A DNA stretch of 63,955 nucleotides, the filler included, from an uncultured bacterium (GTDB lineage Bacteria; CAYJRR01): NCBI GenBank assembly GCA_964372275.1. It is 4 parts of 4 records of this genome, joined end to end, with 100 filler letters (N's around TTAATTAATTAA, not from the genome) between each part and the next. Parts side by side here need not be neighbours in the genome. Positions count along the whole stretch, not along the records: positions 1 to 16,194 come from CAYJRR010000101.1; positions 16,295 to 32,442 come from CAYJRR010000102.1; positions 32,543 to 48,536 come from CAYJRR010000103.1; 1 more part is not named here. The stretch is one strand, 5' to 3'. A program made the position numbers and the translations under genes. The notes beneath the pieces were generated by a model that was not told the origin of the DNA, ran no database searches, and saw only the letters and a list, made by a program, of their open reading frames with translations. The first letter of the stretch is position 1. Every line of letters begins with the position of its first letter. Shown here one piece after another: positions 1-63,955 of the stretch.

Positions 1-626
1 GCGATGCCATCTCGCTCTCCGGCGCGGCCGACGGCGCCCTGGCCGAGGTCGGGGCGATGCTCGTCCGGATGCGCGAGCTGGCGATCCAGTCTCTCAACGG
101 CTCGAACGGCACGGAGGAGCGCAAGACGATGGAGACCGAGTACCGGCTCCTGATCGACGAGATCGACCGGCTCGCCCAGGCCACGAAGTTCAACGGCGTG
201 GAGCTGATCGCCGGCGGAACCGACACCGTGTTCCAGGTCGGCAGCGAGAACAACAGCACCAACCGGATCACCGTCAGCGCGGTCAACGCGCTGGTGACCG
301 CGGCCGGCCTGAACATCTTCAGCACGCACGTCTCGAACGCCACGTCAGCCGGCGCCGCCGTCAACCGGATCGACACCGCCATCGACCTGGTGAGCGGTTA
401 CCGGGGCAAGTTCGGCGCGGCCCTGAACCGCGTCAACAGCACCGTCGCCGCCCTGGCCAGCATGATCCAGAACACCATGGCTGCGGAGAGCCGCATCCGC
501 GACGTCGACGTCGCCATGGAGACGGCCGAGTTCACGCGTGCCCAGGTGCAGCAACAGGCGGGCGTCGCCGTCCTTGCGCAGGCGAACACCCTCACCCAGT
601 CTGCGCTCCAGCTCCTCCGATTCTAG
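1..626 (+). CDS. fliC: Flagellin, 5'-truncated (subfamily A)
   Basis: Frame open from position 3 ([27 protein letters not shown]); C-terminal [30 protein letters not shown]. Confidence 0.95.
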   Translation, partial: DAISLSGAADGALAEVGAMLVRMRELAIQSLNGSNGTEERKTMETEYRLLIDEIDRLAQATKFNGVELIAGGTDTVFQVGSENNSTNRITVSAVNALVTAAGLNIFSTHVSNATSAGAAVNRIDTAIDLVSGYRGKFGAALNRVNSTVAALASMIQNTMAAESRIRDVDVAMETAEFTRAQVQQQAGVAVLAQANTLTQSALQLLRF

Positions 627-696
627 TGAAGGATCCGTCCCACCCACCGGCGCACGACGAAAAGGGCCGGCGGCGCACCCGGAAACCCACGCCGAA

Positions 697-712
697 ACCG
701 AATAGGTTCGTT
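697..712. promoter_or_regulatory. Candidate palindromic operator ACCGAA-N4-TTCGTT
   Basis: One of five AT-rich 16-mers of the form A(A/C)C(G/T)AA-N4-TT(C/A)GTT, each upstream of a flagellin block. Confidence 0.45.
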
Positions 713-934
713 CACGATGCAACCATCGCCTGACGACCGGCCCTTCGAGCGGTCGACGCCACGGTGTCCGCCACCTGGACCGGCAGACGGATCGACGATC
801 CGTCCGCCCGGCCCGCGTGTTCCGGCATCCGACTCCACGGCCCGTCGTCCCTCTTGCGGCAACGCTCCGATTCGGCGCCGACTCGGTCGGCCGTCCACGC
901 CCCTTTCTCTCACTCACACCACCAGGAGATCGCC

Positions 935-1765
935 ATGGCAATGACCATCAACACCAACATCGCCAGCGTCGAGGCCCAGCGACACTTGTCGGTCAACTCC
1001 CGACGGCTCGAAAACTCGATTGCCCGACTTTCGAGCGGCCTCCGCATCGCCAGCGCCAGCGACGACGCGGTAGGACTCTCACTGTCGGAAAAGATGCGTG
1101 CCCAGATCCGGTCGCTCCGACAGGCGGAGCGGAACGCCGGCGACGCCATCTCGCTTTCGGGCGCGGCCGACGGCGCCCTGGCCGAAGTCGGCTCGATGCT
1201 CGTCCGGATGCGGGAGCTGGCGATCCAGTCGCTCAACGGGTCCAACGGCACCGAAGAGCGCAAGACGATGGAGACCGAGTACCGCCTCCTGATCGACGAG
1301 ATCGACCGCCTCGCCCAAGCCACAAAGTTCAACGGGGTCGAGCTGATCGCCGGCGGCAACGACACGGTGTTCCAGGTCGGAAGCGAGAACAACAGTACCA
1401 ACCGGATCACCGTCAGCGCCGTCAACGCGCTGGTCTCGGCGGCCGGACTGAACATCCTCAGCACTCACGTCTCGAACGCGGTGTCGGCCGGGGCCGCCGT
1501 CAACCGGATCGATACCGCCATCGACCTGGTGAGCGGCTACCGCGGAAAGTTCGGCGCGGCGCTCAACCGCGTCAACAGCACCGTGGCCGCGCTGGCCAGC
1601 ATGATCCAGAACACCATGGCAGCGGAGAGTCGCATCCGCGACGTCGACGTGGCGCTGGAAACCGCCGAATTCACCAGGGCCCAGGTGCAGCAGCAGGCCG
1701 GCGTCGCGGTTCTAGCGCAAGCGAACACCCTCACCCAGTCCGCTCTGCAGCTCCTTCGTTTCTAG
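935..1765 (+). CDS. fliC: Flagellin, 276 aa (subfamily A)
   Basis: RBS CAGGAG before ATG 935; [23 protein letters not shown]; flagellin C-terminus. Confidence 0.97.
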   Translation: MAMTINTNIASVEAQRHLSVNSRRLENSIARLSSGLRIASASDDAVGLSLSEKMRAQIRSLRQAERNAGDAISLSGAADGALAEVGSMLVRMRELAIQSLNGSNGTEERKTMETEYRLLIDEIDRLAQATKFNGVELIAGGNDTVFQVGSENNSTNRITVSAVNALVSAAGLNILSTHVSNAVSAGAAVNRIDTAIDLVSGYRGKFGAALNRVNSTVAALASMIQNTMAAESRIRDVDVALETAEFTRAQVQQQAGVAVLAQANTLTQSALQLLRF

Positions 1766-1832
1766 CTCCGCGACCGGCCCGCGCGGTCGTTCCGGATCCC
1801 GGTTCCTACACCCACTACACCAGGAGTGAGAC

Positions 1833-2663
1833 ATGGCACTGACCATCAATACCAACATCGCCAGCGTCGAGGCCCAGCGACACCTTTCGGTAAATTCCCG
1901 CCGACTGGAGAACTCCATCGCTCGACTTTCGAGCGGCCTCCGCATCGCAACCGCGAGCGACGACGCGGTAGGCCTCTCGTTGTCGGAGAAGATGCGGGCT
2001 CAGATCCGATCGCTCCGGCAGGCCGAGCGGAACGCCGGCGACGCCATCTCTCTTTCCGGCGCGGCCGATGGCGCGCTGGCCGAGGTCGGCTCGATGCTCG
2101 TCCGGATGCGGGAGCTGGCGATTCAGTCGCTCAACGGATCCAACGGCACGGAAGAGCGAAAGACGATGGAGACCGAGTACCGGCTCCTGATCGACGAGAT
2201 CGACCGGCTCGCCCAGGCCACGAAGTTCAACGGCGTCGAACTGATCGCCGGGGGCAACAGCACGGTGTTCCAGGTCGGAAGCGAGAACAACAGCACCAAC
2301 CGTATCACCGTCAGCGCGGTCAATGCGCTGGTCTCGGCGGCCGGACTGAACATCCTCAGCACCCACGTCTCGAACGCCGTCTCGGCCGGGGCCGCCGTCA
2401 ATCGGATCGACACCGCCATCGACCTGGTGAGCGGGTACCGCGGAAAGTTCGGCGCGGCGCTCAATCGCGTCAACAGCACCATCGCCGCACTGGCCAGCAT
2501 GATCCAGAACACCATGGCCGCGGAAAGCCGCATCCGCGACGTCGACGTGGCGATGGAAACCGCCGAGTTCACGCGATCCCAGGTCCAGCAGCAGGCCGGC
2601 GTCGCCGTGCTCGCTCAAGCGAACACCCTCACCCAGTCCGCGCTCCAGCTGCTCCGATTCTAG
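1833..2663 (+). CDS. fliC: Flagellin, 276 aa (subfamily A)
   Basis: RBS CAGGAG; full N- and C-terminal flagellin motifs; 6 aa differences from 935-1765. Confidence 0.97.
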   Translation: MALTINTNIASVEAQRHLSVNSRRLENSIARLSSGLRIATASDDAVGLSLSEKMRAQIRSLRQAERNAGDAISLSGAADGALAEVGSMLVRMRELAIQSLNGSNGTEERKTMETEYRLLIDEIDRLAQATKFNGVELIAGGNSTVFQVGSENNSTNRITVSAVNALVSAAGLNILSTHVSNAVSAGAAVNRIDTAIDLVSGYRGKFGAALNRVNSTIAALASMIQNTMAAESRIRDVDVAMETAEFTRSQVQQQAGVAVLAQANTLTQSALQLLRF

Positions 2664-2714
2664 CCACGCGCCCACGGTCGCCCGCCCGTTCGAACACTCA
2701 CGAGGGGAAGGCCT

Positions 2715-3545
2715 ATGGCATTGACCATCGCGAACAACATCGCCAGCGTCGAGGCACAACGACACCTGTCGGTCAATTCACGCCGACTTGAGAGCTCCAT
2801 CGCTCGATTGTCGAGCGGCCTCCGGATCGCAACCGCGAGCGACGACGCGGTCGGGCTCTCTTTGTCGGAGAAGATGCGTGCCCAGATCCGATCGCTCCGG
2901 CAGGCCGAACGGAATGCCGGCGACGCCGTCTCGCTTTCCGGAGCGGCCGACGGCGCGTTGGCCGAGGTCGGGTCGATGCTCACCCGAATGCGGGAGTTGG
3001 CGATCCAATCGCTCAACGGCTCGAACGGCACCGAGGAGCGCAAGACGATGGAGACCGAGTACCGGCTCCTCATCGCCGAGATCGACCGGCTCGCCCAGGC
3101 CACGAAGTTCAACGGCGTCGAATTGATCGCCGGCGGCAGCAGCACCGTGTTCCAGGTCGGAAGCGAGAACGACAGTACCAACCGGATCACCGTCAGCGCC
3201 GTCAACGCGCTGGTCTCGGCGGCCGGACTGAACGTCCTCAGCACCCACGTCTCGAACGCCGTCTCGGCCGGAGCTGCCGTCAACCGGATCGACACCGCCA
3301 TCGACCTGGTGAGCGGCTACCGCGGAAAGTTCGGCGCGGCGCTCAATCGCGTCAACAGCACCATCGCCGCCCTGGCCAGCATGATCCAGAACACCATGGC
3401 CGCGGAAAGCCGCATCCGCGATGTCGACGTGGCGCTGGAGACCGCCGAGTTCACGCGGGCCCAGGTCCAACAGCAGGCCGGCGTCGCCGTGCTGGCCCAG
3501 GCGAACACCCTCACCCAGTCCGCGATCGCGCTGCTGCGTTTCTGA
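2715..3545 (+). CDS. fliC: Flagellin, 276 aa (subfamily A)
   Basis: Full flagellin N/C motifs; RBS GAGGGG. Confidence 0.97.
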   Translation: MALTIANNIASVEAQRHLSVNSRRLESSIARLSSGLRIATASDDAVGLSLSEKMRAQIRSLRQAERNAGDAVSLSGAADGALAEVGSMLTRMRELAIQSLNGSNGTEERKTMETEYRLLIAEIDRLAQATKFNGVELIAGGSSTVFQVGSENDSTNRITVSAVNALVSAAGLNVLSTHVSNAVSAGAAVNRIDTAIDLVSGYRGKFGAALNRVNSTIAALASMIQNTMAAESRIRDVDVALETAEFTRAQVQQQAGVAVLAQANTLTQSAIALLRF

Positions 3546-3581
3546 TCCCGTAGCTCGAATCTCGAACGCCGGAGAGACACC

Positions 3582-3965
3582 ATGAACGGACGGCCGACGC
3601 GCGAATGCGCGCCCGTGGCCCCTGCGAACTCCTGGGACTCCACCCTCCTGCTATACGACACGGCCCTCCAGGCCGCGTATCGGGCTGAGCAGGCAATTCG
3701 CCGCGGGGACGATGGCGACCGGCGCCAATGCCTTTCCCGAGCGCTCACGTGCGTGCGCGAGATCTCGGCGTCCGGAGACCTCGGCCTGACACCCGAGCGA
3801 CGCGCCCTTCGCGCGCGGATCCATTCGAGACTGACCGGCCTCCTCTTCACCGCAAACGCCGGCTCGGCGCTGGCCGCGTTGTCGACCGCCTCCCGGATCC
3901 TCGCCGTTCTGCGCGCAGGACACCTTTCCACGGACCGACAGCCGACATCCGCCCTCCTGCACTGA
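3582..3965 (+). CDS. Divergent FliS-like flagellin export chaperone
   Basis: 127 aa; LLYDTAL..A..AI..GD...LSRAL..V.EI...ANA...RIL..LR follows the FliS four-helix pattern; RBS GGAGA; lacks SLD and the C-terminal W. Confidence 0.65.
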   Translation: MNGRPTRECAPVAPANSWDSTLLLYDTALQAAYRAEQAIRRGDDGDRRQCLSRALTCVREISASGDLGLTPERRALRARIHSRLTGLLFTANAGSALAALSTASRILAVLRAGHLSTDRQPTSALLH

Positions 3966-4197
3966 AAGGAGCCGCCATGCCAATGACGCCACCGGGCACC
4001 GGACCGCCCGCCACCGCCTGACCGACTCACGCGGCACGCACATCGAGAACGCTCGCCACCCGAGGCACCCGATTCGCCACCGCCGCTCGAAGGCCGGCGG
4101 ACCGTTTCACCGGACGACGCGGGATCGACCGCCGAGACCGAAACCGAAACGCACCGAAGCGCGATGTCACGCAGGAACGGCGACCTCTCGGACTTTT

Positions 4198-4213
4198 AAC
4201 GAATCAATTAGTT
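4198..4213. promoter_or_regulatory. Candidate palindromic operator AACGAA-N4-TTAGTT
   Basis: Near-perfect inverted repeat in an AT-rich patch ~65 nt upstream of flagellin 4278. Confidence 0.5.
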
Positions 4214-4277
4214 CTTAAAACACGGACGGACCGAGCCCCCGGAAGGACCGGCGGGCCGGATCAAAGGGGAAATCGAA

Positions 4278-5114
4278 ATGTCCATCTTCATCAATTCGAA
4301 CCAGGCGAGCATCACCGCGCAACGAAGTCTCGCGGAGAGCACCCGACGCCTCGAGCGATCCGTCGCCCGACTGTCGAGCGGACTTCGCATCAATACCGGC
4401 GCGGACGACCCGGCCGGACTCGCGATCTCCGACAGACTCAAGGCGCAGATCCGGTCCTACCAGCAGGCGCAGCGGAACGGAGCCGACGCCGCCTCCCTGT
4501 CCGCGCTCGCGGACGGTCAAGCCGGCGAGATCACCGAACTGCTCGTCCGGATGCGCGAGCTTGCCGTCGAGGCGTTGAACGGCACCACCACGACAAGCGA
4601 CAGGGAAGCGCTCGACGAGGAGTACCAGGACCTGATCGACGAGATCGACCGCATTGCCAAGACCACCGAGTTCAACGGGATCAATCTCCTGGACGGAACG
4701 GTGAGCTCGATCGAGTTCCAGATCGGCATCGCGAGCGCCGCGGCCGATCGGATCAAGCTGAGCCTCACCGATCTCACCGTCTCGAGCGGCGGACTCGACG
4801 TCGGCTCGACGACCCTCGACGACACCGCCGCGAACATCCAGAACTACATCGACAAGATCGACACCGCCATCGACGAGGTGAGCAAGGCTCGCAGCAAGTT
4901 CGGAGGAACCTCCGCCCGCGTCGACTTCGCCCTCTCCGCCATTGGAACGCTCGTGCAGAACCTTTCGGCGGCGGAAAGTCGGATCCGCGATCTCGACATC
5001 GCGGCGGAGACCGCGGAGTTCGCGCGAAACCAACTGATGCAGGAGGCCGGCGTCGCGGTACTCGCCCAGGCGAACTCGCTCCCGGAGATCGCGATCTCGC
5101 TCCTTCGGTTCTAG
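4278..5114 (+). CDS. fliC: Flagellin, 278 aa (divergent, acidic)
   Basis: RLSSGLRIN..ADDPAG; TEFNGINLLDG; NLSAAESRIRDLD; AQANSLP..LLRF. Confidence 0.95.
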   Translation: MSIFINSNQASITAQRSLAESTRRLERSVARLSSGLRINTGADDPAGLAISDRLKAQIRSYQQAQRNGADAASLSALADGQAGEITELLVRMRELAVEALNGTTTTSDREALDEEYQDLIDEIDRIAKTTEFNGINLLDGTVSSIEFQIGIASAAADRIKLSLTDLTVSSGGLDVGSTTLDDTAANIQNYIDKIDTAIDEVSKARSKFGGTSARVDFALSAIGTLVQNLSAAESRIRDLDIAAETAEFARNQLMQEAGVAVLAQANSLPEIAISLLRF

Positions 5115-5472
5115 CCCCCCGCTTCCTGCGAAAACCGCTCCATTCCGTACGTGAACCTGATCGGACGAATGACCTTCGCCTCGCCGCCGTTCGCCGGGCA
5201 CGACCGATACGGGAGAGTTACCCCCTTTTCTCTCCCGCGGCGTGCCCGGCGGCCGGCGTCGAGGCGATGCCCTCGCGCAGCTTGCCGTCCGCCGTCGGCT
5301 TCCGGTCGAACTTCGCCTCGTCTTCGGAGTCGCGGCGCCGCCCGTGGGAAGTCACCCCCTTTCTTCCCCGCGGCGTCGCACTCCGGAGACGCGCCGACGG
5401 CCGCAGCGCCGTATCGCGGAAGACTCGTTGGACAACGTCGCACGGCGTCGCCGCCGTAGAGGTCCGCCGACC

Positions 5473-6303
5473 ATGAACGTGACCATTCGAACGAACGTCT
5501 ATTCGCTCGTCGCGCGTCGCAACATCGCCCAGGCCACACGCGATATCGAGCGCTCCGTCGAGAGACTCTCGTCCGGACTCCGCATCAACTCGGCCGCCGA
5601 CGACCCGTCGGGCCTTCGGATTGCTGACGGATTGAAGTCGAAGATCCGATCGCTGGAATCGGCGCGACGCAATGCCGAAGACGGAGTCTCGCTGACCGAC
5701 GTCGCGGACGGTACGCTCGACGAGGTGAACAACATGCTCACGCGAATGCGCGAGCTCGCCGTCGAATCTCTCAATGGCACGCTGTCCACCGACGACCGGG
5801 ACGTGCTCCAGGAGGAGTTCGACGACCTCCGCGACGAGATCGGCCGGCTCGCATCCACCACCGAGTTCAACGACATCGGTCTGCTGGACGGGCAGGTGAC
5901 GTCGGTCAAGATACACGTGGGCCATGATCCGGGCGCGGTCAATCGCGTCACCATCGAACTCGCCGACACCCGGGTCACCACGCTCGGGATCGCCACGATC
6001 ATGGTGAACGTCGGCACGACGGCGTCCGACACCGCTATCGACAAGCTGGACATCGCCATCGGAAAGGTCTCCGAAGCGCGCGGAAAGTTCGGGGCCGCCG
6101 CCTCCCGGCTCGAGGCTGCAGAGTCTTCGATCGATTCCCTTCTCGCCGGGTTCGGATCGGCGGAGAGCGCGATCCGGGACGCCGACATCGCCGCGGAGAC
6201 GGCCGACCTGGTCCGGTCGCAGATCATCCAGGAGGCCGGGATCGCGGTGCTGACCCAGTCGCAATCGATCTACAGGACGGCGCTGAAGTTGCTGTCGTTT
6301 TGA
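5473..6303 (+). CDS. fliC: Flagellin, 276 aa (most divergent copy)
   Basis: MNVTIRTN..RLSSGLRINSAADDPSG..RMRELAV..TEFND..AESAIRDAD..LLSF; ATG 5473 gives normal length. Confidence 0.93.
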   Translation: MNVTIRTNVYSLVARRNIAQATRDIERSVERLSSGLRINSAADDPSGLRIADGLKSKIRSLESARRNAEDGVSLTDVADGTLDEVNNMLTRMRELAVESLNGTLSTDDRDVLQEEFDDLRDEIGRLASTTEFNDIGLLDGQVTSVKIHVGHDPGAVNRVTIELADTRVTTLGIATIMVNVGTTASDTAIDKLDIAIGKVSEARGKFGAAASRLEAAESSIDSLLAGFGSAESAIRDADIAAETADLVRSQIIQEAGIAVLTQSQSIYRTALKLLSF

Positions 6304-6327
6304 ACCGCGGTCTACGATGCGTGGGTG

Positions 6328-7413
6328 ATGTCGAAGAGCGGCAAGAAGCCGATCGACGTTCGGAAGCTCGCGGGGTCCGGCGCGACGGAGATCGTCGCGG
6401 GTCAGGGGTACTTCCCCGTCCTGGACCAGGCGAGCGCGGACGGCGATCTCTACTGCGTCCTCCGCGGGGGAGCGGCCCATTTCGGGAACCGGGGCCGCGT
6501 CGACCTCGTCGTCTCCCGCGACGGCGGAAAGACCTTCACCGCGCCGAAGGTGGTTGCAAGCAGCGATTGGGACGACCGGAACCCGGCGCTTGGCGTCGCA
6601 CCGGACGGGGCCTTGGTGCTCGCGTACTGGAGATACGGATCGTACGAACCCGACGGCTCGCTGAACCGATCGCTGTATCGATACGAAACCTGCGTCGTTC
6701 GCTCCGAAAACAAGGGGGAGTCCTGGTCCCGGTCCGCCCTCGACAGCGCGCCCTACGTCACTCCCTCGCCGTACGGCCGGATCGTCACCTTGCCCGGCGA
6801 TCCGCCGACGCTCCTGCTCCCGGTCTACGGCCCCCGCCTTCCGAAGACGTGGGCCGGGCGCGAGACGGAGTTCTGGACGGGATTCGTCCGGTCGACCGAC
6901 GGAGGACGGACCTTCGGCGAATCGACCATCGCGGCGGCGAACTACAACGAAGCGTCGTACGTTCTCCTCCCCGATCGGGTTCTTCTCGGCGCGTTCCGTA
7001 CGACCGGCCGGGACGCCGCGATCCACGTCGCTCGCTCCAAGGACGGCGGTCGCACCTTTTCCGAACCGCGTCCCGTCACCGAAGCGAACGAACACCCGGC
7101 CGACCTCGTCGTCCTTTCCGACGGGTCGGTCCTCCTCGTCTACGGACATCGACGCGAGCCGTACGGAGTCCGAGCCCGCGTTTCGCGCGACGGGGGGGAG
7201 TCCTGGATCGACCGGACGCTCGTTCTCGCGGACGACGGATCGACGATCGACTGCGGGTACCCGTCGGTCGTTCGCCGAAAGGACGGAACGATCCTCGTCG
7301 CCTACTACTCGAGTCCCGATACGGCGGACGTCCAGAACGGCGTGATCAAGGGAGCCTGGGCGAAGCTCCTCCGATTCGACGAGCGCGCTCTTCTCGCGGC
7401 CATCGATCGATGA
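6328..7413 (+). CDS. BNR/Asp-box sialidase-fold (GH33-like) protein
   Basis: Five Asp-boxes (SRDGGKTF, SENKGESW, STDGGRTF, SKDGGRTF, SRDGGESW) and C-terminal GYPS motif; no obvious signal peptide; alternative GTG start 6325. Confidence 0.8.
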   Translation: MSKSGKKPIDVRKLAGSGATEIVAGQGYFPVLDQASADGDLYCVLRGGAAHFGNRGRVDLVVSRDGGKTFTAPKVVASSDWDDRNPALGVAPDGALVLAYWRYGSYEPDGSLNRSLYRYETCVVRSENKGESWSRSALDSAPYVTPSPYGRIVTLPGDPPTLLLPVYGPRLPKTWAGRETEFWTGFVRSTDGGRTFGESTIAAANYNEASYVLLPDRVLLGAFRTTGRDAAIHVARSKDGGRTFSEPRPVTEANEHPADLVVLSDGSVLLVYGHRREPYGVRARVSRDGGESWIDRTLVLADDGSTIDCGYPSVVRRKDGTILVAYYSSPDTADVQNGVIKGAWAKLLRFDERALLAAIDR

Positions 7414-7429
7414 TGTAATTCGAGTCAAC

Positions 7430-8458
7430 GTGCGCTACTTCGAAGGAAAATCCGTCCTCATCACGGGCGGAACCGGGTCGCTCGGCAAGGCCCTCACCCG
7501 ACTGCTCCTTTCGGAAGCCCTCGTTCGGAAGCTGGTCATCTACAGCCGGGACGAATTGAAGCAGTTCGAGATGTCCCAGATGAAAGGGATCGGGGACGAC
7601 CGGAGGACGCGGTTCTTCCTCGGCGACGTCCGGGACCGGGACCGCCTGGCGCGGGCGTTCGAGGGCGTCGACATCGTGATCCACGCCGCGGCGCTGAAGC
7701 AGGTACCGGCCGCCGAATACAACCCGTTCGAGGCCGTGAAGACGAACATCATCGGCGCGCAGAACATCATCGACGCGGCGATCGATTGCCGTGTGCCGCG
7801 GGTGATCGCGCTCTCGACCGACAAGGCGGCGAACCCGGTCAACCTGTACGGGGCGACCAAGCTCTGTTCGGACAAGTTGTTCGTCGCCGGCAACGCCTAC
7901 GTCGGCGCCAACCAGACCCGGTTCGCGGTCGTCCGCTACGGAAACGTGGTCGGAAGCCGCGGAAGCGTCATCGGCCTGTTCCTCCGCATGCGGAACGAAT
8001 CGGTTCTCCCGATCACCGACGCCCGGATGACCCGATTCTGGATCACGATCGAGCACGCCGCGCGTTTCGTCGTCGACTGCGCGTGCAAGATGAGCGGCGG
8101 CGAGATCTTCGTGCCGAAGCTTCCGAGCACCAAGATCACCGACGTCGCCCGGGCGATCAACCCCAAGGCCCGGCACGAGATGATCGGGATCCGGCCGGGG
8201 GAGAAGCTGCACGAGGTGATGATCCCCGAGGACGACGCGCGCAAGGCGCTCGACATCGGCGATCGATACGTCGTCCTGCCCCCGCAGGAGTGGCGCGCGA
8301 CGGACCGCGAGTTTTCCGGAAAGCCGTGCCCGGAGGGATTCCGGTACGCGTCCGACGCCAACGAGAAGTGGCTCAATACCGAGGAGATCCGGAAGATGAT
8401 CGCCCTGCTCGACCTGCCCGATGCGAAGGAGTGGGCCAAGGAGCAGGGGCTCGCCTGA
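7430..8458 (+). CDS. pseB: UDP-N-acetylglucosamine 4,6-dehydratase (inverting)
   Basis: TGGTGSLG, YSRDELKQ, HAAALKQVPAAEYNPFE, LSTDKA.NP.NLYGATK, RYGNV.GSRGSV, GIRPGEKLHE. Confidence 0.93.
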   Translation: MRYFEGKSVLITGGTGSLGKALTRLLLSEALVRKLVIYSRDELKQFEMSQMKGIGDDRRTRFFLGDVRDRDRLARAFEGVDIVIHAAALKQVPAAEYNPFEAVKTNIIGAQNIIDAAIDCRVPRVIALSTDKAANPVNLYGATKLCSDKLFVAGNAYVGANQTRFAVVRYGNVVGSRGSVIGLFLRMRNESVLPITDARMTRFWITIEHAARFVVDCACKMSGGEIFVPKLPSTKITDVARAINPKARHEMIGIRPGEKLHEVMIPEDDARKALDIGDRYVVLPPQEWRATDREFSGKPCPEGFRYASDANEKWLNTEEIRKMIALLDLPDAKEWAKEQGLA

Positions 8459-8465
8459 ACCGACG

Positions 8466-9614
8466 ATGAAGCTTCCATACGGTCGCCAGCTGATCGACGA
8501 GGAGGACGTCCAGGCGGTCGTCGGCGTGCTGCGAGGCGACTGGTTGACCCAGGGTCCCGCGGTCGACCGGTTCGAGGAGGCGCTCGCGGCGTCGACGGGC
8601 GCGAGGCACGCGGTGGTCGTCGCCAACGGGACCGTCGCCCTCCACCTGGCCTGCCTCGCCGCCGGGCTCGGTCCCGGGGATGAGGGGATCACCTCGCCGA
8701 TCACGTTTGCCGCGAGCGCCAACGCCGTCGTCTACTGCGGCGGAACGCCGCGATTCGCCGACATCGACGCGGCGACCTGGAACATCGACCCACAAGCGCT
8801 GGCGGAGCGGATCAACAGCCGCACCAAGGTAGTGATCCCGGTCCACTTCGCCGGGCTTCCATGCGATCTACGCGCGATCCGCGAAACCGCCGACCGGACA
8901 GGTGCGGTGGTGGTGGCCGACGCCTGCCACGCGCTCGGCGCCGAGCTCGGCGGGAGCGCCATCGGTGGCACCGGGTTCGCGCAGATGACGTGCCTCTCCT
9001 TCCATCCGGTGAAGCACATCACCACCGGCGAAGGGGGCGCGGTCCTGACCGACGATCCCCTGCTCGCCAAGACCCTCCGCCGGCTCCGGCATCACGGGAT
9101 CGTCAACGATCCGGCGGAGATCGCCGCCGACCAGGGCGGCTGGTACCACGAGATCCAGGCGATCGGCTACAACGCGCGACTCACCGACCTCCAGTGCGCG
9201 CTCGGCACCAGTCAGCTCGCGAAGCTCCCGCGCTTCCTCGAGCGGCGGCGCGCCATCGCTGCGCGGTACCTCCGCGCGTTCGCCGACGTGCCAGGGCTGC
9301 GGACGCAGGCGCTCCCCGCCGGCCGCGCGCACGCCTACCATCTGTTCGTGGTGCACCTCGACCCGGCGAAACACGACCGGCGCCGCGTCTACGACCGGCT
9401 CCGGACGAATGGGATCTACAGCCAGGTGCACTACATCCCGGTCCACCTTCACCCGTTCTATCGCCGTACCTTCGGCTACCGTCCCGGCGATTTCCCCCAC
9501 GCGGAGCGGTACTACGCCGGTGCCTTGAGCTTGCCGATCTTCCCGGCGATGGGAGACGCCGACGTCGACACGGTGATCGGCGCGCTGCGGCAGGCTCTCG
9601 GGTCGAGCGCATGA
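8466..9614 (+). CDS. pseC: PLP-dependent UDP-sugar aminotransferase (DegT family, PseC type)
   Basis: LPYGRQ.I..ED, LTQGP, DACHALG, SFHPVKHITTGEGG, VHYIPVH; directly after pseB. Confidence 0.9.
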   Translation: MKLPYGRQLIDEEDVQAVVGVLRGDWLTQGPAVDRFEEALAASTGARHAVVVANGTVALHLACLAAGLGPGDEGITSPITFAASANAVVYCGGTPRFADIDAATWNIDPQALAERINSRTKVVIPVHFAGLPCDLRAIRETADRTGAVVVADACHALGAELGGSAIGGTGFAQMTCLSFHPVKHITTGEGGAVLTDDPLLAKTLRRLRHHGIVNDPAEIAADQGGWYHEIQAIGYNARLTDLQCALGTSQLAKLPRFLERRRAIAARYLRAFADVPGLRTQALPAGRAHAYHLFVVHLDPAKHDRRRVYDRLRTNGIYSQVHYIPVHLHPFYRRTFGYRPGDFPHAERYYAGALSLPIFPAMGDADVDTVIGALRQALGSSA

Positions 9615-11332
9615 TGCCCGACGACGACCCGAACGACTTCGCCCCACCGGACGTCGCGCCGCCGGCGGTCCCGCTGCGCGACGACCTCGGCGATCTCGAT
9701 CTCGGCACGCCGGCTCCCAACTTCGACTTCCCGCTGGACGACACCAACGATCCGCTGCTCCAGCCGGGGGAGGAGATGCCCCCCGAGCTTCCACCGCCCG
9801 AGCTCGACGTCCCGAACGTCCCCAAGGAATGGAAGGTCGCCGGTCACAGCAAGGACCCGATCTGCGAGGTCTACATCCACGTCGACGAGCTGGCGGTGAC
9901 GGCGTTCCTGACGCTCGGGGTGTGGGACGTCGACCGGTTCGATCCGGACGTCGTCATCCGCGCGATCGAAGAGAGCCGCGTGAAAATGAGCGAAGGCGAG
10001 CGCTCCGGCGTCCGCGAGGCGCTTGCCAACGTCCCCGCCTCCAAGGGGAACCGGCCGGCGATGTCGCTGCACCCGTTCGCCTTCGGGACGCCACCCGCTC
10101 CGGGGCCGGCGGGCCGTCTCGAATGGGCGATCGAGTGGTACGAACCGCGCGACGTCCCGGAGGACGCGCCGATCGACTACCACGAGCGCCCGACCTCGCT
10201 TCGCAACGTCCAGGCGGGCGACAAGCTGGCGACGATCGTCCCGCCGAAGCTCGGCGCCGCCGGCCGGAACCTCTTCTGGGAATCGATCCCCCCGATCCCC
10301 GGGCCCGAGTGCCGGGTGAAGGCCGGACCGAAGGTGGAGTTGCGCAACGGCAACACCTTCTTCGCCTCGGGCGATGGCCAGGTACTGCTGCGCAGCGACT
10401 TCCTGGAGGTGAGCCCCATCCTCCAGGTGAAGGGAAACGTCGACTTCAAGGTCGGGAACATCCTCTTCACCGGGTTCGTGAACGTCCAGGGGGACGTCCT
10501 CGACGGATTCAAGGTGAAGGGGACGAAAGGGATCCTGATCGCCGGCAACGTCGGGGCGGCGACGCTCGAGTCGGGCGGCGACATCACGGTCAACGGCGGC
10601 GTCAGCGGCAACGGCAAGGGGATCGTCCGCTGCGGCGGGATCTTCCGCGCGAAGTACCTGAACGCCTGCGACGTCGAGACCGGCGGAGACGTCGTCGTCG
10701 CCGGGCAGATCCTCAACTGCAAGGTGCGCTCGTTCGGATCGGTCCAGGTCGCGCGCGGAAAGATCCGGGGCGGAGAGACGATCGCCTTCTCCGGCGTCAA
10801 CTGCTCCGAGCTCGGCTCCCACATGGCGGGCCGCACCTACGTTGCCGTCGGGGTCGAGTACTACTCCGAGAAGCACCGCCGCGCGCTGCGCGAAGAGGTC
10901 AACCAGGTCCGCGCCAAGATCACCGAGCTGGAGAACATCTACGGTCCGGCGCTGACCGATCCGTCGAAGCGCGTCGGCTACAACGAGAAGCGCCACCAGG
11001 CGGTCGAAGCCAAGGCGCTGGTGCACCAGGACCTCCTGAAGCAGGTCGCGCAGCTCGAGAACGAGATCGAGATCCTGATGCAGACCCGCGAGCTGCGCGT
11101 CGAGCGCGCCGTCGCTTTCGGGAAGCAGTTGTTCGCGGGGGTCGAGGTGCAGATCGGCGATCTGCGCCAATCCTACGAGGAGGACCTCCGCGGTCCGTCC
11201 AAGCTGGTGGTGATCGAGGAGGCCGAAGGGGGAATGCCGCTCGACGGAATCCCTCCGGCCGAGCCCGGTCCCGACGGAGAACCGCCCCCCGAGCTGAAGA
11301 AGGTGCGGCGAATCGGCCAGGCGTTCCGGTAG
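9611..11332 (+). CDS. FapA/DUF342 family protein
   Basis: GNVDFKVGNI.F.G.V.V.GDV.DGF and Gly-rich beta-helix repeats, C-terminal coiled coil; ATGA overlap with pseC stop; acidic Pro-rich N-terminus. Confidence 0.85.
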   Translation: MMPDDDPNDFAPPDVAPPAVPLRDDLGDLDLGTPAPNFDFPLDDTNDPLLQPGEEMPPELPPPELDVPNVPKEWKVAGHSKDPICEVYIHVDELAVTAFLTLGVWDVDRFDPDVVIRAIEESRVKMSEGERSGVREALANVPASKGNRPAMSLHPFAFGTPPAPGPAGRLEWAIEWYEPRDVPEDAPIDYHERPTSLRNVQAGDKLATIVPPKLGAAGRNLFWESIPPIPGPECRVKAGPKVELRNGNTFFASGDGQVLLRSDFLEVSPILQVKGNVDFKVGNILFTGFVNVQGDVLDGFKVKGTKGILIAGNVGAATLESGGDITVNGGVSGNGKGIVRCGGIFRAKYLNACDVETGGDVVVAGQILNCKVRSFGSVQVARGKIRGGETIAFSGVNCSELGSHMAGRTYVAVGVEYYSEKHRRALREEVNQVRAKITELENIYGPALTDPSKRVGYNEKRHQAVEAKALVHQDLLKQVAQLENEIEILMQTRELRVERAVAFGKQLFAGVEVQIGDLRQSYEEDLRGPSKLVVIEEAEGGMPLDGIPPAEPGPDGEPPPELKKVRRIGQAFR

Positions 11333-11366
11333 ATCCCGAGGTCGTCCGTCGGCCCCCCGCGCGCGC

Positions 11367-12245
11367 TCACGGCGGCGCCAGCCGGCGGTGCTGGCATTCG
11401 ATCCAGTAGCTCTGGACCCGCGCCGCGTCGATCGCGTTCTGCAGCGCGTACTGGATCGCGAAGCGCAACAGTCCGGCTCGCGTGGTGCGGCGGGTCCCGG
11501 GGAGCATTCGACCGCTGGCGACGATCGGCTCGGTCTTGCCGTCCGGCAGCCGGATGCGCATCGCCAGCCCCCGCGTCGACCAGTCGGCGAACGGGAGCTG
11601 TCGCGGCATCCGCTCCGTGCGGAGCAGCATCCCTCCGGGCCAGCCGTCGGTGGCGATCGAGAGGTCCTCCACCGCGAACGCCTGATCGCTCCCGTTCGGA
11701 AGGCGCACCGTGACGCTCACGTTGCGACCGAGGATCGGACGCGCCCGGAAGCAGCGCCGCGCGTTCGCACCGTCGTACTCGCGCCCGCTGCGGGACCGGT
11801 CGAGCGGCGCCAGCACCGGTGTCTCCAGGACCGGACCGCTTCGGGCACCGATCGCCCGCTCCACCTTGAAGCGCAGCACGTTGGGGATCAGCGGCGCGGA
11901 AACGAAGTCGTGCGCGCCGCACTTCACCAGCTCTACCGCCAGGTCGGCATCGACGCCGGTCGCGACGACGATCAGCGGCACGGTCGGATTGGTCGCGTTG
12001 CACCAGGCGACCCGCGCGATCTCCTCCGGCAGGCTCCTCCCCACCGCGATCAGCAGGGCGTCGACCTCCCACAGCTCCTCGGGCGCGCGCTGGCCGGGCG
12101 CAATGCCCACGACCGAATCACGAACCCCGACGGTGAGCGGAACCACCGACGCAATCGGGCGGAGCGCGGCCGCGCAGGTCTTGAACATCTCGGTGTCGGC
12201 GCCGACGATGCCGACGAACAGACCTTCGTTGGGCGCTTCGGCCAT
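11367..12245 (-). CDS. Atypical receiver-like domain plus PilZ-like domain protein
   Basis: P.VPLIVV....D..LAVELVK.GA.DFV..P (second half of a REC fold, no clear phospho-Asp or Lys); RRCFR and DLS...GG PilZ-like motifs. Confidence 0.55.
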   Translation of the reverse strand: MAEAPNEGLFVGIVGADTEMFKTCAAALRPIASVVPLTVGVRDSVVGIAPGQRAPEELWEVDALLIAVGRSLPEEIARVAWCNATNPTVPLIVVATGVDADLAVELVKCGAHDFVSAPLIPNVLRFKVERAIGARSGPVLETPVLAPLDRSRSGREYDGANARRCFRARPILGRNVSVTVRLPNGSDQAFAVEDLSIATDGWPGGMLLRTERMPRQLPFADWSTRGLAMRIRLPDGKTEPIVASGRMLPGTRRTTRAGLLRFAIQYALQNAIDAARVQSYWIECQHRRLAPP

Positions 12246-12328
12246 TGCGACGTAAGTCCCCGCCCGGATCGGGGAACCCGCGACCGGCGCGGCCCCCACG
12301 TTCCCCGTAGTATAGACTGAAAGATCCG

Positions 12329-14512
12329 ATGCCCGGGGCCTTCCGATTCTGGCTGCTGTTGGCCGTCGCCCTTCCGGCGTGCGGCGGAAAGGGGGACGGC
12401 GATCGCGACTGTGGCACGGCGGCCGGCACCCTTCCCGACGGACTGGTGACGATCTCCTGGGACGACGGCGACGAGGCCGGGGGCGTCCGGGGACAGGGAT
12501 GGGGGATCTCCGTCGGCAACCGCGACTTCGACCTCGACGACGAACCACTCCACGAGGGGGTACGGTTCGACATCGACCGGCCGGCGCGCATCCACGGATT
12601 CTCGGTGCGATGGACGAACCTGGCCGACGCGCGCGAGGAGCTCGAGGCCGGCCTCTACGCCGATCTCGGACACAACGGATACAACTACTGGCTCGCCGAT
12701 CCGCTCTGGACGGGAACCCGCTGCCAGCGCGACGCGGACGACGGCGAGTCGATCGACTACGTCCTCGAGGAACCGATCGAAATCGCCCACCCCGGGCTCG
12801 TCTTCGTGGCGCACGCGGCGGAGAGCCCCGAAGACGCGACCTTCGCCTTCGACGACGGCGTCGACGGCGAGGGCGACTGCCTCCTCTTCGACGAGTGCCA
12901 CTCGGCTCTGCAACTGACCGACGCGCTCGAGAACACCTACTTCCAAGGGGTTTCCTTCTCTCTCCCCTTCGACTTCCTGGTGAGCCTCCACCTCGAATAC
13001 ACCGACGAAGTCCTGCCGCAGGACCGGCTCTTCCAACCGGTGAGCGGCGTCTACTTCGGCCCGACGATGGCGTTCGGCGACTACGACGACGACGGGTGGG
13101 ACGACGTCGTCACGCACGGGCCCGATCTCTGGCGCAACCAGGGGGACGGGACGTTCATCGCGACCACCGCCTCTTCCGGGATCGCCGCGATGGGCATCCA
13201 GGGGACCGGGAGCTGGGGCGACTACGACAACGACGGGTGCCTCGACCTGTTCGTCGCGTCGGACTACCTCACCGAACCGAACAGCCTCCTCCACTCCAAT
13301 TGTGATGGAACGTTCTCCGACGTCACCGAGGCCGCCGGCGTCTCGGGACTCCTGTCGAGCGACGTCTGCGGCGATCCGACCGCTCTCTACCCACAGTCCC
13401 AGGCCGGCGCCTGGATCGACCTCGACCTCGACGGCCGGCTCGACCTCTACGTCGCCAACTACAACTGCGGCTTCGACCTGCCCGACTTCGTCGACAACGT
13501 CTACCGGAACAACGGTGACGGAACGTTCGCCGATTGGACCGGCACGCGCGGATTCCTGCCGACCGCCACCGCCAGCCGGGGCGCCGCGCCGATCGACGTC
13601 GACTTCGACGGTGACCTCGACCTGCTGGTCCACAACTACGTCCTGCAGGCGAATCTCTTCTTCCGCAACGACGGCGGGGGAACGTTCACCGAGATCGCCT
13701 CCGACAGCGGACTCGAGGGCGAGCCGACGGAGTTCCAGGGAGACTGGTATTGGGGGCACACGCTCGGAACCGCCTGGGGGGACCTGGACGGCGACGGCGA
13801 TTTCGACCTGGTCGAAGCCAACCTCGCGCATCCGCGCTTCTACCACTTCTCCGACAAGACGCGCGTGCTCCGCAACGACGCCGGCGCGTTCACCGATCTG
13901 GCCGGAGACTGGAGCTATCCGGAGAGCGGCGCGGGGCTACGATACCAGGAGACGCACACCGTCCCCACGCTCGCCGACTTCGACCAGGACGGCGATCTCG
14001 ACCTGGCGATCTCCGCCCGATACGACGGCCGTCCCACCGACTTCTACTGGGGGAACGGCAACGGCACCTTCGAGCTCGACGCCTTTCACGCCGGCATCAC
14101 CACCGAAGACGGATGGGGGATGGCGGCGGCCGACTTCGATCACGACGGCGACCTCGACCTCGCCACCTACGACACCCTCTTCCGCAACGACATCACCGAG
14201 GGGAAGGGTCACTGGTTGCAGATTCGCGCCGTTGGCAACGGGACGACGACCAACCGGTCGGCGATCGGCGCCACGGTGCGCGTGACGGCGGGGGGCCGCA
14301 CCTGGATCCGCCACGTCCAGGGGAACACCGGTCTCGGATGCCAGGACTCGATGTTTCTGCACGTCGGTCTCGGGGAGGCGACCATCGTCGACCAGATCGT
14401 GGTGAGCTTCCCGGGTGGCGGCGAGGTGAACTTTCCCGGTCCCCACGCCGCCGACCAGCGGCTCTGGCTGTTCCAGAACGGCACGACGCACGCGGGTTGG
14501 TCGCCCCCCTGA
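12329..14512 (+). CDS. CRTAC1/FG-GAP repeat lipoprotein with ASPIC/UnbV-like C-terminus
   Basis: Lipobox LPAC; repeated D(Y/F/L)DxDGxLDL; NRSAIGA.V.V and LH.GLG. Confidence 0.85.
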   Translation: MPGAFRFWLLLAVALPACGGKGDGDRDCGTAAGTLPDGLVTISWDDGDEAGGVRGQGWGISVGNRDFDLDDEPLHEGVRFDIDRPARIHGFSVRWTNLADAREELEAGLYADLGHNGYNYWLADPLWTGTRCQRDADDGESIDYVLEEPIEIAHPGLVFVAHAAESPEDATFAFDDGVDGEGDCLLFDECHSALQLTDALENTYFQGVSFSLPFDFLVSLHLEYTDEVLPQDRLFQPVSGVYFGPTMAFGDYDDDGWDDVVTHGPDLWRNQGDGTFIATTASSGIAAMGIQGTGSWGDYDNDGCLDLFVASDYLTEPNSLLHSNCDGTFSDVTEAAGVSGLLSSDVCGDPTALYPQSQAGAWIDLDLDGRLDLYVANYNCGFDLPDFVDNVYRNNGDGTFADWTGTRGFLPTATASRGAAPIDVDFDGDLDLLVHNYVLQANLFFRNDGGGTFTEIASDSGLEGEPTEFQGDWYWGHTLGTAWGDLDGDGDFDLVEANLAHPRFYHFSDKTRVLRNDAGAFTDLAGDWSYPESGAGLRYQETHTVPTLADFDQDGDLDLAISARYDGRPTDFYWGNGNGTFELDAFHAGITTEDGWGMAAADFDHDGDLDLATYDTLFRNDITEGKGHWLQIRAVGNGTTTNRSAIGATVRVTAGGRTWIRHVQGNTGLGCQDSMFLHVGLGEATIVDQIVVSFPGGGEVNFPGPHAADQRLWLFQNGTTHAGWSPP

Positions 14513-14567
14513 TCGACCGGCGCGCCGGAGCCCGGCCGCGCAAGACGCGATCCCCACCGGGGAACCG

Positions 14568-15479
14568 ATGCCCGGGCTCCGGATCGACGTGTGGCTGCCG
14601 GAGAGCGAGATCGCCGCATCGCTGGAGAACTCGCTCGCGGCCGGGCGCCTCGACGAAAGGTTTTTCTACTGGTTTCCGGCGGGGGCCCGTGCCTGGATCG
14701 ATCTGTGCGCGTCGCCCGCCTATCGCAACGCGGAGCGCGCGACGTCGATCCTGCGCACCGCGGCTCCGGAGCTCGCCTCCGGCCACCGGATCCCCGACCG
14801 GCTGTGTGGCCTCGGCTGCGGCGACGGGCGCAAGGATCGCCTCCTGCTCGACGCCTTCGAGGGTCGCCGCCCCGCGTTCATCGCCGTCGATTCGAGCCAG
14901 CTCCTCCTGGAACGGGCGGTCGCGGAGGCGGGCGCGCCGGCGAGAGGGCTCAAGCTCGACCTCCTGGACGACGGCCACCTCGCGGCGTTGCGGGGGACCG
15001 GCAAAACGCTCTACACCGTCCTCGGCAACACCTTCGGCGCCCTCGACCCGCGACGATTTCCGCGGCGGATCGTTCCCCTTCTCGGCCCGGACGACCGGCT
15101 GCTCGTCGACGGGGAGCGGTTCGCAGGCGAGGAGACGCTCCGCGGTTACGACCATCCCGACAACCGGCGCTTCGCCTTCGCGCCACTGGCCGCGTTGGGG
15201 GTCGGAGCCGCGGACGGCGATCTCCGCTTCGGTGTGCGCTCCGACGGCGATGGCCTCCATGCCGTCACCAAGGAGTTCGTCGCCAGACGCGATCTCGAGC
15301 TCGCCCTCGCCGGACGGCCGCTCCGGCGCCTTCGCGCGGGCGAGCGCGTGCGGATGAGCGACTCGGTGAAGTACGGCGACGGGGTGCTTCGCCGCCTGCT
15401 GAACGCCGCCGGCCTGGCGGTCGAGCGCGAATGGACCGGCGCGGACGGCCGCTTTTCCCTCCTCCTCGCGCGGCGTTGA
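14568..15479 (+). CDS. SAM-dependent methyltransferase, EgtD (histidine N-alpha-methyltransferase)-like
   Basis: RFFY, GLGCGDGRKD, AVDSS..LL, LGNTFG, GYD, GERV..S.S.KY, FSLLL. Confidence 0.7.
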   Translation: MPGLRIDVWLPESEIAASLENSLAAGRLDERFFYWFPAGARAWIDLCASPAYRNAERATSILRTAAPELASGHRIPDRLCGLGCGDGRKDRLLLDAFEGRRPAFIAVDSSQLLLERAVAEAGAPARGLKLDLLDDGHLAALRGTGKTLYTVLGNTFGALDPRRFPRRIVPLLGPDDRLLVDGERFAGEETLRGYDHPDNRRFAFAPLAALGVGAADGDLRFGVRSDGDGLHAVTKEFVARRDLELALAGRPLRRLRAGERVRMSDSVKYGDGVLRRLLNAAGLAVEREWTGADGRFSLLLARR

Positions 15480-15504
15480 CCCGATCGGGAGTAGGCTTCC
15501 GATC

Positions 15505-16194
15505 GTGCGATCGACGATCCCGGTCCGCGTCGCCGCGGCGTGCGGCCTCCTGTCGGTCTTTCTCCTCGCGTCGCCGCCCGCCGCCGGCACAAACGTCGAC
15601 TTCCGAGACTACGCCGCGTTCGCGCGCGGAGAGCCGCTCGTCCGCTTCGACTACGCGAACGATTTCTTCGTCGACCGCGACTACTACTACACCCAGGGCC
15701 TCGGCCTCGTCGTCTTCGCCGACGACGCGCGCGGCTTCGTCGTGCGCCACACCGGATTCACGCCGACCAGCCTCCGGAGCGACCGGATCCGCGCGGGGGA
15801 TCGGCCGTTCGCGGCCTATCTCGTCGCGGGTCCGGTGCGCGTTGTCCGCCTCCCGGACCGGCGGCAGACGATCACCCTGGCGCTCGACGCCGGGATCCTG
15901 GGACCGAGCGCCGGCGGGGAGTGGATGCAGACAGAGATCCATCGCGCCACGGGAAACCTGCTGCCGCACGGTTGGGACAACCAGATCCGCGACGACCTCG
16001 CGCTCGACCTCTACGCCCGGATCGACCAGGCGATCTGGAGCGGCCACCGCGCCGAGGTCGGCCTCTTCCTAGACGCGACCGCGGGGACGCTCTACAGCAA
16101 CACCGCCGCCGGACTCGCAGGCCGGTTCCAGGCGCTCGGAAACGGTCGTCGCCGCCTCCTCCTTACCGCCTCGGCCGAGGAGAAGGCGGTCCTG
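15505..16194 (+). CDS. LpxR-family (lipid A deacylase, DUF2219) outer-membrane protein, 3'-truncated
   Basis: Signal peptide; ND.F...D.YYTQG, FTP, DRPFAAYL, LGPSA.GE..Q..IH, P.GW.NQI. Confidence 0.75.
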
Positions 16195-16294
16195 NNNNNN
16201 NNNNNNNNNNNNNNNNNNNNNNNNNNNNNNNNNNNNNNTTAATTAATTAANNNNNNNNNNNNNNNNNNNNNNNNNNNNNNNNNNNNNNNNNNNN
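16195..16294. other. Artificial contig linker
   Basis: N44-TTAATTAATTAA-N44, stop codons in all six frames. Confidence 0.98.
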
Positions 16295-16750
16295 CTCGAC
16301 GTGACGGAGATGTGCCCGGAGCGCCCGCGGACCCGACGGGCGACCCGCGCCGGTGCCGGCGGGGCCTCCGACCGCGGCCGCCGCGCGGGCGGCCGCCTCC
16401 GGCGAGCGGGAGCCGCCGTGGGCTCCGACGATCCGCATCACCACGTCGCGGCTCCCGGGGGCGAACGCGGTGAAGCGCAGCCGCATCCCCGCCTTCTCCC
16501 CCGTGGCCGGGTCGGGCTCGCTGCGCGCGCTTTCGACGACCGCCAGGGCTTCGAAGAGCGACTTGCCGTCGGGAAGGGTGGCGACGAAGTGCACCTCGCG
16601 GCCGGGGGCCAGCGGGCGCGTCGTCTTGATGAACAGGCCGGTCGGGGTGAGGTTCCCCGCGTACTTTTCGGCGAAGCGCTCGGCGCTTTCCGTCTGGATC
16701 TGGATCTTGGCGACGCCCGGAGCGCGCGGGCCGCTGTCGTTCTCCGCCAT
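16295..16750 (-). CDS. TIGR02266-type PilZ-like domain protein, 3'-truncated
   Basis: F..KYA.NL...GLFIKT..PL.PG..V.F...L.DG..GM.LRF pattern typical of myxobacterial paralogues. Confidence 0.7.
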
Positions 16751-16763
16751 CGCTTGCCGGCCG

Positions 16764-17135
16764 CTACCCTTCCGCGTACTCCTTTTCGCGCTGCTCCTGG
16801 TCTTCCTTGCACTTCACGCAGAGGTCGGTCACCGGCCGGGCCTCGAGCCGCTTGATCCCGATCTCGTCACCGCACTCTTCGCACGTGCCGAAGCTCCCCT
16901 CCTCGATCTTCGCCAGCGCCTTGTCGATCTTCTTGAAGAGGTAGCGCTCCCGGTCGCGAAGCCGGTAGACCATCGAGATGTCGGCCTCGGCCGAGGCCTC
17001 GTCCCCTTCGTCGAGGACGTTGTCGGCCTTCACCTGTTCGATGGAGTCCTCCATCGTGTGCTTGGCGTTGGCCATCAGCTTCTTCTTCTCGAGAAGGAGA
17101 AGCTCCTTGAACTTCTTCATGTCGCGCTGGTTCAT
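16764..17135 (-). CDS. dksA: DksA/TraR C4 zinc-finger RNA polymerase-binding protein
   Basis: DEGDEAS; RDRER.L..KI..AL.KI..G.FG.CEECG.EI...RLEARP....CVKCK. Confidence 0.92.
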   Translation of the reverse strand: MNQRDMKKFKELLLLEKKKLMANAKHTMEDSIEQVKADNVLDEGDEASAEADISMVYRLRDRERYLFKKIDKALAKIEEGSFGTCEECGDEIGIKRLEARPVTDLCVKCKEDQEQREKEYAEG

Positions 17136-17250
17136 TCGAGTTCCCGACCCCTTCATCGGCCGTTGGCCTTCTTTGACCGGACGCCTCTCCCCCGATGCAG
17201 CCCATCGTTATATCCGCGGCCCCGCGGAAGACCAACCAAAAACGGCCGGG

Positions 17251-18120
17251 TCAGGCGCCGTCGACCAGGCGGCGGAACGAGCTCGGCAACACGAAGGCCG
17301 CCGGGTGCAGCTCGCGATTGTAGTAGCGGGTTTCGACCGGCCGCGTCGACGCCAGCGCATTCGCGGCCCCCTGCCCGACCGAGAGGTCGTTGCTACAGAA
17401 GGCGAAGCTCCAGCAGCCGGTCGGATAGGTCGGCATGTGCGCCAGGTACATGCCGCGGTGGGTGAAGGCCCGGCCCAGCTCCGCGAAGATCTTGCGGATG
17501 ATGTCGGGGTGCTGATGGGGGCTCTCGCTCTGGGCAACGAAGATCCCCCCTTTGCGGAGCGCCGCTGCGCAGTCCCGGTAGAACGGCGCCTGGAACAGCC
17601 CGATCCCGGGTCCCACCGGATCGCAGGAGTCAATCAGGATGACGTCGTAGGACCCCTTCTTCTCCTTCACCCATTGGAGGCCGTCGACGGTGTGGATCGC
17701 GACCCGCGGGTCGGCGAGCTTGGCACTCACCGACGGCAGGAACTCGCGGGAGGCGTCGATCACCATCTTGTCGATCTCGACCAGGTCGACGTGGTCGGGG
17801 TCGTGCTTGAGCACCTCCCGCACCGTCCCACCGTCGCCGCCGCCGATGATCAGCACGTCCTTCGCCTTGCCGTGGGCGGTCATCGCCGGGTGGGCGAGCA
17901 TCTCGTGGTACACGTACTCGTCGCGCTCGGTCACCATGAAGCAGCCGTCGAGCGCGAGCACCCGCCCCCAGCCCTTGCTCTCGAAGACCAAAACCTCCTG
18001 GAAGGGGCTCTTGTCGCGGAAGAGGGTCTTCTCGACGGCGATTCCCAGTCGCGTGACCGGCTCGCCGGCCGTCGTCTCCCCGTGCCCTGCCGCGTACGCC
18101 TCGTCGAACCAGATCGACAT
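17251..18120 (-). CDS. speE: Polyamine aminopropyltransferase
   Basis: SPFQ, L.LDG, DE..YHEML.H, VLIIGGGDGG, VEID, DVILIDS.DP.GP; TAATG coupling to the upstream gene. Confidence 0.93.
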   Translation of the reverse strand: MSIWFDEAYAAGHGETTAGEPVTRLGIAVEKTLFRDKSPFQEVLVFESKGWGRVLALDGCFMVTERDEYVYHEMLAHPAMTAHGKAKDVLIIGGGDGGTVREVLKHDPDHVDLVEIDKMVIDASREFLPSVSAKLADPRVAIHTVDGLQWVKEKKGSYDVILIDSCDPVGPGIGLFQAPFYRDCAAALRKGGIFVAQSESPHQHPDIIRKIFAELGRAFTHRGMYLAHMPTYPTGCWSFAFCSNDLSVGQGAANALASTRPVETRYYNRELHPAAFVLPSSFRRLVDGA

Positions 18121-18626
18121 TACTTGCTCCCCCAGCCCGACCACCACAGGGTGATCGCGGCGAACGCCGCGCCGTTCTTCACCACCTGGTGCTCCGCCGA
18201 GACCGAGATCAGCTCCTTGATCTCGCGGTTGCGCGTCGCGAACCCCTGGCGCGCCATCTCGCGGACGTGCTCCTCGGCCTCCTTCGCCCGTTCGCCGATC
18301 GCGTGGTACTCCATGATCAGCCCCGCCTGCGACGGGTCGTGCGGGACGGCGCACGCCACCGCCGCCGACAGCCACTGCCCGGGCACGTTGGAGGTCTGCG
18401 CCGCGTAGGCCACCGGCACCAGCGCCCCGCCCGGAAGCCGCATCGGCTTCACCCGCTTGCACGACGGCGGAACGATCGACGACATCTTCACCAGATTGGT
18501 GTCGCCGATCCCGGCGGCGAGCAGCGCCCCGTCGAAGGCGTTGAGCTCGGTGAACCCCTCCGCGGTGCCGGCGCACGGCCAGTAGAGGTCGGGGACCTGG
18601 GGGAACAAGGCGTTCGTCTTCGACAT
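18120..18626 (-). CDS. pdaD: Pyruvoyl-dependent arginine decarboxylase proenzyme
   Basis: ELNAFD.AL..AGIG..NLVKMSSIVP (Ser-Ser self-cleavage site); G.I.EY. Confidence 0.88.
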   Translation of the reverse strand: MSKTNALFPQVPDLYWPCAGTAEGFTELNAFDGALLAAGIGDTNLVKMSSIVPPSCKRVKPMRLPGGALVPVAYAAQTSNVPGQWLSAAVACAVPHDPSQAGLIMEYHAIGERAKEAEEHVREMARQGFATRNREIKELISVSAEHQVVKNGAAFAAITLWWSGWGSK

Positions 18627-18731
18627 CGGTGGCTCTCTCCTAACGAATCGATCGGCTCACGGCCGTCACGGAATACGGGGGATCGCGGGCGCCGTCGGGC
18701 ACCCGCCGTCGAGACCCAACAGGCGAACAGC

Positions 18732-19136
18732 CTAGCCGGCGGTGACCCGCGTCTCGCCGACCACCTTCAGGAGCCGGTGCTTCGGCATCCGCAGGTTGCC
18801 GCGCTTCACCTCGAGGATCTTCACCTTCTGGGCGCCGAACCGCTCCTTGAGCAGCTCGTGGGCCACGTACGGATCGACGGTGTCGCCGCAGGTGAAGATG
18901 TCGACCGCGGCGAAGCCGTGCTCCGGCCAGGTGTGGATCGCGAGATGGCTCTCGGAGATCACCACCACGCCCGAGACGCCGATCGGGTTGAACCCGTGGA
19001 AGACGCTCTTGATGATGGTGGCGCCGCACGCTTCGGCGGCATCGTTCAAGTTCTGCTCTACGCGCGAGACGTCGTTGATCGACGCGACGTCACATTCGTA
19101 GAACTCCAGGAGCAGGTGCTTTCCCAGGCTGGTCAA
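18732..19136 (-). CDS. speD: S-adenosylmethionine decarboxylase proenzyme (short class)
   Basis: TTG start with [45 protein letters not shown]. Confidence 0.92.
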
Positions 19137-19171
19137 TTTCTTTTCTTCCCTCCTCGTGGCTCGTGCGGCGG

Positions 19172-19711
19172 TCAGTGCGTCGGTGGATTCGTCACCCAGA
19201 TCAGCTTCGCCTCCCGCGCCGCGCGGTTCTCGATCCAGTGCGGCGCGTTCGGGTAGAAGGAGAAGCACTCCCCGGCCTTCACCAGGTGGTCGACCCCGTC
19301 GAGCACCAGCACGATCTCGCCGGTGATGACGTAGCCGACCTCCTCCCCCTCGTGCATCTTGTCCATCACCGTCCGCCCACCGGGCCCGAGGGTGACGAAC
19401 GCCGGGTCGATCGATCGGTTGATGGCGCGGGGGACGAGCAGCTCGAACCGGACCTTGTCGCTGCTCTCGGCCGCCAGGACGCGGGCCTGCCGGCCGAAGA
19501 CGACACGCTCGCTCTTGTAGCCGCGGAAGAAGTCGGCGAGCGAAACGCCGAGCACGTCGAGGATCTGGGTGAGCGTGGCGATCGAGGGGGAGGTGGCGTC
19601 GTTCTCGAGCTGGGAGATGAACCCCTTGGTCAGATCGGTACGGTTCGCCAGCTCCTCCTGCGTCATCTGCTGGGCGAGCCTCAACGCCTTGATGCGCTGA
19701 CCGATGTCCAT
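19172..19711 (-). CDS. XRE HTH plus cupin transcriptional regulator (PuuR-like)
   Basis: [17 protein letters not shown]....[10 protein letters not shown]...SPSI; cupin H.GEE.GYV..G and H...N. Confidence 0.9.
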
Positions 19712-19870
19712 GGGCCCTTTGATCGACGCCGCCTCCGGTGAAGGCGGCTCCTTGCGGATGGCCGATATGCCGAGAACGTTGTCCAACGCGCGCTGTACTC
19801 TCCGTCTCGTTCCGAACCTTCTGATGACTCCAAAAACCGCGATTTCGCGGCGCTGCACCCGGTTTGCGGC

Positions 19871-19943
19871 CTAAACAAAAAGTTTAGTGAGACTAAGTCC
19901 TGCGGTTCAGCCTCAGAAAACAATTTGTTTAGTGGCCCTAAAC
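19871..19943. promoter_or_regulatory. Two AT-rich operator-like sites upstream of the polyamine operon
   Basis: CTAAAC-N5-GTTTAG-N5-CTAAGT (19871-19898) and GAAAAC-N5-GTTTAG-N5-CTAAAC (19916-19943). Confidence 0.65.
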
Positions 19944-20096
19944 TACCAAGGGCGATCCCACCTGTCAACGAACTTTTTTCGCCGGGCCTCAGAGTTCCCG
20001 AGCCATGGCGCGAGGATACCCGAGGGCGGTGCGCTCCCTCGCCCTCCGGTCTTCACCCTAGGTTGTAGGAAAATCCCACACGGTCCGAGCGGCGTC

Positions 20097-20858
20097 TCAA
20101 CTCTGGACGGCGATCGCTCCGGTCGGCCGGTCCGAGCGCCGGAGGTGGAACCGCTCCCCGTCGAACAGCAGATGGGTGAAGTTCTCGACCCAATCGCCAC
20201 AGTTGGCGAAGGTGCCGCGGCGGCCCTCGTGGTCGAGGGTTTCGAGCGCCGGCTCGTGGGAATGGCCGAAGATTGCCGCGTCGAAGCCGTCGGCGAACGC
20301 CCGGCGGGCGCGCGCGCGGAAGAGCTCGTTGAGCCGTTGGCCGCGACCTGGGCGATAGGCGCGGCTGGTGTCGCTCGCCAGGCGCGCCACCGCCATCGCC
20401 CACGAGGGCGGCACGACCGATCCGATCGCCGTCGTCACCGGATTGCGGAGCAGCCGGTGGAGGAGGCGGTAGCCGTGGTCGGCGGGGTCGGCGAGGTCGC
20501 CGTGGCAGAGCAGGATCCGCTTCCCGGCGACCCGGACCTCCCCCTCCCCCACGAACGTCTCGAACCGGAACGCCCCGCGAAACGCCTCGGCGATGCGGAA
20601 CTCGTGGTTCCCCTCGACGTAGGCGAGCCGCATCCCGGATCGGGCCAGCTCGTCGAAGGCGGCCAGCGCCGGGAGGTGCTGCCAGTAGACGACCCCACGG
20701 AACCCCCAGAAGAAGTCGAACAGGTCCCCGACGACGAACATCGCGTCGACCCTCCCCTTCCAGGAACGAAGGAATTCGGCGAACGGGGCGGTGCGCGGGT
20801 CGTCGATCCCCTGGAGGTGGACGTCGCTGACGAAGACGGCGGTGCGCGGCTCGTTCAA
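20097..20858 (-). CDS. lpxH: UDP-2,3-diacylglucosamine diphosphatase (metallophosphoesterase)
   Basis: SDVHL, GDLFDF, GNHE, HGD, GHSH, N.GDW. Confidence 0.85.
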   Translation of the reverse strand: MNEPRTAVFVSDVHLQGIDDPRTAPFAEFLRSWKGRVDAMFVVGDLFDFFWGFRGVVYWQHLPALAAFDELARSGMRLAYVEGNHEFRIAEAFRGAFRFETFVGEGEVRVAGKRILLCHGDLADPADHGYRLLHRLLRNPVTTAIGSVVPPSWAMAVARLASDTSRAYRPGRGQRLNELFRARARRAFADGFDAAIFGHSHEPALETLDHEGRRGTFANCGDWVENFTHLLFDGERFHLRRSDRPTGAIAVQS

Positions 20859-20880
20859 CGGCCGCGGATCCTAACTCCCT

Positions 20881-20908
20881 TTGACAGCCGTCGGCACCCG
20901 GCTATCAT
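20881..20908 (+). promoter_or_regulatory. Sigma70-type promoter of tRNA-Val
   Basis: TTGACA-N16-TATCAT followed by a GC-rich discriminator, 14 nt before the tRNA. Confidence 0.8.
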
Positions 20909-20922
20909 GGGCCGCCTTTTCC

Positions 20923-20996
20923 GGGGTCTTAGCTCAGTTGGTTAGAGCGCTTCCTTGACATGGAAGAGGTCAGAGGTTCGACTCCTCTAGACCCCA
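20923..20996 (+). tRNA. tRNA-Val (GAC), CCA not encoded
   Basis: Acceptor stem GGGGTCT/AGACCCC; D-arm AGCTCAGTTGGTTAGAGC; anticodon arm CTTCC-TTGACAT-GGAAG; T-loop GGTTCGACTCC. Confidence 0.97.
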
Positions 20997-21009
20997 CCCG
21001 AGCGGCTCG

Positions 21010-22380
21010 ATGTCGAAACCCTCCGCGCGAAAACGCCACGTGCGACGCGCGGCCCGTACCGATCGTATTGCGCTGGCCTTCGCCGACGAGGCGGGGCGCC
21101 TCTACGAGCACCCCACGCTCGACGCGGCCATCTGCGTCGGGACGTCGCCGCGGGCCGCGCCGCCGGGGACGTTCCGCCCGGTGCCGGACGCCGGGACGAG
21201 CGCCAACGTCGCTTCGCTACCGGGCCGATTGCCGGTCGGTGTCGACCGGGCGACGGGCAAGGTCGAAGTGGTCGAGTCGGTACGGATGGGCGCGCGGTCG
21301 ATCCGGCCGGTGGCGGTGGCGGCCCTGTTCCCTCCCGGCTGGACCCGCACCCACCTCCCCGCCTACCACACTCGCGGGCTCTCCCCCGTCCTCCCGCTCT
21401 ACGCCTACGCGGCGGCGGGGTTCGCCGGCGGCACGCTCGTCGGCGCCGCGATTCGCACCGATCGGAGGAGGCACTGGGATCCGTCGCTCTACAGCACACC
21501 CGATCTCGACGACCGGATCCGGGCCCGGATCGCACGCGACCCCGGAAACCGCGTCCTCGACCAGGTCGCCCGCTGCGCGCACGAGTACCGCTGCTTCACC
21601 GCCCAGAACGTCTTCTACGAGCGGTGGGAAGGGGCGATCCCGCTCTCGCCGGCCTGCAACGCCGCCTGCGTCGGCTGCATCTCCGAGCAGGACCCCGAGA
21701 CCGGACCGCCGCCGTCGCAGTGGCGGATTGCCGTCGGACCGGAGGTCGACGAATGCGTGCGCGTCGCCGCCTCCCATTTCGCCGCGGCAGGAAGCGAGGC
21801 GATCGTCTCCTGGGGACAGGGCTGCGAAGGGGAGCCGCTGCTGCGCGCCGACGCCATCGCCGACGCCTGCCGAGACGTTCGACGCCGGACCTCGTCCGGC
21901 ACGCTGCACGTGAACACCAACGGCAGCCGGCCCGAGGTGTACGCGGGCCTGCGCGAAGCCGGCCTCGACTCGGTGCGCATCTCGCTCAACGCCGCGGAGA
22001 AGACGGCCTACGAGGCCTACTACCGGCCGACTGGCTACGGCTGGGAGGCGGTCGCGCGCGGCGTCGCCGAGGCCAAGCGGGTGGGCCTTTTCGTCTCGCT
22101 CAACCTGCTCCTGTTCCCCGGCTTCAACGACCGGCCGCGGCAGGCGGAGGCGCTCGTCGACCTGGTGGCCGCGGCAAAGCCCGACCTGATCCAGACACGG
22201 AACCTATCCATCGACCCCGACGCCTACCTCGGCTGCCTGCCGCCCGAGGAAGGGGAGCCGATCGGGATCGAGACGCTGCTGCGACGGTTGGTGGCGGCAC
22301 GGCCGGGCTTGAAGATCGGAAACTTCAACGTCCCGCGCGAAGCGTTCGACGAGCCCCTGCTCGCCGCGGAGCTCGCGTGA
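21010..22380 (+). CDS. Radical SAM protein of unknown function
   Basis: CNAACVGC (CxxxCxxC); GQGCEGEPLL; NTNGS. Confidence 0.88.
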   Translation: MSKPSARKRHVRRAARTDRIALAFADEAGRLYEHPTLDAAICVGTSPRAAPPGTFRPVPDAGTSANVASLPGRLPVGVDRATGKVEVVESVRMGARSIRPVAVAALFPPGWTRTHLPAYHTRGLSPVLPLYAYAAAGFAGGTLVGAAIRTDRRRHWDPSLYSTPDLDDRIRARIARDPGNRVLDQVARCAHEYRCFTAQNVFYERWEGAIPLSPACNAACVGCISEQDPETGPPPSQWRIAVGPEVDECVRVAASHFAAAGSEAIVSWGQGCEGEPLLRADAIADACRDVRRRTSSGTLHVNTNGSRPEVYAGLREAGLDSVRISLNAAEKTAYEAYYRPTGYGWEAVARGVAEAKRVGLFVSLNLLLFPGFNDRPRQAEALVDLVAAAKPDLIQTRNLSIDPDAYLGCLPPEEGEPIGIETLLRRLVAARPGLKIGNFNVPREAFDEPLLAAELA

Positions 22381-23102
22381 CGCCGGCGTTTCTCGCGCGC
22401 GACGATTCGTTCATCGCCGTCGCCAAGACGGCCGGCGACCTGGTGATCCCGGACCGCCTCCGAAAGGAGGGCCCCACCCTCTTCGATCGCACGCGAGCGG
22501 CGGTCGGCGGAACGCTCTACCTCGTGCACCGCCTCGATCGCGAAACCTCCGGCGTCGTCCTGTTCGCCCGCACCGTCGAGGCCCAGCGCCTGCTTTCGGC
22601 GGCGTTCGAGCGCGGCGAGGTCGAGAAGGAGTATGTGGCGCTCGTCGACGGCCTCCCGCGTGCCGACGAGGGGCGGATCGACCTCCCGATCGCCGCCGCC
22701 CGCAAGGGACGGATGGTCGTGCGCGACGGCGGCAAGTCCGCCGCCACCCGCTGGGCCGTCCGCGAGCGCTTCGCGCGCCACGCCGGGAGCCCGCAGGAAC
22801 GGACGCTGCTGGCTGTCTTTCCCGAGACCGGCCGGACGCACCAGATCCGCGTCCACCTCGCCGCGATCGGCCACCCGCTCGTCGGCGACCGCCGCTACAA
22901 CCCCGCCTGGCGCGCCGCCGCCAAAGGGGACCCGCCACCCGCCGGCAGCCCGATCGACCGCGTGGCGCTGCACGCCGCGGCGATCGTCTTCCCGCTGAGC
23001 AAGCAACGCTTCCGCGTCGAAGCGCCCCTGCCGGCCGACTTCGCGCGGGCGTTGGAGCGGCTGCGGGGGACGGAGCCGGGCCGAACGGAACCGTACCGGT
23101 AG
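22377..23102 (+). CDS. RluA-family pseudouridine synthase
   Basis: VHRLDRETSG, KEY.ALV.G, TGRTHQIRVHL..IGHP.VGD..Y, LHA; GTGA overlap with the radical SAM gene. Confidence 0.92.
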   Translation: MTPAFLARDDSFIAVAKTAGDLVIPDRLRKEGPTLFDRTRAAVGGTLYLVHRLDRETSGVVLFARTVEAQRLLSAAFERGEVEKEYVALVDGLPRADEGRIDLPIAAARKGRMVVRDGGKSAATRWAVRERFARHAGSPQERTLLAVFPETGRTHQIRVHLAAIGHPLVGDRRYNPAWRAAAKGDPPPAGSPIDRVALHAAAIVFPLSKQRFRVEAPLPADFARALERLRGTEPGRTEPYR

Positions 23103-23262
23103 CGGTAGACGTATCCCTATCGGACTCCGATCCGAAGCTGTATCGGTATCGGTATCCGAGTCCAATCCGAGCCGAGCCGGTCCGATCGGAGTCGGTCCAG
23201 ATACCGATTTCGATCGGATTCGGGTCGGCTACCGGTACCGATTCGGTTCGGATCGGATTCGA
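23081..23262. repeat. Hexamer-periodic imperfect inverted repeat between convergent genes
   Basis: GTATCG/GGATTC-type 6-nt units; perfect IR GTACCGGTAGC (23093-23103) / GCTACCGGTAC (23228-23238). Confidence 0.65.
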
Positions 23263-23267
23263 CCCGC

Positions 23268-25490
23268 CTACTTCGGCGGAAACGATCGCCACGCGGCGAC
23301 CAGCGACGCCAGTGTTTCGTCGAGCAGCCCCTCGATCGTCAGCCGATCGCCGCCCACCGTCCCCAGGCGGACCGCGGGGGCGCCGCAGCGGGCGGCGAGC
23401 GATTCGAGGTCGGCGGCGCGGTCGGGCTTCACCGAGACGACGTAGCGCCCGTGCGACTCGCCGAACAGGGCGATGTCGCCGCGGCCGCTCGTCCCCCGCG
23501 CGGTGGCGAGGAGCGCGATGCGCGCGCCGATCGGTTCGGGTCGGCGCGCGAGGCAGCATTCGGCCAGGGCGACGGCCAGACCGCCGTCGGAGAGGTCGTG
23601 GGCGGTGCGGGCCAGGCCGGTCGCCACCGCTTCGCGCACACCGGCGGCGGCGGCGCGCTCGGCGGGCCAGTCGATCGCCGGCGGCGGCCCCTCGACGCGC
23701 CCGTGGACGGCCGACAGGTATTCGCTGCCGCCGAGGCCGGGCTCTCCGCGACCGACGAGGAAAATCACATCCCCGTCCGACTCGAAGGCGATCGCCCCCA
23801 GGCGCGACCGCTCGTCGACCTTCTCGATCAGGCCGACCATCCCCACCGTCGGCGTCGGATGGATCGCCACCCCTTCGGTCTCGTTGTAGAGGGAGACGTT
23901 GCCGGAGACGACCGGGACCTGGAGCTCGCGGCAGGCCTCCGCGATCCCGTCGATGGCACGCTCGAGCTGCCACATGATCTCGTGGCGCTCGGGGTTTCCG
24001 AAGTTCAAGCAGTCGGTGATCGCCAACGGTGTCGCCCCGCTGCACGAGACGTTGCGCGCGGCCTCCGCCACCGCCGACGCGCCGCCGAGGAACGGGTCGA
24101 GGGCGCCGTAGCGGCCGTTGCAGTCGGTCGAGCAGGCGATCGCCTTCCCCGTCCCCTTGATCCGCAGCACCGCGGCGTCACCGTCGCCGGGCCGGAGCAA
24201 CGTATTCGTTCGGACCATGTGGTCGTACTGCCGCCAGATCCAGCTCTTGTCGGAGAGGTTGGGGCTGGCGAGCAGCCGCCGGAGGGTGCCGCCGAGGTCG
24301 TTCGGCTCCGGCACGGTCGCCGGATCGACGGCCTTCCGCGGCGGCGGCGCCTTCGACGGCCGGCGGTAGAGCGGCGCCTCGTTGGAGATCGGCGCGACCG
24401 GCATGTCGACGTAGGTCTTTCCCCCCATCGTGACGACCAGCCGCCCGGTGTCGGTCACCTCGCCGACCACGGCGCACTCCAGGTCCCACTTGTCGAAGAT
24501 GCGGCGGACCTCCGCCTCGCGCCCCTTCTTCGCCACCAGCAGCATCCGCTCCTGGCTCTCGGAGAGCATGATCTCGTAGGGGGTCATCCGCTCTTCGCGC
24601 ACCGGCACGCGATCGAGATCGAGCCGAAGTCCGTTCCCGGCGCGCCCCGCCATCTCCACCGAAGAGGAGGTCAGCCCCGCCGCCCCCATGTCCTGGATGC
24701 CCACCACGGCGTCGGTCTCGAACAGCTCCAGGCACGCCTCCAGCAGGAGCTTCTCGGTGAACGGATCGCCGACCTGCACCGTGGGGCGCTTCGACTCCGA
24801 AGCTTCGTCGAATTCGGCCGAGGCCATCGTCGCGCCGTGGATCCCGTCGCGCCCGGTCCGCGCGCCGACGTAGATCACCGGGTTCCCCGGGCCGCTGGCG
24901 AATCCTCGGAAGATCCGGTCGGCCTTCACCAGCCCCAGGGCGAAGACGTTGACCAGGATGTTCCCGTCGTAGGCGGCGTCGAAGACCGTCTCCCCGCCGG
25001 CGGTCGGCACCCCGAAGGCGTTGCCGTACCCCGCGATCCCGCCCACCACGCCGCCGAGCAGGTAACGCGTCCGGGGATGGTCGAACGATCCGAAGCGCAG
25101 CGAGTCCATGCACAGGATCGGGCGCGCGCCCATGGTGAAGATGTCGCGGAGGATCCCGCCCACGCCGGTGGCGGCCCCCTGGTAGGGCTCGATGTAGGAG
25201 GGATGGTTGTGGCTCTCCATCTTGAAGGCGACGCCCAGCCCGTCGCCGATGTCGACCACCCCCGCGTTCTCGCCCGGCCCCTGCAGCACGCGCGGCCCGG
25301 TGGTGGGGAACTTTTTCAGGTGCACGCGGCTCGACTTGTAGGAGCAGTGCTCGCTCCACATCACCGAGAAGATCCCGAGCTCGGTGATCGACGGAAGCCG
25401 CCCGAGGATCGTTCGGATACGGGAGAACTCCTCGTCGTCGAGCCCGTGCTCCCGCGCGAGCGCGCCGTCCACCACCACGTCCATCTTCAT
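23268..25490 (-). CDS. purL: Phosphoribosylformylglycinamidine synthase subunit PurL
   Basis: [68 protein letters not shown]. Confidence 0.96.
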
Positions 25491-26191
25491 CGCGTCTCCT
25501 CGCCCGCTCCCTCGACGTAGGAGACGAGCGCTTGTCGCGCCACCCGGGCGCGCTTTCCCTCCCGCTCCTGCCAAGCCTCGGCATAGACCAGCCCGACGCC
25601 GGGGGCATACAGCTTCAACCCGACGAGCGTTCCCGCGAGATGGGCCACTTCCAGGCAACGGGTGAACCGCCCGGCCGGCACCTCCACCGTCCGGTCGAAC
25701 GAGGTGACCACCTTGTACCCGGAGGACGGAATCGGAGCCATCGTCGCTGGCGCCTCGTTGCGGCGGGTGGTGAACGTCGACTGCGGCCGCCCCTCGCCAT
25801 CCCGGACCGGGTGGACCATCGGCTCGGCAAGCCCGCCGTCGAAGCGCCGTCCGACCGTCAGCGGACCTTCGAGCAGCACGCTCCAGATCCCCGGGGAGAC
25901 CGAGATCGCCACGCGCTCCCCTTGCCGCAGGTAGTAGCGCTCCCCGCCGGCGTCGAGCAGGTATCGCGTCTCGCCGCCGGCCCCGACCGTCCGCCCGAGG
26001 ATCCGGTACTCGAGCCGCTCCGGGCCGGCGAGGGAGGTCGACTCGTAGACCCAGGCGCTCCCGACGCGCAAGGGGAAGTACTCCTCGATCGCGTGGCGCT
26101 GCGCGCAGCCGGCCGCCAGGAGCGCCGCCGCCCCCGCCCCCGAACGCGTGGCGTCGCGCCACCGCCGCGGTCGCACCCCGGCCGCCCTCAC
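25487..26191 (-). CDS. Hypothetical lipoprotein within the pur operon
   Basis: Lipobox LAAGC; YFPL..G..W.Y and V.VPAG.F..CL.V...YA.GVG.V; overlaps purQ stop and purL start. Confidence 0.7.
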
Positions 26192-26892
26192 GGCCCTCGT
26201 CCCTGCGCCAGCGACTCCCAGACCCGGAGACCGTCCCGGCTGCCGACCGCCGCTTCGGAGGCCCGGTCGGGGTGCGGCATCATCCCGATCACGTTCCCGC
26301 GCTCGTTGCAGATGCCGGCGATCGACTTGAGCGACCCGTTCGGGTTCGACGCGGGGGTCACGTTTCCGTCGCGGTCGCAGTAGCGGAAGACGACCTGCCC
26401 GTTCCGTTCGAGCCGCTCCAGGGTCACCTCGTCGGCGAAGTAGCACCCTTCGCCGTGCGCGATCGGGATCTGCAGGCGCTCGCCGGCCCGCATCCCGCGC
26501 GAGGCGTGCGAGCGCCGGCTTTCGACCTTGAGCCAGACGTCGTCGCAGATGAAGGCGAGGTCGCGGTTGCGCAGCAGCGTCCCGGGGAGCAGCCCGCTCT
26601 CGCAGAGCACCTGGAAGCCGTTGCAGACCCCGATCACCGTCCCCCCGGCGTCGGCGAAGCGTTTCACCGCCGCCATGATCGGACTCAACGACGCGATCGC
26701 CCCGCACCGCAGGTAGTCGCCGTAGGAGAAGCCGCCGGGGAGGACGACGACGTCGAGCCCCGCCGGCAGCTCGGTCTCCTTGTGCCAGACGACCCGCGTC
26801 GACCAGCCGGCCGCGACGCGCGTCGACCAATCGCAGTCGTGATCGCAGTTGCTCCCCGGGAAGACGACGACCGCGGCCTTCGGGCCGGTCAC
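26188..26892 (-). CDS. purQ: FGAM synthase glutaminase subunit
   Basis: [43 protein letters not shown]. Confidence 0.96.
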
Positions 26893-27131
26893 GGCACGAT
26901 CTCCACCCGGACGTCCTCCATCACCGGGTTGGCCAGAAGCTTCCTGCACATCTCCTGCACCCGCTCCTTCGCGCGGGCGGCGTCCTTCTCCTCGAGGCGG
27001 ATCTCGAAGAACTTCCCCTGCCGCACGTCGGCGACCTCCGCGAAGCCGAGCGTCTGCAAGCCGCCGCGGACCGCCTTCCCTTGGGGATCGAGGACGCCGC
27101 TCTTGTAGGTGACGTAGACCAAGGCCTTCAT
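26889..27131 (-). CDS. purS: FGAM synthase PurS subunit
   Basis: K.GVLDPQG; VRQGK; LLANPV.E. Confidence 0.95.
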   Translation of the reverse strand: MKALVYVTYKSGVLDPQGKAVRGGLQTLGFAEVADVRQGKFFEIRLEEKDAARAKERVQEMCRKLLANPVMEDVRVEIVP

Positions 27132-28573
27132 CGTTTGCCTCTCTTGCGAAGGTGGGCCCGGCGGGGGGATCGGCGGGGCCGGGCCGAAACCGTGGCGGTA
27201 CCCGTAGCCGTAGCCGGATCCGAAGCCGAACCCGATCCAGAAGCGGCAGCCGCTGGCGAAGCCGCCGCCGAGCCCGAATCCGAGCCGAAGACCCGGCGGA
27301 AGATCGCGTCCACCCCGGCGCGGTGGTGCCGCTCGTCGAAGAGGACGTCGAGCTCGGCCGGTGGGAGCCGCCGCGTCACCTCCGGATCGCGCACGAGCTC
27401 CGCGCGGAAGCTCCCCCGCGTCGACCACGCCGCCATCGCGTTCCGCTGCACCACGCGATACGCCTCCTCGCGCGTCATCCCCTTCCCGACCAGCGCCAAC
27501 AACACCCGCTCGGAATGATGGAGGCCGCCGGACGAGGCGAGGTTCTCGGCCATCCGCTCCGGATAGACGACGAGCTTCTCGAGGACGCCGGCCAGGCGGT
27601 GGAGCATGAAGTCGAGCGTCACCGTCGCGTCCGGTCCGATCACCCGTTCGACCGACGAATGGGAGATGTCGCGCTCGTGCCAGAGCGCGACGTTCTCCAT
27701 CGCGGCGTCGGCGTAGCCGCGCATCAGGCGGGCCAGCCCGGTGAGGTTCTCCGACAGGACCGGGTTGCGCTTGTGCGGCATCGCCGAGGAGCCCTTCTGC
27801 CCCGGCGAGAAGAACTCCTCCACCTCGCGCACTTCGGTCCGCTGCAGGTGGCGGATCTCGACCGCGATCCGCTCGACCGTCCCCGCGACGAGCGCCAACT
27901 GCGAGAAGTATTCGGCGTGGCGGTCCCGGGGGACGACCTGGGTGGCGACCGGTTCCGGCTTCAGGCCGATCCGTTCGCAGACGTACGTCTCCACGTCGGG
28001 AGGCACGTTGGCGAAGCTGCCGACCGCCCCCGAGACCTTTCCGTAGGAGACGACGTCGATCGCGCGCACGAGCCGCTCGCGCGCGCGCGACAGCTCGGCG
28101 AACCAGGAGGCGGCCTTGAGACCGAAGGTGATCGGCTCGGCGTGGATTCCGTGGCTGCGGCCGATCATCGGCGTCTCGCGGTGGGCGAGCGCGAGCGCCT
28201 TGGCGGCCGCGGCGGCGCGATCGACCCCCCGGGTCAACAGCTGCCCGGCCTCGCGCAACTGCACCGCGAAGGCGGTGTCGAGCACGTCGGAGGAGGTCAT
28301 CCCCAGGTGGAGAAAGCGCGCCGCCGGTCCGACCCGCTCCGCGACCGAGGTGAGGAAGGCGATCACGTCGTGCTTCACCTCGCGCTCGATCTCGTCGATG
28401 CGCGCGACGTCGAACCCGGCCTTGGCGCGGATCGTCCGCAGCGCCTCGGCGGGGGCCTCGCCGCGGCGGACGCGCGCTTCGGCGCCGAGGATCTCGATCT
28501 CGAGCCAGATCTGGAATCGGCGCGCCGGCGTCCAGACGGCGACCATCTCCGGCCGCGAGTAACGGTCGATCAC
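27128..28573 (-). CDS. purB: Adenylosuccinate lyase with low-complexity C-terminal extension
   Basis: IDRYSRPEM, HDV.AF, GRSHG.HAEP, GSSAMPHKRNP, HERDISHSSVER. Confidence 0.96.
   Translation of the reverse strand: MIDRYSRPEMVAVWTPARRFQIWLEIEILGAEARVRRGEAPAEALRTIRAKAGFDVARIDEIEREVKHDVIAFLTSVAERVGPAARFLHLGMTSSDVLDTAFAVQLREAGQLLTRGVDRAAAAAKALALAHRETPMIGRSHGIHAEPITFGLKAASWFAELSRARERLVRAIDVVSYGKVSGAVGSFANVPPDVETYVCERIGLKPEPVATQVVPRDRHAEYFSQLALVAGTVERIAVEIRHLQRTEVREVEEFFSPGQKGSSAMPHKRNPVLSENLTGLARLMRGYADAAMENVALWHERDISHSSVERVIGPDATVTLDFMLHRLAGVLEKLVVYPERMAENLASSGGLHHSERVLLALVGKGMTREEAYRVVQRNAMAAWSTRGSFRAELVRDPEVTRRLPPAELDVLFDERHHRAGVDAIFRRVFGSDSGSAAASPAAAASGSGSASDPATATGTATVSARPRRSPRRAHLRKRGKR
27181..27292. 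repeat. Hexamer-periodic simple repeat at the 3' end of purB
   Basis: CCGTAG/CCGAAG/CCGAAT-type units, related to the repeats at ~23.1 and ~32.1 kb. Confidence 0.6.
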
Positions 28574-28791
28574 GCCCCTCCCTCCCGGAGCAGGTTCACC
28601 TTGGACCCCTTGCCCCGATACCGGACATCGCGCCGGCGGCGCCCGCCGCGGACCTTCGCCGGGGCCGGCGCCGCGACGACCCGCCGCAGCCGCTCGCCGC
28701 AAGCGCCGCACCGGCCGGGGCCCCGCTCACCGGCGCGCAACAGCACCTCGACGGTGTGCCCGTTCTTGCACCGGTAGTCGAAGAGAGGCAA
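28570..28791 (-). CDS. FmdB-family zinc-ribbon protein
   Basis: TTG start; PLFDYRCKNGH..E and CGACG..LRRV; overlaps purB start. Confidence 0.65.
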   Translation of the reverse strand: MPLFDYRCKNGHTVEVLLRAGERGPGRCGACGERLRRVVAAPAPAKVRGGRRRRDVRYRGKGSKVNLLREGGA

Positions 28792-28861
28792 GGAAAGCCC
28801 GCGCGCCCCGAGGGACCGGGAAGAAACCACGGCGCCCCGGAACCTTCAAGACTTTGACGCG

Positions 28862-30292
28862 TCAGCGGGGCGTTCCGCCGCCGGTCCGCGGACCGATCGT
28901 CGGACCCCGGCCCGCCGACGTCGGGGCGTTCCGGGCGACGTTCGAACCGCCCGTCGTCCCCCAGGCCGTCCGCACCCCGTCCGACCAGCCGTCGGCGTCG
29001 CCGTACCGGTGGTCGACCCAGGCGACGAACCGGCCGAGCCAGGTCCAGGTGTAGTTCGTGGTCGGCTGCCACCAGCCGCTGCCGAGCGTCTCTCCCACGT
29101 CGCCGATCCACCGGCCGAACGCGGTGGTGGTGGTCGGTCCGGTCGGCGGCAGCGGCCGGCGGTGTTCCGGCGACGCGAACCGCCCCCCCAGCACCTCGTT
29201 CCAGATCCGGTTGGCGGCCGCGCCCGGGTCCTCGTTCGTCCCGACGGCGCGCGCGACCTCGATCAGGAGGCTCGCGTTGTCGAACTTCGGATTGAGATCG
29301 AACGTCTGCCCGGAGGGGGAGCGGTAGCGGTAGACCCCGGTGTTGCAGCTCGTGTAGAGGCCGTCGATGGTGCCGTGGACGTCCATCCGCTCCTGGTAGG
29401 ACTTGTCGTCGCCGAGCGAGACGACCTGCGGCCGCCCGGCCGGGGTCCAGTCGATCACGGTGTGGCCGTCGCCGGGGATGCAGCCCTGTCCCTTCTCGCC
29501 GAGCGCCGTCGGCGCGCCGCCGGAGCAGCTCGCCGACGAGTCCTCGATCACGTGGAAGACCGATCCGAGGAAGGCGAGCCCGCGGCAGCGCTCGTTGCAC
29601 TGCTCGGGCGCGAGACCTTTGAAGCCGCCCGAGAAGTCGGGCAACGGCTGCCCCTTCCGATCGGCCTCGCGCAGGTTCTCGATCGACGCCCGGATCGCGC
29701 CGACGGCGTGCGCCTTGACCGCGTCGAAGCTCTCGCCCTGCGTCTTCCCGTCGATCGCCTCGGAGTGCAGGTAGTAGGTCGCGGAGTAGTCGTTCCCGGT
29801 CTTGGTGCCGAGGTAGACCTTCTGCGCGATCTCCGACGACAGCCACCGGTTGTAGCGACCTTTCAGGAACGCTCCGGCGTCCTCGTGCGTCGCCCGTCCC
29901 TCGAGGCTGCTGTTGGTGAAGATCTCGTTCCCCCAGTTGCCGAAGGCGAGGAGCTGGTAGGGGACCGAGAACTGGACCTGGTCCAGGTTGCGCGGCAGGA
30001 GATCGCCGACGGCGCGCGACAGCGAGCCGGTGAGCGCCGGATCGGCCGCCGCGCGGCGGGACGCCTCGTCGAGGGCGCAGGCGGTGGCCAGCGTGTGCCC
30101 GGAGGTCGGCGTGAAGAATCCCTGCCGGCCGAGCAGCCACTGGAAGAAGCCGGTCTCGGCGTTCCAGTCGAAGGCCAGGCTCGCCGCCGGGATCGCGAGC
30201 GCGACCGACGCCGCGACCGCCTTGATGCAGCGCAGCACGCGGCGGCCCCGGCGCGCGCTCCGTGCGGACCCGCTCCCTTTCGTCCCGACCAT
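28862..30292 (-). CDS. Hypothetical secreted protein, possible Zn-dependent phospholipase C/Het-C-like fold
   Basis: Signal-like N-terminus (ASLA-FDW); YYLHS and LG.VFH.IEDS motifs; RBS GGAGG. Confidence 0.55.
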   Translation of the reverse strand: MVGTKGSGSARSARRGRRVLRCIKAVAASVALAIPAASLAFDWNAETGFFQWLLGRQGFFTPTSGHTLATACALDEASRRAAADPALTGSLSRAVGDLLPRNLDQVQFSVPYQLLAFGNWGNEIFTNSSLEGRATHEDAGAFLKGRYNRWLSSEIAQKVYLGTKTGNDYSATYYLHSEAIDGKTQGESFDAVKAHAVGAIRASIENLREADRKGQPLPDFSGGFKGLAPEQCNERCRGLAFLGSVFHVIEDSSASCSGGAPTALGEKGQGCIPGDGHTVIDWTPAGRPQVVSLGDDKSYQERMDVHGTIDGLYTSCNTGVYRYRSPSGQTFDLNPKFDNASLLIEVARAVGTNEDPGAAANRIWNEVLGGRFASPEHRRPLPPTGPTTTTAFGRWIGDVGETLGSGWWQPTTNYTWTWLGRFVAWVDHRYGDADGWSDGVRTAWGTTGGSNVARNAPTSAGRGPTIGPRTGGGTPR

Positions 30293-30361
30293 GGCTGTCC
30301 TCCCGAAACCGCGGAGGAACGCAACGCCGATGCCAGTACGCCAACGATCGAATTCAGGGAT

Positions 30362-32023
30362 TTAGCGGCGCCGCGGGCGTCCTGCGGCGGGCGCGCCTGT
30401 CTCTCCGGAAGGAATCCTTGCCGCAGTCCGCGCCGCCCGACGCGAGCCGCGGTCGCCCGAGCGACGCGCCGCGCGGAAGCCGATCTCCACGTCGAACGCC
30501 TCGCGAAACAGGGCCGCCTTCTGCCGAGCCGCCCAGAGCTCCAGCTCGAGCTCCTTGGCGCTTCCGACCTCGACGAAGAGCCGGGTTCCGCGGGCCTTCA
30601 GGCGGACCGACTTCACGCGGCCGTCGTGGGTACGGTCGAGCCCGTCGGCGATGCGGAGGATCCCCGCCAGCCGCCGCACGAGCAGGCGCTCCTCCGGTGG
30701 CAGCACGACGAACTCCGGATGGCGGTCGCGCGGGTGCGCGCGCCGGTGGTAGCGCGCGACGTTCGAGGCGAGCGCCTTCTCGGTCTCGGTCATCCCCGGG
30801 AGGTCGGCGTTGGCGATCAGGTAGGCCGAGTGCTTGTGGTGGCGCGCGTAGCTGACGAAGACGCCGGCGTCGTGGAGCATCGCCGCGGCCTCGAGCACGC
30901 GCCGCGCGACCGCCGCCGGGACGGCGCGGCCGGTCGGCTCGAGCACGCGCCGTTCCAGGCGGTCGAAGAGCGCCAGCGCCAGCCGCGTCACCTGGACCGC
31001 GTGTCCGAGGTCGACACCGCACCGCCGCCCGAACGACTCGAGGCCGGCGCGGAGGCTCGACTCCGGATCGGAGGCGTCGAGGATCCCGCGGCGGCGGAGG
31101 GTGTCGACGATCAGGCCCTCCCGCAGTCCTCGCCGGCTGATCTCGAGCGCGTCGACCTCCAGGTAGTCGGCGATCCCTTCCAGCACCGCGACCCCGGCGA
31201 CGATCACGTCGGCGCGCGACGCGTCGCAGCCCGGGAGCTTGGCCCGCTGGGCGATCGACCTCGACGCCAGCTCGCGCAGCAGGCCTTTGAGCTCCCCCGC
31301 CTCGACGCGCGTCCGTCCGCTCTCGACCGCCTCGCCGCGCAGCATCGCCGCGACCGCCCCCGCCGTCCCGGCGCACGCGATCGCCACCGGGAACCGCCGC
31401 ACCAGGTCGCGCTCGAGGCGCGCCCGCAGGATCTCGCGGACGTAGGCGCGGAGCAGCTTCAGCTCCTTCTTCCGCGGCGGATCCCGCTTGAGGAAGACCT
31501 CGGTCAGCCGCACCGCCCCCAGCGGCAGGCTCTTGGCGCGCACCGCCTCCGCGCCGCGCGCGACGGCGATCTGCGCCGACCCGCCGCCGACGTCGATCAC
31601 CAGCGACTCCCCGTCCCCCGCCGCCTGCCCGCCGAGGACCCCCAGGCAAAGGAGCCGCGCCTCCTCGCCGCCCGAGATCACGTCGAGGGGAATCCCGGTG
31701 CGCGCCTTCACCTGCCGAAGGAACAGGTCGTAGTTCGACGCCTCCCGCACCGCCGCCGTCGCCACCGCCCGCACCGCGTCGGGCTTGAGCCGCCGGATCA
31801 ACGTCCCGAACCGCGACAGCGCCTCCAGCACCCCCGCGCGTGCCTCGTCTGGCAGCTCGCCGGTGCGGAACACCTCGCGTCCGAGCCGCACCGGCTCCCG
31901 CTCCTCCGCCAGCACCTCGATCCCGTGCCCCGGCCGGAAGCGGGCGATCCCGAGTCGAAGCGCGTTGGACCCGAGGTCGACGGCGGCGACGGTGACGGCG
32001 GAGGGACGTTCGGCGCGGGGCAT
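30362..32023 (-). CDS. ppx: Ppx/GppA exopolyphosphatase with HD domain
   Basis: AVDLGSNA.RL, VATAA.REA.N, ISG.EEA, DVGGGS, SLPLGAVR, RADVI, GLREG, LHD.G, RYHR. Confidence 0.92.
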   Translation of the reverse strand: MPRAERPSAVTVAAVDLGSNALRLGIARFRPGHGIEVLAEEREPVRLGREVFRTGELPDEARAGVLEALSRFGTLIRRLKPDAVRAVATAAVREASNYDLFLRQVKARTGIPLDVISGGEEARLLCLGVLGGQAAGDGESLVIDVGGGSAQIAVARGAEAVRAKSLPLGAVRLTEVFLKRDPPRKKELKLLRAYVREILRARLERDLVRRFPVAIACAGTAGAVAAMLRGEAVESGRTRVEAGELKGLLRELASRSIAQRAKLPGCDASRADVIVAGVAVLEGIADYLEVDALEISRRGLREGLIVDTLRRRGILDASDPESSLRAGLESFGRRCGVDLGHAVQVTRLALALFDRLERRVLEPTGRAVPAAVARRVLEAAAMLHDAGVFVSYARHHKHSAYLIANADLPGMTETEKALASNVARYHRRAHPRDRHPEFVVLPPEERLLVRRLAGILRIADGLDRTHDGRVKSVRLKARGTRLFVEVGSAKELELELWAARQKAALFREAFDVEIGFRAARRSGDRGSRRAARTAARIPSGETGAPAAGRPRRR

Positions 32024-32039
32024 CGAGGCGTACAGGATA

Positions 32040-32275
32040 CCGGATCGGCGGCGGTTCCAGTTGCGGCCACGGCGACGGCTACCGTTTCGGGTTCGGATTC
32101 GGGTGCGGTCTCGGCTTCGGCATCGGGTGCAAGTGCGGCAACGGGATCGGCGGCGGGATCGGGAGCGGCAACAGCGGCGGATGCGGTGAAGCCGTTGCCG
32201 TTGCCGTTGCCGTTCCCGTTCCCGCAGCTGTCGCCGAAACCGCTCCCGCTGCGGTCGCCGAAGCCGATACTGCAC
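32040..32275. repeat. Hexamer-periodic, internally inverted simple repeat upstream of ppx
   Basis: First half CGGATT/CGGCAA/CGGGAT units, second half GCCGTT repeats and CCCGTT (complementary). Confidence 0.65.
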
Positions 32276-32410
32276 CCGCCGCCGCAATGGGCCGTCGGCA
32301 TCGCAGCGAGCGCGCCGGCGATACGGCCGCCGTCACGCTCGCTGCTGGGCTGCCTCCTCACGCATGGAGTGAGAGCCGCTTTGCGCGCCCCGCCTCGGGA
32401 ACGCTCCCGG

Positions 32411-32442
32411 AGCTCGGAAGAGCGTCGTGGTGGGAAAGAGGG
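32411..32442 (+). other. Illumina TruSeq adapter remnant at contig end
   Basis: AGCTCGGAAGAGCGTCGTGGTGGGAAAGAGGG matches AGATCGGAAGAGCGTCGTGTAGGGAAAGAGTG at 28/32 nt. Confidence 0.9.
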
Positions 32443-32542
32443 NNNNNNNNNNNNNNNNNNNNNNNNNNNNNNNNNNNNNNNNNNNNTTAATTAATTAANN
32501 NNNNNNNNNNNNNNNNNNNNNNNNNNNNNNNNNNNNNNNNNN
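32443..32542. other. Artificial contig linker
   Basis: N44-TTAATTAATTAA-N44. Confidence 0.98.
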
Positions 32543-33369
32543 CCGTCACCGTAAACACCAACCTTGCCAGCATCACCGCCCAGAAGAACTTGGCCGTTAG
32601 CTCCGCGCGCCTGGAGACGTCGGTCATGAAGCTCTCCAGCGGCCTTCGAATCGCGGCCGCCAGCGATGATGCCGCCGGCCTGGTGATCTCGGAGAAGATG
32701 CGGGCCCAGATCCGGTCCCTCCAGCAGGCCCAGCGGAACGCGAACGACGGCGTCTCGCTCTCGAACACGGCAGACGGCGCACTCGGCGAGATCAGCGCCA
32801 TGCTCGTCCGCATGCGCGAGCTGGCAATTCAGTCACTGAACGGCACCAACGGAACCAGCGAACGTACCGCGCTGAACACTGAGTACACCTCCCTCCGGTC
32901 AGAAATCGACCGAATCTCGCAGGTCACGGCGTTCAACGGCGTCCTCCTGCTGAACGGTGGCGGTGGCGCGGTCGTGATCCAGGTCGGTGCGTTCACCACC
33001 AGCAACGACCGGATCTCGATCGCCGTCGTCGACACGACGGCCGGAGGCCTCGCCCTCGACACCACCTCGGTCGGAGGGACGATCAGCCAGACGAAAGTGG
33101 CGCTTGCGGCGGTCGACGATGCCATCTCCGACGTGAACTCCGCCCGCGGTAACTTCGGATCGTCCGTCAACCGGATGAACACTACGCTCGCGGCCCTGAG
33201 CAGCCTCGTCCAGAGCACGATCTCGGCGGAAAGCCGCATTCGAGACGCCGTCGTCGCGCAGGAGACCGCCGAGTTCACCCGGAACCAGGTCCTCCAAAGC
33301 GCCGGCATCTCGGTTCTGGCCCAAGCGAACACCCTCACCCAGGCGGCCCTCCAGCTCCTGCGCTTCTGA
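32543..33369 (+). CDS. fliC: Flagellin (subfamily C), missing only the first 1-2 codons
   Basis: [24 protein letters not shown] from 32545 through LQLLRF. Confidence 0.95.
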
Positions 33370-34028
33370 TCGTCTACGTAACCTACCGCAGCGCTCCGTT
33401 TCACCGATACACGCAGAGGCCGATGAGAAAACCCATGGCAACCCTGATCCCACAACTTCCCGTCGAACTTTCGCCACGTGACGAATCGCGACACACCGCG
33501 CCATTCGCGGTGGGCGGGACTCCAGCCGTCGTGAACGCACCAGCGCCAACGCGCGCCCAGGTGTTCGTTCTCCGGTTTCGGTCCATCCCAGCTCGCGTCG
33601 CGCCACGTCCATACGCGCACCTCCCCGCCCCAACGGCCGTCGCCGCCGGAGCCGCATTCGCACGGCACCGCGCAGGAACGGAGCGGCCGACGCCATGCGG
33701 CGACTGGAGACGAACCGCGCGCCACGGAATGAGCCGCTCGCACGCACTCTCACGGCTCGCCGTCCATGCCGACCGCCATTCGTCCCGGGCGCCAAGACCG
33801 TCCAGCCGACCGACCGTCGATGGCCCCACCCGCACGTTACCGTGCGAGCCGTCGGGGACCGGCCGTGGCACGCGCTCGAACGTGGTTCGACCGATCGCGA
33901 CGACCGGGCGCCTGCTCGCGGACCCGCCGGTGGCGACCGGACTCCGGCAGGCTTCGACCGGCGCGTCCGCGGCCCAGACGCGGTCAACCAATTCCCTTCC
34001 TTCTCTGACCACCTCGAGGAGCTAACCC

Positions 34029-34856
34029 ATGGCGCTCACCGTAAATACCAACCTGGCCAGCATCACTGCTCAGAAGAATCTCGCCGTCAGCTCCCAGCGG
34101 CTCGAGTCTTCGGTCACCAAGCTTTCCAGCGGCCTCCGAATCGCGTCTGCGAGCGATGACGCAGCCGGACTGGTGATTTCGGAGAAGATGCGCGCCCAGA
34201 TTCGTTCTCTTCAGCAGGCCCAAAGAAACTCGAACGACGGTGTCTCCCTCGCAAACACCGCCGACGGAGCTCTCGGCGAAATCAGCGCAATGCTCGCCCG
34301 CATGCGAGAGCTTTCGATCCAGTCGCTGAACGGGACCAACGGTACGAGCGAGCGGACGGCGCTCAACACCGAGTACGTCTCCCTCCGGGCCGAAATCGAC
34401 CGGATTTCGCAGGTTACCGCCTTCAACGGCGTCTTCCTGCTCAACGGTGGGACGGCAGTCGTGATCCAGGTCGGTGCCTTCACCACCAGCAACGACCGAA
34501 TCTCGATCGCCGTCGTCGATACCACGGCCGGCGGTCTCGCCCTCGACACCACTTCGGTAGGCGGAACGATTTCCCAAACCAAAGCCGCGCTCGCCGCCGT
34601 CGACGACGCAATCTCCGACGTGAACTCGGCGCGTGGAAGTTTCGGGTCGGCCGTAAACCGTATGAATACCACGCTCGCCGCACTCAGCAGCCTGGTCCAA
34701 AGCACCATCTCTGCCGAGAGCCGGATCCGGGACGCCGACGTCGCATCCGAAACGGCGGAGTTCACGCGGAACCAGGTCCTTCAGAGCGCCGGCATCTCGG
34801 TACTCGCCCAGGCGAACACTCTCACCCAGGCGGCCCTTCAACTGCTCCGGTTCTGA
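34029..34856 (+). CDS. fliC: Flagellin, 275 aa (subfamily C)
   Basis: Full N/C motifs; RBS GAGGAG; close paralogue of 32543-33369. Confidence 0.97.
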   Translation: MALTVNTNLASITAQKNLAVSSQRLESSVTKLSSGLRIASASDDAAGLVISEKMRAQIRSLQQAQRNSNDGVSLANTADGALGEISAMLARMRELSIQSLNGTNGTSERTALNTEYVSLRAEIDRISQVTAFNGVFLLNGGTAVVIQVGAFTTSNDRISIAVVDTTAGGLALDTTSVGGTISQTKAALAAVDDAISDVNSARGSFGSAVNRMNTTLAALSSLVQSTISAESRIRDADVASETAEFTRNQVLQSAGISVLAQANTLTQAALQLLRF

Positions 34857-35307
34857 CCGACCGCCATCGCGCGGACGACAACATCCTGACGATTCCCGAG
34901 ACTGAGAATGATCACCAGACCGACTCATCGATTCTTGCGGCGGCACCGACATCGACGTCGGTGGCAGCCACGATCGACCACGCTCCGCCTGACTGCGACG
35001 CGACCTCCCGGAGGCGGCTAGTACTCCGAGAGCGGACGCCTCGAGCACCCGACACGCCTCTTCTCGAACGAGCGCACGACCGACATCCCAAGTAGACCCC
35101 ACACCGCCCACACGAATACTCGACCCGACCGTACACGCCCCATCGAGCCACGACACGGATCACCGACGCCTCCACGCAGCGAAGCACCGATCTTCCGAAT
35201 CCCAGCCCTCTCGACACGAAGCCAACGAAAGCACCGTCCCACCCCACCGGAGCCTCGACACCCCAGCATACCCACCGTTGCCGCGAACCCCGAAGTGGAC
35301 CCGCGTG

Positions 35308-35323
35308 AACTAATGAATACGGT
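35308..35323. promoter_or_regulatory. Degenerate copy of the flagellin-block palindrome (AACTAA-N4-TACGGT)
   Basis: Left half matches the motif, right half has two mismatches; upstream of flagellin 35440. Confidence 0.35.
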
Positions 35324-35439
35324 CTCGATCAACGGCGCGAAACCCAGCTTCGAGCGACGAGCGCGCGACCCCGAGGCGACCGACCACGACCTCCCGACGA
35401 ATCTCGAACCGACGACGACGAACTGAAAAGGAGACGGAC

Positions 35440-36264
35440 ATGGCCCTTCTGATCAACACCAACCTCGCCAGCATCAACGCCCAGCGGAATCTCGCCTTCA
35501 ACACGAAGCGCCTCGAAAACTCCATCGGAAAGCTCTCGAGCGGTCTCCGGATCGCAAGTGCCAGCGACGACGCCGCCGGACTCTCGATCTCGGAGAAGTT
35601 CCGTGCCGAGATCCGATCGCTGCAGCAGGCCGAGCGAAACGCCAGTGACGGCATTTCTCTCGCGAACACGGCGGAAGGCGCCCTCTCCGAGGTGAGCTCC
35701 ATGCTGGTCCGGATGCGTGAGCTCGCAGTCCAATCGCTGAACGGCACGAACGGCACCAGCGAACGTCAAACCATGGATTCCGAATTCCAGACCCTCAAGG
35801 CGGAGATCAAGCGACTCGCCGAAGCCACCACCTTCAACTCGATCAAGATCCTCGCTGGTGCCGCGGCCACCGTCCTGCAGGTCGGAGCATCGAGCACCGC
35901 AAACGACACCATCTCCATTGCGGCGGTCAACGTCCGGCTGTCGGCCCTCGGACTGTCGAACACCGGGATCAGCGCGGCACTCGATGCCGGGGCCGCGCTC
36001 GGCGACCTGGACAGCGCGATCTCCACGGTGAACGGGTACCGGGGCCAGTTCGGCGCGGCCGCGAACCGAATCAACACCACGCTGGCGACCCTCACCAGCC
36101 GGATCCAGAACGTCATCGGCGCCGAGAGCCGGATCCGGGACGTCGACGTCGCACTCGAGACGGCGGAGTTCACGCGCGCCCAGATCCAGCAACAGGCCGG
36201 CGTCGCCATCCTCGGCCAGGCAAATACGCTCGCCCAGGCCGCGCTCCAACTTCTCCGGTTCTGA
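35440..36264 (+). CDS. fliC: Flagellin, 274 aa (subfamily D)
   Basis: Full N/C motifs; RBS AAGGAG. Confidence 0.97.
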   Translation: MALLINTNLASINAQRNLAFNTKRLENSIGKLSSGLRIASASDDAAGLSISEKFRAEIRSLQQAERNASDGISLANTAEGALSEVSSMLVRMRELAVQSLNGTNGTSERQTMDSEFQTLKAEIKRLAEATTFNSIKILAGAAATVLQVGASSTANDTISIAAVNVRLSALGLSNTGISAALDAGAALGDLDSAISTVNGYRGQFGAAANRINTTLATLTSRIQNVIGAESRIRDVDVALETAEFTRAQIQQQAGVAILGQANTLAQAALQLLRF

Positions 36265-36300
36265 TCCACGAACCCGATCTGACGTCCCGAGGAGATCACC

Positions 36301-37125
36301 ATGGCCCTCCTGATCAACACGAACCTCGCCAGTCTCAACGCCCAACGCAACCTCGCGTTCAACACCAAGAGGCTCGAGACGTCGATCGGCAAGCTCTCGA
36401 GCGGGCTACGGATCGCGAACGCGGCCGATGACGCGGCGGGACTGTCGATCTCCGAGCGGTTCAGGGCCGAAATACGATCCCTCCAGCAGGCCGAGCGGAA
36501 TGCGAGCGACGGAATCTCCCTCGCCAACACGGCCGAGGGCGCCCTCTCCGAAGTGAGCGCGATGCTCGTCCGGATGCGCGAGCTCGCGATCCAGTCACTC
36601 AACGGAACGAACGGAACGAGCGAACGGCAGACGATGGACTCCGAATTCCAGACCCTCAAGTCCGAGATCAAGCGGCTGGCCGAGGCGACGACATTCAACT
36701 CGATCAAGATCCTCGCCGGTGCCGCTGCGACGGTGCTCCAGGTCGGAGCGACGAGCACCGCGAATGACACGATTTCGATCGCGGCCGTGAACGTGCGCCT
36801 CTCGTCCCTCGGCCTTTCGAATACCACGATCAGCAACGCAACCGATTCCGGAGTCGCGGTCGGAGATCTCGACGACGCGATCTCGACGGTGAACGGATTC
36901 CGCGGCCAGTTCGGCGCCGCCGCGAACCGGATCAACACGACGCTCGCGACCCTCACCAGCCGGATCCAAAACGTGATCGGCGCCGAGAGCCGAATCCGAG
37001 ACGTCGACGTCGCCATCGAGACCGCCGAGTTCACGCGCGCCCAGGTCCAGCAGCAGGCAGGCGTCTCGATCCTCAGCCAGGCGAACACGCTTGCCCAGGC
37101 CGCCCTGCAACTCCTCCGCTTCTGA
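36301..37125 (+). CDS. fliC: Flagellin, 274 aa (subfamily D)
   Basis: Full N/C motifs; RBS GAGGAG; close paralogue of 35440. Confidence 0.97.
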   Translation: MALLINTNLASLNAQRNLAFNTKRLETSIGKLSSGLRIANAADDAAGLSISERFRAEIRSLQQAERNASDGISLANTAEGALSEVSAMLVRMRELAIQSLNGTNGTSERQTMDSEFQTLKSEIKRLAEATTFNSIKILAGAAATVLQVGATSTANDTISIAAVNVRLSSLGLSNTTISNATDSGVAVGDLDDAISTVNGFRGQFGAAANRINTTLATLTSRIQNVIGAESRIRDVDVAIETAEFTRAQVQQQAGVSILSQANTLAQAALQLLRF

Positions 37126-37535
37126 TGACGACGCGACCGCCGACAATCACGGGACATCACCTGAACCGCACCTCCCAGCTGCCTGGAAACGAACCTCCCC
37201 GACGCAACTTCCGGCGATCGCGCCTCCGGTTGCTCGACGAAACCCTGTCCGCGGTCGCGGCGCTGCGCAATGCCCGCCTCCGCGCGGATCGAGCCGACGG
37301 CGCGGAGCGTTACGCCTTCGCCGCGTCGCTGGTCCAGGAGCTTTTCGAGGACGCCGACACGTCGACCGCCGACAGGGAACTTGCGGCGAGCTACCGGTCG
37401 GTCCTCCTTCACCTCGCGAACGGCTTCGCCGCCGGTTCGGCCGCATCGTTCGCGACTGCCGAGCGCATCCTGCACGCCCTCCGCGCAACGTGCTTCGAGT
37501 CACCTCGATTCGGGCCCCACTCGACGACCTCCTGA
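37125..37535 (+). CDS. Highly divergent FliS-like protein
   Basis: TGATG coupling to the flagellin; LLDETL..A..LVQEL...D....ELA..Y...HL..G...AERILHALR has the same spacing as the other FliS paralogues. Confidence 0.5.
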   Translation: MTTRPPTITGHHLNRTSQLPGNEPPRRNFRRSRLRLLDETLSAVAALRNARLRADRADGAERYAFAASLVQELFEDADTSTADRELAASYRSVLLHLANGFAAGSAASFATAERILHALRATCFESPRFGPHSTTS

Positions 37536-37573
37536 TCCCGCCCGACCGATCCCCACCTACGAACCCCGAGAGA

Positions 37574-37589
37574 AACTAATGTTTTCGTT
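37574..37589. promoter_or_regulatory. Candidate palindromic operator AACTAA-N4-TTCGTT
   Basis: Near-perfect IR ~100 nt upstream of flagellin 37689. Confidence 0.5.
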
Positions 37590-37688
37590 CAACCAACCCC
37601 CGAGCGGAACACGATCGGTCGGACGTCCGGGCCCCGGAAGCCGAGAGCCCGCCAAGACTTCGAACTAACCACCCCAGGGAGAAGACAC

Positions 37689-38525
37689 ATGGCCATCACG
37701 ATCAACAACAACGTCGCGAGTCTCATTGCCCAGCGGAACCTCTCGCGCAACTCCAACCGCCTCGAAGGCTCGATCGGCCGCCTTACCAGTGGCCTGAGGA
37801 TCGCGGTCGCTTCGGACGACGCCGCCGGTCTCGCGATCTCCGAGAAGATGCGCGCCAGGATCCGGTCGCTCCAGCAGGCCCAACGGAACGCCGCCGACGG
37901 CATCTCGCTCGCGAACACCGCCGAAGGCGCGATGAACGAGATCAGCGGAATGCTCGTCCGGATGCGCGAGCTCGGCATGCAGGCCGCAAACGGCTCGACG
38001 GACCAGGAGCAGCGGGACGCCCTCAACGACGAGTTCCAGCTGCTCCTCGAGGAGATCCAGCGTATCGCGGAGTCGACCGAGTTCAACGGGGTTCCGCTTC
38101 TCGACGGGGGCGGCAGCACCGTGGACTTCCAGGTCGGTGCGGAGACCGACCCGACGAACCGGATCACCATCAGCGCCGTCGACATGACGATCACGACCGG
38201 ACTTTCGCTCGACGGCCGAAACATCAACGCCGCCAACGTGAGCGACATTCGCACCACCGTGGACAAGGTCGACGCGGCGATCACCACGGTCAACTCGGCG
38301 CGCGGCAAGTTCGGTGCGGTCGTCAATCGGATGTCGGCGACCGTCGCGATCGTCGGCTCCATGTTGCAGAACGTGATCGAGACGGAGAGCCGAATCCGCG
38401 ACGTCGACGTCGCGCTCGAGACTTCCGAAATGATGAAGGCGCAGGTCCTCCAGCAAGCCGGCATGGCGGTCCTCGCACAAGCCAACTCGCTGACCCAGAA
38501 CGCCCTCCAGCTCCTTCGATTCTAG
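37689..38525 (+). CDS. fliC: Flagellin, 278 aa (subfamily E)
   Basis: Full N/C motifs; QAANG..DQEQRDAL; INAANVS. Confidence 0.96.
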   Translation: MAITINNNVASLIAQRNLSRNSNRLEGSIGRLTSGLRIAVASDDAAGLAISEKMRARIRSLQQAQRNAADGISLANTAEGAMNEISGMLVRMRELGMQAANGSTDQEQRDALNDEFQLLLEEIQRIAESTEFNGVPLLDGGGSTVDFQVGAETDPTNRITISAVDMTITTGLSLDGRNINAANVSDIRTTVDKVDAAITTVNSARGKFGAVVNRMSATVAIVGSMLQNVIETESRIRDVDVALETSEMMKAQVLQQAGMAVLAQANSLTQNALQLLRF

Positions 38526-38566
38526 GATCCAACGCCTCCCAACGCCTCGTACCCACGGACCGAGCC

Positions 38567-38953
38567 ATGAACGGACACGCAACCTACTTCGACGACTCAT
38601 TGACCACCCGGACACCCGAGGGACTCGTCGTCGTGCTCCTCGACGGCGCGCTGAAAGCGATCTATCGGTCCCACCTCGCCATCCGGGCCGGTGACACGAG
38701 GGCTCGCAGCAGAAACGTCTCCCGCGCACTCGACTTCGTGCACGCACTGGCGCTTTCGCTCGATCCGGCGCCCGATCCGGTCTTCGTCGCGCGGCTGCAC
38801 GGTCTCTACGCGACGGTCGGGCAACTGCTCCTCGACGCCGATGCCCACGGCCGGGTGGAACCATTGGCCGCATGCGCCCGGATTCTCGCGAATCTTCGAG
38901 AGGGCTGGTGCCGCTTGTCCGCGATCCGCAACACCCACTCGGTCCAGAACTGA
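38567..38953 (+). CDS. fliS: FliS-family flagellin export chaperone
   Basis: Y....T.TPE.LVV.LLDGAL..I...AI..GD..VSRA...LSLD..RL..LY..LL.A..RIL.NLREGW. Confidence 0.82.
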   Translation: MNGHATYFDDSLTTRTPEGLVVVLLDGALKAIYRSHLAIRAGDTRARSRNVSRALDFVHALALSLDPAPDPVFVARLHGLYATVGQLLLDADAHGRVEPLAACARILANLREGWCRLSAIRNTHSVQN

Positions 38954-38977
38954 CAGTCCCGCTTCCAGGAGCCCATC

Positions 38978-39664
38978 ATGAACGTCACCTCGACCACGCC
39001 CCGCCCCCTGGCACTGACGCGTCGCGCGAGCCGACTGGATCGCTCGCTCGCGACCCGGCTCGGCGAGCGCCGTTCGAAAATCACGCGTCCCGACGTCACC
39101 CGGCCCGACGCCGATCTGCGGGACGACCGTGACCGCCAAAGACTCCTCGGCGCTCTCGGTTCCCAGCGTTCGGTCAACGGAGCGATCTCCGCCATCCACG
39201 ACGCGATCGACACCTTCGAAGCGCTGATTTACCACGTCGAAGAATCGCGGAACTCGCCGGTCGACCTCCGGAATGTCCTTGCCGGCTCGATCGCGTCGGC
39301 ACGCGAAATCGACCTTCATCTTCTCGAAGAGCTGCCGCTTCCGACGAACGCCGGCCCGCTGCTCACAATCCTCTCCGCCTCGGTTCATGTCCTACGTTCG
39401 GCCGATCCAACCGACGTCAACCCGACCATACTCCACCGGCTCCAAGCCTCGTCGACGTCCGGACTGACCGCCGCCCGACAGCTGTCCGCCGCGCTCGCCG
39501 CCCACGCCGACGCGATTGCCGGCCGACTCAGCCGGTTCTTCGAACCGATCGACCCCGCGGCCTCCGACCGCATCCGGGAAATCCTCATCGCCCAACGGGC
39601 AACCGCAATCATGGCCCAGGCCAATGCCGCGCCGTCCGCAGCGCTGACGTTGCTGCGGTTCTGA
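38978..39664 (+). CDS. Degenerate flagellin-like protein, 228 aa
   Basis: RBS CAGGAG; RLDRSLATRL and QRSVNGAISA echo flagellin N-terminal helices; ends AIMAQANAAPSAALTLLRF; lacks SSGLRI and ESRIRD. Confidence 0.7.
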   Translation: MNVTSTTPRPLALTRRASRLDRSLATRLGERRSKITRPDVTRPDADLRDDRDRQRLLGALGSQRSVNGAISAIHDAIDTFEALIYHVEESRNSPVDLRNVLAGSIASAREIDLHLLEELPLPTNAGPLLTILSASVHVLRSADPTDVNPTILHRLQASSTSGLTAARQLSAALAAHADAIAGRLSRFFEPIDPAASDRIREILIAQRATAIMAQANAAPSAALTLLRF

Positions 39665-39707
39665 GGCGCCGCACGCCGACCGACCGACCTTTCAAGAAGG
39701 AGCCGTC

Positions 39708-40541
39708 ATGGCACTCACGATCAACACCAATCTCGCGAGCATCACCGCACAGCGGAATCTCGCGTACAGCTCCCGCCGGCTCGAAAGCTCCGTCAGCCGC
39801 CTCTCGAGCGGCCTTCGGATCGCCACGGCCGCCGACGATGCAGCCGGCCTCTCGATCTCGGAACGGATGAGGGCGCAGATCCGGTCGCTGCAACAGGCGC
39901 AGAGGAACGCCAACGACGGGATCTCCCTGGCAAATACGGCCGACGGCGCCCTGAACGAGATCAGCGCGATGCTCATTCGCATGCGCGAGCTCGCCGTTCA
40001 GTCCCTGAACGGCACGAGCGCCACCGCCGAGCAGAACGCGCTCAATACCGAGTTCCAGGGCCTCATCGACGAGATCGATCGTGTCGCGAAGACGACGACG
40101 TTCGCCGGGGTCAAGATCCTCGACGGCTCGCTCGTCGACGGCATGGACTTCCAGGTCGGAACCGGCACCGGGTCGGTCGACCGGGTGAACGTTTCCGTCG
40201 CCGCGGCGACTGCGAGCCAGCTGCTGATCTCCGGAACCGATATCAACACCGACGGCGACACGACTCGCGCTGCGATCATCCAGGTAGATGGCGCCATCGA
40301 CAAGATCAACGCAGCCCGGAGCCGGTTCGGCGCCGTCGTCAACCGGATGAGCTCGACGATCTCGACGATCGCCGCGGTCCTTCAGAACACGATCGCGACC
40401 GAGAGCCGGATCCGTGATGTCGACATCGCGACCGAAACCGCCGAGTTCGCGCGCGCGCAGGTCCTCCAACAGGCCGGCGTCGCGATCCTGGCCCAGGCGA
40501 ACACGATCACGCAGTCCGCACTGGCCCTCCTCCGATTCTGA
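39708..40541 (+). CDS. fliC: Flagellin, 277 aa (subfamily F)
   Basis: Full N/C motifs; [16 protein letters not shown]. Confidence 0.97.
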   Translation: MALTINTNLASITAQRNLAYSSRRLESSVSRLSSGLRIATAADDAAGLSISERMRAQIRSLQQAQRNANDGISLANTADGALNEISAMLIRMRELAVQSLNGTSATAEQNALNTEFQGLIDEIDRVAKTTTFAGVKILDGSLVDGMDFQVGTGTGSVDRVNVSVAAATASQLLISGTDINTDGDTTRAAIIQVDGAIDKINAARSRFGAVVNRMSSTISTIAAVLQNTIATESRIRDVDIATETAEFARAQVLQQAGVAILAQANTITQSALALLRF

Positions 40542-40589
40542 CCCGCCGAGATCCGGCCCACGACGAATGAACCGATCCGAAACATGAAC

Positions 40590-40605
40590 ACCTAACGAAT
40601 TCGTT
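40590..40605. promoter_or_regulatory. Candidate palindromic operator ACCTAA-N4-TTCGTT
   Basis: Matches the shared motif; ~75 nt upstream of flagellin 40681. Confidence 0.45.
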
Positions 40606-40680
40606 CCGTCGGATCCCGAAGCGCCGACCGTACAAAGCGACCTTCCGAAACCGCCCTTCCACACCGAAAAGGAGATCCCA

Positions 40681-41508
40681 ATGGCCATCACCGTGAACAC
40701 CAACGTCGCCAGCATCACCGCGCAGCGAAATCTCTCCCTCAACTCGCGCCGTCTCGAGGGCTCAATCTCGAAGCTGTCGAGCGGCCTCCGGATCGCGACC
40801 GCAGCCGACGACTCGGCGGGGTTGGCGATCTCCGAGAAGATGCGAGCCCGTATCCGCTCCCTCCAGCAGGCGCAACGGAACGCGGCGGACGGCGTTTCGC
40901 TCGCGAACACCGCGGACGGCGCGCTGAACGAGATCAGCGGCATGCTCGTCCGGATGCGCGAGCTCGCCGTTCAGGCGGTCAACGGCACCAGCGACCAGGA
41001 TCAACGCAATGCGCTCGACGCCGAGTTCCAGTCGCTTCTCGATGAGATCACTAGAGTCTCCAGATCCACCGTCTTCAATGACATCAAGCTTCTGAACGGC
41101 TCCACCACGGTGGTCTTCCAGGTCGGAAGCGAAGTCTCCGTCGATTCGCGCATCACCGTCACGCCGATCGATACCACGCTCACCACGCTCGGCCTGGACG
41201 GCGAAGCGATCAACGGGACGGCGACCGACATCCGCACGGCGATGACCGCGATCGATTCGGCCGTGGACGACGTCAACGCCGCCCGAAGCAAGGTCGGCGC
41301 GGTCGTCAACCGCATGAGCACCACGGTCTCGATCGTCGGAAGCCTCATCCAGAACACCATCGCGACCGAAAGCCGCATCCGGGACGCCGACGTCGCCGTC
41401 GAAACCGCCGAATTCACCCGCGCTCAGGTCTTGCAGCAGGCCGGAGTCGCCGTCCTCGCGCAAGCGAACTCGATCACCCAGGCAGCCTTGCAGCTGCTTC
41501 GGTTCTGA
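40681..41508 (+). CDS. fliC: Flagellin, 275 aa (subfamily E)
   Basis: Full N/C motifs; RBS AAGGAG. Confidence 0.97.
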
Positions 41509-41550
41509 TCCGCTTCCGCCGTCCCCAACGATACACACGAGGAGATTCCC

Positions 41551-42378
41551 ATGGCCGTCACCGTGAACACGAACGTCGCGAGCATCACGGCACAGCGCAA
41601 CCTCTCGATGAACTCCCGGCGACTCGAGAGCTCGATCTCGAAGTTGTCGAGCGGACTTCGCATCGCCAGCGCCGCGGACGACTCGGCCGGTCTGGCGATT
41701 TCCGAAAAGATGCGCGCGCGTATCCGCTCCCTGCAGCAAGCACAGCGGAACGCCGCGGACGGGGTCTCCCTTGCGAACACGGCCGACGGTGCTCTGAACG
41801 AGATCAGCGCGATGCTCGTGCGCATGCGGGAACTCGCGGTTCAGGCGGTGAACGGCACGAGCGACCAGGACCAACGGGACGCGCTCGACGCCGAGTTCCA
41901 GTCCCTCCTGGAGGAAGTCGCCCGGGTTTCGAAGTCGACCGTCTTCAACGACATCAAGCTCCTCAACGGCTCGAACACCGTGGTCTTCCAGGTCGGCAGC
42001 GAAACGTCCGTCGATTCCCGCATCACGGTAACGCCGATCGATACGACGGTCACGACCCTCGGTCTGGACGGCGAGGCGATCAACGGCTCGGCCGGAGCAA
42101 TTCGGAACGCCATGACGGCGCTCGACACGGCGATCGACAGCGTCAACGCGGCCCGGAGCAAGGTCGGCGCCGTCGTGAACCGGATGAGCACCACGGTATC
42201 GATCGTCGGAAGCCTGATCCAGAACACCATCGCCACCGAGAGCCGCATTCGAGACGCCGACGTCGCGGTGGAGACCGCCGAATTCACCCGAGCACAGGTC
42301 CTCCAGCAAGCGGGAGTCTCGGTTCTCGCGCAGGCCAACTCGATCACGCAGGCCGCTCTCCAGCTCCTCCGCTTCTAG
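41551..42378 (+). CDS. fliC: Flagellin, 275 aa (subfamily E)
   Basis: Full N/C motifs; RBS GAGGAG. Confidence 0.97.
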
Positions 42379-42414
42379 AACCCCACCTCCGACCGACCCC
42401 GCAAGGAGCCCCGA

Positions 42415-43242
42415 ATGGCCGTCACCGTCAACACCAACGTCGCGAGCATCACCGCCCAGCGGAACCTCTCGCAGAACACCCGCCGGCTCGAGAGCTCGAT
42501 CGCGAAGCTCTCCAGCGGACTGCGAATCGCATCCGCCGCAGACGACTCGGCCGGACTGGCGATCTCCGAGAAGATGCGCGCTCGCATCCGGTCGCTCCAG
42601 CAGGCCCAACGGAACGCGTCCGACGGGGTCTCGCTCGCGAACACGGCCGACGGCGCCCTGAACGAGATCAGCGCGATGCTCGTCCGGATGCGCGAGCTGG
42701 CGGTTCAAGCCGTGAACGGCACCAGCGATCAAGATCAGCGGGACGCGCTCGACGCCGAGTTCCAGTCACTCCTCGACGAGATCGCGCGGGTCGCGAAGTC
42801 GACCGTCTTCAACGATTTGAAGTTGCTGAACGGCACCAACACCGTCGTCTTTCAGGTCGGAAGCGAGACGTCGACCGACTCCCGCATCACCGTCACCCCC
42901 GTCGACATGACGGTCACCACGCTCGGACTTGACGGTGAGGCGATCAACGGTTCCGCCGGCGCCATCCGCGCCGCCATGACGGCCATCGACGGCGCCATCG
43001 ATGCCGTCAATGCCGGGCGCAGCAAGTTCGGTGCGGTCGTGAACCGCATGAGCACGACGGTCTCAATCCTCGGAAGCCTGATCCAAAGCACGATCGCGAC
43101 CGAGAGTCGCATACGCGACGCGGACGTGGCGGCGGAGACCGCCGAGTTCACCCGCGCGCAGGTCCTCCAGCAGGCCGGCGTCTCCGTCCTCGCGCAGGCC
43201 AACGCCACGACCCAGGCGGCGCTCCAGCTCCTTCGATACTGA
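42415..43242 (+). CDS. fliC: Flagellin, 275 aa (subfamily E)
   Basis: Full N/C motifs; ends LLRY. Confidence 0.97.
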
Positions 43243-43292
43243 CCTTCGGCTCCGACTTCGACCGATCCGACAACTTCGAAAGGAAATACCCC

Positions 43293-44123
43293 ATGGCACT
43301 CATCGTGAACACCAACATCGCCAGTATCAACGCGCAGCGCCACCTCGCCGCGAACACTCGCCGACTGGAGGGCGCGATCGGCCGGCTCTCGAGCGGACTC
43401 CGGATCACCGGAGCCGCCGAAGACTCCGCCGGCCTCGCGATCTCCGAGAAGATGCGCGCCAAGATCCGCTCGCTCCAGCAAGCACAGCGAAACGCGTCGG
43501 ACGGTATTTCACTCGCCCATACCGCCGACGGGGCCATGAATGAAATCAGCGCAATGCTCGTCCGGATGCGCGAGCTCGCCGTACAGGCCGCCAACGGCAC
43601 GAGCGATCAGGACCAACGGGACGCGTTGAACGACGAGTACCAGTCGCTCTTGAGCGAGATTCAACGGGTTGCCCAGTCCACCGTCTTCAACAACATCGAG
43701 CTCCTGAACGGCGGCAGCGCGGTTGTGTTCCAGGTCGGTAGCGAGACCTCGACGATCGACCGCATCAGCGTCGGTGTCGTCGACATGAAGATCACCGCGC
43801 TCGGCGTCGACGGAACGGTAATCAACGCCGCCAATGTGAGCGTCATTCGCGATTCGATCAATGCAGTCGATGCCGCGATCACCGAGGTAAACGAGGCGCG
43901 CAGCCAGTTCGGAGCCGCGGTGAACCGGATGACGACGACGGTCTCGATCCTCGGCAGTCTGGTCCAGAACACGATCGCCGCCGAGAGCCGCATCCGGGAT
44001 GCCGACGTCGCGATCGAGACGGCCGAGTTCACGCGAGCCCAGGTCCTGCAGCAGGCCGGCGTCTCCGTACTCGCCCAAGCCAATTCGATCACGCAGTCCG
44101 CGCTTCAGCTGCTCCGGTTCTAG
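43293..44123 (+). CDS. fliC: Flagellin, 276 aa (subfamily E)
   Basis: Full N/C motifs; shares QAANG, ALNDE and INAANVS with 37689. Confidence 0.97.
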   Translation: MALIVNTNIASINAQRHLAANTRRLEGAIGRLSSGLRITGAAEDSAGLAISEKMRAKIRSLQQAQRNASDGISLAHTADGAMNEISAMLVRMRELAVQAANGTSDQDQRDALNDEYQSLLSEIQRVAQSTVFNNIELLNGGSAVVFQVGSETSTIDRISVGVVDMKITALGVDGTVINAANVSVIRDSINAVDAAITEVNEARSQFGAAVNRMTTTVSILGSLVQNTIAAESRIRDADVAIETAEFTRAQVLQQAGVSVLAQANSITQSALQLLRF

Positions 44124-44277
44124 GGTCCGCCGCGAACGTCGGCCGACGGATACGGAGGAATGCACATGTATCGCCACGCGCATGAACGGAACAAAGGTCC
44201 ACCACGGGGCGAACCGAACCTTCACCGACCTTGCCCTGCGGCACCCCGACCGAACTCGAACGATCTGGAACACCCGA

Positions 44278-44658
44278 ATGAACGACAAGATTCACATCGA
44301 GGATGAAGCAGAGGTGGAGTCCCCGGTTCGGCTGATCGTCGACCACTACGACGCCGCGCTCAAGGCGATCTACCGCGCGCACGTTGCCCACGAAAGAGGA
44401 GATCGAATCACGAGGGGCAAGGCGGTATCCCAGGCGCTCGCGATACTTCAGGAACTCACGCAGTCGTTGGATCCGCTTCCCGCCCCGCGGCTCGTCCGCC
44501 GGCTCATCGAGCTCTATCTCTGGACCGGCCAGCTCCTCGTCGAAGCAAACGTTTTCGACGACGGTGGAAACCTCGCGAAGGCGGCAAGGATCCTGTCCAC
44601 CTTGCGAAGCGGCTGGAGCGACCTCCACGACCGGATGCGTTCCGAGACCCGCCAGTGA
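44278..44658 (+). CDS. fliS: FliS-family flagellin export chaperone
   Basis: SP.RLIV..YDAAL..I..A....GD...AVSQA..ILQEL..SLD..L.ELY..LL.EAN..RIL.TLRSGW; alternative in-frame ATG at 44182. Confidence 0.85.
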   Translation: MNDKIHIEDEAEVESPVRLIVDHYDAALKAIYRAHVAHERGDRITRGKAVSQALAILQELTQSLDPLPAPRLVRRLIELYLWTGQLLVEANVFDDGGNLAKAARILSTLRSGWSDLHDRMRSETRQ

Positions 44659-44687
44659 CGTCGTCCTCTTACGCAGGAAGGATTTCC

Positions 44688-45386
44688 ATGCACCTCACGA
44701 TTTCGAGATCGTTGCTCCTGGAGAACCCCCGCGAGACGGTGCGTCCCGCGGAGCGCCGGTCGCCCGCGACACCCGCGGCGGGCGCGGACTCGGGCGGCTC
44801 CCGACCTGCCCCCGACCGGAGGAGCAGCTCCGAACGAGCCCCTCGACCGTCGCGCACCATCCGCCTACTGCAAGACGAACTGCGTGGCGCAAACGAGGCG
44901 CTCTCGATCGCTTCCTCGACTGCGACCGAGCTCGATCTCCTTCGATCGAACGACTCGATCGATCGCTCGGCGGTGGCGTCCACGATCCGTGAGGTCGTGG
45001 CGGCCGCGATCCGCCGCCTCGCCGATCTCGAAGCGGGCAGAACGGACGCACCCGCATCCGCTGCCCGGTCCGAATGGGTCGCGCTTCTCGGGACCGCGTT
45101 GCGCGCTGCCGAGGAGACGTTCAACCAATCCGGCGACCCTTCGGCGGCTCGGGCCCAGGCCCTCGCGACCACACTTCGAAAGATCGAGCGGGAGGCCGGG
45201 TTGGCCGCCGGACGGATCGCCCGCGACATCAACGACCGAATTTCCGAGCAGGGCTCCAGCGGAGCTCCAGACGACGAACCCACTCCCGAACGGACCCGCC
45301 ATCGAATGGTCCTCCAGCGGTCGGCCGCCGTGCTCGCCCAGGCCAACGCCGCGGCAGTCTCCGCCGTCAGTCTCCTTCGATTCTGA
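44688..45386 (+). CDS. Degenerate flagellin-like protein, 232 aa
   Basis: RBS AGGAAGGA; MHLTIS start; IRLLQDELRGANEALSIA resembles [18 protein letters not shown]; ends AVLAQANAAAVSAVSLLRF. Confidence 0.7.
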   Translation: MHLTISRSLLLENPRETVRPAERRSPATPAAGADSGGSRPAPDRRSSSERAPRPSRTIRLLQDELRGANEALSIASSTATELDLLRSNDSIDRSAVASTIREVVAAAIRRLADLEAGRTDAPASAARSEWVALLGTALRAAEETFNQSGDPSAARAQALATTLRKIEREAGLAAGRIARDINDRISEQGSSGAPDDEPTPERTRHRMVLQRSAAVLAQANAAAVSAVSLLRF

Positions 45387-45431
45387 CCGGCGACCCGGCC
45401 CGCCGCAGAACTTCTCGCCCAAGGAGCAACC

Positions 45432-46268
45432 ATGGCACTCATCGTCTCCAACAACTTCGCCGCACTCAGCGCCCAGCGAAACCTCGCCAATACGTCGAGA
45501 CGACTGGAGAACTCGATCAGCCGGCTCTCCAGCGGTCTCCGCGTGGCGACCGCGGCCGACGACGCCGCCGGCCTCTCGATCTCGGAGCGTATGCGTGCAC
45601 AGATCCGCTCGCTCCAACAGGCGCAACGCAACGCCAACGACGGAATCTCCATGGCCAACACCGCGGACGGCGCGCTCAATGAGATCAGCGCCATGTTGAT
45701 CCGGATGCGGGAGCTCGCGATCCAGTCGTTGAACGGAACCAGCGGAACCGCGGAACGAAACGCGCTCGACGCCGAATACCAGGGTCTCGTCGACGAGATC
45801 GATCGTGTCGCCAAGACCACCACGTTCATGGGGGCGAAGATTCTGGACGGCAGCATGGTCGTAAACGGAATCGAATTCCAAGTCGGCCCAGGAACCACGT
45901 CCAACGACCGGATCCTCGTTTCGGGAGCCGCCGCGACGGCGAGCCAGCTGCTTCTCTCCGGCACGGACATCAATACCGATATCGATACCACCAAGGCCGC
46001 GATCACGCAGGTAGACGGCGCGATCGACAAGGTCAACGCGACCCGAAGCCGGTTCGGTGCGGTCGCGAACCGGATGAACGCAACGATCACCAGCATTGCC
46101 ACGGTGCTGCAGAACCAGATGGCGACTGAGAGCCGCATCCGCGATGTCGACGTCGCGGCCGAAACCGCCGAATTCGCGCGGCTCCAGGTGCTGCAACAGG
46201 CCGGTGTCGCCGTCCTGGCGCAGGCGAACACGCTGACCCAGTCCGCACTCTCCCTGCTCCGGTTCTAG
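45432..46268 (+). CDS. fliC: Flagellin, 278 aa (subfamily F)
   Basis: Full N/C motifs; close paralogue of 39708. Confidence 0.97.
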
Positions 46269-46313
46269 CCGTCGACGGCAGCATCGAACCGCACACACAC
46301 ACGAGGTGAAACC

Positions 46314-46538
46314 ATGCTCGATCCGATCGTCGCACCCGCTCGGCAGCCATCGCGCAGGATCTTCCGGCTGGAGCTCGAAGCGCCCTCGACCGAATCGGTA
46401 CCACCCGGCGAGACCGTCCCCTGGACGCGCCTCGCGGCGGAGGCCGGCTCAGAGCTCGCCCGCGATGCGGCCGCGGCTGTGGCCGTCCAATCGTCCGGAC
46501 TGACCGCCTCCTCCTGGTCCTTGCTCGCGTTCGAGTGA
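46314..46538 (+). CDS. 74-aa small protein resembling only the flagellin C-terminal tail
   Basis: RBS GAGGTG; AAAAVAVQSSGLTASSWSLLAF aligns to [22 protein letters not shown]. Confidence 0.55.
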   Translation: MLDPIVAPARQPSRRIFRLELEAPSTESVPPGETVPWTRLAAEAGSELARDAAAAVAVQSSGLTASSWSLLAFE

Positions 46539-46573
46539 TTTCCGAAACACCGATCGAGCCCCGGAGAACTCTC

Positions 46574-46975
46574 ATGAACGGATACGACCGCTACCTGGAA
46601 ACCGACGTCGCGACCCGATCGCCATTGTCGATCGTGATTGCGCTCTACGACGGAGCGCTACGCGCCCTCGGACTCGCGCGGTCCTCGACCGATCGGTTCT
46701 CCCTCGGACGCTACGCCTGCCGCGCGAACCTGATCGTAGGGGAGCTCGCGGCTTCGCTCGACGAAAAGGCGGCGCCCGAGATGTCCAGTTCCTTGCACCG
46801 GCTCTACACCACCGTGTCCGCGTTGATCGTCGACGGAAGCGAGCGCGGTGATCCCAAGCCATTGGAGGAGGCCGCACGGATCCTCACCGTCTTGCGACGC
46901 GGTTGGGCGTCGATTCCCAACGCCAGCGGATCGCCGGACCCGAGATCGAGACCGCCGTCGCGCGGAGGTGGCTGA
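46574..46975 (+). CDS. fliS: FliS-family flagellin export chaperone (most canonical copy)
   Basis: MNGYDRY....V.T.SP...VI.LYDGALR.L..A; RA..IV.EL..SLD; L..LY; LEE...IL..LR.GW; RBS GGAGA. Confidence 0.88.
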   Translation: MNGYDRYLETDVATRSPLSIVIALYDGALRALGLARSSTDRFSLGRYACRANLIVGELAASLDEKAAPEMSSSLHRLYTTVSALIVDGSERGDPKPLEEAARILTVLRRGWASIPNASGSPDPRSRPPSRGGG

Positions 46976-47044
46976 CGCCACTCCCGACGGTTCCCTCCAA
47001 CTACTTTCAGCCTTCAACCAAACGATAAATACCGGGAGCGAAAG

Positions 47045-47878
47045 ATGGCACTCACGATCAACACCAACATCGCCAGCGTCGAAGCTCAGCGCAATCTCTC
47101 GTCCAACAACCGCCGGCTCGAAGGATCGATCGCCCGACTCTCGAGCGGCCTCCGGATCGCGACAGCTGCGGACGACGCTGTCGGTCTTTCGCTGTCCGAG
47201 AAGATGCGAGCACAGATCCGCTCCCTGAAGCAGGCCGAGAGAAACGCGAGCGATGCCGTCTCGCTCGCGGGTGCGGCGGACGGAGCGCTGGCCGAGGTCG
47301 GCTCGATGCTCGTCCGGATGCGTGAGCTGGCCGTCCAGTCGCTCAACGGTTCGAACGGGACCGAGGAACGCAAGACGATGGAGACCGAATTCCGCCTGCT
47401 GATCGAGGAGATCGACCGCCTGGCCCAAGCGACGAAGTTCAACGGCGTCCAGCTGATCGCGGGCGGCAACGACACCGTTTTCCAGGTTGGCAGCGAAACC
47501 AACAGCACGAACCAGATCACCGTGAGCGCGGTCAACACATTGGTCTCCGCGGCCGGCCTGAACCTCTTGAGCGCCCACGTCTCCACCGCCGTCTCCGCCG
47601 GCGCCGCCGTCGCGAAGATCGACTCCGCCATCGACAAGGTCAGCGGCTTCCGCGGCAAGTTCGGAGCCGCGCTCAACCGCGTCAACAGTACTGTCGCCGC
47701 CCTGGCCAGCATGATCCAGAACACCATGGCCGCCGAGAGCCGCATCCGCGACGTCGACGTCGCACTCGAGACCGCCGAGTTCACGCGCGCGCAGGTGCAG
47801 CAGCAGGCGGGCGTGGCGGTCCTCGCGCAGGCCAATACGCTCACGCAATCCGCCCTCCAACTGCTGCGGTTCATCTAG
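47045..47878 (+). CDS. fliC: Flagellin, 277 aa (subfamily A)
   Basis: Full N/C motifs; EERKTMETE signature shared with contig-1 copies. Confidence 0.97.
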   Translation: MALTINTNIASVEAQRNLSSNNRRLEGSIARLSSGLRIATAADDAVGLSLSEKMRAQIRSLKQAERNASDAVSLAGAADGALAEVGSMLVRMRELAVQSLNGSNGTEERKTMETEFRLLIEEIDRLAQATKFNGVQLIAGGNDTVFQVGSETNSTNQITVSAVNTLVSAAGLNLLSAHVSTAVSAGAAVAKIDSAIDKVSGFRGKFGAALNRVNSTVAALASMIQNTMAAESRIRDVDVALETAEFTRAQVQQQAGVAVLAQANTLTQSALQLLRFI

Positions 47879-48129
47879 TCCGTTCGTCGCGGTTCGGAAA
47901 CTCCGCGAAACAGAGTCCGATCGCCACAGCGCCCCGTCTCCCATCGAGGAGGTAGATCGATGTCACGCAGGGTCTCATTCCATCCACGATCGAGACCGCC
48001 ACTCCGCCGATGGAGATCCGTGAAGTTCGTCGGTTTGGTGCTCGACGCTGCAGATGAGGCGCGCCAGAGCCTCCACGTCGGCACGCTCGAGGCCCTCCCT
48101 TTCTTCTCTCACAACACGAGGAACCAAAC

Positions 48130-48536
48130 ATGGCACTGACTATCAATACGAACATCGCCAGCGTCGAAGCCCAACGAAACCTGTCGTTCAACAACCGGCG
48201 CCTCGAGGGATCGATCGCCCGACTCTCCAGCGGTCTCCGGATCGCGACGGCCAGCGACGATGCCGTCGGCCTTTCCTTGTCGGAAAAGATGCGGGCCCAG
48301 ATCCGATCGCTGAAACAGGCGGAACGAAACGCCGGTGACGCCATCTCGCTCGCGGGCGCGGCGGACGGCGCGCTGGCCGAGGTCGGCGCGATGCTGGTCC
48401 GCATGCGGGAGCTGGCGATCCAGTCACTCAACGGATCCAACGGGACCGAGGAACGAAAGACGATGGAGACCGAGTACCGGCTCCTGATCGACGAGATCGA
48501 CCGCCTCGCCCAGGCCACGAAGTTCAACGGCGTCGA
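48130..48536 (+). CDS. fliC: Flagellin, 3'-truncated (subfamily A)
   Basis: MALTINTNIAS..ATKFNGV running into the contig end. Confidence 0.95.
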
Positions 48537-48636
48537 NNNNNNNNNNNNNNNNNNNNNNNNNNNNNNNNNNNNNNNNNNNNTTAATTAATTAANNNNNNNN
48601 NNNNNNNNNNNNNNNNNNNNNNNNNNNNNNNNNNNN
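48537..48636. other. Artificial contig linker
   Basis: N44-TTAATTAATTAA-N44. Confidence 0.98.
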
Positions 48637-48640
48637 GTCG

Positions 48641-51600
48641 ATGCCCCTCCAGCATTTTGGTGGTGGGGGGGACGAGTCTCTTTTGGGGCTCGGGGTCTTT
48701 CGTGCGGTCGGGGGGAGAGGCGTGCTCGTCGGGCTTCGCCATCGCGCTTTTGTCGGTCTGTCGCTCGCGACGGCGATCGCCGTCGGCTGCGGCGACGACG
48801 TGGAGCTCGTCGGCGAAGGGCCGGTTTCGATGATCAAGCAGGCGGTCGACTCCGCCGTCTGCAACGACGACACGGCGACGCGAAACGAGGACTCGAACAA
48901 CGCAAACACCACCGTTGTCACGGCGCTCGACCTCTGCAGCCCGAGCCCTTGCAAGGTGAAGGCGGGAAGCTGCACGGTAAGTCCGTCCGATACCCTCGTG
49001 ATCGTCGCGTCGGACGGATGCAATCAAGACGGCAGCCGACCGAGCCAACTGCGATTCAAGCCGACGGCGCACGCCCAGGGAACCTTCGAGATCAACTACC
49101 AGCTCGAGAACAACACCGGCACCGCCAACTGCACCACCAAGCTGACCGTCACCGTCAATGCCAACAACGACGACGTGATGGCATTCGCCACACCGACGCC
49201 GGCCAACTTCACGATTCTCGAGGATACCGCCAGCACGACACTCAACTACCAGGTTTTCAATGACTACGAAGACCTGACCGCCGTTTCGGTCACCGGATTC
49301 ACCGACAACCAGACGCTGCTCCCGAATGCGAACGTCGTCGCGAGCGGATCGGGACGCTTCTACGACGGCACGGAGTCGACGCCGCGATTCAAAGCGGCCC
49401 GCAGCCTGACGTTCGGTCTCGCCGCCCACCAGAACGGCTCGGTCGTCGTCACCGCGAGGGCCGAAGACGGCGGCCTCGACACGGCGGACAACGACACCGT
49501 CACCGTCACCGTCACCGCGGTGAACGACGAGCCGGGCTTCGTCAAAGGGGCCAACCTGACGATCCTGGAGGACGCCGGGGCCCAGACGGTGAGCGGCTGG
49601 GCGACCTCGATCACCAAAGGCCCGGCGGCCGCCACCGACGAATCGAGCCAGTCGATCACCTTCACCGAGACTTTCACGAGCGGCTTCTTCTCGGCCAGTC
49701 CCGTCGTCGCCGACGGCGCGTCCCCCACCGGAACCCTGACCTATACCGTCAGTCCGGACCTGAACGGCGTGGTCACGGTGACCGTCGTCGTCAGCGACAG
49801 CGGCGGCACCGCCAACGGCGGTGACGACACCGGAAACACCGAGACGTTCGTCCTCACCGTCACGCCGGTCAACGACCAGCCCGCCTTCACCAAAGGGGCG
49901 AACCAGACGGTCTTGGAGGACAGCGGCGCCAAGACCGTCGCCGGTTGGGCCACCGGATTCGACGCCGGGCCGTCCGACGAGGACTCGGGGGGGGCCAACC
50001 AGCAGTCGATCGCCGACTTCGTCCTCACCAACAACAACAACGCCCTCTTCTCGGTCCAGCCGGACGTCGCCAACGACGGCACGTTGACCTTCACCCCGGC
50101 GGCCAACGCCAACGGCACCGCCACCGTCACGGTGCAGGTCCGGGACTCGGGCGGAACGGCGAACGGCGGCGTCGACCTCTCGGTCGCGCAGACGTTCACC
50201 ATCGTGGTGACGGCGGTCAACGACGAGCCGACCTTCACCCACGGCGGCAACCAGACGGTGCTGGAGGACGCCGGGGCGCAGTCGGTGGTCAACTTCGCCA
50301 AGCCGAGCAACACCGACTTCCCGAACACTCCCGCGAACTGGGAGGGCCCGGCCGACGAAGCGTCGCAGACGGTCGCCGGCTGGATCATCGCCACCAGCAA
50401 CCCCTCGCTCTTCTCGGCCGGGCCGTCGATCGCGCTGGCCACCGGCAACCTGACCTACACCCCGGCGGCCAACGCCAACGGCACGGCGACCGTCACCGTC
50501 CAGGTTCAGGACAGCGGCACCAACGGCGGCGCCAACGGCGACGACGCCGTGAGCCAGCCGCAGACATTCACCATCGTCGTCACCGCGGTCAACGACATCC
50601 CCACCTTCACCAAGGGGGCGAACCCGACGGTGCTGGAGGACAGCGGCACGACGACGGTGGCCGGTTGGGCCACCGCCTTCGACGCCGGCCCGGCCGACGA
50701 GGACGCCGCCCAGGCCGTCTCCGACTACCTCCTGTCGAACAACAACAACGGCCTGTTCTCCACCCAGCCGGACGTGGCGAACGACGGCACGCTCACCTTC
50801 ACGGTCGCCGCCGACGCCAACGGCTCGGCGACGGTCAGCGTCCAGGTGAAGGACAACGGCGGTACGGCGAACGGCGGCGTCGACACCAGCACCGTCCAGA
50901 CCTTCACCATCGTCGTCACCTCGGTCAACGACCGGCCCACCTTCACCCATGGCGGCAACCAGACCGTACTGGAGGACGCCGGGGCGCAGACCGTCGTCAA
51001 CTTCGCCAAACCGAGCAACACCGACTTCCCGACCACCCCCGCCAACTGGGAGGGACCGGCGGACGAGGCGTCGCAGACGGTCGCCGGTTGGACGATCGCC
51101 ACCAGCAACCCCTCGCTCTTCTCGGCCGGTCCGTCGATCGCGCTGGCCACCGGCAATCTGACCTACACCCCGGCGGGCCACGCCAACGGCACGGCGACGG
51201 TGACCGTCCAGGTGCAGGACAGCGGCGGCACCGCCAACGGCGGGCTCGACCTGAGCCTGGCGCAGACCTTCACCATCACCGTCACCGCGGTCAACGACGC
51301 CCCGGCCTTCACGCTCGGCGCCAATCCGACCGTCAACGAGGACAGCGGGACGACCACCCTCGCCGGGTGGGCGACCGGCTTCGACGCCGGGCCGGCCGAC
51401 GAAGACGCCGCGCAGGTGATCGCCGACTTCGTCCTCTCCAACAACAACAACGCCCTCTTCTCGACCCAGCCGGACATCGCCAACGACGGGACGCTCACCT
51501 TCACCCTCACGGCGAACGCCAACGGTTCGGCGGTGGTCACGGTGCAGGTGCAGGACAACGGCGGGACGGCGAACGGCGGCGTCGATCTCTCCGTCGCGCA

Positions 51601-54600
51601 GACCTTCACGATCGTCGTCAACGCGGTCAACGACGAGCCGACCTTCGTCAAAGGGGCGAACCAGACGGTCAACGAGGATTCGGGGACCACCACCGTCGCC
51701 GGATGGGCGACGACGCCGGCCGGGTGGCAGGGTCCCTCGAACGAATCGTCGCAGACGGTCAGCGACTACCTGGTGAGCGCCAGCGTCCCGACCCTCTTCG
51801 CGTCGCTCGATGTCGCCAACGACGGCACCCTCACCTTCCAACCGGCGGGGAACGAGTTCGGCACGGCCACCGTCACCGTCTCGATCGTCGACAACGGCGG
51901 GACGGCCAACGGCGGCGACGACACCAGCCAGCCCCAGACGTTCGTCATCGTGGTCAACTCGGTGAACGACGTTCCCAGCTTCACCAAGGGGGCGAACCAG
52001 ACGGTGAACGAGGACAGCGGCGCGGCGACCGTCGCCGGTTGGGCGACCGCGATCTCCGCCGGTCCCGCCAACGAGGCGTCGCAGACGGTCGACTTCAACC
52101 TGATCTCCAACAGCAACAACGCCCTGTTCTCGGCGCAGCCGGCGGTGTCGGCGGCGGGGACGTTGACCTTCACCCCGGCGGCGAACGCCAACGGGATCGC
52201 CACCGTCACGCTCCAGATCCACGACGACGGCGGCACGGCGTTCGGAGGCGTCGACACCAGCGCGACGCAGACCTTCACCATCACGATCGGCGCGGTCAAC
52301 GACGTCCCCAGCTTCGTGAAGGGGGCCGATCAGACGGTGCTCGAGGACAGCGGCACGACGACAGTCGCCGGGTGGGCGACGTCGATCTCCCCCGGGCCCG
52401 CCGACGAGGCCGGGCAGGCGGTCGACTTCCTGCTCATCTCCAACGACAACAACGCCCTCTTCTCGACGCAGCCGGCGATCTCGGCGACCGGCACGCTGAC
52501 CTTCACCCCGGCGGGGAACCTGAACGGCTCGGCGGTCGTCTCGGTGCAGATCCACGACAATGGCGGCACCAGCCCCGGCGTCGACACAAGCAGCGTGCAG
52601 ACCTTCACCATCGTCGTCACCGCGGTGAACGACGAGCCGACCTTCACCAAGGGGGCGAACCAGACGGTCCTGGAGGACANNNNNNNNNNNNNNNNNNNNN
52701 NNNNNNNNNNNNNNNNNNNNNNNNNNNNNNNNNNNNNNNNNNNNNNNNNNNNNNNNNNNNNNNNNNNNNNNNNNNNNNNGTCGACCTCTCGGTGGCGCAG
52801 ACCTTCACCATCGTCGTCACCGCCGTGAACGACGAGCCGACCTTCACCAAGGGGGCGAACCAGACGGTCCTGGAGGACAGCGGGGCGGCGACCGTCGCCG
52901 GCTGGGCGCAGCCGAGCAACAGCGGCGCGCCGGCGCTCCCCGCGAACTGGGAGGGGCACGCCAACGAGTCGGCGCAGACGGTGCTGGCCTACGTCGTCAC
53001 CAACGACAACAACGCGCTGTTCTCGACGCAGCCGTCGATCGACATCGCCACCGGCGACCTCACCTACGTGCCGGCGTCGAACGCCAACGGGACGGCGACC
53101 GTCACCGTCCAGGTGCGGGACGACGGGGGCACCGCCAACGGCGGCGACGATCTCAGCCAACCGCAGACCTTCACCGTCGTCGTCACGGCGGTGAACGACG
53201 CCCCGGCCTTCGTCAAGGGGGCGAACCAGTCGGTCTTGGAGGACGCGGGCGGCACGACGGTCGCCGGCTGGGCGACCGGCTTCGATGCCGGGCCGGCCGA
53301 CGAGGACGCTGCGCAGGCGCTCCTGGACTTCGTCGTCAGCAACGACAACAACGGGCTGTTCCTGGCGCAGCCGGACGTCGCCAACGACGGGACGCTGACC
53401 TTCACCCCGGACGTCCATGCCAACGGCACCGCGGTCGTCACCGTCCGGGTGCAGGACAACGGCGGCACGGCGAACGGCGGCGTCGACCTCTCGGTGGCGC
53501 AGACCTTCACCATCGTCGTCACCGCCGTGAACGACGTCCCCAGCTTCACCAAAGGGGCCGACCAGACGGTGTTGGAGGACAGCGGGACGACGACCGTCGC
53601 CGGCTGGGCGACGGCGATCTCCAAGGGGCCGGCGAACGAGTCGGGGCAGGTCGTCGACTTCCTGATCGCCACCTCCAATGACGGGCTTTTCGCGACGCTG
53701 CCTGCGGTCGCCGCCGACGGGACGCTCACCTTCACCCCCGCGGCGAACGCCAACGGATCGGCGGTCGTCACCGTGCGGATCCACGACGACGGCGGAACCT
53801 CGAACGGCGGAGTCGACACCAGCGCCGCCCAGACGATCAGCGTGGTGGTGACGGCGGTCAACGACCAACCCGCGTTCACGGCGGGGGGAAACGTCACCGT
53901 CCTGGAGGACAGCGGAACGACGACGGTTGCCGGGTGGGCGACCGGCTTCGACGCCGGACCGCCGGACGAGGATTCCGCGCAGGCGGTTCTGGACTACGTC
54001 GTCGGGAACGACAACAACTCGCTTTTCTCCACCCAGCCGGACGTTGCCAACGACGGGACCCTGACGTTCACCCTCGCCGGAAACCAGTTCGGCGCGGCGA
54101 TCGTCACCGTCCGCGTCCAGGACAACGGCGGCACCGCCGACGGCGGCGTCGACCTGGGGGCCGCCCAGGTCTTCAACATCGTCGTCACCGGGGTGAACGA
54201 CGTCCCGAGCTTCACCGCCGGGGCGAACCAGACGGTGCTGGAGGACAGCGGCGCCGCCACCGTCGCCGGGTGGGCGACGGCAATCTCCAAGGGACCGGCG
54301 AACGAGTCGTCGCAGACCGTCTCCTTCCTCGTCTCCAACGACAACAACGCCCTGTTCTCGACGCAGCCGGCGGTCGCCGCGGACGGGACGCTTACCTTCG
54401 CGACCGCGGCCGACGCCTTCGGAACGGCGGTCGTCACGGTGCGGATCCAGGACGACGGAGGGACGGCGAACGGCGGCGTCGACACGAGCGGCGCACAGAC
54501 GTTCACCCTCGAGCTCAAGCCGGTGAACGACGTCCCCGGCTTCGTCGCCGGGGCGAACCAGACGGTGCTGGAAGACAGCGGCACGTCGACCGTCGCCGGA

Positions 54601-57600
54601 TGGGCGACCTCGATCTCGACCGGACCGGCGAACGAGTCGTCGCAGACGGTCACCTTCCTGGTGACGAACGACAACAACGCGCTGTTCTCGGTCCAACCGG
54701 CGGTATCGCCGAGCGGCACGTTGACCTTCACCACGGCACCGAGCTCCGTCGGCACGGCGACCGTCACCGTGCGGATCCAAGACAACGGCGGAACGGCCGA
54801 CGGCGGCGTCGACACCAGCGCCGCGCAGACCTTCCGCATCGTGCTGCAGACGGTGAACGACGCCCCCAGCTTCGTGAAGGGGGCCGACCAGACGGTGCTC
54901 GAAGACAGCTCCCCGACCACCGTCGCCGGCTGGGCGACCTCGATCTCGCCCGGGCCGGCCGACGAGTCGGGGCAGGTCGTCGACTTCATCCTCACCAACG
55001 ACAACAACGCGCTCTTCTCGGTCCAACCCGCGATCTCGTCGACCGGAACCCTCACCTTCACCCTGGCGGCGAACCAGAACGGAACGGCCACCGTCTCGGT
55101 GCAGATCCACGACGACGGCGGCACCTTGTTCGGCGGTGTCGACACGAGCAGCGTGCAGACCTTCGTCGTCAACGTCACCGCGGTCAACGACGTCCCCAGC
55201 TTCACCAAGGGGGCGAACCGGACGGTCCTGGAGGACAGCGGCGCCTCGACGACCGTCGGGTGGGCGACGGCGCTCTCGACCGGTCCCGCCGACGAGTCGG
55301 GCCAGGTCCTGGACTTCCTCGTCTCCAACAGCGACAACGCGCTCTTCTCCGCGCAGCCGGCGGTGGCGGCGAATGGGACGCTGACCTTCACCCCGGCCGC
55401 CGACGCCAACGGCTCGGCGATCGTCTCGGTGCAGGTCCACGATAACGGGGGGACGGCGAACGGCGGCGTCGACACCAGCGCGGTGCAGACCTTCACCATC
55501 GTGGTGACGGCGGTCAACGACGTCCCGAGCTTCGTGAAGGGGGCCGATCAGACGGTCTTGGAGGATTCGGGGGCCGCGACCGTCCCCGGCTGGGCGTCGT
55601 CGATCTCGACCGGCCCCGCCAACGAGTCGAGCCAGACCGTGTCGTTCCTCGTCTCCAACGACAACAACGCGCTCTTCTCGGCGCAACCGGCGGTGGCGGC
55701 GAACGGGACGCTCACCTTCACGCCGGCGGCCGACGCCAACGGCTCGGCGACCGTTTCGGTGCAGATCCAGGACAACGGCGGGACGTCGAACGGCGGCGTC
55801 AACACCAGCGCGGTGCAGACGTTCACCGTCACGGTGAAGCCGGTCAACGACGTCCCCAGCTTCGTCAAGGGGGCCGACGTCACCGTCGGCGAGGACAGCG
55901 GATCGACCACCGTCGCCGGCTGGGCGACCTCGATCTCCAAAGGACCGTCGAACGAATCGAGCCAGGTCGTCGACTTCAACCTGATCTCCAACAGCAACAA
56001 CGCGCTCTTCTCGACCCAGCCGGCGATCTCGGCCAGCGGGACGCTCACCTTCACCGTCGCGGCGAGCGCCGTCGGCGTCGCCACGGTGACGGTCCAGATC
56101 CACGACGACGGCGGTGTCGTCGACGGCGGCGTCGACACCAGCGCCGCGCAAACCTTCGTCGTCACCGTCTCCGCGGTCAACGACGCGCCGTCGTTCGTGA
56201 AGGGGGCCGATCAGACGGTGCTGGAGGACTCCGGGGCGGCGACGGTCGTCGGATGGGCGACCTCGATCTCCCCCGGTCCGGCCGACGAGTCGGGACAGGT
56301 GGTCGACTTCCTGGTCGACAACAGCGACAACACCCTGTTCTCGGCCCAGCCGGCGATCTCCGCGACCGGGACGTTGACCTACACCCCGGCGGGCGACGCC
56401 AACGGGACGTCGACCGTCACCGTCCGGATCCACGACGACGGGGGGACGGCCTTTGGGGGCGTCGACACCAGCGCCCCACAGACCTTCGTCATCACCGTCA
56501 CGCCGGTCAACGACGTCCCGAGCTTCGTCAAGGGGGCCGACAAGACCGTCCTCGAGGACGCCGGGGCGCAGAGCTTCGTGGCCTGGGCGACCTCGATCTC
56601 CAAGGGACCGGCCAACGAGGCGTCGCAGGCGGTCGACTTCCTCCTCATCAGCAACGACAACAACGCGCTGTTCTCGGCGCAGCCGGCGGTGGCCGCGAAC
56701 GGCACCCTCTCGTTCACGCCGGCCGCGAACGCCAACGGGTCGGCGACCGTCTCTGTGCAGATCCACGACGACGGCGGGACGGCCAACGGCGGCGTCGACA
56801 CCAGCGCCGTGCAGACCTTCACGATCGTGGTGACGGCGGTCAACGACGCGCCGAGCTTCGTGAAGGGGGCCGATCAGACGATCCTGGAGGACGGCGGCGG
56901 CGCGACGGTGGCGGGGTGGGCGACCGGCTTCTCTCCGGGTCCGGCCGACGAGTCGGGTCAGACTCTCGTCAACTACACGGCGACGAACGACAACAACGCC
57001 CTGTTCACGACGCAGCCGGCGGTGGCGAACGACGGGACGCTCTCCTTTACCGTCGCGGCCGACGCCTTCGGCACCGCGGTGGTCACGGTGCGGGTCGTCG
57101 ACAACGGCGGCACCGCCAACGGCGGCGTCGACACCGGCAGCCCGCAGCTCCTCACCATCGTCGTCAAGTCGGTCAACGACGAGCCGACCTTCGTCGCCGG
57201 TCCGAACCAGACGGTGCTGGAGGACAGTGGCACGACGACGGCGGTCGGGTGGGCGAGCGGCTTCGATCCCGGCGCCTCCAACGAGTCCGGCCAGTCGATC
57301 AGCACGTATCTGACCGCCAGCGATTCGACCCTCTTTTCGACGCAGCCGGCGATCAACGTCGTCGGCGACCTGACCTTCACCGTGGCGGCGAACGCCAACG
57401 GGACGGCCACCGTGACGGTGCAGGTGGTCGACGACGGCGGGACCGCCGACGGCGGCGACGACACCAGCACCGCGCAAACCTTCACCATCCTGGTGAAGGC
57501 GGTCAACGACGCGCCGACCTTCGTCAAGGGGGCCGACCCGACGGTGAACGAGGACGCGGGGGCCACGACGATTGCCGGATGGGCGACCGGCTTCTCGCCG

Positions 57601-60600
57601 GGTCCGGCGAACGAGTCGGCGCAGACGCTGGTTACCTACACCGCGACCAACAACAACAACGCGCTCTTCAGCGTCCAGCCGGCGGTCGCCACCGACGGGA
57701 CGTTGACCTTCACCCCGACGGCCGACGCCTTCGGAACGGCGACGGTGACGGTCACCGTGCAGGACAGCGGCGGCACCGTCGACGGCGGCGTCGACGTGAG
57801 CGCCCCGCAGACCTTCGTCATCACCGTCAAGTCGGTCAACGACGAGCCGACCTTCGTCGCCGGTCCGAACCAGACGGTCCTGGAGGACAGCGGCACCACC
57901 AGCGTGATGGGCTGGGCCACCGGCTTCGACCCCGGCGCCGCCAACGAGTCGGGGCAGTCGATCAGCACCTACGTCACCGCGAGCGACTCGACCCTGTTCT
58001 CGTCGCAGCCGGCGGTCAACGTCGCCGGCGACCTGACCTTTACCCTGGCGCTCCACGCCTACGGCGCCGCGACCGTCACGGTGCAGGTGGTCGACGACGG
58101 CGGGACGGTCGACGGCGGCGACGACACCAGCCAGGAGCAGACCTTCACCATTACCGTGACGCCGGTGAACGACGCGCCGTCGTTCGTGAAGGGGGCCGAC
58201 CAGACGGTGAACGAGGACGTCGGGCCGACGACGGTCGTCGGCTGGGCGACCGCCTTCTCGACCGGCCCGGCGAACGAGTCGGCGCAGTCGCTCGTCGCTT
58301 ACACGGCGACCAACAACAACAACACGTTGTTCTCGGCGCAGCCGGCGGTGGGGAACGACGGAAAGTTGACGTTCACGCCGGCGGCCGACGCCTTCGGCGT
58401 GGCGACCGTGACGGTCACCGCGCAGGACGACGGCGGCACGGCGAACGGCGGCGTCGACGTAAGCGCGGCGCAGACCTTCGTCATCACCGTCCGGTCGGTC
58501 AACGACGAACCGAGCTTCGTCGCCGGGGCGAACCAGACGGTGTTGGAGGACAGTGGCACGACCAGCGTGATGGGGTGGGCCTCGGGCTTCGATCCCGGCG
58601 CGGCCAACGAGTCGGGGCAATCGATCAGCACCTATCTGACGGCGAGCGACTCGACCCTCTTCTCGGCTCAGCCGTCGGTCAACGTCTCGGGCGACCTGAC
58701 ATTCACCGTGGCGGCGAACGCCTATGGGACGGCGACCGTGACCGTGCAGGTGGTCGACGACGGCGGAACGGCCGACGGTGGCGACGACACGAGCCAGCAG
58801 CAGACCTTCACCATTCTGGTGAAGCCGGTGAACGACGTCCCGAGCTTCGTCTCCGGCGGTAACGTCACCGTGGGCGAAGACTCCGGGAGCAGCACCGTCG
58901 TCGGCTGGGCGACCTCGATCTCCAAGGGGCCGGCGAACGAGTCGAGCCAGACGCTCGACTTTCAGCTTACCAACAGCGACAACTCGCTCTTCGCCGCCCA
59001 GCCGGCGATCGATCCCACCGGGACGCTGACCTTCACCATCGCCGCGAACCTGACCGGCGCGGTGACTGTCACCGCGCGCCTGCACGACGACGGCGGCGTC
59101 GACGACGGTGGCGACGACCTCTCCGATGCGCAGACCTTCCTGATCACCATCGTCCCGGTGAACGACGCGCCGAGCTTCGTGAAGGGGGCCGACCAGTCGG
59201 TCCTGGAGGACAGCGGCACGACGACCGTCGTCGGGTGGGCGACGTCGATCTCCCCCGGTCCGGCGGACGAGGCGGGCCAGGCGGTCGATTTCCTGGTCGC
59301 GGCCGACATCACCGCCCTGTTCGCGGTGCAGCCGGCCGTCGCTCCGAACGGGACGCTGACCTTCACCCCGGCGGTGAACGCCAACGGCACGGCGACCGTC
59401 ACCGTCCGGGTGCACGACGACGGAGGGACCGACTTCGGCGGCGTCGACACCAGCGCGCCGCAGACCTTCGTCGTCACCGTCACACCGGTGAACGACGTTC
59501 CGAGCTTCGTCAAGGGGGCCGATCCGACAGTGCTGGAAGACAGCGGCTCGACGACGATCGCCGGTTGGGCCACGTCGATCTCACGCGGTCCGGCCGACGA
59601 GTCGGGGCAAGCGGTCGACTTCAACCTGATCTCGAACAGCAACAACGCCCTCTTCTCGACCCAGCCCGCGGTGGCCCCCGACGGGACGCTCACCTTCACC
59701 GTCGCCGCCGACGCCTTTGGCCTGGCGACGGTGACGATCCAGATCCACGACGACGGCGGCACCGCAAACGGCGGGATCGACACCAACGCGGCGCAGACCT
59801 TCGTCATCGACGTCACGCCGGTGAACGACGTCCCCAGCTTCGTGAAGGGGGCGGATCAGACGGTGCTGGAGGACAGCGGCGCCACCACGGTCGTCGGGTG
59901 GGCGACGTCGCTGTCGAAGGGGCCGGCGAACGAATCGGCGCAGACGCTCGACTTCCTCGTCTCGGCCGCCGACCCGACCTATTTCGCGGTACAGCCGGCG
60001 GTGGCCTCCGACGGGACCTTGACCTTCACCCTGGCGGCGAACGCCTTTGGAACCGCGCTCGTCTCGGTGCGGATCCACGACGATGGCGGTACCGCCAACG
60101 GCGGCGTCGATACCAGCGCCGCCCAGACGTTCAACGTCGTGGTGAGTCCGGTCAATGACGTCCCGTCGTTCGTGAAGGGGGCCGACCCGACCGTCCTCGA
60201 GGACAGCGGCACGACGACCATCGCCGCCTGGGCCACCTCGATCTCGCCCGGTCCGGCCAACGAGGCGTCGCAGGCGCTCAGCTTCCTGCTCACCAACGAC
60301 AACAATGCTCTCTTCGCCGTGCAACCGGCGGTCTCCGCCACCGGAACGCTGACCTTCACCCCGGCGGCGAACGCCTTCGGGACGGCGACGGTGACGGCGC
60401 GGATCCAGGACGACGGCGGGACGGCGAACGGCGGCGTCGACACCAGCGCGGCGCAGACCTTCGCCATCGTCGTCAAGCCGGTCAACGACGTCCCCAGCTT
60501 CGTCAAGGGCCCGAACGTGGCGACCCTCGAGGACGAGCCTTACTTCGCGGGTTGGGCGACCTCGATCTCCGCCGGCCCCGCCAACGAATCCGGGCAGGTG

Positions 60601-63600
60601 GTCGACTTCCTGCTGTTCCCATCCGATCCAACGCGGTTCCAGTCCGGTCCGTCGGTCGCGGCAAACGGCGATCTGAGCTACGTACCGGCCCCCGACGCCA
60701 CCGGCGTGGTGACGGTCACCATCCGGATCCACGACGACGGCGGCACCGACGACGGCGGCGTCGACACCAGCGCCGACCAGACGTTCGTCATCGCGATCAC
60801 CCCGATCAACGACCCGCCGTCGTTCGTCAAGGGGGCCGATCAGACGGTGCTGGAGGACACCGGACCGGTGACCGTCGTCGGCTGGGCGACGTCGGTCTCG
60901 AAGGGTCCCGAGGACGAGTACTACCAGGTGGTCGACTTCGGACTCGTCTCCAACAGCAACAACGCGCTCTTCTCGGTCCAGCCGGCCATCGCCGTCAACG
61001 GGACGACCGGGACGTTGACCTTCACCCCGGCCGCCGACGCCAACGGTGTCGCCACCGTCACCGTCCGCGCCCACGACGACGGGGGCACGGCCGGCGGGGG
61101 GATCGACACCAGCGGCCCGCAGGAGTTCGTCATCACCGTCACTCCGGTGAACGACGTCCCCAGCTTCGTGAAGGGGGCCGATCCGACCGTCGTGGAGGAC
61201 AGCGGATCGACGACGCTCGCCGGATGGGCGACCTCGATCTCGCGGGGGCCGTCCGACGAGTCGGGCCAGACGGTCGACTTCGCGCTGATCAGCAACAGCA
61301 ACAACGCGCTTTTCATCACGCAGCCCGCGATCTCCGCCACCGGGACGCTCACCTTCACCGTCGCCGCCGACCAGTTCGGCGCGGCGACGGTGACCGTGCA
61401 GATCCACGACGACGGCGGCACCGCCAACGGCGGCATCGACACCAGCGCCGTGACGACCTTCGTCATCAACGTGCTCCCGGTCAACGACGTCCCGAGCTTC
61501 ACCAAGGGGGCCGATCAGACCGTCTTCGAGGACGGCGGCGCCGCCACGGTCGCCGGCTGGGCGACCGCCATGTCGCCCGGCGCCCCCGCCAACGAGGCGT
61601 CGCAGGCGGTCGACTTCCTGGTCACCACCAGCGACGACGCGATGTTCGCCGTCCTGCCGGCCGTCTCGCCGAGCGGCACGCTCACGTTCACCCCCGGCAC
61701 GAACCGGTTCGGGTCGGTCGTGGTGTCGGTCCGCATCCACGACGACGGCGGCACCGCCAACGGCGGGGTCGACACCAGCGCCGCGCAGACCTTCAACCTC
61801 GTCATCACCGGCATCAATGACGCCCCGAGCTTCGTGGCGGGGGCGAACGTCACCGTCTTCGAGAATACCGGCGCGCACCTCTTCGCCGGCTGGGCGACGT
61901 CGATCTCCCCCGGGCCGTTCGAGTCGGCGCAGGTGGTGACCTTCACCACGACCAACGACGACAACGGACAGTTCACCGTCCAGCCGACGGTCGCGGCGAA
62001 CGGCGACCTGACCTTTTCCCTCACGCCGGGCCTGTTCGCCACGGTCAACGTGACGGTGTTCGTGTCGGACAGCGGCGGCACCGCGAACGGCGGCGTCGAC
62101 ACCAGCGCGTCGCAGATCTTCCGGATCGTGGTGAAGACGGTCAACGACGAGCCCTCCTTCACCAAGGGGCCCGACGTCACGGTCAACGAGGACGACCCGG
62201 TCGCGGCGACCACCTTCGCCGGCTGGGCGACCGACGTCTCCAAGGGCCCGGCGAACGAGAACTACCAACTCCTGACCTTCTTCGTGACCCCCGCCGATCC
62301 GAGCCTCTTCTCGTCGCCGCCGGCGGTCGACAGCAGCGGACGGTTGACGTTCACCGTCGCTCCCAACAAGAACGGCTCGACCGCGGTCGACATCTACCTG
62401 ATGGACGACGGCGGGACTGAGAACGGCGGCGACGACACCAGTCCCACCCAGTCGTTCAACATCACGATCCGCGCGGTCAACGACCAGCCGACCTTCGTCG
62501 CGGGCGGCGACGTCACCGTCCTGGAGGAGAGCGGCACCTATACTCAGGCGAACTGGGCCACGCTGCCCCTCGCCGGCCCGGCCGACGAATCGGGTCAGAC
62601 GCTGACCTACTCGACCGTCGCGGCCGATACCTCCTACTTTTCCACCCAGCCGTCGGTCGCCGCCGACGGCACCCTCACCTTCACCCTCGCTCCCAACCGG
62701 AGCGGGACGGTCACGGTCAGCGTGTCGCTCGCCGACGACGGCGGCACGCTCTACGGCGGCGTCGACACGATCACCATCCCGTTCCGGGTAGTGATCACCG
62801 ACATCAACGACGAGCCCTCCTTCGTGAAGGGTCCGAACGTGACGGTCACCGAGGACGATCCGCCGTCGAGCTTCGCAGGATGGGCGTCCGCAATTTCCAA
62901 AGGTGGCTTCGGTACCGACGAGTCGTACCAGACGCTCACCTTCTTCCTGTCGGCGGCCGACACGACCCTGTTCGCGGTCCAACCGGCGGTCACGACCTCC
63001 GGAACGCTGAGCTTCGCCGTCGCCTCCAACAGAGTGGGCTCCACCACGGTCGACATCTTCCTGCGTGACAGCGGCGGAACGGCGTTCGGCGGCGACGACC
63101 AGAGCCCGATCCAGACCTTCACCGTCGTCGTCAATCCGATCAACGACGCGCCGGTGGCGACCGACCAGACGGTCACCACCCCGGAGGACACCCCGGTGGC
63201 GATCGTCCCCTCGGGGACCGACACCGAAGGGGATCCGCTGAGCGTGACGGTGCTGACGCTGCCGGCCAACGGCGTTCTCTCCGGCTCGCTGCCGAACCTC
63301 ACCTACACGCCGAACGCGAACTACGTGGGGACCGACAGCTTCACCTTCCGGGTCTTCGACGGCCAGCTCTATTCGCTGCCCGGCACGATCACGATCAACG
63401 TCACCCAGGTCAACGACGCCCCTGTCGTCGCCGACGACACCAAGAGCACCGACGAGGACACGCCGCTCACCTTCACGCTCACCGGAACCGACCTGGAGAA
63501 CGATCCGCTCACCTTCTCGGTGGTGACCGGCGCCGCCAACGGAACGGTCACGCTGTCGGGTGCGGACGTCACCTACACGCCGAACCTGAACTTCAACGGA

Positions 63601-63955
63601 ACCGACAGCTTCACCTACCGGGCGTTCGACGGCGCGCTCTTCTCCGCCACCAAGACGATCACGATCACCGTCAACCCGGTGAACGACCTTCCGGTCGCCG
63701 ACGACCAGACGGTGTCGACGAACGAGGAGACCCCGCTGGCGATCACGCTCACCGGGTCCGACCCGGTCGAGGGGAGCCCGGTCACGTTCGTCAGCATCAG
63801 CGTCCCGTCGGCGGGAACGGTGACCGGCACCGCGCCCAACGTCACCTACACCCCGCCGCTCAACTTCGCAGGCCAGGCGGTCTTCACCTTCCGGGTGAAC
63901 GACGGTACCGCGAACTCCGCCACCACCGGCAAGATCACCATCACCGTCAACCCGG
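48641..63955 (+). CDS. Giant repetitive Ig/cadherin-like surface lipoprotein (>5000 aa, spans the gap, 3'-truncated)
   Basis: Lipobox IAVGC; frame open 48641-52679 and apparently 52780 to window end; about 40 repeats of ~110 aa (VNDxPxF..TVLEDSG..GW..GP..E..Q..LF..P...GTLTFT..G.A.VTV..D.GG...G.D.S..QTF), then ~90-aa VNDAPVA..TxED repeats; start uncertain (48641/48683/48722). Confidence 0.88.
52680..52779. other. Scaffold gap of unknown size inside the repeat gene
   Basis: 100 N with no linker; the same repeat type flanks both sides. Confidence 0.95.

Follow-up and report, generated by a model that had tools for sequence, protein, structure and literature searches.

What would a bacterium build from a long row of flagellin genes, and how would it manage their export? 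The window, that is, the whole stretch of 63,955 nucleotides analysed here, carries three N runs with the spacer TTAATTAATTAA (16195-16294, 32443-32542 and 48537-48636). It is therefore a set of four metagenome contigs joined end to end, namely contig 1 (1-16194), contig 2 (16295-32442), contig 3 (32543-48536) and contig 4 (48637-63955, with an inner gap of 100 N). Taking all parts of the reading together, we think it fairly probable that contigs 1 and 3 hold a tandem array of at least 19 genes for structural flagellins, which would supply mixed, probably glycosylated filaments with the help of diverged FliS chaperones and of ORFs with a flagellin-like tail that tune the process.

Six flagellin genes lie on contig 1 and 13 on contig 3, all of them on the + strand. 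The first-pass annotation had given the same two counts and had called the genes co-oriented; both points were borne out, the latter having meaning only inside each contig. Pfam Flagellin_N was detected in 19 of the 19 products and Flagellin_C in 18, the exception being the 3'-cut copy G13. When we searched the 353 six-frame ORFs of contigs 1 and 3 with a profile built from the flagellins, exactly these 19 were found at E<=1e-73. All 16 complete copies have the length that had been proposed, 274-278 aa. In F2, residues 5-142 are taken up by Flagellin_N and residues 190-274 by Flagellin_C, so that no space is left for D2/D3; the earlier claim that these domains are missing thus stands, and all copies are short D0/D1-only flagellins. 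Along its entire length, F2 can be aligned with filament flagellins of solved structure (270-282 aa).

The copies fell into five groups with several members (A, six; B, two; C, two; D, three and two outliers; E, two) and two divergent singletons, in keeping with the about six subfamilies expected. Group A consists of F1 (3-626; 5' end cut by the start of contig 1; profile E 5.5e-100 over columns 70-275; 93-97% amino acid identity to F2-F4), F2 (935-1765; 276 aa; Flagellin_N 126.3 bits, Flagellin_C 77.1 bits), F3 (1833-2663) and F4 (2715-3545), both 276 aa with a Pfam match, G12 (47045-47878; 277 aa) and G13 (48130-48536; 3' end cut by the end of contig 3; Flagellin_N only). G12 shares 88-91% of its amino acids with F1-F4 but only 81-85% of its nucleotides. 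Group B comprises G1 (32545-33369; without two residues at the start of contig 3; 93% identical to G2) and G2 (34029-34856; 275 aa; Pfam match), and group C comprises G3 (35440-36264) and G4 (36301-37125), each of 274 aa with a Pfam match. The core of group D is G7 (40681-41508), G8 (41551-42378) and G9 (42415-43242), each of 275 aa with a Pfam match; its outliers are G5 (37689-38525; 278 aa; 67-69% identical to G7-G10) and G10 (43293-44123; 276 aa; 73-75% identical to G7-G9). Group E contains G6 (39708-40541; 277 aa; 81% identical to G11) and G11 (45432-46268; 278 aa; Pfam match). The singletons are F5 (4278-5114; 278 aa) and F6 (5473-6303; 276 aa), the most divergent copy. The best NCBIfam matches of F6 were flagellin models, and its FlgL score was far lower.

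Within groups, the identity was 81-98% for amino acids and 55-82% for third codon positions, with dS of 0.3-1.0 and dN/dS of 0.015-0.17; for example, dN/dS and dS were 0.034 and 0.41 for F3 against F2, and 0.060 and 0.87 for G4 against G3. This marks the copies as old paralogues maintained by purifying selection, and not as assembly duplicates. Their reading frames are intact, and a Shine-Dalgarno site (AGGAG-like, 6-10 nt before the ATG) precedes every copy with a visible start. Many of the spacers are just 35-70 nt, which suggests operon-like units.

The gene content and the gene order inside each contig were directly observed. Logan contigs (3 runs from 2 studies) covered contig 3 in each of its 30 depth bins, mostly with 0 mismatches, and many gene junctions were bridged by Logan pieces such as 36782-37789, 43284-44644, 43998-45273 and 40895-42428, the last of which joins G7, G8 and the first part of G9 in one piece. 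The runs holding the stretch included no RNA run.

The total of 19 could have been inflated by binning. That is, contigs 1 and 3 might come from two related populations, so that one genome would hold perhaps 13 genes and its own group A tail, with the F1-F4 block being the counterpart of whatever follows G13 in the other strain. The source, a metagenome bin, has a low depth (roughly 3-14x across the runs that contain the stretch), the ends of contigs 1 and 3 share no exact overlap, and the 66 codons covered by both G13 and F1 are 98.5% identical in amino acids, all of which would suit such an origin. However, the same 66 codons are only 90.9% identical in nucleotides, and their dS of 0.45 is like that of the clear same-contig paralogues F1-F4 (0.30-0.49); judged by this comparison, G13 and F1 are distinct genes. 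If the contigs did overlap allelically at G13/F1 alone, 18 genes would still be left, and the number could also exceed 19, because three contig ends fall within flagellin genes. In addition, a conserved group A stretch (48474-48536) piled up, in each of the three runs that contain it, to some 4-7 times the depth of a single contig. Such a summed contig depth does not equal a copy number, but it fits several group A copies of similar abundance in the same samples. Tetranucleotide correlation was 0.93-0.98 among contigs 1-3 and 0.93 between the non-flagellin part of contig 1 and contig 3, and group A flagellins stand both at the end of contig 3 and at the start of contig 1. The distance of F2 from all outside proteins, described below, points to a common origin as well. 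We consider inflation by binning quite improbable, and contigs 1 and 3 are likely to belong to one genome, the evidence for their adjacency and co-residence being indirect.

The owner of the array is an uncultured, high-GC, Gram-negative-type bacterium, whose lineage may or may not be one with mostly non-flagellated cultured members, as the first-pass annotation had supposed. The best identities of its PurL and PurB were only about 58-64% (67% for a single partial match of PurL) and were spread over MAGs, Binatia, Myxococcota and Nitrospira. Among 5.8 billion proteins, none besides the window's own exceeded 61% identity to F2, and the nearest named outside flagellins, from Myxococcota or 'Deltaproteobacteria' MAGs, reached 53-54%; a sample of Myxococcota contained a flagellin match in 166 of 401 genomes. 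G2 had the outside relatives P0008 (79%) and P0018 (66%). In the tree, the flagellins of the window formed their own clade together with three metagenome proteins.

The flagellin set is among the largest seen, yet not the largest. The first-pass annotation had taken about a dozen to fifteen genes as the upper end, a figure that no longer holds. According to a 2025-26 preprint on Deferribacterota ectosymbionts, Termitispirillum cryptocerci has 40 copies and its sister T. reticulitermitis 15 (10.1101/2025.08.05.668610). These uncultured bacteria resemble ours in that flagellin genes have multiplied to an extreme degree within one lineage. The tree in that preprint was built from flagellins of more than 350 aa, which therefore carry an insert, whereas ours have 274-278 aa; in its main text the words 'tandem' and 'fliS' occur 0 times each. 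The magnetotactic cocci Magnetococcus MC-1 and MO-1 have 15 and 14 flagellin genes, respectively (PMC6299084, PMC7175107), and are described as having most of them in one tandem array and more than one fliS, namely two (PMC7175107, PMC6299084). Three Magnetococcales loci with 5-6 genes were among the four largest of 165 related flagellin loci. Unlike these cocci, the present bacterium has at least 19 copies from another lineage, forming their own clade, together with five interleaved FliS-like genes and flagellin-tail orphan ORFs beside them. Filaments with several paralogous flagellins are also described for Caulobacter crescentus (six), Bdellovibrio bacteriovorus (six) and Shewanella putrefaciens (two); compared with these, the number of genes and groups here is three times larger, and the array has chaperone paralogues within it.

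The most likely function of the array would be to supply heteropolymeric filaments built from many subunit types. For MO-1 it is reported that the filament contains all 14 flagellins and that they are expressed and glycosylated (PMC7175107), and for S. putrefaciens that the flagellins are spatially ordered, which changes motility (PMC6299084). As the first-pass annotation had it, the groups might be exported in a controlled order or form distinct filament segments.

Alternatively, the groups may serve as a repertoire of which one or a few are expressed at a time, either by condition or against flagellotropic phages or grazers. Among representatives of groups A-E, the identity was 33-37% in the exposed middle region and 62-79% in the flanks; most of the difference between groups thus lies in the middle of the protein, which is exposed at the surface, as a repertoire would require. 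Moreover, palindrome-like 16-bp sites were found upstream of four group-leading genes: ACCGAATAGGTTCGTT (697-712) 223 nt upstream of F2, AACGAATCAATTAGTT (4198-4213; 0 mismatches) 65 nt upstream of F5, AACTAATGTTTTCGTT (37574-37589; 0 mismatches) 100 nt upstream of G5, and ACCTAACGAATTCGTT (40590-40605; 1 mismatch) 76 nt upstream of G7. Such sites would be consistent with a dimeric factor that regulates whole groups. The pattern AACKAANNNNTTMGTT gave 5 matches with <=1 mismatch against 0.10 expected, but it was derived post hoc from the very sites that it found. The authors of the Termitispirillum study suggested that its 40 copies serve multiple functions and help to avoid recognition (10.1101/2025.08.05.668610). 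On the other hand, the only + strand terminator-like site detected on contig 3 lies inside G13 and none lies between flagellin genes, the short spacers noted above suggest co-transcription of neighbouring, different groups, and MO-1 expresses its whole set together. Consensus promoters for sigma-28, sigma-54 and sigma-70 were searched for and none was found. On balance we regard a repertoire expressed in turns as unlikely, and prefer filaments that mix the groups.

Five FliS-like genes sit between the flagellin groups. The five that had been proposed were all recovered at graded strength against the Pfam FliS cut-off of 26.7 bits. FliS-b (38567-38953, +; 128 aa; 69.8 bits), FliS-c (44278-44658, +; 126 aa; 71.4 bits; an earlier ATG at 44182 is possible) and FliS-d (46574-46975, +; 133 aa; 67.1 bits) were clear. 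FliS-like e (3582-3965, +; 127 aa) was borderline at 26.1 bits; it is 33% identical to FliS-b and has 20 invariant columns in common with the other three. FliS-like a (37125-37535, +; 136 aa) is remote: it had no Pfam match and was linked by profile and fold. Its hhalign comparison with the four FliS paralogues gave a probability of 63% and an E of 6.9e-5 over 107 columns, and 13 invariant columns were seen. Its predicted model consists of four helices (pLDDT 77.8), and the best 10 Foldseek matches in the PDB were all FliS (E>=1.9e-3), the input alignment of the model itself consisting of FliS rows. A FliS profile found exactly these five among the 353 ORFs; they are the model's own rows, so the search shows only the absence of a further one.

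The mutual identity of the FliS-like proteins was 33-41%, and we suppose that the five would act as diverged export chaperones, each possibly with its own specificity. FliS wraps the last approximately 40 residues of flagellin (PMC7248283). This C-terminal tail was the most conserved segment of the flagellins (79% mean identity among the group A-E representatives), and tail-specific recognition is therefore not a simple explanation for five diverged chaperones. The conserved tail thus appears to argue against a simple pairing of chaperone and subfamily through the tail.

Three further ORFs each adjoin a fliS gene, and had been described as flagellin-derived. T1 (P0002; 38978-39664, +; 228 aa) matches columns 247-275 of the flagellin profile with its last 29 residues (E 5.5e-4), and T2 (44688-45386, +; 232 aa) matches columns 242-275 (E 8.1e-4). 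For these two the description holds at the tail; for t3 (46314-46538, +; 74 aa; third-position GC 0.78) it is uncertain, the match to columns 249-275 being weak (E 3.1). The similarity between T1 and T2 is confined to the last 39 aa, which are 46% identical. Neither belongs to a Pfam family. T1 had no NCBIfam match and no relatives by word search in 5.8 billion proteins, and phmmer against 1.84 billion representatives gave no credible relative, the sole other match (E 8e-5) covering residues 23-56 only. At their C-termini, T1 and T2 have a tail like that of flagellin, the part that FliS binds, and this D0 tail is the only feature we could recognise in the tail ORFs.

FliS has known partners other than flagellin, namely the anti-sigma factor FlgM and HP1076 (PMC7248283). 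[quoted passage not shown] Like these proteins, T1, T2 and t3, each beside a fliS gene, are candidate FliS partners; unlike them, T1 and T2 bear the tail of flagellin as a literal copy, without a Pfam match. We speculate that the tail ORFs bind FliS as clients or competitors and thereby tune which flagellins are exported.

It may also be that F5, F6 and the tail ORFs are regulators or secreted proteins outside the filament, in which case the filament types would be fewer than 19. F5 and F6 lie on long branches and are only 42-55% identical to other copies (F5, 47-53% to full-length copies and 55% to partial G13; F6, 42-49% and 50%, respectively). In Caulobacter, five flagellins are structural and one paralogue is regulatory (PMC7591256), and Vibrio species excrete flagellin-homologous proteins that are dispensable for the filament (PMC6692518). 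However, both F5 and F6 retain full-length D0 and D1 (profile E 2e-125 and 5.6e-120) and the nearly invariant positions, and nothing in their sequences sets them apart from structural flagellins. We therefore hold a partly non-structural set to be possible though rather unlikely.

Returning to filaments of many subunit types, their glycosylation is suggested by the genes downstream of the array on contig 1. Both PseB, the inverting UDP-GlcNAc 4,6-dehydratase (7430-8458, +; TIGR03589, 480.8 bits against a cut-off of 407.75), and the aminotransferase PseC (8421-9614, +; TIGR03588, 477.4 bits against 423.5) scored above the NCBIfam equivalog cut-offs. The flagellins would thus probably carry pseudaminic acid; in Caulobacter, it is the glycosyltransferase FlmG that glycosylates the flagellins (PMC7591256). 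A FapA-family flagellar assembly protein (9611-11332, +; Pfam FapA 198.6 bits, FapA_N 61.7 bits) is also encoded there, its frame having been chosen by third-position GC and its start codon not being fixed. The region further includes a BNR-repeat (sialidase-fold-like) protein of 361 aa (6328-7413, +; Pfam BNR_2, 85.2 bits).

The window consists of four contigs split at three N-run spacers bearing TTAATTAATTAA (contig 1, 1-16194; contig 2, 16295-32442; contig 3, 32543-48536; contig 4, 48637-63955) and is thus not one molecule. A 100-N scaffold gap also lies inside contig 4, and the GC content is 62-75%. The flagellin array, which the first-pass annotation had placed on contigs 1 and 3, is therefore seen literally as two pieces, and the relative orientation of these pieces within the window carries no information. 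Six flagellin ORFs (F1-F6) were confirmed in 6.3 kb of contig 1 and 13 (G1-G13) in the 16 kb of contig 3, all on one strand within each contig.

In order to establish the identity of these ORFs, we compared them with the Pfam profiles of the two helical regions of flagellin. All 19 matched Flagellin_N (PF00669, the N-terminal D0/D1 region) above the curated cut-off, with a best E value of 6e-42, and 18 of the 19 matched Flagellin_C (PF00700, the C-terminal D1/D0 region); the exception was G13, which is truncated by the contig end ahead of that region. A profile built from the 19 recovered exactly those 19 from 353 six-frame ORFs of contigs 1 and 3 (E of 7.6e-74 or lower), and the next matches were two ORFs, T1 and T2, with E values of about 6-8e-4. 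Sixteen copies are complete, each of 274-278 aa. The incomplete ones are G1, missing two residues where the contig starts, F1, missing about 69 N-terminal residues, and G13, missing the C-terminal half. In F2 the Pfam domains span residues 5-142 and 190-274, so that there is no space for a D2/D3 insert. F2 could also be aligned over its whole length with filament flagellins of known structure (270-282 aa), and it is this full-length alignment that suggests that the proteins would polymerize into a filament after flagellar type III export.

The identity matrix and the tree divide the copies into groups, and the "about six subfamilies" of the first-pass annotation is a fair description of them. 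Group A (F1-F4, G12 and G13) is 88-98% identical, group B (G1 and G2) 93%, group C (G3 and G4) 92%, and group E (G6 and G11) 81%. Group D contains G7-G9 at 87-92%, with G10 (73-75%) and G5 (67-69%) as outliers. F5 and F6 are singletons on long branches, with 42-55% identity to all other copies. Within the groups the proteins are near-identical but the DNA is not: the identity at third positions is 55-82%, dS is 0.30-1.0 and dN/dS is 0.015-0.17. These values led us to reject recent amplification, strain variants and assembly stutter as the source of the copies. That is, the flagellin copies are old duplicates, each under purifying selection. The divergence between groups is concentrated at alignment columns 136-200, where the mean identity is 33-37%, and the most conserved segment is the C-terminal tail (71-79%). 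By analogy with known filament architecture, columns 136-200 would be the exposed part of a D0/D1-only subunit; their sequence tells all groups apart.

We then considered whether the array is real and whether its two pieces belong together. For a 10-kb stretch of contig 3, 73-82% of the sampled words were present in three runs from two studies. No RNA run was among the runs listed for this stretch. Short Logan contigs of the three runs covered 30 of 30 bins of contig 3, mostly without mismatch, and the Logan pieces listed bridged the junctions G3/G4, G4/FliS-a/G5, FliS-b/T1, G7/G8/G9, G10/FliS-c/T2, T2/G11 and FliS-d/G12 (FliS-a to FliS-e being the FliS-like genes); none of the listed pieces spanned the whole of contig 3. 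This support is only partly independent, because one run may be the source sample. Joints between Logan pieces with sides of only 20-22 letters were set aside as repeat cross-matches.

The end of contig 3 and the start of contig 1 share no exact overlap. Over the same 66 codons, G13 and F1 are 98.5% identical in amino acids and 90.9% in nucleotides, with a dS of 0.45, which equals that between neighbouring group A paralogues on contig 1. G13 and F1 are thus best read as two genes. Group A stands last on contig 3 and first on contig 1; the tetranucleotide correlations among contigs 1-3 are 0.91-0.98; and outside the window's own proteins, the maximum identity to F2 among 5.8 billion proteins was 61%. 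Furthermore, where contig 3 ends, the depth over a conserved stretch of group A rose to about 4-7 times that of a single contig in each of the three runs; the hint is a weak one, as summed contig depth does not measure copy number. Together with the bridged junctions, these results make it likely that contigs 1 and 3 form a single array of at least 19 flagellin genes, putatively in one genome. The true number may exceed 19, because three contig ends fall within flagellin genes.

FliS (PF02561) is a family of flagellin export chaperones. The five FliS-like genes reported by the first-pass annotation all stand, in three grades of certainty according to Pfam, alignment and fold. Three of the five exceeded the Pfam cut-off of 26.7 bits, namely FliS-b (38567-38953, 69.8 bits), FliS-c (44278-44658, 71.4) and FliS-d (46574-46975, 67.1). 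FliS-e (3582-3965) was slightly below it at 26.1 bits, and these four share 33-41% mutual identity and 20 invariant columns. FliS-a (37125-37535) had no Pfam match. It is collinear with the other four at 22-26% identity, with 13 invariant columns including a RIL..LR motif, and hhalign gave a probability of 63% and an E value of 6.9e-5. Its model has four helices, and its ten best Foldseek matches in the PDB were all FliS (E of 1.9e-3 or higher), the alignment behind the model having itself consisted of FliS rows.

T1 (38978-39664, 228 aa) lies directly after FliS-b, and T2 (44688-45386, 232 aa) directly after FliS-c. The likeness between the two is confined to the last 39 residues (46% identity), which match the final 30 or so columns of the flagellin profile; the tails ...MAQANAAPSAALTLLRF and ...LAQANAAAVSAVSLLRF were aligned with the flagellin tail. 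A third ORF, t3 (46314-46538, 74 aa), just ahead of FliS-d, is weakly tail-like (E of 3.1). Relatives of T1 were found neither by word search among 5.8 billion proteins nor in the genome contig collection (0 matches), and an exhaustive phmmer search of 1.84 billion representatives gave no credible relative, its single other match (E of 8e-5) being confined to an arginine-rich stretch at residues 23-56. No Pfam family matched T1 or T2, and no NCBIfam family matched T1. The identity of the two as the anti-sigma-28 factor FlgM was not supported, as no FlgM profile matched (Pfam for both, NCBIfam for T1). A PDB search with T1 gave one weak match, to a 75-aa flagellin fragment (E of 0.31). The nearest clusters in a protein-atlas feature search consisted of unnamed proteins of about 240-250 aa, some with Flagellin_N on 21-56% of their members, which is a lead only. 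A single-sequence model of T1 (pLDDT 42.3) was unusable. The complex prediction for FliS-b with T1 scored 0.55 against 0.37 for the control, a result that counts neither for nor against binding.

Taking contigs 1 and 3 as one array, the putative order is ...B B C C S D' S T E D D D D'' S T E t S A A | A A A A S F5 F6 and then BNR, pseB, pseC and fapA, where S is a FliS-like gene, T or t a tail ORF, the other letters flagellin groups, and the bar the break between contigs 3 and 1. FliS has been described to wrap the last 40 or so residues of flagellin and to bind further partners, FlgM and HP1076 (PMC7248283). The most economical reading of the tail sequences and their position is therefore that T1 and T2 would be clients or competitors of FliS. 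A more elaborate reading, which we think improbable, is that each fliS paralogue and its adjoining tail orphan form a chaperone-decoy module for the timing of export. By binding its FliS or letting it go, the decoy would control the flagellin groups that arrive at the export gate and the time of their arrival. The outcome would be a programmed series of filament segments, or several filament types, built from more than seven subunit classes. If such modules were true, they would amount to a post-translational export timer made from flagellin fragments. Our literature searches found no description of five diverged FliS paralogues embedded in an array, or of tail orphans next to them; they returned at most "two FliS" for FliS paralogues and nothing relevant for FliS with a decoy.

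The maximum flagellin numbers stated in reviews are 15 for MC-1 and 14 for MO-1, and in both strains most of the genes are described as a tandem array with two fliS genes (PMC6299084, PMC7175107). All 14 flagellins of MO-1 are reported to be expressed, glycosylated and present in the filament (PMC7175107). The present locus resembles this Magnetococcus-type array in having at least 10 flagellin genes, mostly in tandem. A recent preprint (2025-26, 10.1101/2025.08.05.668610) gives 40 and 15 flagellin copies for two Termitispirillum ectosymbionts; neither tandem order nor fliS comes up in its main text. The ceiling of about 15 given in the first-pass annotation is thus exceeded by the 40 copies of Termitispirillum. 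The interpretation of that annotation, a multi-subunit filament system, is supported in part: the subfamilies and the five FliS-like genes are present in the sequence, and the supposed ceiling does not hold. With at least 19 flagellins the set ranks among the largest without being a record, expanded multi-flagellin sets are already known, and on present evidence the locus is not a new kind of system.

About half of flagellated bacteria keep several flagellins, for a reason described as largely open (PMC6299084). As a natural example the present locus is extreme, all of its copies having stayed intact under strong and long purifying selection, which argues that the individual paralogues matter. 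In addition, five diverged chaperones and adjoining flagellin-tail fragments are combined with the flagellins in it. Should the chaperones and tail ORFs serve to sort the flagellins for export or to time it, the locus would offer defined pairs for in vitro tests without culturing.

In the tree, the 19 copies and only three outside proteins form a clade apart from 42 other best matches. Two of the three outsiders join group B, with 79% (P0008) and 66% (P0018) identity to G2, and thus at least group B is older than the split from some unsampled relatives. The best match to P0018 in the genome contig collection was 58%, so its own contig is absent there, and an exact 30-mer search of metagenome contigs gave 0 matches. 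The flagellin of genome G001 is only 47-49% identical. Of 165 related flagellin loci (up to about 21 kb), 98 have one flagellin ORF, 36 two, 21 three, six four, three five and one six. Four loci thus have 5-6 genes, and three of these are from Magnetococcales MAGs. In ten genomes that were examined completely there are 0-9 Flagellin_N matches, FlgL included.

Among flagellins that carry a name, the closest come from MAGs of Myxococcota or "Deltaproteobacteria", and uncultured Myxococcota with flagellar assembly genes have been noted in a preprint (10.1101/2021.07.06.451402). A sample of 401 genomes from the phylum of one of these MAGs included 166 with a flagellin match, in a search that scored at most six candidates per genome and gives no copy numbers. 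Many large genomes there (about 3.6-10 Mb, several of 8-10 Mb; e.g., G091, G101, G106, G126, G151 and G311) reached six matches to F2, with best E values of about 1e-33 to 1e-36 against 1e-55 to 1e-77 for clear flagellins; a first look gave about 25-56 candidates. PurL was closest to "bacterium UBA2219" (64%), with a partial Tectomicrobia match of 67% and 60-64% to Binatia, Anaeromyxobacteraceae and Nitrospira. PurB showed 52-61% and one partial match of 64% among 21 relatives of the UBA2219 MAG; in 301 genomes from the same phylum as a Myxococcota MAG its identity did not exceed 60%. Both proteins are about equally far from several phyla (58-64% on full-length matches). A Ppx query gave one unrelated match (24%).

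Downstream of F6 lie genes for a BNR-repeat protein, PseB, PseC and a FapA-family protein. PseB and PseC exceeded their equivalog cut-offs (TIGR03589, 480.8 bits against 407.75; TIGR03588, 477.4 against 423.5). These four genes make a pseudaminic-acid-type glycosylation of the flagellins plausible. PseF, PseG, PseH, PseI or a flagellin glycosyltransferase of Maf/FlmG type had no Pfam match in the scanned ORFs of contigs 1 and 2.

A Shine-Dalgarno-like site precedes each flagellin start, and spacers of 35-70 nt are common. Scans for sigma-70 promoters and plus-strand terminator-like sites were at or below shuffle expectation, with none above chance, and 21 spacers yielded nothing convincing for a sigma-54 or sigma-28 consensus. 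Five matches to a palindrome-like 16-mer, AACKAA-N4-TTMGTT, are present where 0.10 would be expected, a statistic inflated by the pattern having been built from those same sites. Four sites (697-712, 4198-4213, 37574-37589 and 40590-40605) lie 65-223 nt upstream of F2, F5, G5 and G7, each of which is preceded by a long spacer, and the fifth (48173-48188) is inside G13. The motif may be an operator of a dimeric regulator. Two unusually long spacers, 33370-34028 (659 nt, G1/G2) and 34857-35439 (583 nt, G2/G3), showed no coding-like GC by codon position in any frame and were without a match to flagellin, FliS or Rfam. Decayed genes, leaders or promoters are among the things that they could represent. 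An ORF at 33423-34025 (200 aa) was rejected as a gene, being of low complexity and without a coding signature in GC by codon position.

Past FapA, positions 12329-16194 of contig 1 encode an FG-GAP/ASPIC repeat protein (727 aa), a protein whose histidine-specific methyltransferase domain is EgtD-like, and an outer-membrane protein of the LpxR family, truncated where the contig stops. This LpxR-family protein fits a diderm cell. On contig 2, purQ is directly upstream of purL (23268-26162, minus strand; 964 aa as called). Relatives of PurL align only from about residue 205-240, so that either the true start is further downstream or the protein has about 230 additional residues at its N terminus. 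The sole Rfam or ARAGORN match in the window is a tRNA-Val (anticodon GAC; 20923-20998, plus strand) on contig 2. Contig 4 is filled by two plus-strand open frames that flank its 100-N gap and run off its ends (48638-52678 and 52780-63954; 1347 and 3725 codons). Pfam recognized Big_9 (111.9 bits) and Cadherin_5 (99.3 bits) domains in the first, and the two frames are probably parts of a single giant surface protein exceeding 5000 aa.

Follow-up and report, generated by a model that had tools for sequence, protein, structure and literature searches.

FliS (PF02561), with structures solved in Aquifex, Bacillus, Salmonella and Helicobacter (1ORY, 5MAW, 6CH3 and 3IQC), is the flagellin-specific export chaperone, a protein of about 125 aa that forms a four-helix bundle and is encoded next to flagellin or fliD. 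In Salmonella, its residue Tyr10 is essential for binding to FlhA-C, and the study calls this tyrosine absolutely conserved (PMC5932034). Among the closest described systems are the magnetotactic cocci MO-1 and MC-1, which have two fliS and 14-15 flagellin genes; according to a review, no higher number of flagellins was known as of 2020 (PMC7175107). The same review describes their flagellins as glycosylated and places both fliS in a compact flgKL-fliD cluster. GlfM, the specificity factor of Maf-2 and a small helical protein of 89 residues with a conserved Asp77, a predicted four-helix bundle and HHpred similarity to FliS or FliT, has been described in a flagellin glycosylation setting (bioRxiv 10.1101/2023.12.03.569772). 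FlaG of Campylobacter jejuni is described as an antagonist of the docking of FliS-flagellin on FlhA (PMC11536152). It offers an earlier example of docking on FlhA as a step at which the make-up or length of the filament is controlled, but it is a protein unrelated to the FliS copies presented here.

The genome analysed in this work belongs to an uncultured bacterium related to myxobacteria, which are its nearest RpoB matches. It resembles MO-1 and MC-1 in having tandem arrays of flagellin paralogues and more than one fliS. However, five of its FliS genes are found at the ends of flagellin blocks, and the assembly carries 22 flagellin ORFs or fragments, set out in blocks of which most close with a FliS of their own, and nine FliS-like genes, compared with the 14-15 and two given for the cocci. 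A second FliS copy is reportedly present in Pseudomonas aeruginosa and in Clostridioides difficile (FliS2), and two of the genomes that we sampled (G155 and G310) have tandem pairs, but in all of these the duplication amounts to two copies and not to nine.

Results

The window, meaning the whole 63,955-nucleotide stretch of DNA analysed, consists of four draft contigs, C101 (1-16194), C102 (16295-32442), C103 (32543-48536) and C108 (48637-63955), separated by runs of N at 16195-16294 (between C101 and C102), 32443-32542 and 48537-48636. The original prediction treated 3582-46975 as one array, a view that the contig structure contradicts: C102 is unrelated housekeeping DNA with purine and polyphosphate genes, on which no flagellar genes were found, and contigs joined in this way from a draft assembly in 225 contigs need not be neighbours. 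Flagellin-bearing contigs break within flagellin genes.

FliS-like ORFs are present at all five predicted positions, 3582, 37125, 38567, 44278 and 46574, and are named here accordingly (w3582 and so on). All of them, like every other gene given below with its position in the window, are on the + strand, and each directly follows a flagellin gene, at the end of a block whose flagellins belong to one clade. On C101, clade-A flagellins at 3-626 (cut by the contig start and covering profile positions 70-276), 935-1765, 1833-2663 and 2715-3545 are closed by w3582 (3582-3965, 127 aa), which starts 36 nt after the last flagellin stop, has a GGAGA ribosome-binding site and is followed by two divergent flagellins (4278-5114 and 5473-6303). 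C103 starts with a flagellin without its first two codons (32545-33369) and continues with another (34029-34856) that is followed by a 583-nt gap and no FliS. Two clade-D flagellins (35440-36264 and w36301, 36301-37125) lead into w37125 (37125-37535), a protein of 136 aa, or 124 aa if the start is codon 13, whose ATG overlaps the stop of w36301 (TGATG). Next, w38567 (38567-38953, 128 aa) comes after the single clade-E flagellin w37689 (37689-38525), and w44278 (44278-44658, 126 aa) ends a block of four clade-E flagellins (w40681, 40681-41508; 41551-42378; 42415-43242; and w43293, 43293-44123). Between these two FliS genes lies a flagellin (39708-40541) that groups with w45432 (45432-46268), the flagellin upstream of w46574 (46574-46975, 133 aa). 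The latter has a GGAGA ribosome-binding site and lies upstream of clade-A w47045 (47045-47878) and w48130 (48130-48536), which the end of C103 truncates after its N-terminal part. For three of the FliS copies the upstream gap is -1 to 41 nt, with ribosome-binding sites or the TGATG overlap.

Two of the FliS genes are followed by orphan genes whose products have a flagellin-like C-terminal tail. The first (38978-39664, 228 aa) starts 24 nt after w38567, has no Pfam or NCBIfam match, and the sole homologue found was the protein itself. The second (44688-45386, 232 aa) comes directly after w44278; its ATG start has a AGGAAGGA site, and a GTG at 44655 could serve as an alternative start. Among 35,532 ORFs the tail motif occurred only in 19 flagellins and in these two orphans.

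All five ORFs of the window belong to the FliS family, as had been proposed, although with very unequal support from Pfam, profiles and hhalign. Scores against PF02561 (gathering cut-off 26.7 bits) leave little doubt for w38567 (69.8 bits), w44278 (71.4 bits) and w46574 (67.1 bits). In contrast, w3582 falls below the cut-off (26.1 bits, or 25.4 in the genome scan), but it matches a profile built from its eight paralogues with 62.3 bits (E 8e-17 over the 35,532 genome ORFs) and 71 outside FliS sequences with 97.9% in hhalign (E 5e-13, 111 columns). The most divergent copy, w37125, has no Pfam or NCBIfam match; a leave-one-out profile of its paralogues finds it with 27.3 bits (E 6e-6), against 12 bits for the top noise match, and hhalign to the outside FliS gave 71% (E 3.7e-5) with 94 columns in register. 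A profile built from all nine copies matches solved FliS chains (E 2.6e-15), while the best match of the FliT profile (PF05400) in the whole genome, 15.8 bits on C107, is to an ORF other than these.

The two divergent ORFs are also predicted to have the fold on which their assignment had been made to depend, an antiparallel four-helix bundle of about 100-120 residues. AF2 models of w3582 (pLDDT 87) and w37125 (pLDDT 84) are four-helix bundles that match solved FliS chains best, with TM 0.80-0.90 (normalised to target) and rmsd 1.3-2.4 A, but the input alignments were made of FliS and therefore bias the models to this fold. In Foldseek, ranks 1-10 for w3582 were all FliS, with three more FliS chains among the next five ranks listed, and the top nine matches of w37125 were FliS; in VIA, w37125 reached Z 14.9 to 3iqc_A, compared with up to 13.3 for generic bundles.

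The five copies are an undercount, since four more are found on C148. Nine FliS-like ORFs, and no others among the genome ORFs, are thus distributed over C101 (one), C103 (four) and C148 (four, one of them after fliD). FliS had been described in the original prediction as usually single-copy, and our sample of 400 other genomes agrees: of the 154 with a match, 141 have one, 12 have two and one has three, the maximum seen. The nine copies and two outside sequences, P0009 and P0010, form one clade that is split from 69 other FliS (SH-aLRT 99), which points to a lineage-specific expansion, although the outside FliS (n=71) are the top matches of a search seeded with the nine, so that a bias towards canonical, similar sequences affects the clade as well as the conservation counts. 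Within the family, pairs are 18-46% identical (median 31%). The paralogue tree is a star without resolution, and for this reason co-divergence with the flagellins cannot be shown.

Conservation was compared over the 15 columns that are at least 85% conserved in the outside FliS, each of which keeps 10-15 of them. Six of the nine copies share this conserved core, with 11-14 columns; w38567 keeps 11, w46574 keeps 14 and w44278 also keeps 14, its sole loss being the Tyr10 column. The remaining three, w3582 (5 columns), w37125 (7) and the copy at 3496-3179 of C148 (7), lie below all 71 outside FliS and have the longest branches of the tree (1.9-2.8). The predicted range from canonical to barely recognisable copies therefore holds at its degenerate end, with w3582 and w37125, but its canonical end is not w46574: two of the copies on C148 have the best scores, about 100 bits each. 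Tyrosine occupies the Tyr10 column in 62 of the 71 outside FliS but in only four of the nine copies: w38567, w46574 and two on C148. The other five have lost it, namely w3582 (Arg; the equivalents of Tyr103 and Trp136 are also absent), w37125 (Asn), w44278 (His) and two on C148. The assembly has a single FHIPEP/FlhA match for the export gate, and no match to FlaG (PF03646) was found in it, at 94.6% completeness.

Discussion

Our results show that FliS, usually a single-copy gene, is present in nine copies in this bacterium, that those of the window close flagellin blocks, and that more than half of the nine have lost the docking tyrosine. We lean towards the explanation that modules of flagellin and FliS were duplicated and that the copies without the tyrosine became non-docking holders or regulators. 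The evolutionary unit was likely a flagellin with its downstream FliS; the module would have been duplicated first, and the flagellin within each module then amplified in tandem. The tight gene spacing suggests co-expression of each FliS with the block that it closes. The copies with the full FliS signature, w38567, w46574 and two on C148, are most likely ordinary export chaperones that would bind the C-terminal helix of flagellin and dock on FlhA via the conserved N-terminal tyrosine. For w3582, w37125, w44278 and the other two on C148, we infer that the four-helix bundle is most likely kept and standard docking lost; these copies could hold or titrate the flagellins of their own block in the cytoplasm and thereby influence which of the flagellins arrive at the single gate. 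It may be that w3582 and w37125 bind no flagellin at all, because they keep only 5 and 7 of the 15 conserved columns, compared with an outside minimum of 10.

The subfamily-specific chaperones of the original prediction are a conjecture that the sequences do not support. Over the C-terminal 45 columns, the median identity between flagellin paralogues is 77%, and tails so alike across blocks leave little for block-specific recognition. It is possible, though we consider it rather unlikely, that the FliS copies are interchangeable and simply supply enough chaperone for about 20 flagellin genes, their divergence being what drift normally produces in a small helical protein that evolves fast. In favour of this, the FliS of unrelated bacteria are also just about 30-40% identical to one another, and six of the nine copies keep the conserved core. 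However, export chaperones that can replace one another should not lose the docking tyrosine in five cases out of nine, dosage could be raised more simply by expressing a single gene more strongly, and the conserved placement at block ends suggests a tie to particular flagellins. A more far-reaching form of the module explanation, which we put forward only as a speculative one, would be a set of graded chaperones that serve one gate. In this case the tyrosine-bearing FliS would deliver the flagellins of their block, whereas the tyrosine-less FliS and the two orphans with flagellin-like tails would act in the cytoplasm as holders, decoys or competitors. Jointly, these proteins would determine in what order and in what proportions about 20 flagellins enter the filament.

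The three most degenerate copies could instead be functionless relics of module duplication that are now decaying. Besides their losses of conserved columns and their long branches, w37125 has no relatives in 5.8 billion proteins except one copy that is 98% identical, and no orthologue usable for dN/dS of the degenerate copies was found. In a second strain, the only other one seen, all four differences of w37125 are residue-changing and fall within the first 17 codons; the helical core is identical, but so is the flanking DNA. Open frames are also cheap in this genome, in which 67% of codon positions over all six frames fall in runs of 127 or more codons without a stop, so that an open frame by itself means little. 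Nevertheless, the homology of w3582 and w37125 stays in one frame and in register from the first helix to the fourth even though divergence is very high, which argues against neutral decay, since this should have brought frameshifts. In addition, all nine FliS ORFs have their highest GC content at the third codon position (GC3), the ribosome-binding site of w3582 is good, and the start of w37125 is coupled to the stop of its flagellin. Decay of these three copies seems improbable to us.

A role in glycosylation is less probable still. The divergent FliS-like proteins would in that case be adaptors of the GlfM type, which connect flagellin with a Maf glycosyltransferase so that it is modified with pseudaminic acid; GlfM itself is a FliS/FliT-like four-helix protein reported to be needed by Maf-2 (bioRxiv 10.1101/2023.12.03.569772). 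A pseB-like dehydratase and a pseC-like aminotransferase of the flagellin sugar pathway (7430-9614) are encoded downstream of the C101 flagellins, 3.5 kb from w3582, and the genome has two Maf-like genes, one on C24 and the other on C148, where it is flanked by flgL and fliD. But GlfM adjoins maf-2, whereas none of the five FliS-like ORFs of the window adjoins a Maf gene, and the ORFs are longer, with 127-136 aa against about 89. Finally, that strain variants or foreign contigs inflate the FliS count through binning or assembly is hardly credible, even in a draft with this many contigs, with flagellin contigs that end inside flagellin genes and near-identical strains in several runs, since C103 and C148 carry four copies each, estimated contamination is just 1.29%, all nine copies fall in one clade, and paralogues that are 18-46% identical are not strain variants.

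For the choice of flagellins and their amounts in multi-flagellin bacteria, work so far points to transcription, FliW, CsrA or FlaG. The duplicated modules described here, in which flagellin blocks are paired with their own, very different FliS and apparently share one gate, make an answer at the level of the chaperones testable. They also provide naturally occurring FliS variants that lack the docking tyrosine, in flagellin and FliS gene numbers that exceed the highest that we found in the literature. The flagellar gene set to which they belong is large, and the lineage that carries it has myxobacteria as its nearest RpoB matches. If the graded chaperones were true, they would amount to a code, at the level of the chaperones, by which the subunits of a multi-flagellin filament are sorted.

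Results

Exact matching to the source assembly (4.64 Mb in 225 contigs, 94.6% complete, 1.29% contamination) showed that the window consists of four contigs of this genome joined by runs of N: C101 (1-16194), C102 (16295-32442), C103 (32543-48536) and C108 (48637-63955). C102 is a housekeeping contig (purine synthesis, polyphosphatase and others) in which no flagellar gene was found. Because the spacers at 16195-16294, 32443-32542 and 48537-48636 join separate contigs, neighbourhood across them is not real, and the contiguous array that the original prediction placed at 3582-46975 is an artefact of window construction, its span crossing two spacers and an unrelated contig. The genuine flagellin regions comprise C103 in its full length and the left third of C101. 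These two contigs start or end within flagellin genes, as is expected where an assembler breaks in repeats. There are no exact end overlaps between C103 and C101, and a simple join of the two was rejected since their cut flagellins are only 91% alike over a 197-nt overlap and are thus different genes; a continuation of C103 into C101 via unassembled copies fits, with clade-A flagellins at both ends. An apparent giant flagellin at 48130 was also rejected, being a flagellin cut by the contig end and followed by spacer and an unrelated contig, and Arg/Pro-rich ORFs at 6300-7418, at 33423-34025 and in several places on contig C148 were discarded as wrong-frame products. C108 has an internal 100-N gap (52680-52779) and, over 48641-63955, very long open frames of 1395 aa and more than 4600 aa, the latter running off the window end; with their Big_9 and cadherin-like domains they represent a giant, repetitive protein of the cell surface that bears no relation to the flagellin loci.

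All five predicted FliS-like ORFs, named here by their window start and all on the plus strand, were present. Against the Pfam FliS model (PF02561, cut-off 26.7 bits), w38567, w44278 and w46574 scored 69.8, 71.4 and 67.1 bits, and w3582 fell just below the cut-off with 26.1 bits. With a leave-one-out profile built from the other eight FliS paralogues of the assembly and run against all 35,532 genome ORFs of at least 60 codons, w3582 reached 62.3 bits (E 8e-17), and hhalign aligned it to 71 FliS from other organisms with 97.9% probability (E 5e-13, 111 columns). No Pfam or NCBIfam match was obtained for w37125, which scored 27.3 bits (E 6e-6) with its leave-one-out profile, the next genome ORF having only 12 bits, and aligned to the outside FliS with helices 1-4 in register (hhalign 71%, E 3.7e-5, 94 columns). 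A profile of all nine paralogues matched solved FliS chains at E 2.6e-15; when w3582 and w37125 were each searched singly against solved structures, all matches were helical ones at chance level (such as TAL repeats and ornithine carbamoyltransferase).

AlphaFold2 models of these two proteins, built from an 80-row FliS alignment and biased by it, are four-helix bundles (w3582, pLDDT 87, pTM 0.76; w37125, pLDDT 84, pTM 0.71, with the first 26 residues modelled as disordered). In Foldseek searches FliS chains filled the top 10 ranks for w3582, plus 3 more among the next 5 ranks shown (best 5maw_E, E 1.5e-4, TM 0.87, rmsd 1.7 A, 107 columns), and the top 9 for w37125 (best 6gow_E, E 1e-3, TM 0.80, rmsd 1.5 A, 96 columns). 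A Foldseek-independent aligner again placed FliS first for w37125 (3iqc_A, Z 14.9), followed by designed and unrelated four-helix bundles at Z 12-13. The structural check proposed for both ORFs therefore returned FliS chains as best matches, from models that carry the bias of their alignment, and the predicted fold is consistent with FliS yet not discriminating. A predicted complex of w37125 residues 20-136 with residues 195-274 of the upstream flagellin scored 0.01, which speaks neither for nor against binding.

Over the whole assembly the Pfam model found eight FliS places, three on C103, one on C101 (w3582, below cut-off) and four on C148, where the minus-strand gene order is flgK, flgL, a Maf-like gene, fliD, FliS (100.6 bits), flagellin, a weak FliS (32.7 bits), FliS (67 bits), flagellin and FliS (100 bits). 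Adding w37125 gives a family of nine, and a profile of the nine found no tenth member in the assembly. The five paralogues first proposed are thus all real, while their number was set too low by the four on C148. Among 400 other genomes across the bacterial domain, searched with the same model at E <= 1e-5, 154 had FliS matches (141 with one, 12 with two, 1 with three), against seven in the present genome, such matches not being strictly equal to gene counts. Tandem FliS pairs occurred in 2 of the 400 (G155:C11:6000-6705 and G310:C18:23385-24092), and a 374-aa protein from another source, P0014, has three FliS-like stretches in tandem, a triple FliS fusion. A second FliS, FliS2, is named in papers on Pseudomonas aeruginosa and Clostridioides difficile, and the literature searched contained no account of FliS copies beyond two or three.

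The assembly holds 22 flagellin ORFs or fragments, 20 of them complete or two codons short and 2 cut by contig ends; 19 lie in the window (1-6303 and 32545-48536), and further ones on C148 and C87. This exceeds the 14 and 15 flagellin genes given for strains MO-1 and MC-1, each set accompanied by two fliS and described as the highest flagellin number known in 2020 (PMC7175107). The export gate protein FHIPEP/FlhA had a single match and FlgN-like proteins a weak one only; profiles of FliT, FliW and FlaG found none in the assembly, an absence that at 94.6% completeness is not proof.

The flagellins group into clade A (w935, w1833, w2715, w47045 and the fragments w3 and w48130), clade D (w35440, w36301), clade E (w37689, w43293, w40681, w41551, w42415), the pairs w39708 with w45432 and w32545 with w34029, and a divergent pair, w4278 with w5473. 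The prediction that FliS stands at block ends held, each window FliS closing a run of one flagellin clade: w3582 follows three or more clade-A flagellins, w37125 the clade-D pair, w38567 follows w37689, w44278 a four-gene clade-E run, and w46574 follows w45432. With a GGAGA site of its own, w3582 starts 36 nt past the flagellin stop, the w37125 ATG overlaps the flagellin stop as TGATG, and the upstream gaps of w38567, w44278 and w46574 are 41, 154 and 305 nt. A short open frame (46313-46540, about 75 codons) occupies most of the last gap. Promoter (sigma-70) and terminator scans gave sites no more numerous than in shuffled sequence, and among the public runs listed for this genome none was an RNA run. 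In all nine FliS ORFs, G+C is highest at the third codon position.

The strong divergence claimed for w3582 and w37125 is borne out by 15 alignment columns with conservation of at least 85% in the outside FliS, which retain 10-15 of them (median 14): w3582 keeps 5 and w37125 keeps 7. The same count is 14 for w44278, w46574 and C148 1524, 12 for C148 2830, 11 for w38567 and C148 5445, and 7 for C148 3496. In addition, w3582 is without a Tyr invariant in the outside set (71/71) and, like w37125, without a Trp found in 68/71. Helix 1 of FliS docks in the FlhA-C cleft via Ile7, Tyr10 and Val13, and Tyr10 (Salmonella numbering) is reported as essential for the ternary complex and described as absolutely conserved (Xing et al., PMC5932034). 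In our alignment its column holds Tyr in 62 of the 71 outside FliS and, among the nine, in w38567, w46574 and two C148 copies; the residue is replaced by Arg in w3582, Asn in w37125, His in w44278 and Ala in C148 3496, with a gap in C148 2830.

Two orphan ORFs with good ribosome-binding sites, 38978-39664 and 44688-45386, directly follow the FliS genes w38567 and w44278, respectively. Neither has a Pfam or NCBIfam match, and a homologue search with 38978-39664 returned none but itself. They are alike only over their last 39 residues (46% identical), and this common end reproduces the extreme C-terminal tail of flagellin; the tail pattern matches 21 of the 35,532 genome ORFs, namely 19 flagellins and the two orphans. 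Because FliS binds the C-terminal helix of flagellin, the orphans are candidate FliS clients or decoys. A feature search yielded leads only, the nearest clusters being unnamed and one set having a minority of Flagellin_N members.

Other genes accompany the flagellins on C101. Between the last flagellin and pseB/pseC-like genes, a 362-aa ORF (6325-7413) resembles coding sequence in its GC3 pattern, and its NCBIfam matches, to a glycosylhydrolase and a neuraminidase model, are weak; it may encode an enzyme that modifies sugars as part of the flagellin glycosylation set. The ORF at 8861-11332 (823 aa), which overlaps the pseC-like gene in another frame, has FapA and FapA_N (flagellar assembly protein A) matches confined to residues 336-784, so that the true gene start is probably inside this frame. 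The ORF is followed by FG-GAP/ASPIC, histidine-methyltransferase-like and LpxR-like genes.

Discussion

The original prediction allowed that the most divergent FliS copies might be decaying. An open frame is weak evidence of function here, since stop-free stretches of 127 codons or more take in 67% of six-frame codon positions, but divergence this deep without a frameshift, with the four helices still in register, would be hard to reach by neutral drift, and both w3582 and w37125 retain translation signals. Strain comparison adds little to the question. When contigs of four public runs were compared with 36301-39700, w37125 showed only four differences (codons 6-17) and w38567 one; the four were found in a 1008-nt contig of one run (37140-37174) and are all residue-changing. 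In this variant strain codon 13 of w37125 is ATG instead of CTG, agreeing with a 124-residue database protein. The start of w37125 is uncertain and its leader variable; its helical core does not differ between the two strains, and neither does the flanking DNA.

A rival role for the FliS-like ORFs would be that of GlfM, which a preprint describes as an 89-residue FliS/FliT-like four-helix protein, encoded beside maf-2, that bridges Maf-2 to flagellin for glycosylation (10.1101/2023.12.03.569772). The pseB- and pseC-like genes at the locus and two Maf-like genes in the genome would suit such an adaptor, but no window FliS-like ORF adjoins a Maf gene.

In a tree of the nine paralogues and 71 outside FliS, built on 137 alignment columns only, the nine together with the outside proteins P0009 and P0010 split from the other 69 on a branch with SH-aLRT 99, a single-clade result to be read with the caveat that the nine themselves seeded the search whose top matches make up the outside set. 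Growth of the family inside one lineage, and not import on repeated occasions, fits this result. Inside the clade the branching is star-like, on long branches (2.7 for w37125, 1.2-1.9 for w3582), and pairwise identity among the nine is 18-46%, with a median of 31%. In a library derived from about 15 billion proteins and clustered at 50%, seven of the nine each stand as the representative of a cluster. No orthologues emerged from the searches: with the w37125 protein the homologue search returned nothing but one 98% identical copy, and metagenome scans with it gave no match. Four aligned FliS sequences, used as one query, led to nine distant loci, all of which carry a single FliS and, at most, one clear flagellin together with a weak match to the flagellin profile. 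Scanning genome contigs with the C148 FliS gave no match, and the species set used for comparison contained no relative at phylum level. The N-terminal 686 residues of RpoB (contig C190) are at most 71% identical to any match, the best being from Cystobacter fuscus and from a Myxococcales MAG, which would place this flagellated lineage close to the myxobacteria.

The nine FliS copies are best read as the outcome of flagellin-plus-FliS modules having multiplied within one lineage. These modules would feed one export gate, and the standard docking residue is absent from about half of the FliS copies. Across the final 45 columns of their alignment, the flagellins show 77% median identity, versus 31% among the FliS paralogues, and the target of these chaperones is far more uniform than the chaperones themselves; the tails differ clade by clade at a few positions. 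Specific pairing of each FliS with its flagellins, and a regulatory role for the copies without the Tyr, would both be plausible.

Follow-up and report, generated by a model that had tools for sequence, protein, structure and literature searches.

Two orphan ORFs on a stretch of DNA from an uncultured bacterium, here called c1 and c2, each follow a fliS paralogue and end in a tail whose match to the C-terminal D0 (CD0) segment of flagellin is beyond chance. We tentatively read both proteins as fast-evolving descendants of flagellin that do not polymerise and act as clients or competitors of the FliS encoded next to them; this reading, which includes the propositions that both ORFs are genuine protein-coding genes restricted to this lineage and that their tails were retained through selection on protein sequence, is given a little less than an even chance on the sequence evidence below. 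Flagellin choice and export timing in multi-flagellin bacteria are poorly understood, and a protein with a chaperone-binding tail that is encoded together with its own FliS would be a simple natural control of chaperone availability. If the reading is right, a flagellin would have been recycled into a regulator by losing all but one interface, and the mimics, as c1 and c2 are also called below, would mark the D0 residues needed for FliS recognition as opposed to polymerisation.

Genomic context of c1 and c2

The window (the whole stretch of DNA that was analysed, 63,955 nucleotides, filler included) holds the following genes and sites in the two regions concerned:

37689..38525, + strand: fla4, flagellin, first gene of cassette A (Pfam Flagellin_N and Flagellin_C)
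38567..38953, + strand: fliS-A, chaperone paralogue directly upstream of c1 (Pfam FliS E 3e-19; NCBIfam fliS E 4e-11)
38967..38971, + strand: Shine-Dalgarno AGGAG, 6 nt ahead of the c1 ATG (read from sequence)
38978..39664, + strand: c1, 228-aa orphan ORF with a flagellin CD0 tail (open frame; 24 nt past the fliS-A stop)
39708..40541, + strand: fla5, flagellin that closes cassette A, 43 nt past c1 (Pfam Flagellin_N and Flagellin_C)
43293..44123, + strand: fla9, flagellin, first gene of cassette B (ORF, alignment, tree)
44278..44658, + strand: fliS-B, chaperone paralogue immediately preceding c2 (Pfam FliS E 9.2e-20 for 44293-44658; ATG read)
44675..44682, + strand: Shine-Dalgarno AGGAAGGA, 5 nt ahead of the c2 ATG (read from sequence)
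44688..45386, + strand: c2, 232-aa orphan ORF with a flagellin CD0 tail (open frame; 29 nt past the fliS-B stop)
45432..46268, + strand: fla10, flagellin that closes cassette B, 45 nt past c2 (Pfam; tree)

As the initial annotation had described, both frames are uninterrupted (228 and 232 aa) and sit directly after FliS genes (Pfam E 3e-19 and 9e-20), the gaps being 24 and 29 nt on the same strand. c1 shares the reading frame of fliS-A, from which it is separated by one TGA and 24 nt, and a GTG at 44655 that overlaps the fliS-B stop is an alternative start of c2. Each ORF is the third of the four genes in its cassette (flagellin, fliS, mimic, flagellin) and wholly fills the gap between fliS and the next flagellin. 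The two cassettes have the same gene order and spacing, fla4 and fla9 are sisters in the tree (support 87/81, 69% identity), as are fla5 and fla10 (support 96/94, 81% identity), and FliS-A and FliS-B are 41% identical; the four genes look as if they had been duplicated as one block.

The C-terminal tails

39563..39661, + strand: CD0-like tail of c1, residues 196-228 (hmmsearch, hhalign, tail profile)
45276..45383, + strand: CD0-like tail of c2, residues 197-232 (hhalign, BLASTP, tail profile)

When a tail profile built from the final 36 columns of flagellin was searched against the 663 stop-to-stop segments of at least 40 aa in the window, c2 (E 4.4e-6) and c1 (E 2.3e-5) matched up to their final residue, 18 flagellin C-termini scored E 1e-19 to 1e-23, and the next best segment after c1 and c2 reached E 1.3, which bears out the flagellin C-terminal tail that had been proposed for both ORFs. 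BLASTP, hhalign and hmmsearch were concordant: the c1 tail gave an hhalign E of 2.8e-4 and its residues 196-228 aligned with flagellin profile positions 243-275 in hmmsearch, and the c2 tail gave an hhalign E of 3.8e-5 across 36 columns and a BLASTP E of 3e-6 against the next flagellin. Only the final 28-36 residues of c1 and c2 align with the local flagellin profile. Both proteins finish, at their last residue, on the AQAN...LLRF end of C-terminal D0, with 11 (c1) and 10 (c2) identities to fla1 within the last 17 positions. The two tails share QR (for QQ) and AQANAA, which are absent from the 16 flagellin tails compared, and Q249, Q252, A254 and G255, invariant in 15 of 15 flagellins, are altered in both; of the FliS-binding segment of about 40 residues, only the distal half is well kept. 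A very weak tail-like end (tail profile E 1.5) was also seen at 46314-46538, possibly a further relic.

The c1 and c2 tails are identical at 16 of 32 residues (50%), encoded by the same codon in only 7 of the 16, and the pair has a tail pN of 0.27-0.37 against a pS of 0.59-0.60 (Fisher p 0.03-0.04); this constraint is read from one paralogue pair and about 30 codons, because no orthologue was found. In each flagellin of the array this sequence forms the end of the gene, with the next gene 36-50 nt further on, and over 84 nt the tail DNA of c2 shares 77% identity with fla8, as might be expected if the tail had been kept for a DNA-level reason, namely gene conversion from neighbouring flagellin 3' ends or a role as promoter or leader for the flagellin 43-45 nt downstream. 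We regard this as extremely unlikely: synonymous sites differ more (pS 0.59 vs pN 0.33), the mimic tails and the neighbouring flagellin tails are identical at only 45-53 of 96 nt, the mimic tails have the residues in common that flagellin tails lack, and scans for the sigma-28 and sigma-54 consensus stayed at chance level.

The bodies of c1 and c2

39145..39250, + strand: stretch of c1 similar to where the C-terminal D1 helix of flagellin begins (nhmmer, hmmsearch)
44856..44927, + strand: residues 57-80 of c2, weak colinear N-terminal D1 trace, not significant (hmmsearch)

The regex classes for SSGLRI, RMREL, ESRIRD and DD..G had no match in c1 or c2, in keeping with the loss of the first three that had been noted for both ORFs; RMREL, ESRIRD and DD..G were found in 4 of the 4 flanking flagellins, and fla4 carries TSGLRI, which lies outside the SSGLRI class used. 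Neither PF00669 (Flagellin_N) nor PF00700 (Flagellin_C, an 86-position model) matched c1 or c2 at E<=1, and PF00669 gave E 1e-38 to 6e-42 for 4 of the 4 flagellins scanned. The eroded flagellin body seen by the initial annotation in both ORFs is significant for c1 only. Its nucleotides 39145..39250 matched columns 500-606 of the flagellin DNA profile (nhmmer, 12.1 bits; approximately flagellin residues 167-203), a score attained by 0 of 300 codon shuffles, and the protein search gave the same pairing (residues 63-93 with profile positions 174-204). This stretch matches the beginning of C-terminal D1, not the N-terminal D1 helix of which traces had been noted. The N-terminal trace in c2, where residues 57-80 are colinear with flagellin positions 57-80, was not significant (hmmsearch i-E 0.05), and neither protein nor DNA searches gave a significant flagellin signal for the c2 body. 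With the tails removed, 12 of 500 shuffles for c1 and 58 of 500 for c2 reached the real score against the flagellin profile. The flagellin ancestry of c2 is deduced from positional paralogy.

A chimeric origin, in which an unrelated helical gene after fliS (for example a FliT-like one) was fused in frame by deletion to a flagellin 3' end and only the tail is flagellin-derived, would account for hhalign and BLASTP aligning the tail only and for the lack of significant signal in the c2 body, and a small helical ORF does follow fliS in an Opitutaceae locus. We nevertheless think it very improbable, given the significant in-frame C-terminal D1 stretch of c1, the weak colinearity of c2 residues 57-80 and the FliT, FlaG, FlgM and FliS families, none of which matched c1 or c2. 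Under such an origin, FliS binding could remain the function.

Single-sequence models of c1 and c2 are all-helical and of low confidence (mean pLDDT 42 and 49, respectively). In these low-confidence models residues 13-34 of c1 form a predicted N-terminal helix, and the first ~55 residues of c2, rich in P, R and S, are predicted to be disordered and to have no N-terminal D0 helix; a Foldseek search of the PDB with the low-confidence c2 model returned 0 matches at E<=0.001. In flagellins the inner tube of the filament is built from the C-terminal D0 helix, and a complex filament is plausible because the organism has at least 18 flagellin C-termini. On these grounds, and with the predicted c1 helix at its low confidence, c1 and c2 might be minor structural subunits of the axial flagellum that use the D0 helix to insert, say close to the cap or where filament segments made of different flagellin classes meet; further support comes from Caulobacter FljJ, which is located nearest the hook and forms no filament alone according to the cited part of PMC7591256. 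This is quite unlikely in our view, for c2 is predicted, with low confidence, to lack the N-terminal D0 partner helix, the D1 motifs and the spoke region are all lost, the bodies change too fast for a lattice part fitting its neighbours, and Pfam and NCBIfam showed no similarity of either protein to the FlgL, FlgK or FliD families. Nothing in the analysis supports the cap, junction or length-control roles that had been suggested as alternatives.

Coding status and divergence

G+C by codon position is 0.69/0.53/0.79 in c1 and 0.70/0.61/0.77 in c2, a pattern that resembles that of the fliS genes; at the second position c2 (0.61) exceeds the flagellin genes, fliS-A and fliS-B (0.43-0.50), which fits relaxed constraint. 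Because G+C is 65%, the uninterrupted frame is weak evidence: the chance of an open frame is 0.08 for c1 and 0.04 for c2 under their own periodic composition and about 0.014 for each under uniform composition, and the joint chance, taken as the product of the single values, is 0.004 or 2e-4, respectively. No frameshift or stop codon relative to the parent gene was found in c1 or c2 themselves, and flagellin similarity was absent from the other five frames of both regions. The earlier view that the ORFs are not simple pseudogenes is favoured by the lack of flagellin similarity in other frames, the fliS-like G+C pattern, the ribosome-binding sites and a tail pN below pS; the open frame, on which it had partly leaned, contributes little.

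By gene pair, dN was 0.13-0.22 for the flagellins, 0.65 for FliS, 0.36-0.44 for the mimic tail and ~1.0 for the mimic body, with a dS of about 1 between c1 and c2. Local alignment of the two bodies was no better than random (250 of 500 shuffles reached the real score). The regional dN/dS comparison that had been proposed, here for the single paralogue pair, gave 0.31-0.38 for the tail and ~0.78 for the body, the latter on an unreliable c1/c2 alignment; neutral drift would yield such a body value as well.

Pfam and NCBIfam contained no family match for c1 or c2. Among 1,835,955,588 representative proteins c1 matched only itself and one 949-aa protein, word-indexed searches of 5.8 billion clusters returned only c1 and c2 themselves, and 0 of 22 FliS loci from other phyla had a tail-only ORF; c1 and c2 are seen in one uncultured genome only. 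In a protein-language-model atlas both adjoin the same unnamed clusters, and 9 of 30 matches for each fall in clusters carrying Flagellin_N (21% of the members in an example cluster), a proximity that is a lead only.

Old flagellin copies in neutral drift, with frames left open by G+C-rich DNA and tails as the slowest part to decay, would likewise have unrecognisable bodies with a dN/dS of ~0.78 and no relatives in database searches, and would agree with the open-frame chances of 0.04-0.08 under each ORF's own composition, the raised second-position G+C of c2 and the possible further relic at 46314-46538 (E 1.5). We hold such non-functional relics to be unlikely, since start, Shine-Dalgarno, length (228 and 232 aa) and frame are kept in both copies despite a dS of about 1, the joint open-frame chance is 0.004 (periodic) or 2e-4 (uniform), tail pN is below pS (p about 0.03-0.04) and third-position G+C periodicity survives in bodies saturated with change. 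Moreover, dead DNA is usually lost from bacterial genomes, yet the space between the neighbouring genes is taken up entirely by the ORFs.

Link to FliS and proposed role

As described in the cited parts of PMC5466977, FliS binding in Campylobacter jejuni requires a C-terminal D0 with the last 10 residues intact, and in crystal structures the last ~40 flagellin residues wrap FliS (PMC5466977 and PMC7248283, parts cited); the initial identification of the tail as the FliS-binding D0 segment is consistent with this mapping. An intact last-10-residue C-terminal D0 is present in c1 and c2, judged by sequence. A role as FliS client is the most likely mechanism because FliS grips this segment and the genes are linked to fliS.

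The ancestor would have been a flagellin gene flanked by a fliS paralogue and a further flagellin, at a time when the four-gene cassette had yet to be duplicated. After duplication the helical bodies of the mimics would have diverged almost freely, shedding the D1 motifs and the spoke region needed for filament packing, with the last ~20-36 residues (the C-terminal D0 helix) being preserved by protein-level selection and each mimic remaining, apparently, translationally linked to its own fliS. Each would then be a client, itself unable to polymerise, of the FliS from the gene immediately before it and would fill the D0 groove of that FliS, either as a pseudo-substrate that leaves the cell through flagellar type III export or by competing for FliS in the cytoplasm; either way it would tune the free amount of that FliS paralogue for many flagellins. 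Expression of c1 and c2, their FliS binding and export and a regulatory effect are what we infer. A more specific version seems rather improbable: as dedicated pseudo-substrates, the mimics would load their own FliS via the D0 tail, dock it at the export gate and then be secreted or displaced, setting the order or ratio of flagellin classes in a composite filament, starting with the flagellin immediately downstream. If true, this would be a chaperone-level checkpoint made from a gutted flagellin, with a logic like that of FlgM or FljJ but acting on FliS itself.

Comparison with known systems

Non-structural flagellin paralogues and FliS binders are known already, and c1 and c2 add a variant. 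The regulatory role of FljJ was reportedly described by Ardissone et al. in 2020, a paper cited in PMC7591256. In the cited part of PMC7591256, FljJ is a "regulatory flagellin" paralogue of the multi-flagellin organism Caulobacter crescentus that makes no filament alone, is bound by the flagellin secretion chaperone, is exported and controls translation of the other flagellins. FljJ is a complete flagellin that shares 49% identity with the structural flagellins and has FlaF as chaperone and FlbT as partner, whereas c1 and c2 match no flagellin Pfam model, resemble flagellin in the tail only and sit beside FliS; a Pfam scan of 30 ORFs of the window turned up neither FlbT nor FlaF.

That a flagellin mimic can act on FliS has a precedent in Helicobacter pylori HP1076, which the cited part of PMC7248283 describes as a small helical FliS binder with a fold like flagellin D1 that has an affinity of about 15 nM for FliS, competes with FlaA and FlaB for it, docks on its helices alpha2-alpha3 and can bind alongside the D0 peptide. 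HP1076 mimics D1, whereas c1 and c2 bear the D0 peptide itself, and sequence similarity between them is lacking, HP1076 not being among the matches listed by a PDB-wide search at E<=10. FlaC of C. jejuni is a non-structural secreted flagellin that FliS binds via the conserved D0 (PMC5466977) and for which flagellar secretion is reported (PMC5466977, PMC7248283), and the flagellin-homologous proteins of Vibrio are flagellin relatives that are exported and absent from filament build (PMC6692518), each according to the parts cited. FlaC and the Vibrio proteins retain recognisable D0 and D1 at both ends; c1 and c2 do not. To our knowledge, their genes do not lie directly after fliS.

Salmonella FlgM is a non-flagellin regulator, a FliS ligand and an exported late substrate; its binding to FliS is said to have been described by Xu et al. 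in 2014, a paper cited in PMC7248283. FlgM is without a flagellin-like tail, and c1 and c2 have no FlgM family match. FlgL, the hook-filament junction protein, is a distant, helical flagellin homologue with flagellin-like ends, and its chaperone is FlgN. The flagellin profile picked up FlgL-like ORFs in loci L019 and L020; FlgL covers most of this profile (positions 15-264 in L019), whereas c1 and c2 cover the tail only.

c1 and c2 lie in apparently duplicated flagellin–fliS cassettes

Of the four contig pieces (~16 kb each) that make up the window, joined by runs of N around TTAATTAATTAA, piece 3 (32543–48536) was found to consist almost entirely of short flagellin genes (274–278 aa) arrayed on one strand, with fliS paralogues in between, and piece 1 carries additional flagellins, one more fliS and pseudaminic-acid-type sugar genes. 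A tail-profile search identified 18 flagellin C-termini in the window; these and five FliS paralogues lie within ~32 kb (1–6303 and 32543–48536). The flagellins comprise four well-supported clades, the singleton fla1 and two divergent copies (4278–5114 and 5470–6303) with 42–54% identity to the other window flagellins, and every window FliS paralogue sits on a long branch in the FliS tree. Flagellin genes are truncated at three piece ends (3–626, 32543–33369 and 48130–48536), indicating that the assembly broke within flagellin repeats and that the true array exceeds what is shown. Two orphan ORFs, c1 and c2, each directly follow a fliS gene in this array:

16195–16294, 32443–32542, 48537–48636: N runs joining the pieces
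37689–40541: cassette A, flagellin (fla4), fliS-A, mimic (c1), flagellin (fla5)
38567–38953, + strand: fliS-A, directly upstream of c1
38978–39664, + strand: c1, 228 aa, starting 24 nt past the fliS-A stop
43293–46268: cassette B, flagellin (fla9), fliS-B, mimic (c2), flagellin (fla10)
44278–44658, + strand: fliS-B, directly upstream of c2
44688–45386, + strand: c2, 232 aa, starting 29 nt past the fliS-B stop

In a tree of 16 flagellins, those just after the mimics (fla5/fla10) are sisters (support 96/94, 81% identity), as are those just before fliS-A and fliS-B (fla4/fla9; support 87/81, 69% identity), and gene order and spacing are identical between the cassettes, which points to duplication of the flagellin–fliS–mimic–flagellin cassette as a block. 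The FliS tree leaves paralogues A, B and C unresolved, without conflict with a block duplication, and A and B share the highest similarity (41%). The duplicated cassette serves as an internal clock, and divergence between its copies was calculated by the Nei-Gojobori method.

Divergence between the two cassette copies
Pair: dN; dS
fla4/fla9 (upstream flagellins): 0.22; 0.90
fla5/fla10 (downstream flagellins): 0.13; 0.99
FliS-A/FliS-B: 0.65; 1.41
Mimic tail, last 24–32 codons: 0.36–0.44; 1.16–1.17
Mimic body (unreliable alignment): about 1.0; 1.3

Open reading frames and family membership of c1 and c2

In line with the initial annotation, both ORFs are uninterrupted and directly follow fliS. 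An AGGAG precedes the ATG of c1 by 6 nt, AGGAAGGA precedes that of c2 by 5 nt (an alternative c2 start, the GTG at 44655, overlaps the fliS-B stop), and the next flagellin gene begins 43–45 nt past the end of each. G+C by codon position (c1 0.69/0.53/0.79, c2 0.70/0.61/0.77) resembles that of the fliS genes (e.g. 0.69/0.49/0.80). At the G+C of the window DNA (62–75%) long spurious ORFs are common, so that an open frame by itself is weak proof; modelled on each ORF's own periodic composition, the chance of the frame staying open was 0.083 for c1 and 0.044 for c2, and a uniform composition gave 0.014 and 0.015, respectively. Frameshifted pseudogenes were rejected, since neither region matched the flagellin profile in any of its five other frames. 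fliS-A and c1 share one reading frame (38567–39664, +), with a single TGA and 24 nt intervening, and read-through of this TGA would yield a FliS that carries a D0 tail. The frames of fliS-B and c2 differ, so the sharing may be coincidence.

Family searches gave no meaningful assignment. With Pfam (E ≤ 1), c1 had only a sub-threshold match to DUF1840 and c2 none; with NCBIfam (E ≤ 5), c1 matched a flagellin tail at E 2 and c2 an irrelevant family; and a PDB sequence search (E ≤ 10) matched the c1 tail alone to one flagellin fusion chain (E 0.31) and c2 to an auracyanin, which is unrelated. The motif classes SSGLRI, RMREL and ESRIRD, reported as lost, are indeed absent from both proteins, as is DD..G. 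c1 and c2 do not qualify as flagellins, keeping the terminal motif alone. A role as minor axial subunits is quite unlikely.

The flagellin C-terminal tail is retained in both proteins

Only the last 28–36 residues of c1 and c2 align to the window's own flagellins (BLASTP, hhalign and hmmsearch, E 1e-4 to 3e-6). When the tail profile was run over every stop-to-stop segment of the window (663 in all), c2 scored E 4.4e-6 and c1 E 2.3e-5, both matches finishing at the last residue, and the next non-flagellin segment scored E 1.3. The tail homology is therefore real and far beyond chance, and the proposal that the flagellin C-terminal D0 (CD0) end was kept held up. The distal ~17–23 residues of the FliS-binding segment are well kept and its proximal half poorly, and four flagellin-invariant residues are altered in both proteins.

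The last 32 codons of c1 and c2 encode 16 identical residues, only 7 of them by the same codon, and pN (0.27–0.37) lies below pS (0.59–0.60; Fisher p 0.03–0.04), which offers modest evidence, from one pair and ~30 codons, for possible selection on the tail protein sequence. Conservation at the DNA level would be an alternative; QR and AQANAA are common to both mimic tails and found in 0/16 flagellin tails, and the mimic tails are identical to neighbouring flagellin tails at just 45–53 of 96 nt. It is therefore unlikely that the tails reflect a recent conversion event or an element acting as DNA, and this alternative is very improbable. The earlier argument that c1 and c2 are not simple pseudogenes stands in part: the empty other five frames and a tail pN below pS speak for it, whereas the open frames weigh little at this G+C. 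That the two genes are neutral relics is, on balance, unlikely.

Flagellin ancestry of c1 extends beyond the tail

When the tail-less bodies were compared with the flagellin protein profile, the real score was reached by 12/500 shuffles for c1 and 58/500 for c2. At the DNA level, c1 39145–39250 matched flagellin profile columns 500–606 (~residues 167–203) with 12.1 bits, a score reached by 0/300 codon shuffles (best shuffle 6.7), in the same codon phase as flagellin after a one-base alignment gap, and the protein search gave the same pairing (c1 63–93 with profile 174–204). The region matched is the start of the flagellin C-terminal D1 helix, so that the flagellin ancestry of c1 is not limited to its tail. 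The N-terminal D1 traces previously noted in both proteins were not borne out: the supported stretch of c1 is C-terminal D1, and c2 residues 57–80 pair with flagellin positions 57–80 at an i-E of only 0.05. A chimeric origin, with the tail alone derived from flagellin, would fit the c2 body, which had no match to the flagellin DNA profile, but the D1 stretch of c1 argues against it, and we regard it as improbable.

No local similarity was detected between the c1 and c2 bodies (250/500 shuffles reached the real score), and their global colinearity is slight (8/500 shuffles). Single-sequence AlphaFold2 models, whose confidence was low with a mean pLDDT of 42.3 (c1) and 49.1 (c2), were all-helical, the first ~55 residues of c2 being modelled as disordered, and a Foldseek search of the PDB with the c2 model returned only generic helical bundles (0 matches at E ≤ 0.001). 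We also considered, and rejected, that the body stems from a FliS paralogue joined to the tail of its substrate (hhalign E 0.19–0.52 against a 26-sequence FliS profile).

Search for relatives

An exhaustive search of 1,835,955,588 representative proteins with c1 returned only itself and one 949-aa protein (E 8e-5 over residues 23–56), and word-indexed searches of 5.8 billion clusters, in which the 8000 candidates sharing most words with c1 and c2 were scored, returned only self matches for c1, c2 and the c2 body. Scanning species-representative genomes with a two-sequence FliS alignment yielded 22 loci from Pseudomonadota, Opitutaceae, Nitrospirota and Chloroflexota (best 38% identity). Among their 1319 ORFs of at least 60 aa, 30 matched the flagellin profile (E ≤ 0.01) and none was tail-only: they comprised flagellins, FlgL-like ORFs and fragments of flagellins, one truncated where its contig stops and one belonging to a split gene. 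In L008, the locus whose ORFs past fliS were read, a 122-aa ORF comes next; in another (L015 2300–3461, +), from a betaproteobacterial MAG, a flagellin is split into N-terminal 154-aa and C-terminal 138-aa ORFs, probably by a frameshift or assembly error. In a language-model atlas, c1 and c2 adjoin the same unnamed clusters of 246–253 aa, and for each 9/30 matches fall in a cluster set carrying Flagellin_N (21% of members in an example cluster), a link that we take as a lead only. Keyword searches of open-access full text returned no protein adjoining fliS whose only retained flagellin part is the D0 tail.

Possible role as FliS clients

FliS binding has been mapped to the flagellin C-terminal D0, and in C. 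jejuni it is reported to be abolished by removal of the last 10 residues; FlaC, which is secreted and non-structural, is a further ligand of FliS in this species (PMC5466977). Crystal structures are described in which the last ~40 residues of flagellin wrap FliS, and HP1076, a D1-like helical protein, is described as competing with flagellin for FliS (PMC7248283). FljJ of Caulobacter is presented as an example of a flagellin paralogue turned regulator (PMC7591256). We tentatively propose, just short of an even call, that c1 and c2 derive from flagellin, do not polymerise and act as clients or competitors of the FliS whose gene directly precedes theirs; they would bind this FliS, with putative export and any regulatory outcome to follow. 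Their role is read here from sequence, in one uncultured genome. By sequence they are unlike FljJ, FlaC and HP1076, but they would work most like a cross between a FliS competitor (HP1076) and a non-structural flagellin paralogue (FlaC or FljJ). A complex prediction of FliS-A (26-row alignment) with c1 residues 160–228 (17-row alignment), run without controls, scored 0.16 and 0.07, where the mark was 0.32, and weighs on binding in neither direction.

Other features of the window

Promoter patterns occurred at chance frequency (sigma-54, 28 matches vs 37.7 expected; sigma-28, 9 vs 8.6), a sigma-70 and terminator scan gave none above chance, and Rfam identified only a tRNA. Further features were:

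6325–11332, + strand: four genes (BNR/sialidase-like, PseB-like dehydratase (Polysacc_synt_2), DegT-type aminotransferase, FapA-domain protein) adjoining the divergent flagellins
37125–37535, + strand: degenerate fifth FliS paralogue, 136-aa ORF overlapping the fla3 stop
46314–46538, + strand: 74-aa ORF between fla10 and fliS-C, its stop overlapping the fliS-C start
48641–52828 and beyond, + strand: very large ORF (>1395 aa) with ~100-residue repeats, interrupted by an N run
52680–52779: further N run

The degenerate paralogue was undetected by Pfam; it matched the 26-sequence FliS profile (hhalign E 9e-5, 95 columns) and retains the RIL..LR motif. The 74-aa ORF, which had no Pfam match, ends in a weakly flagellin-tail-like stretch (tail-profile E 1.5 among 663 segments) and could be a more decayed mimic or a chance resemblance. 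The four genes at 6325–11332 suggest that the flagellins may be glycosylated with nonulosonic acid. In the very large ORF the motif VNDxPxF(T/V)KGANQTV recurs in the repeats, and its product resembles repeat proteins of the cadherin-like or adhesin type.
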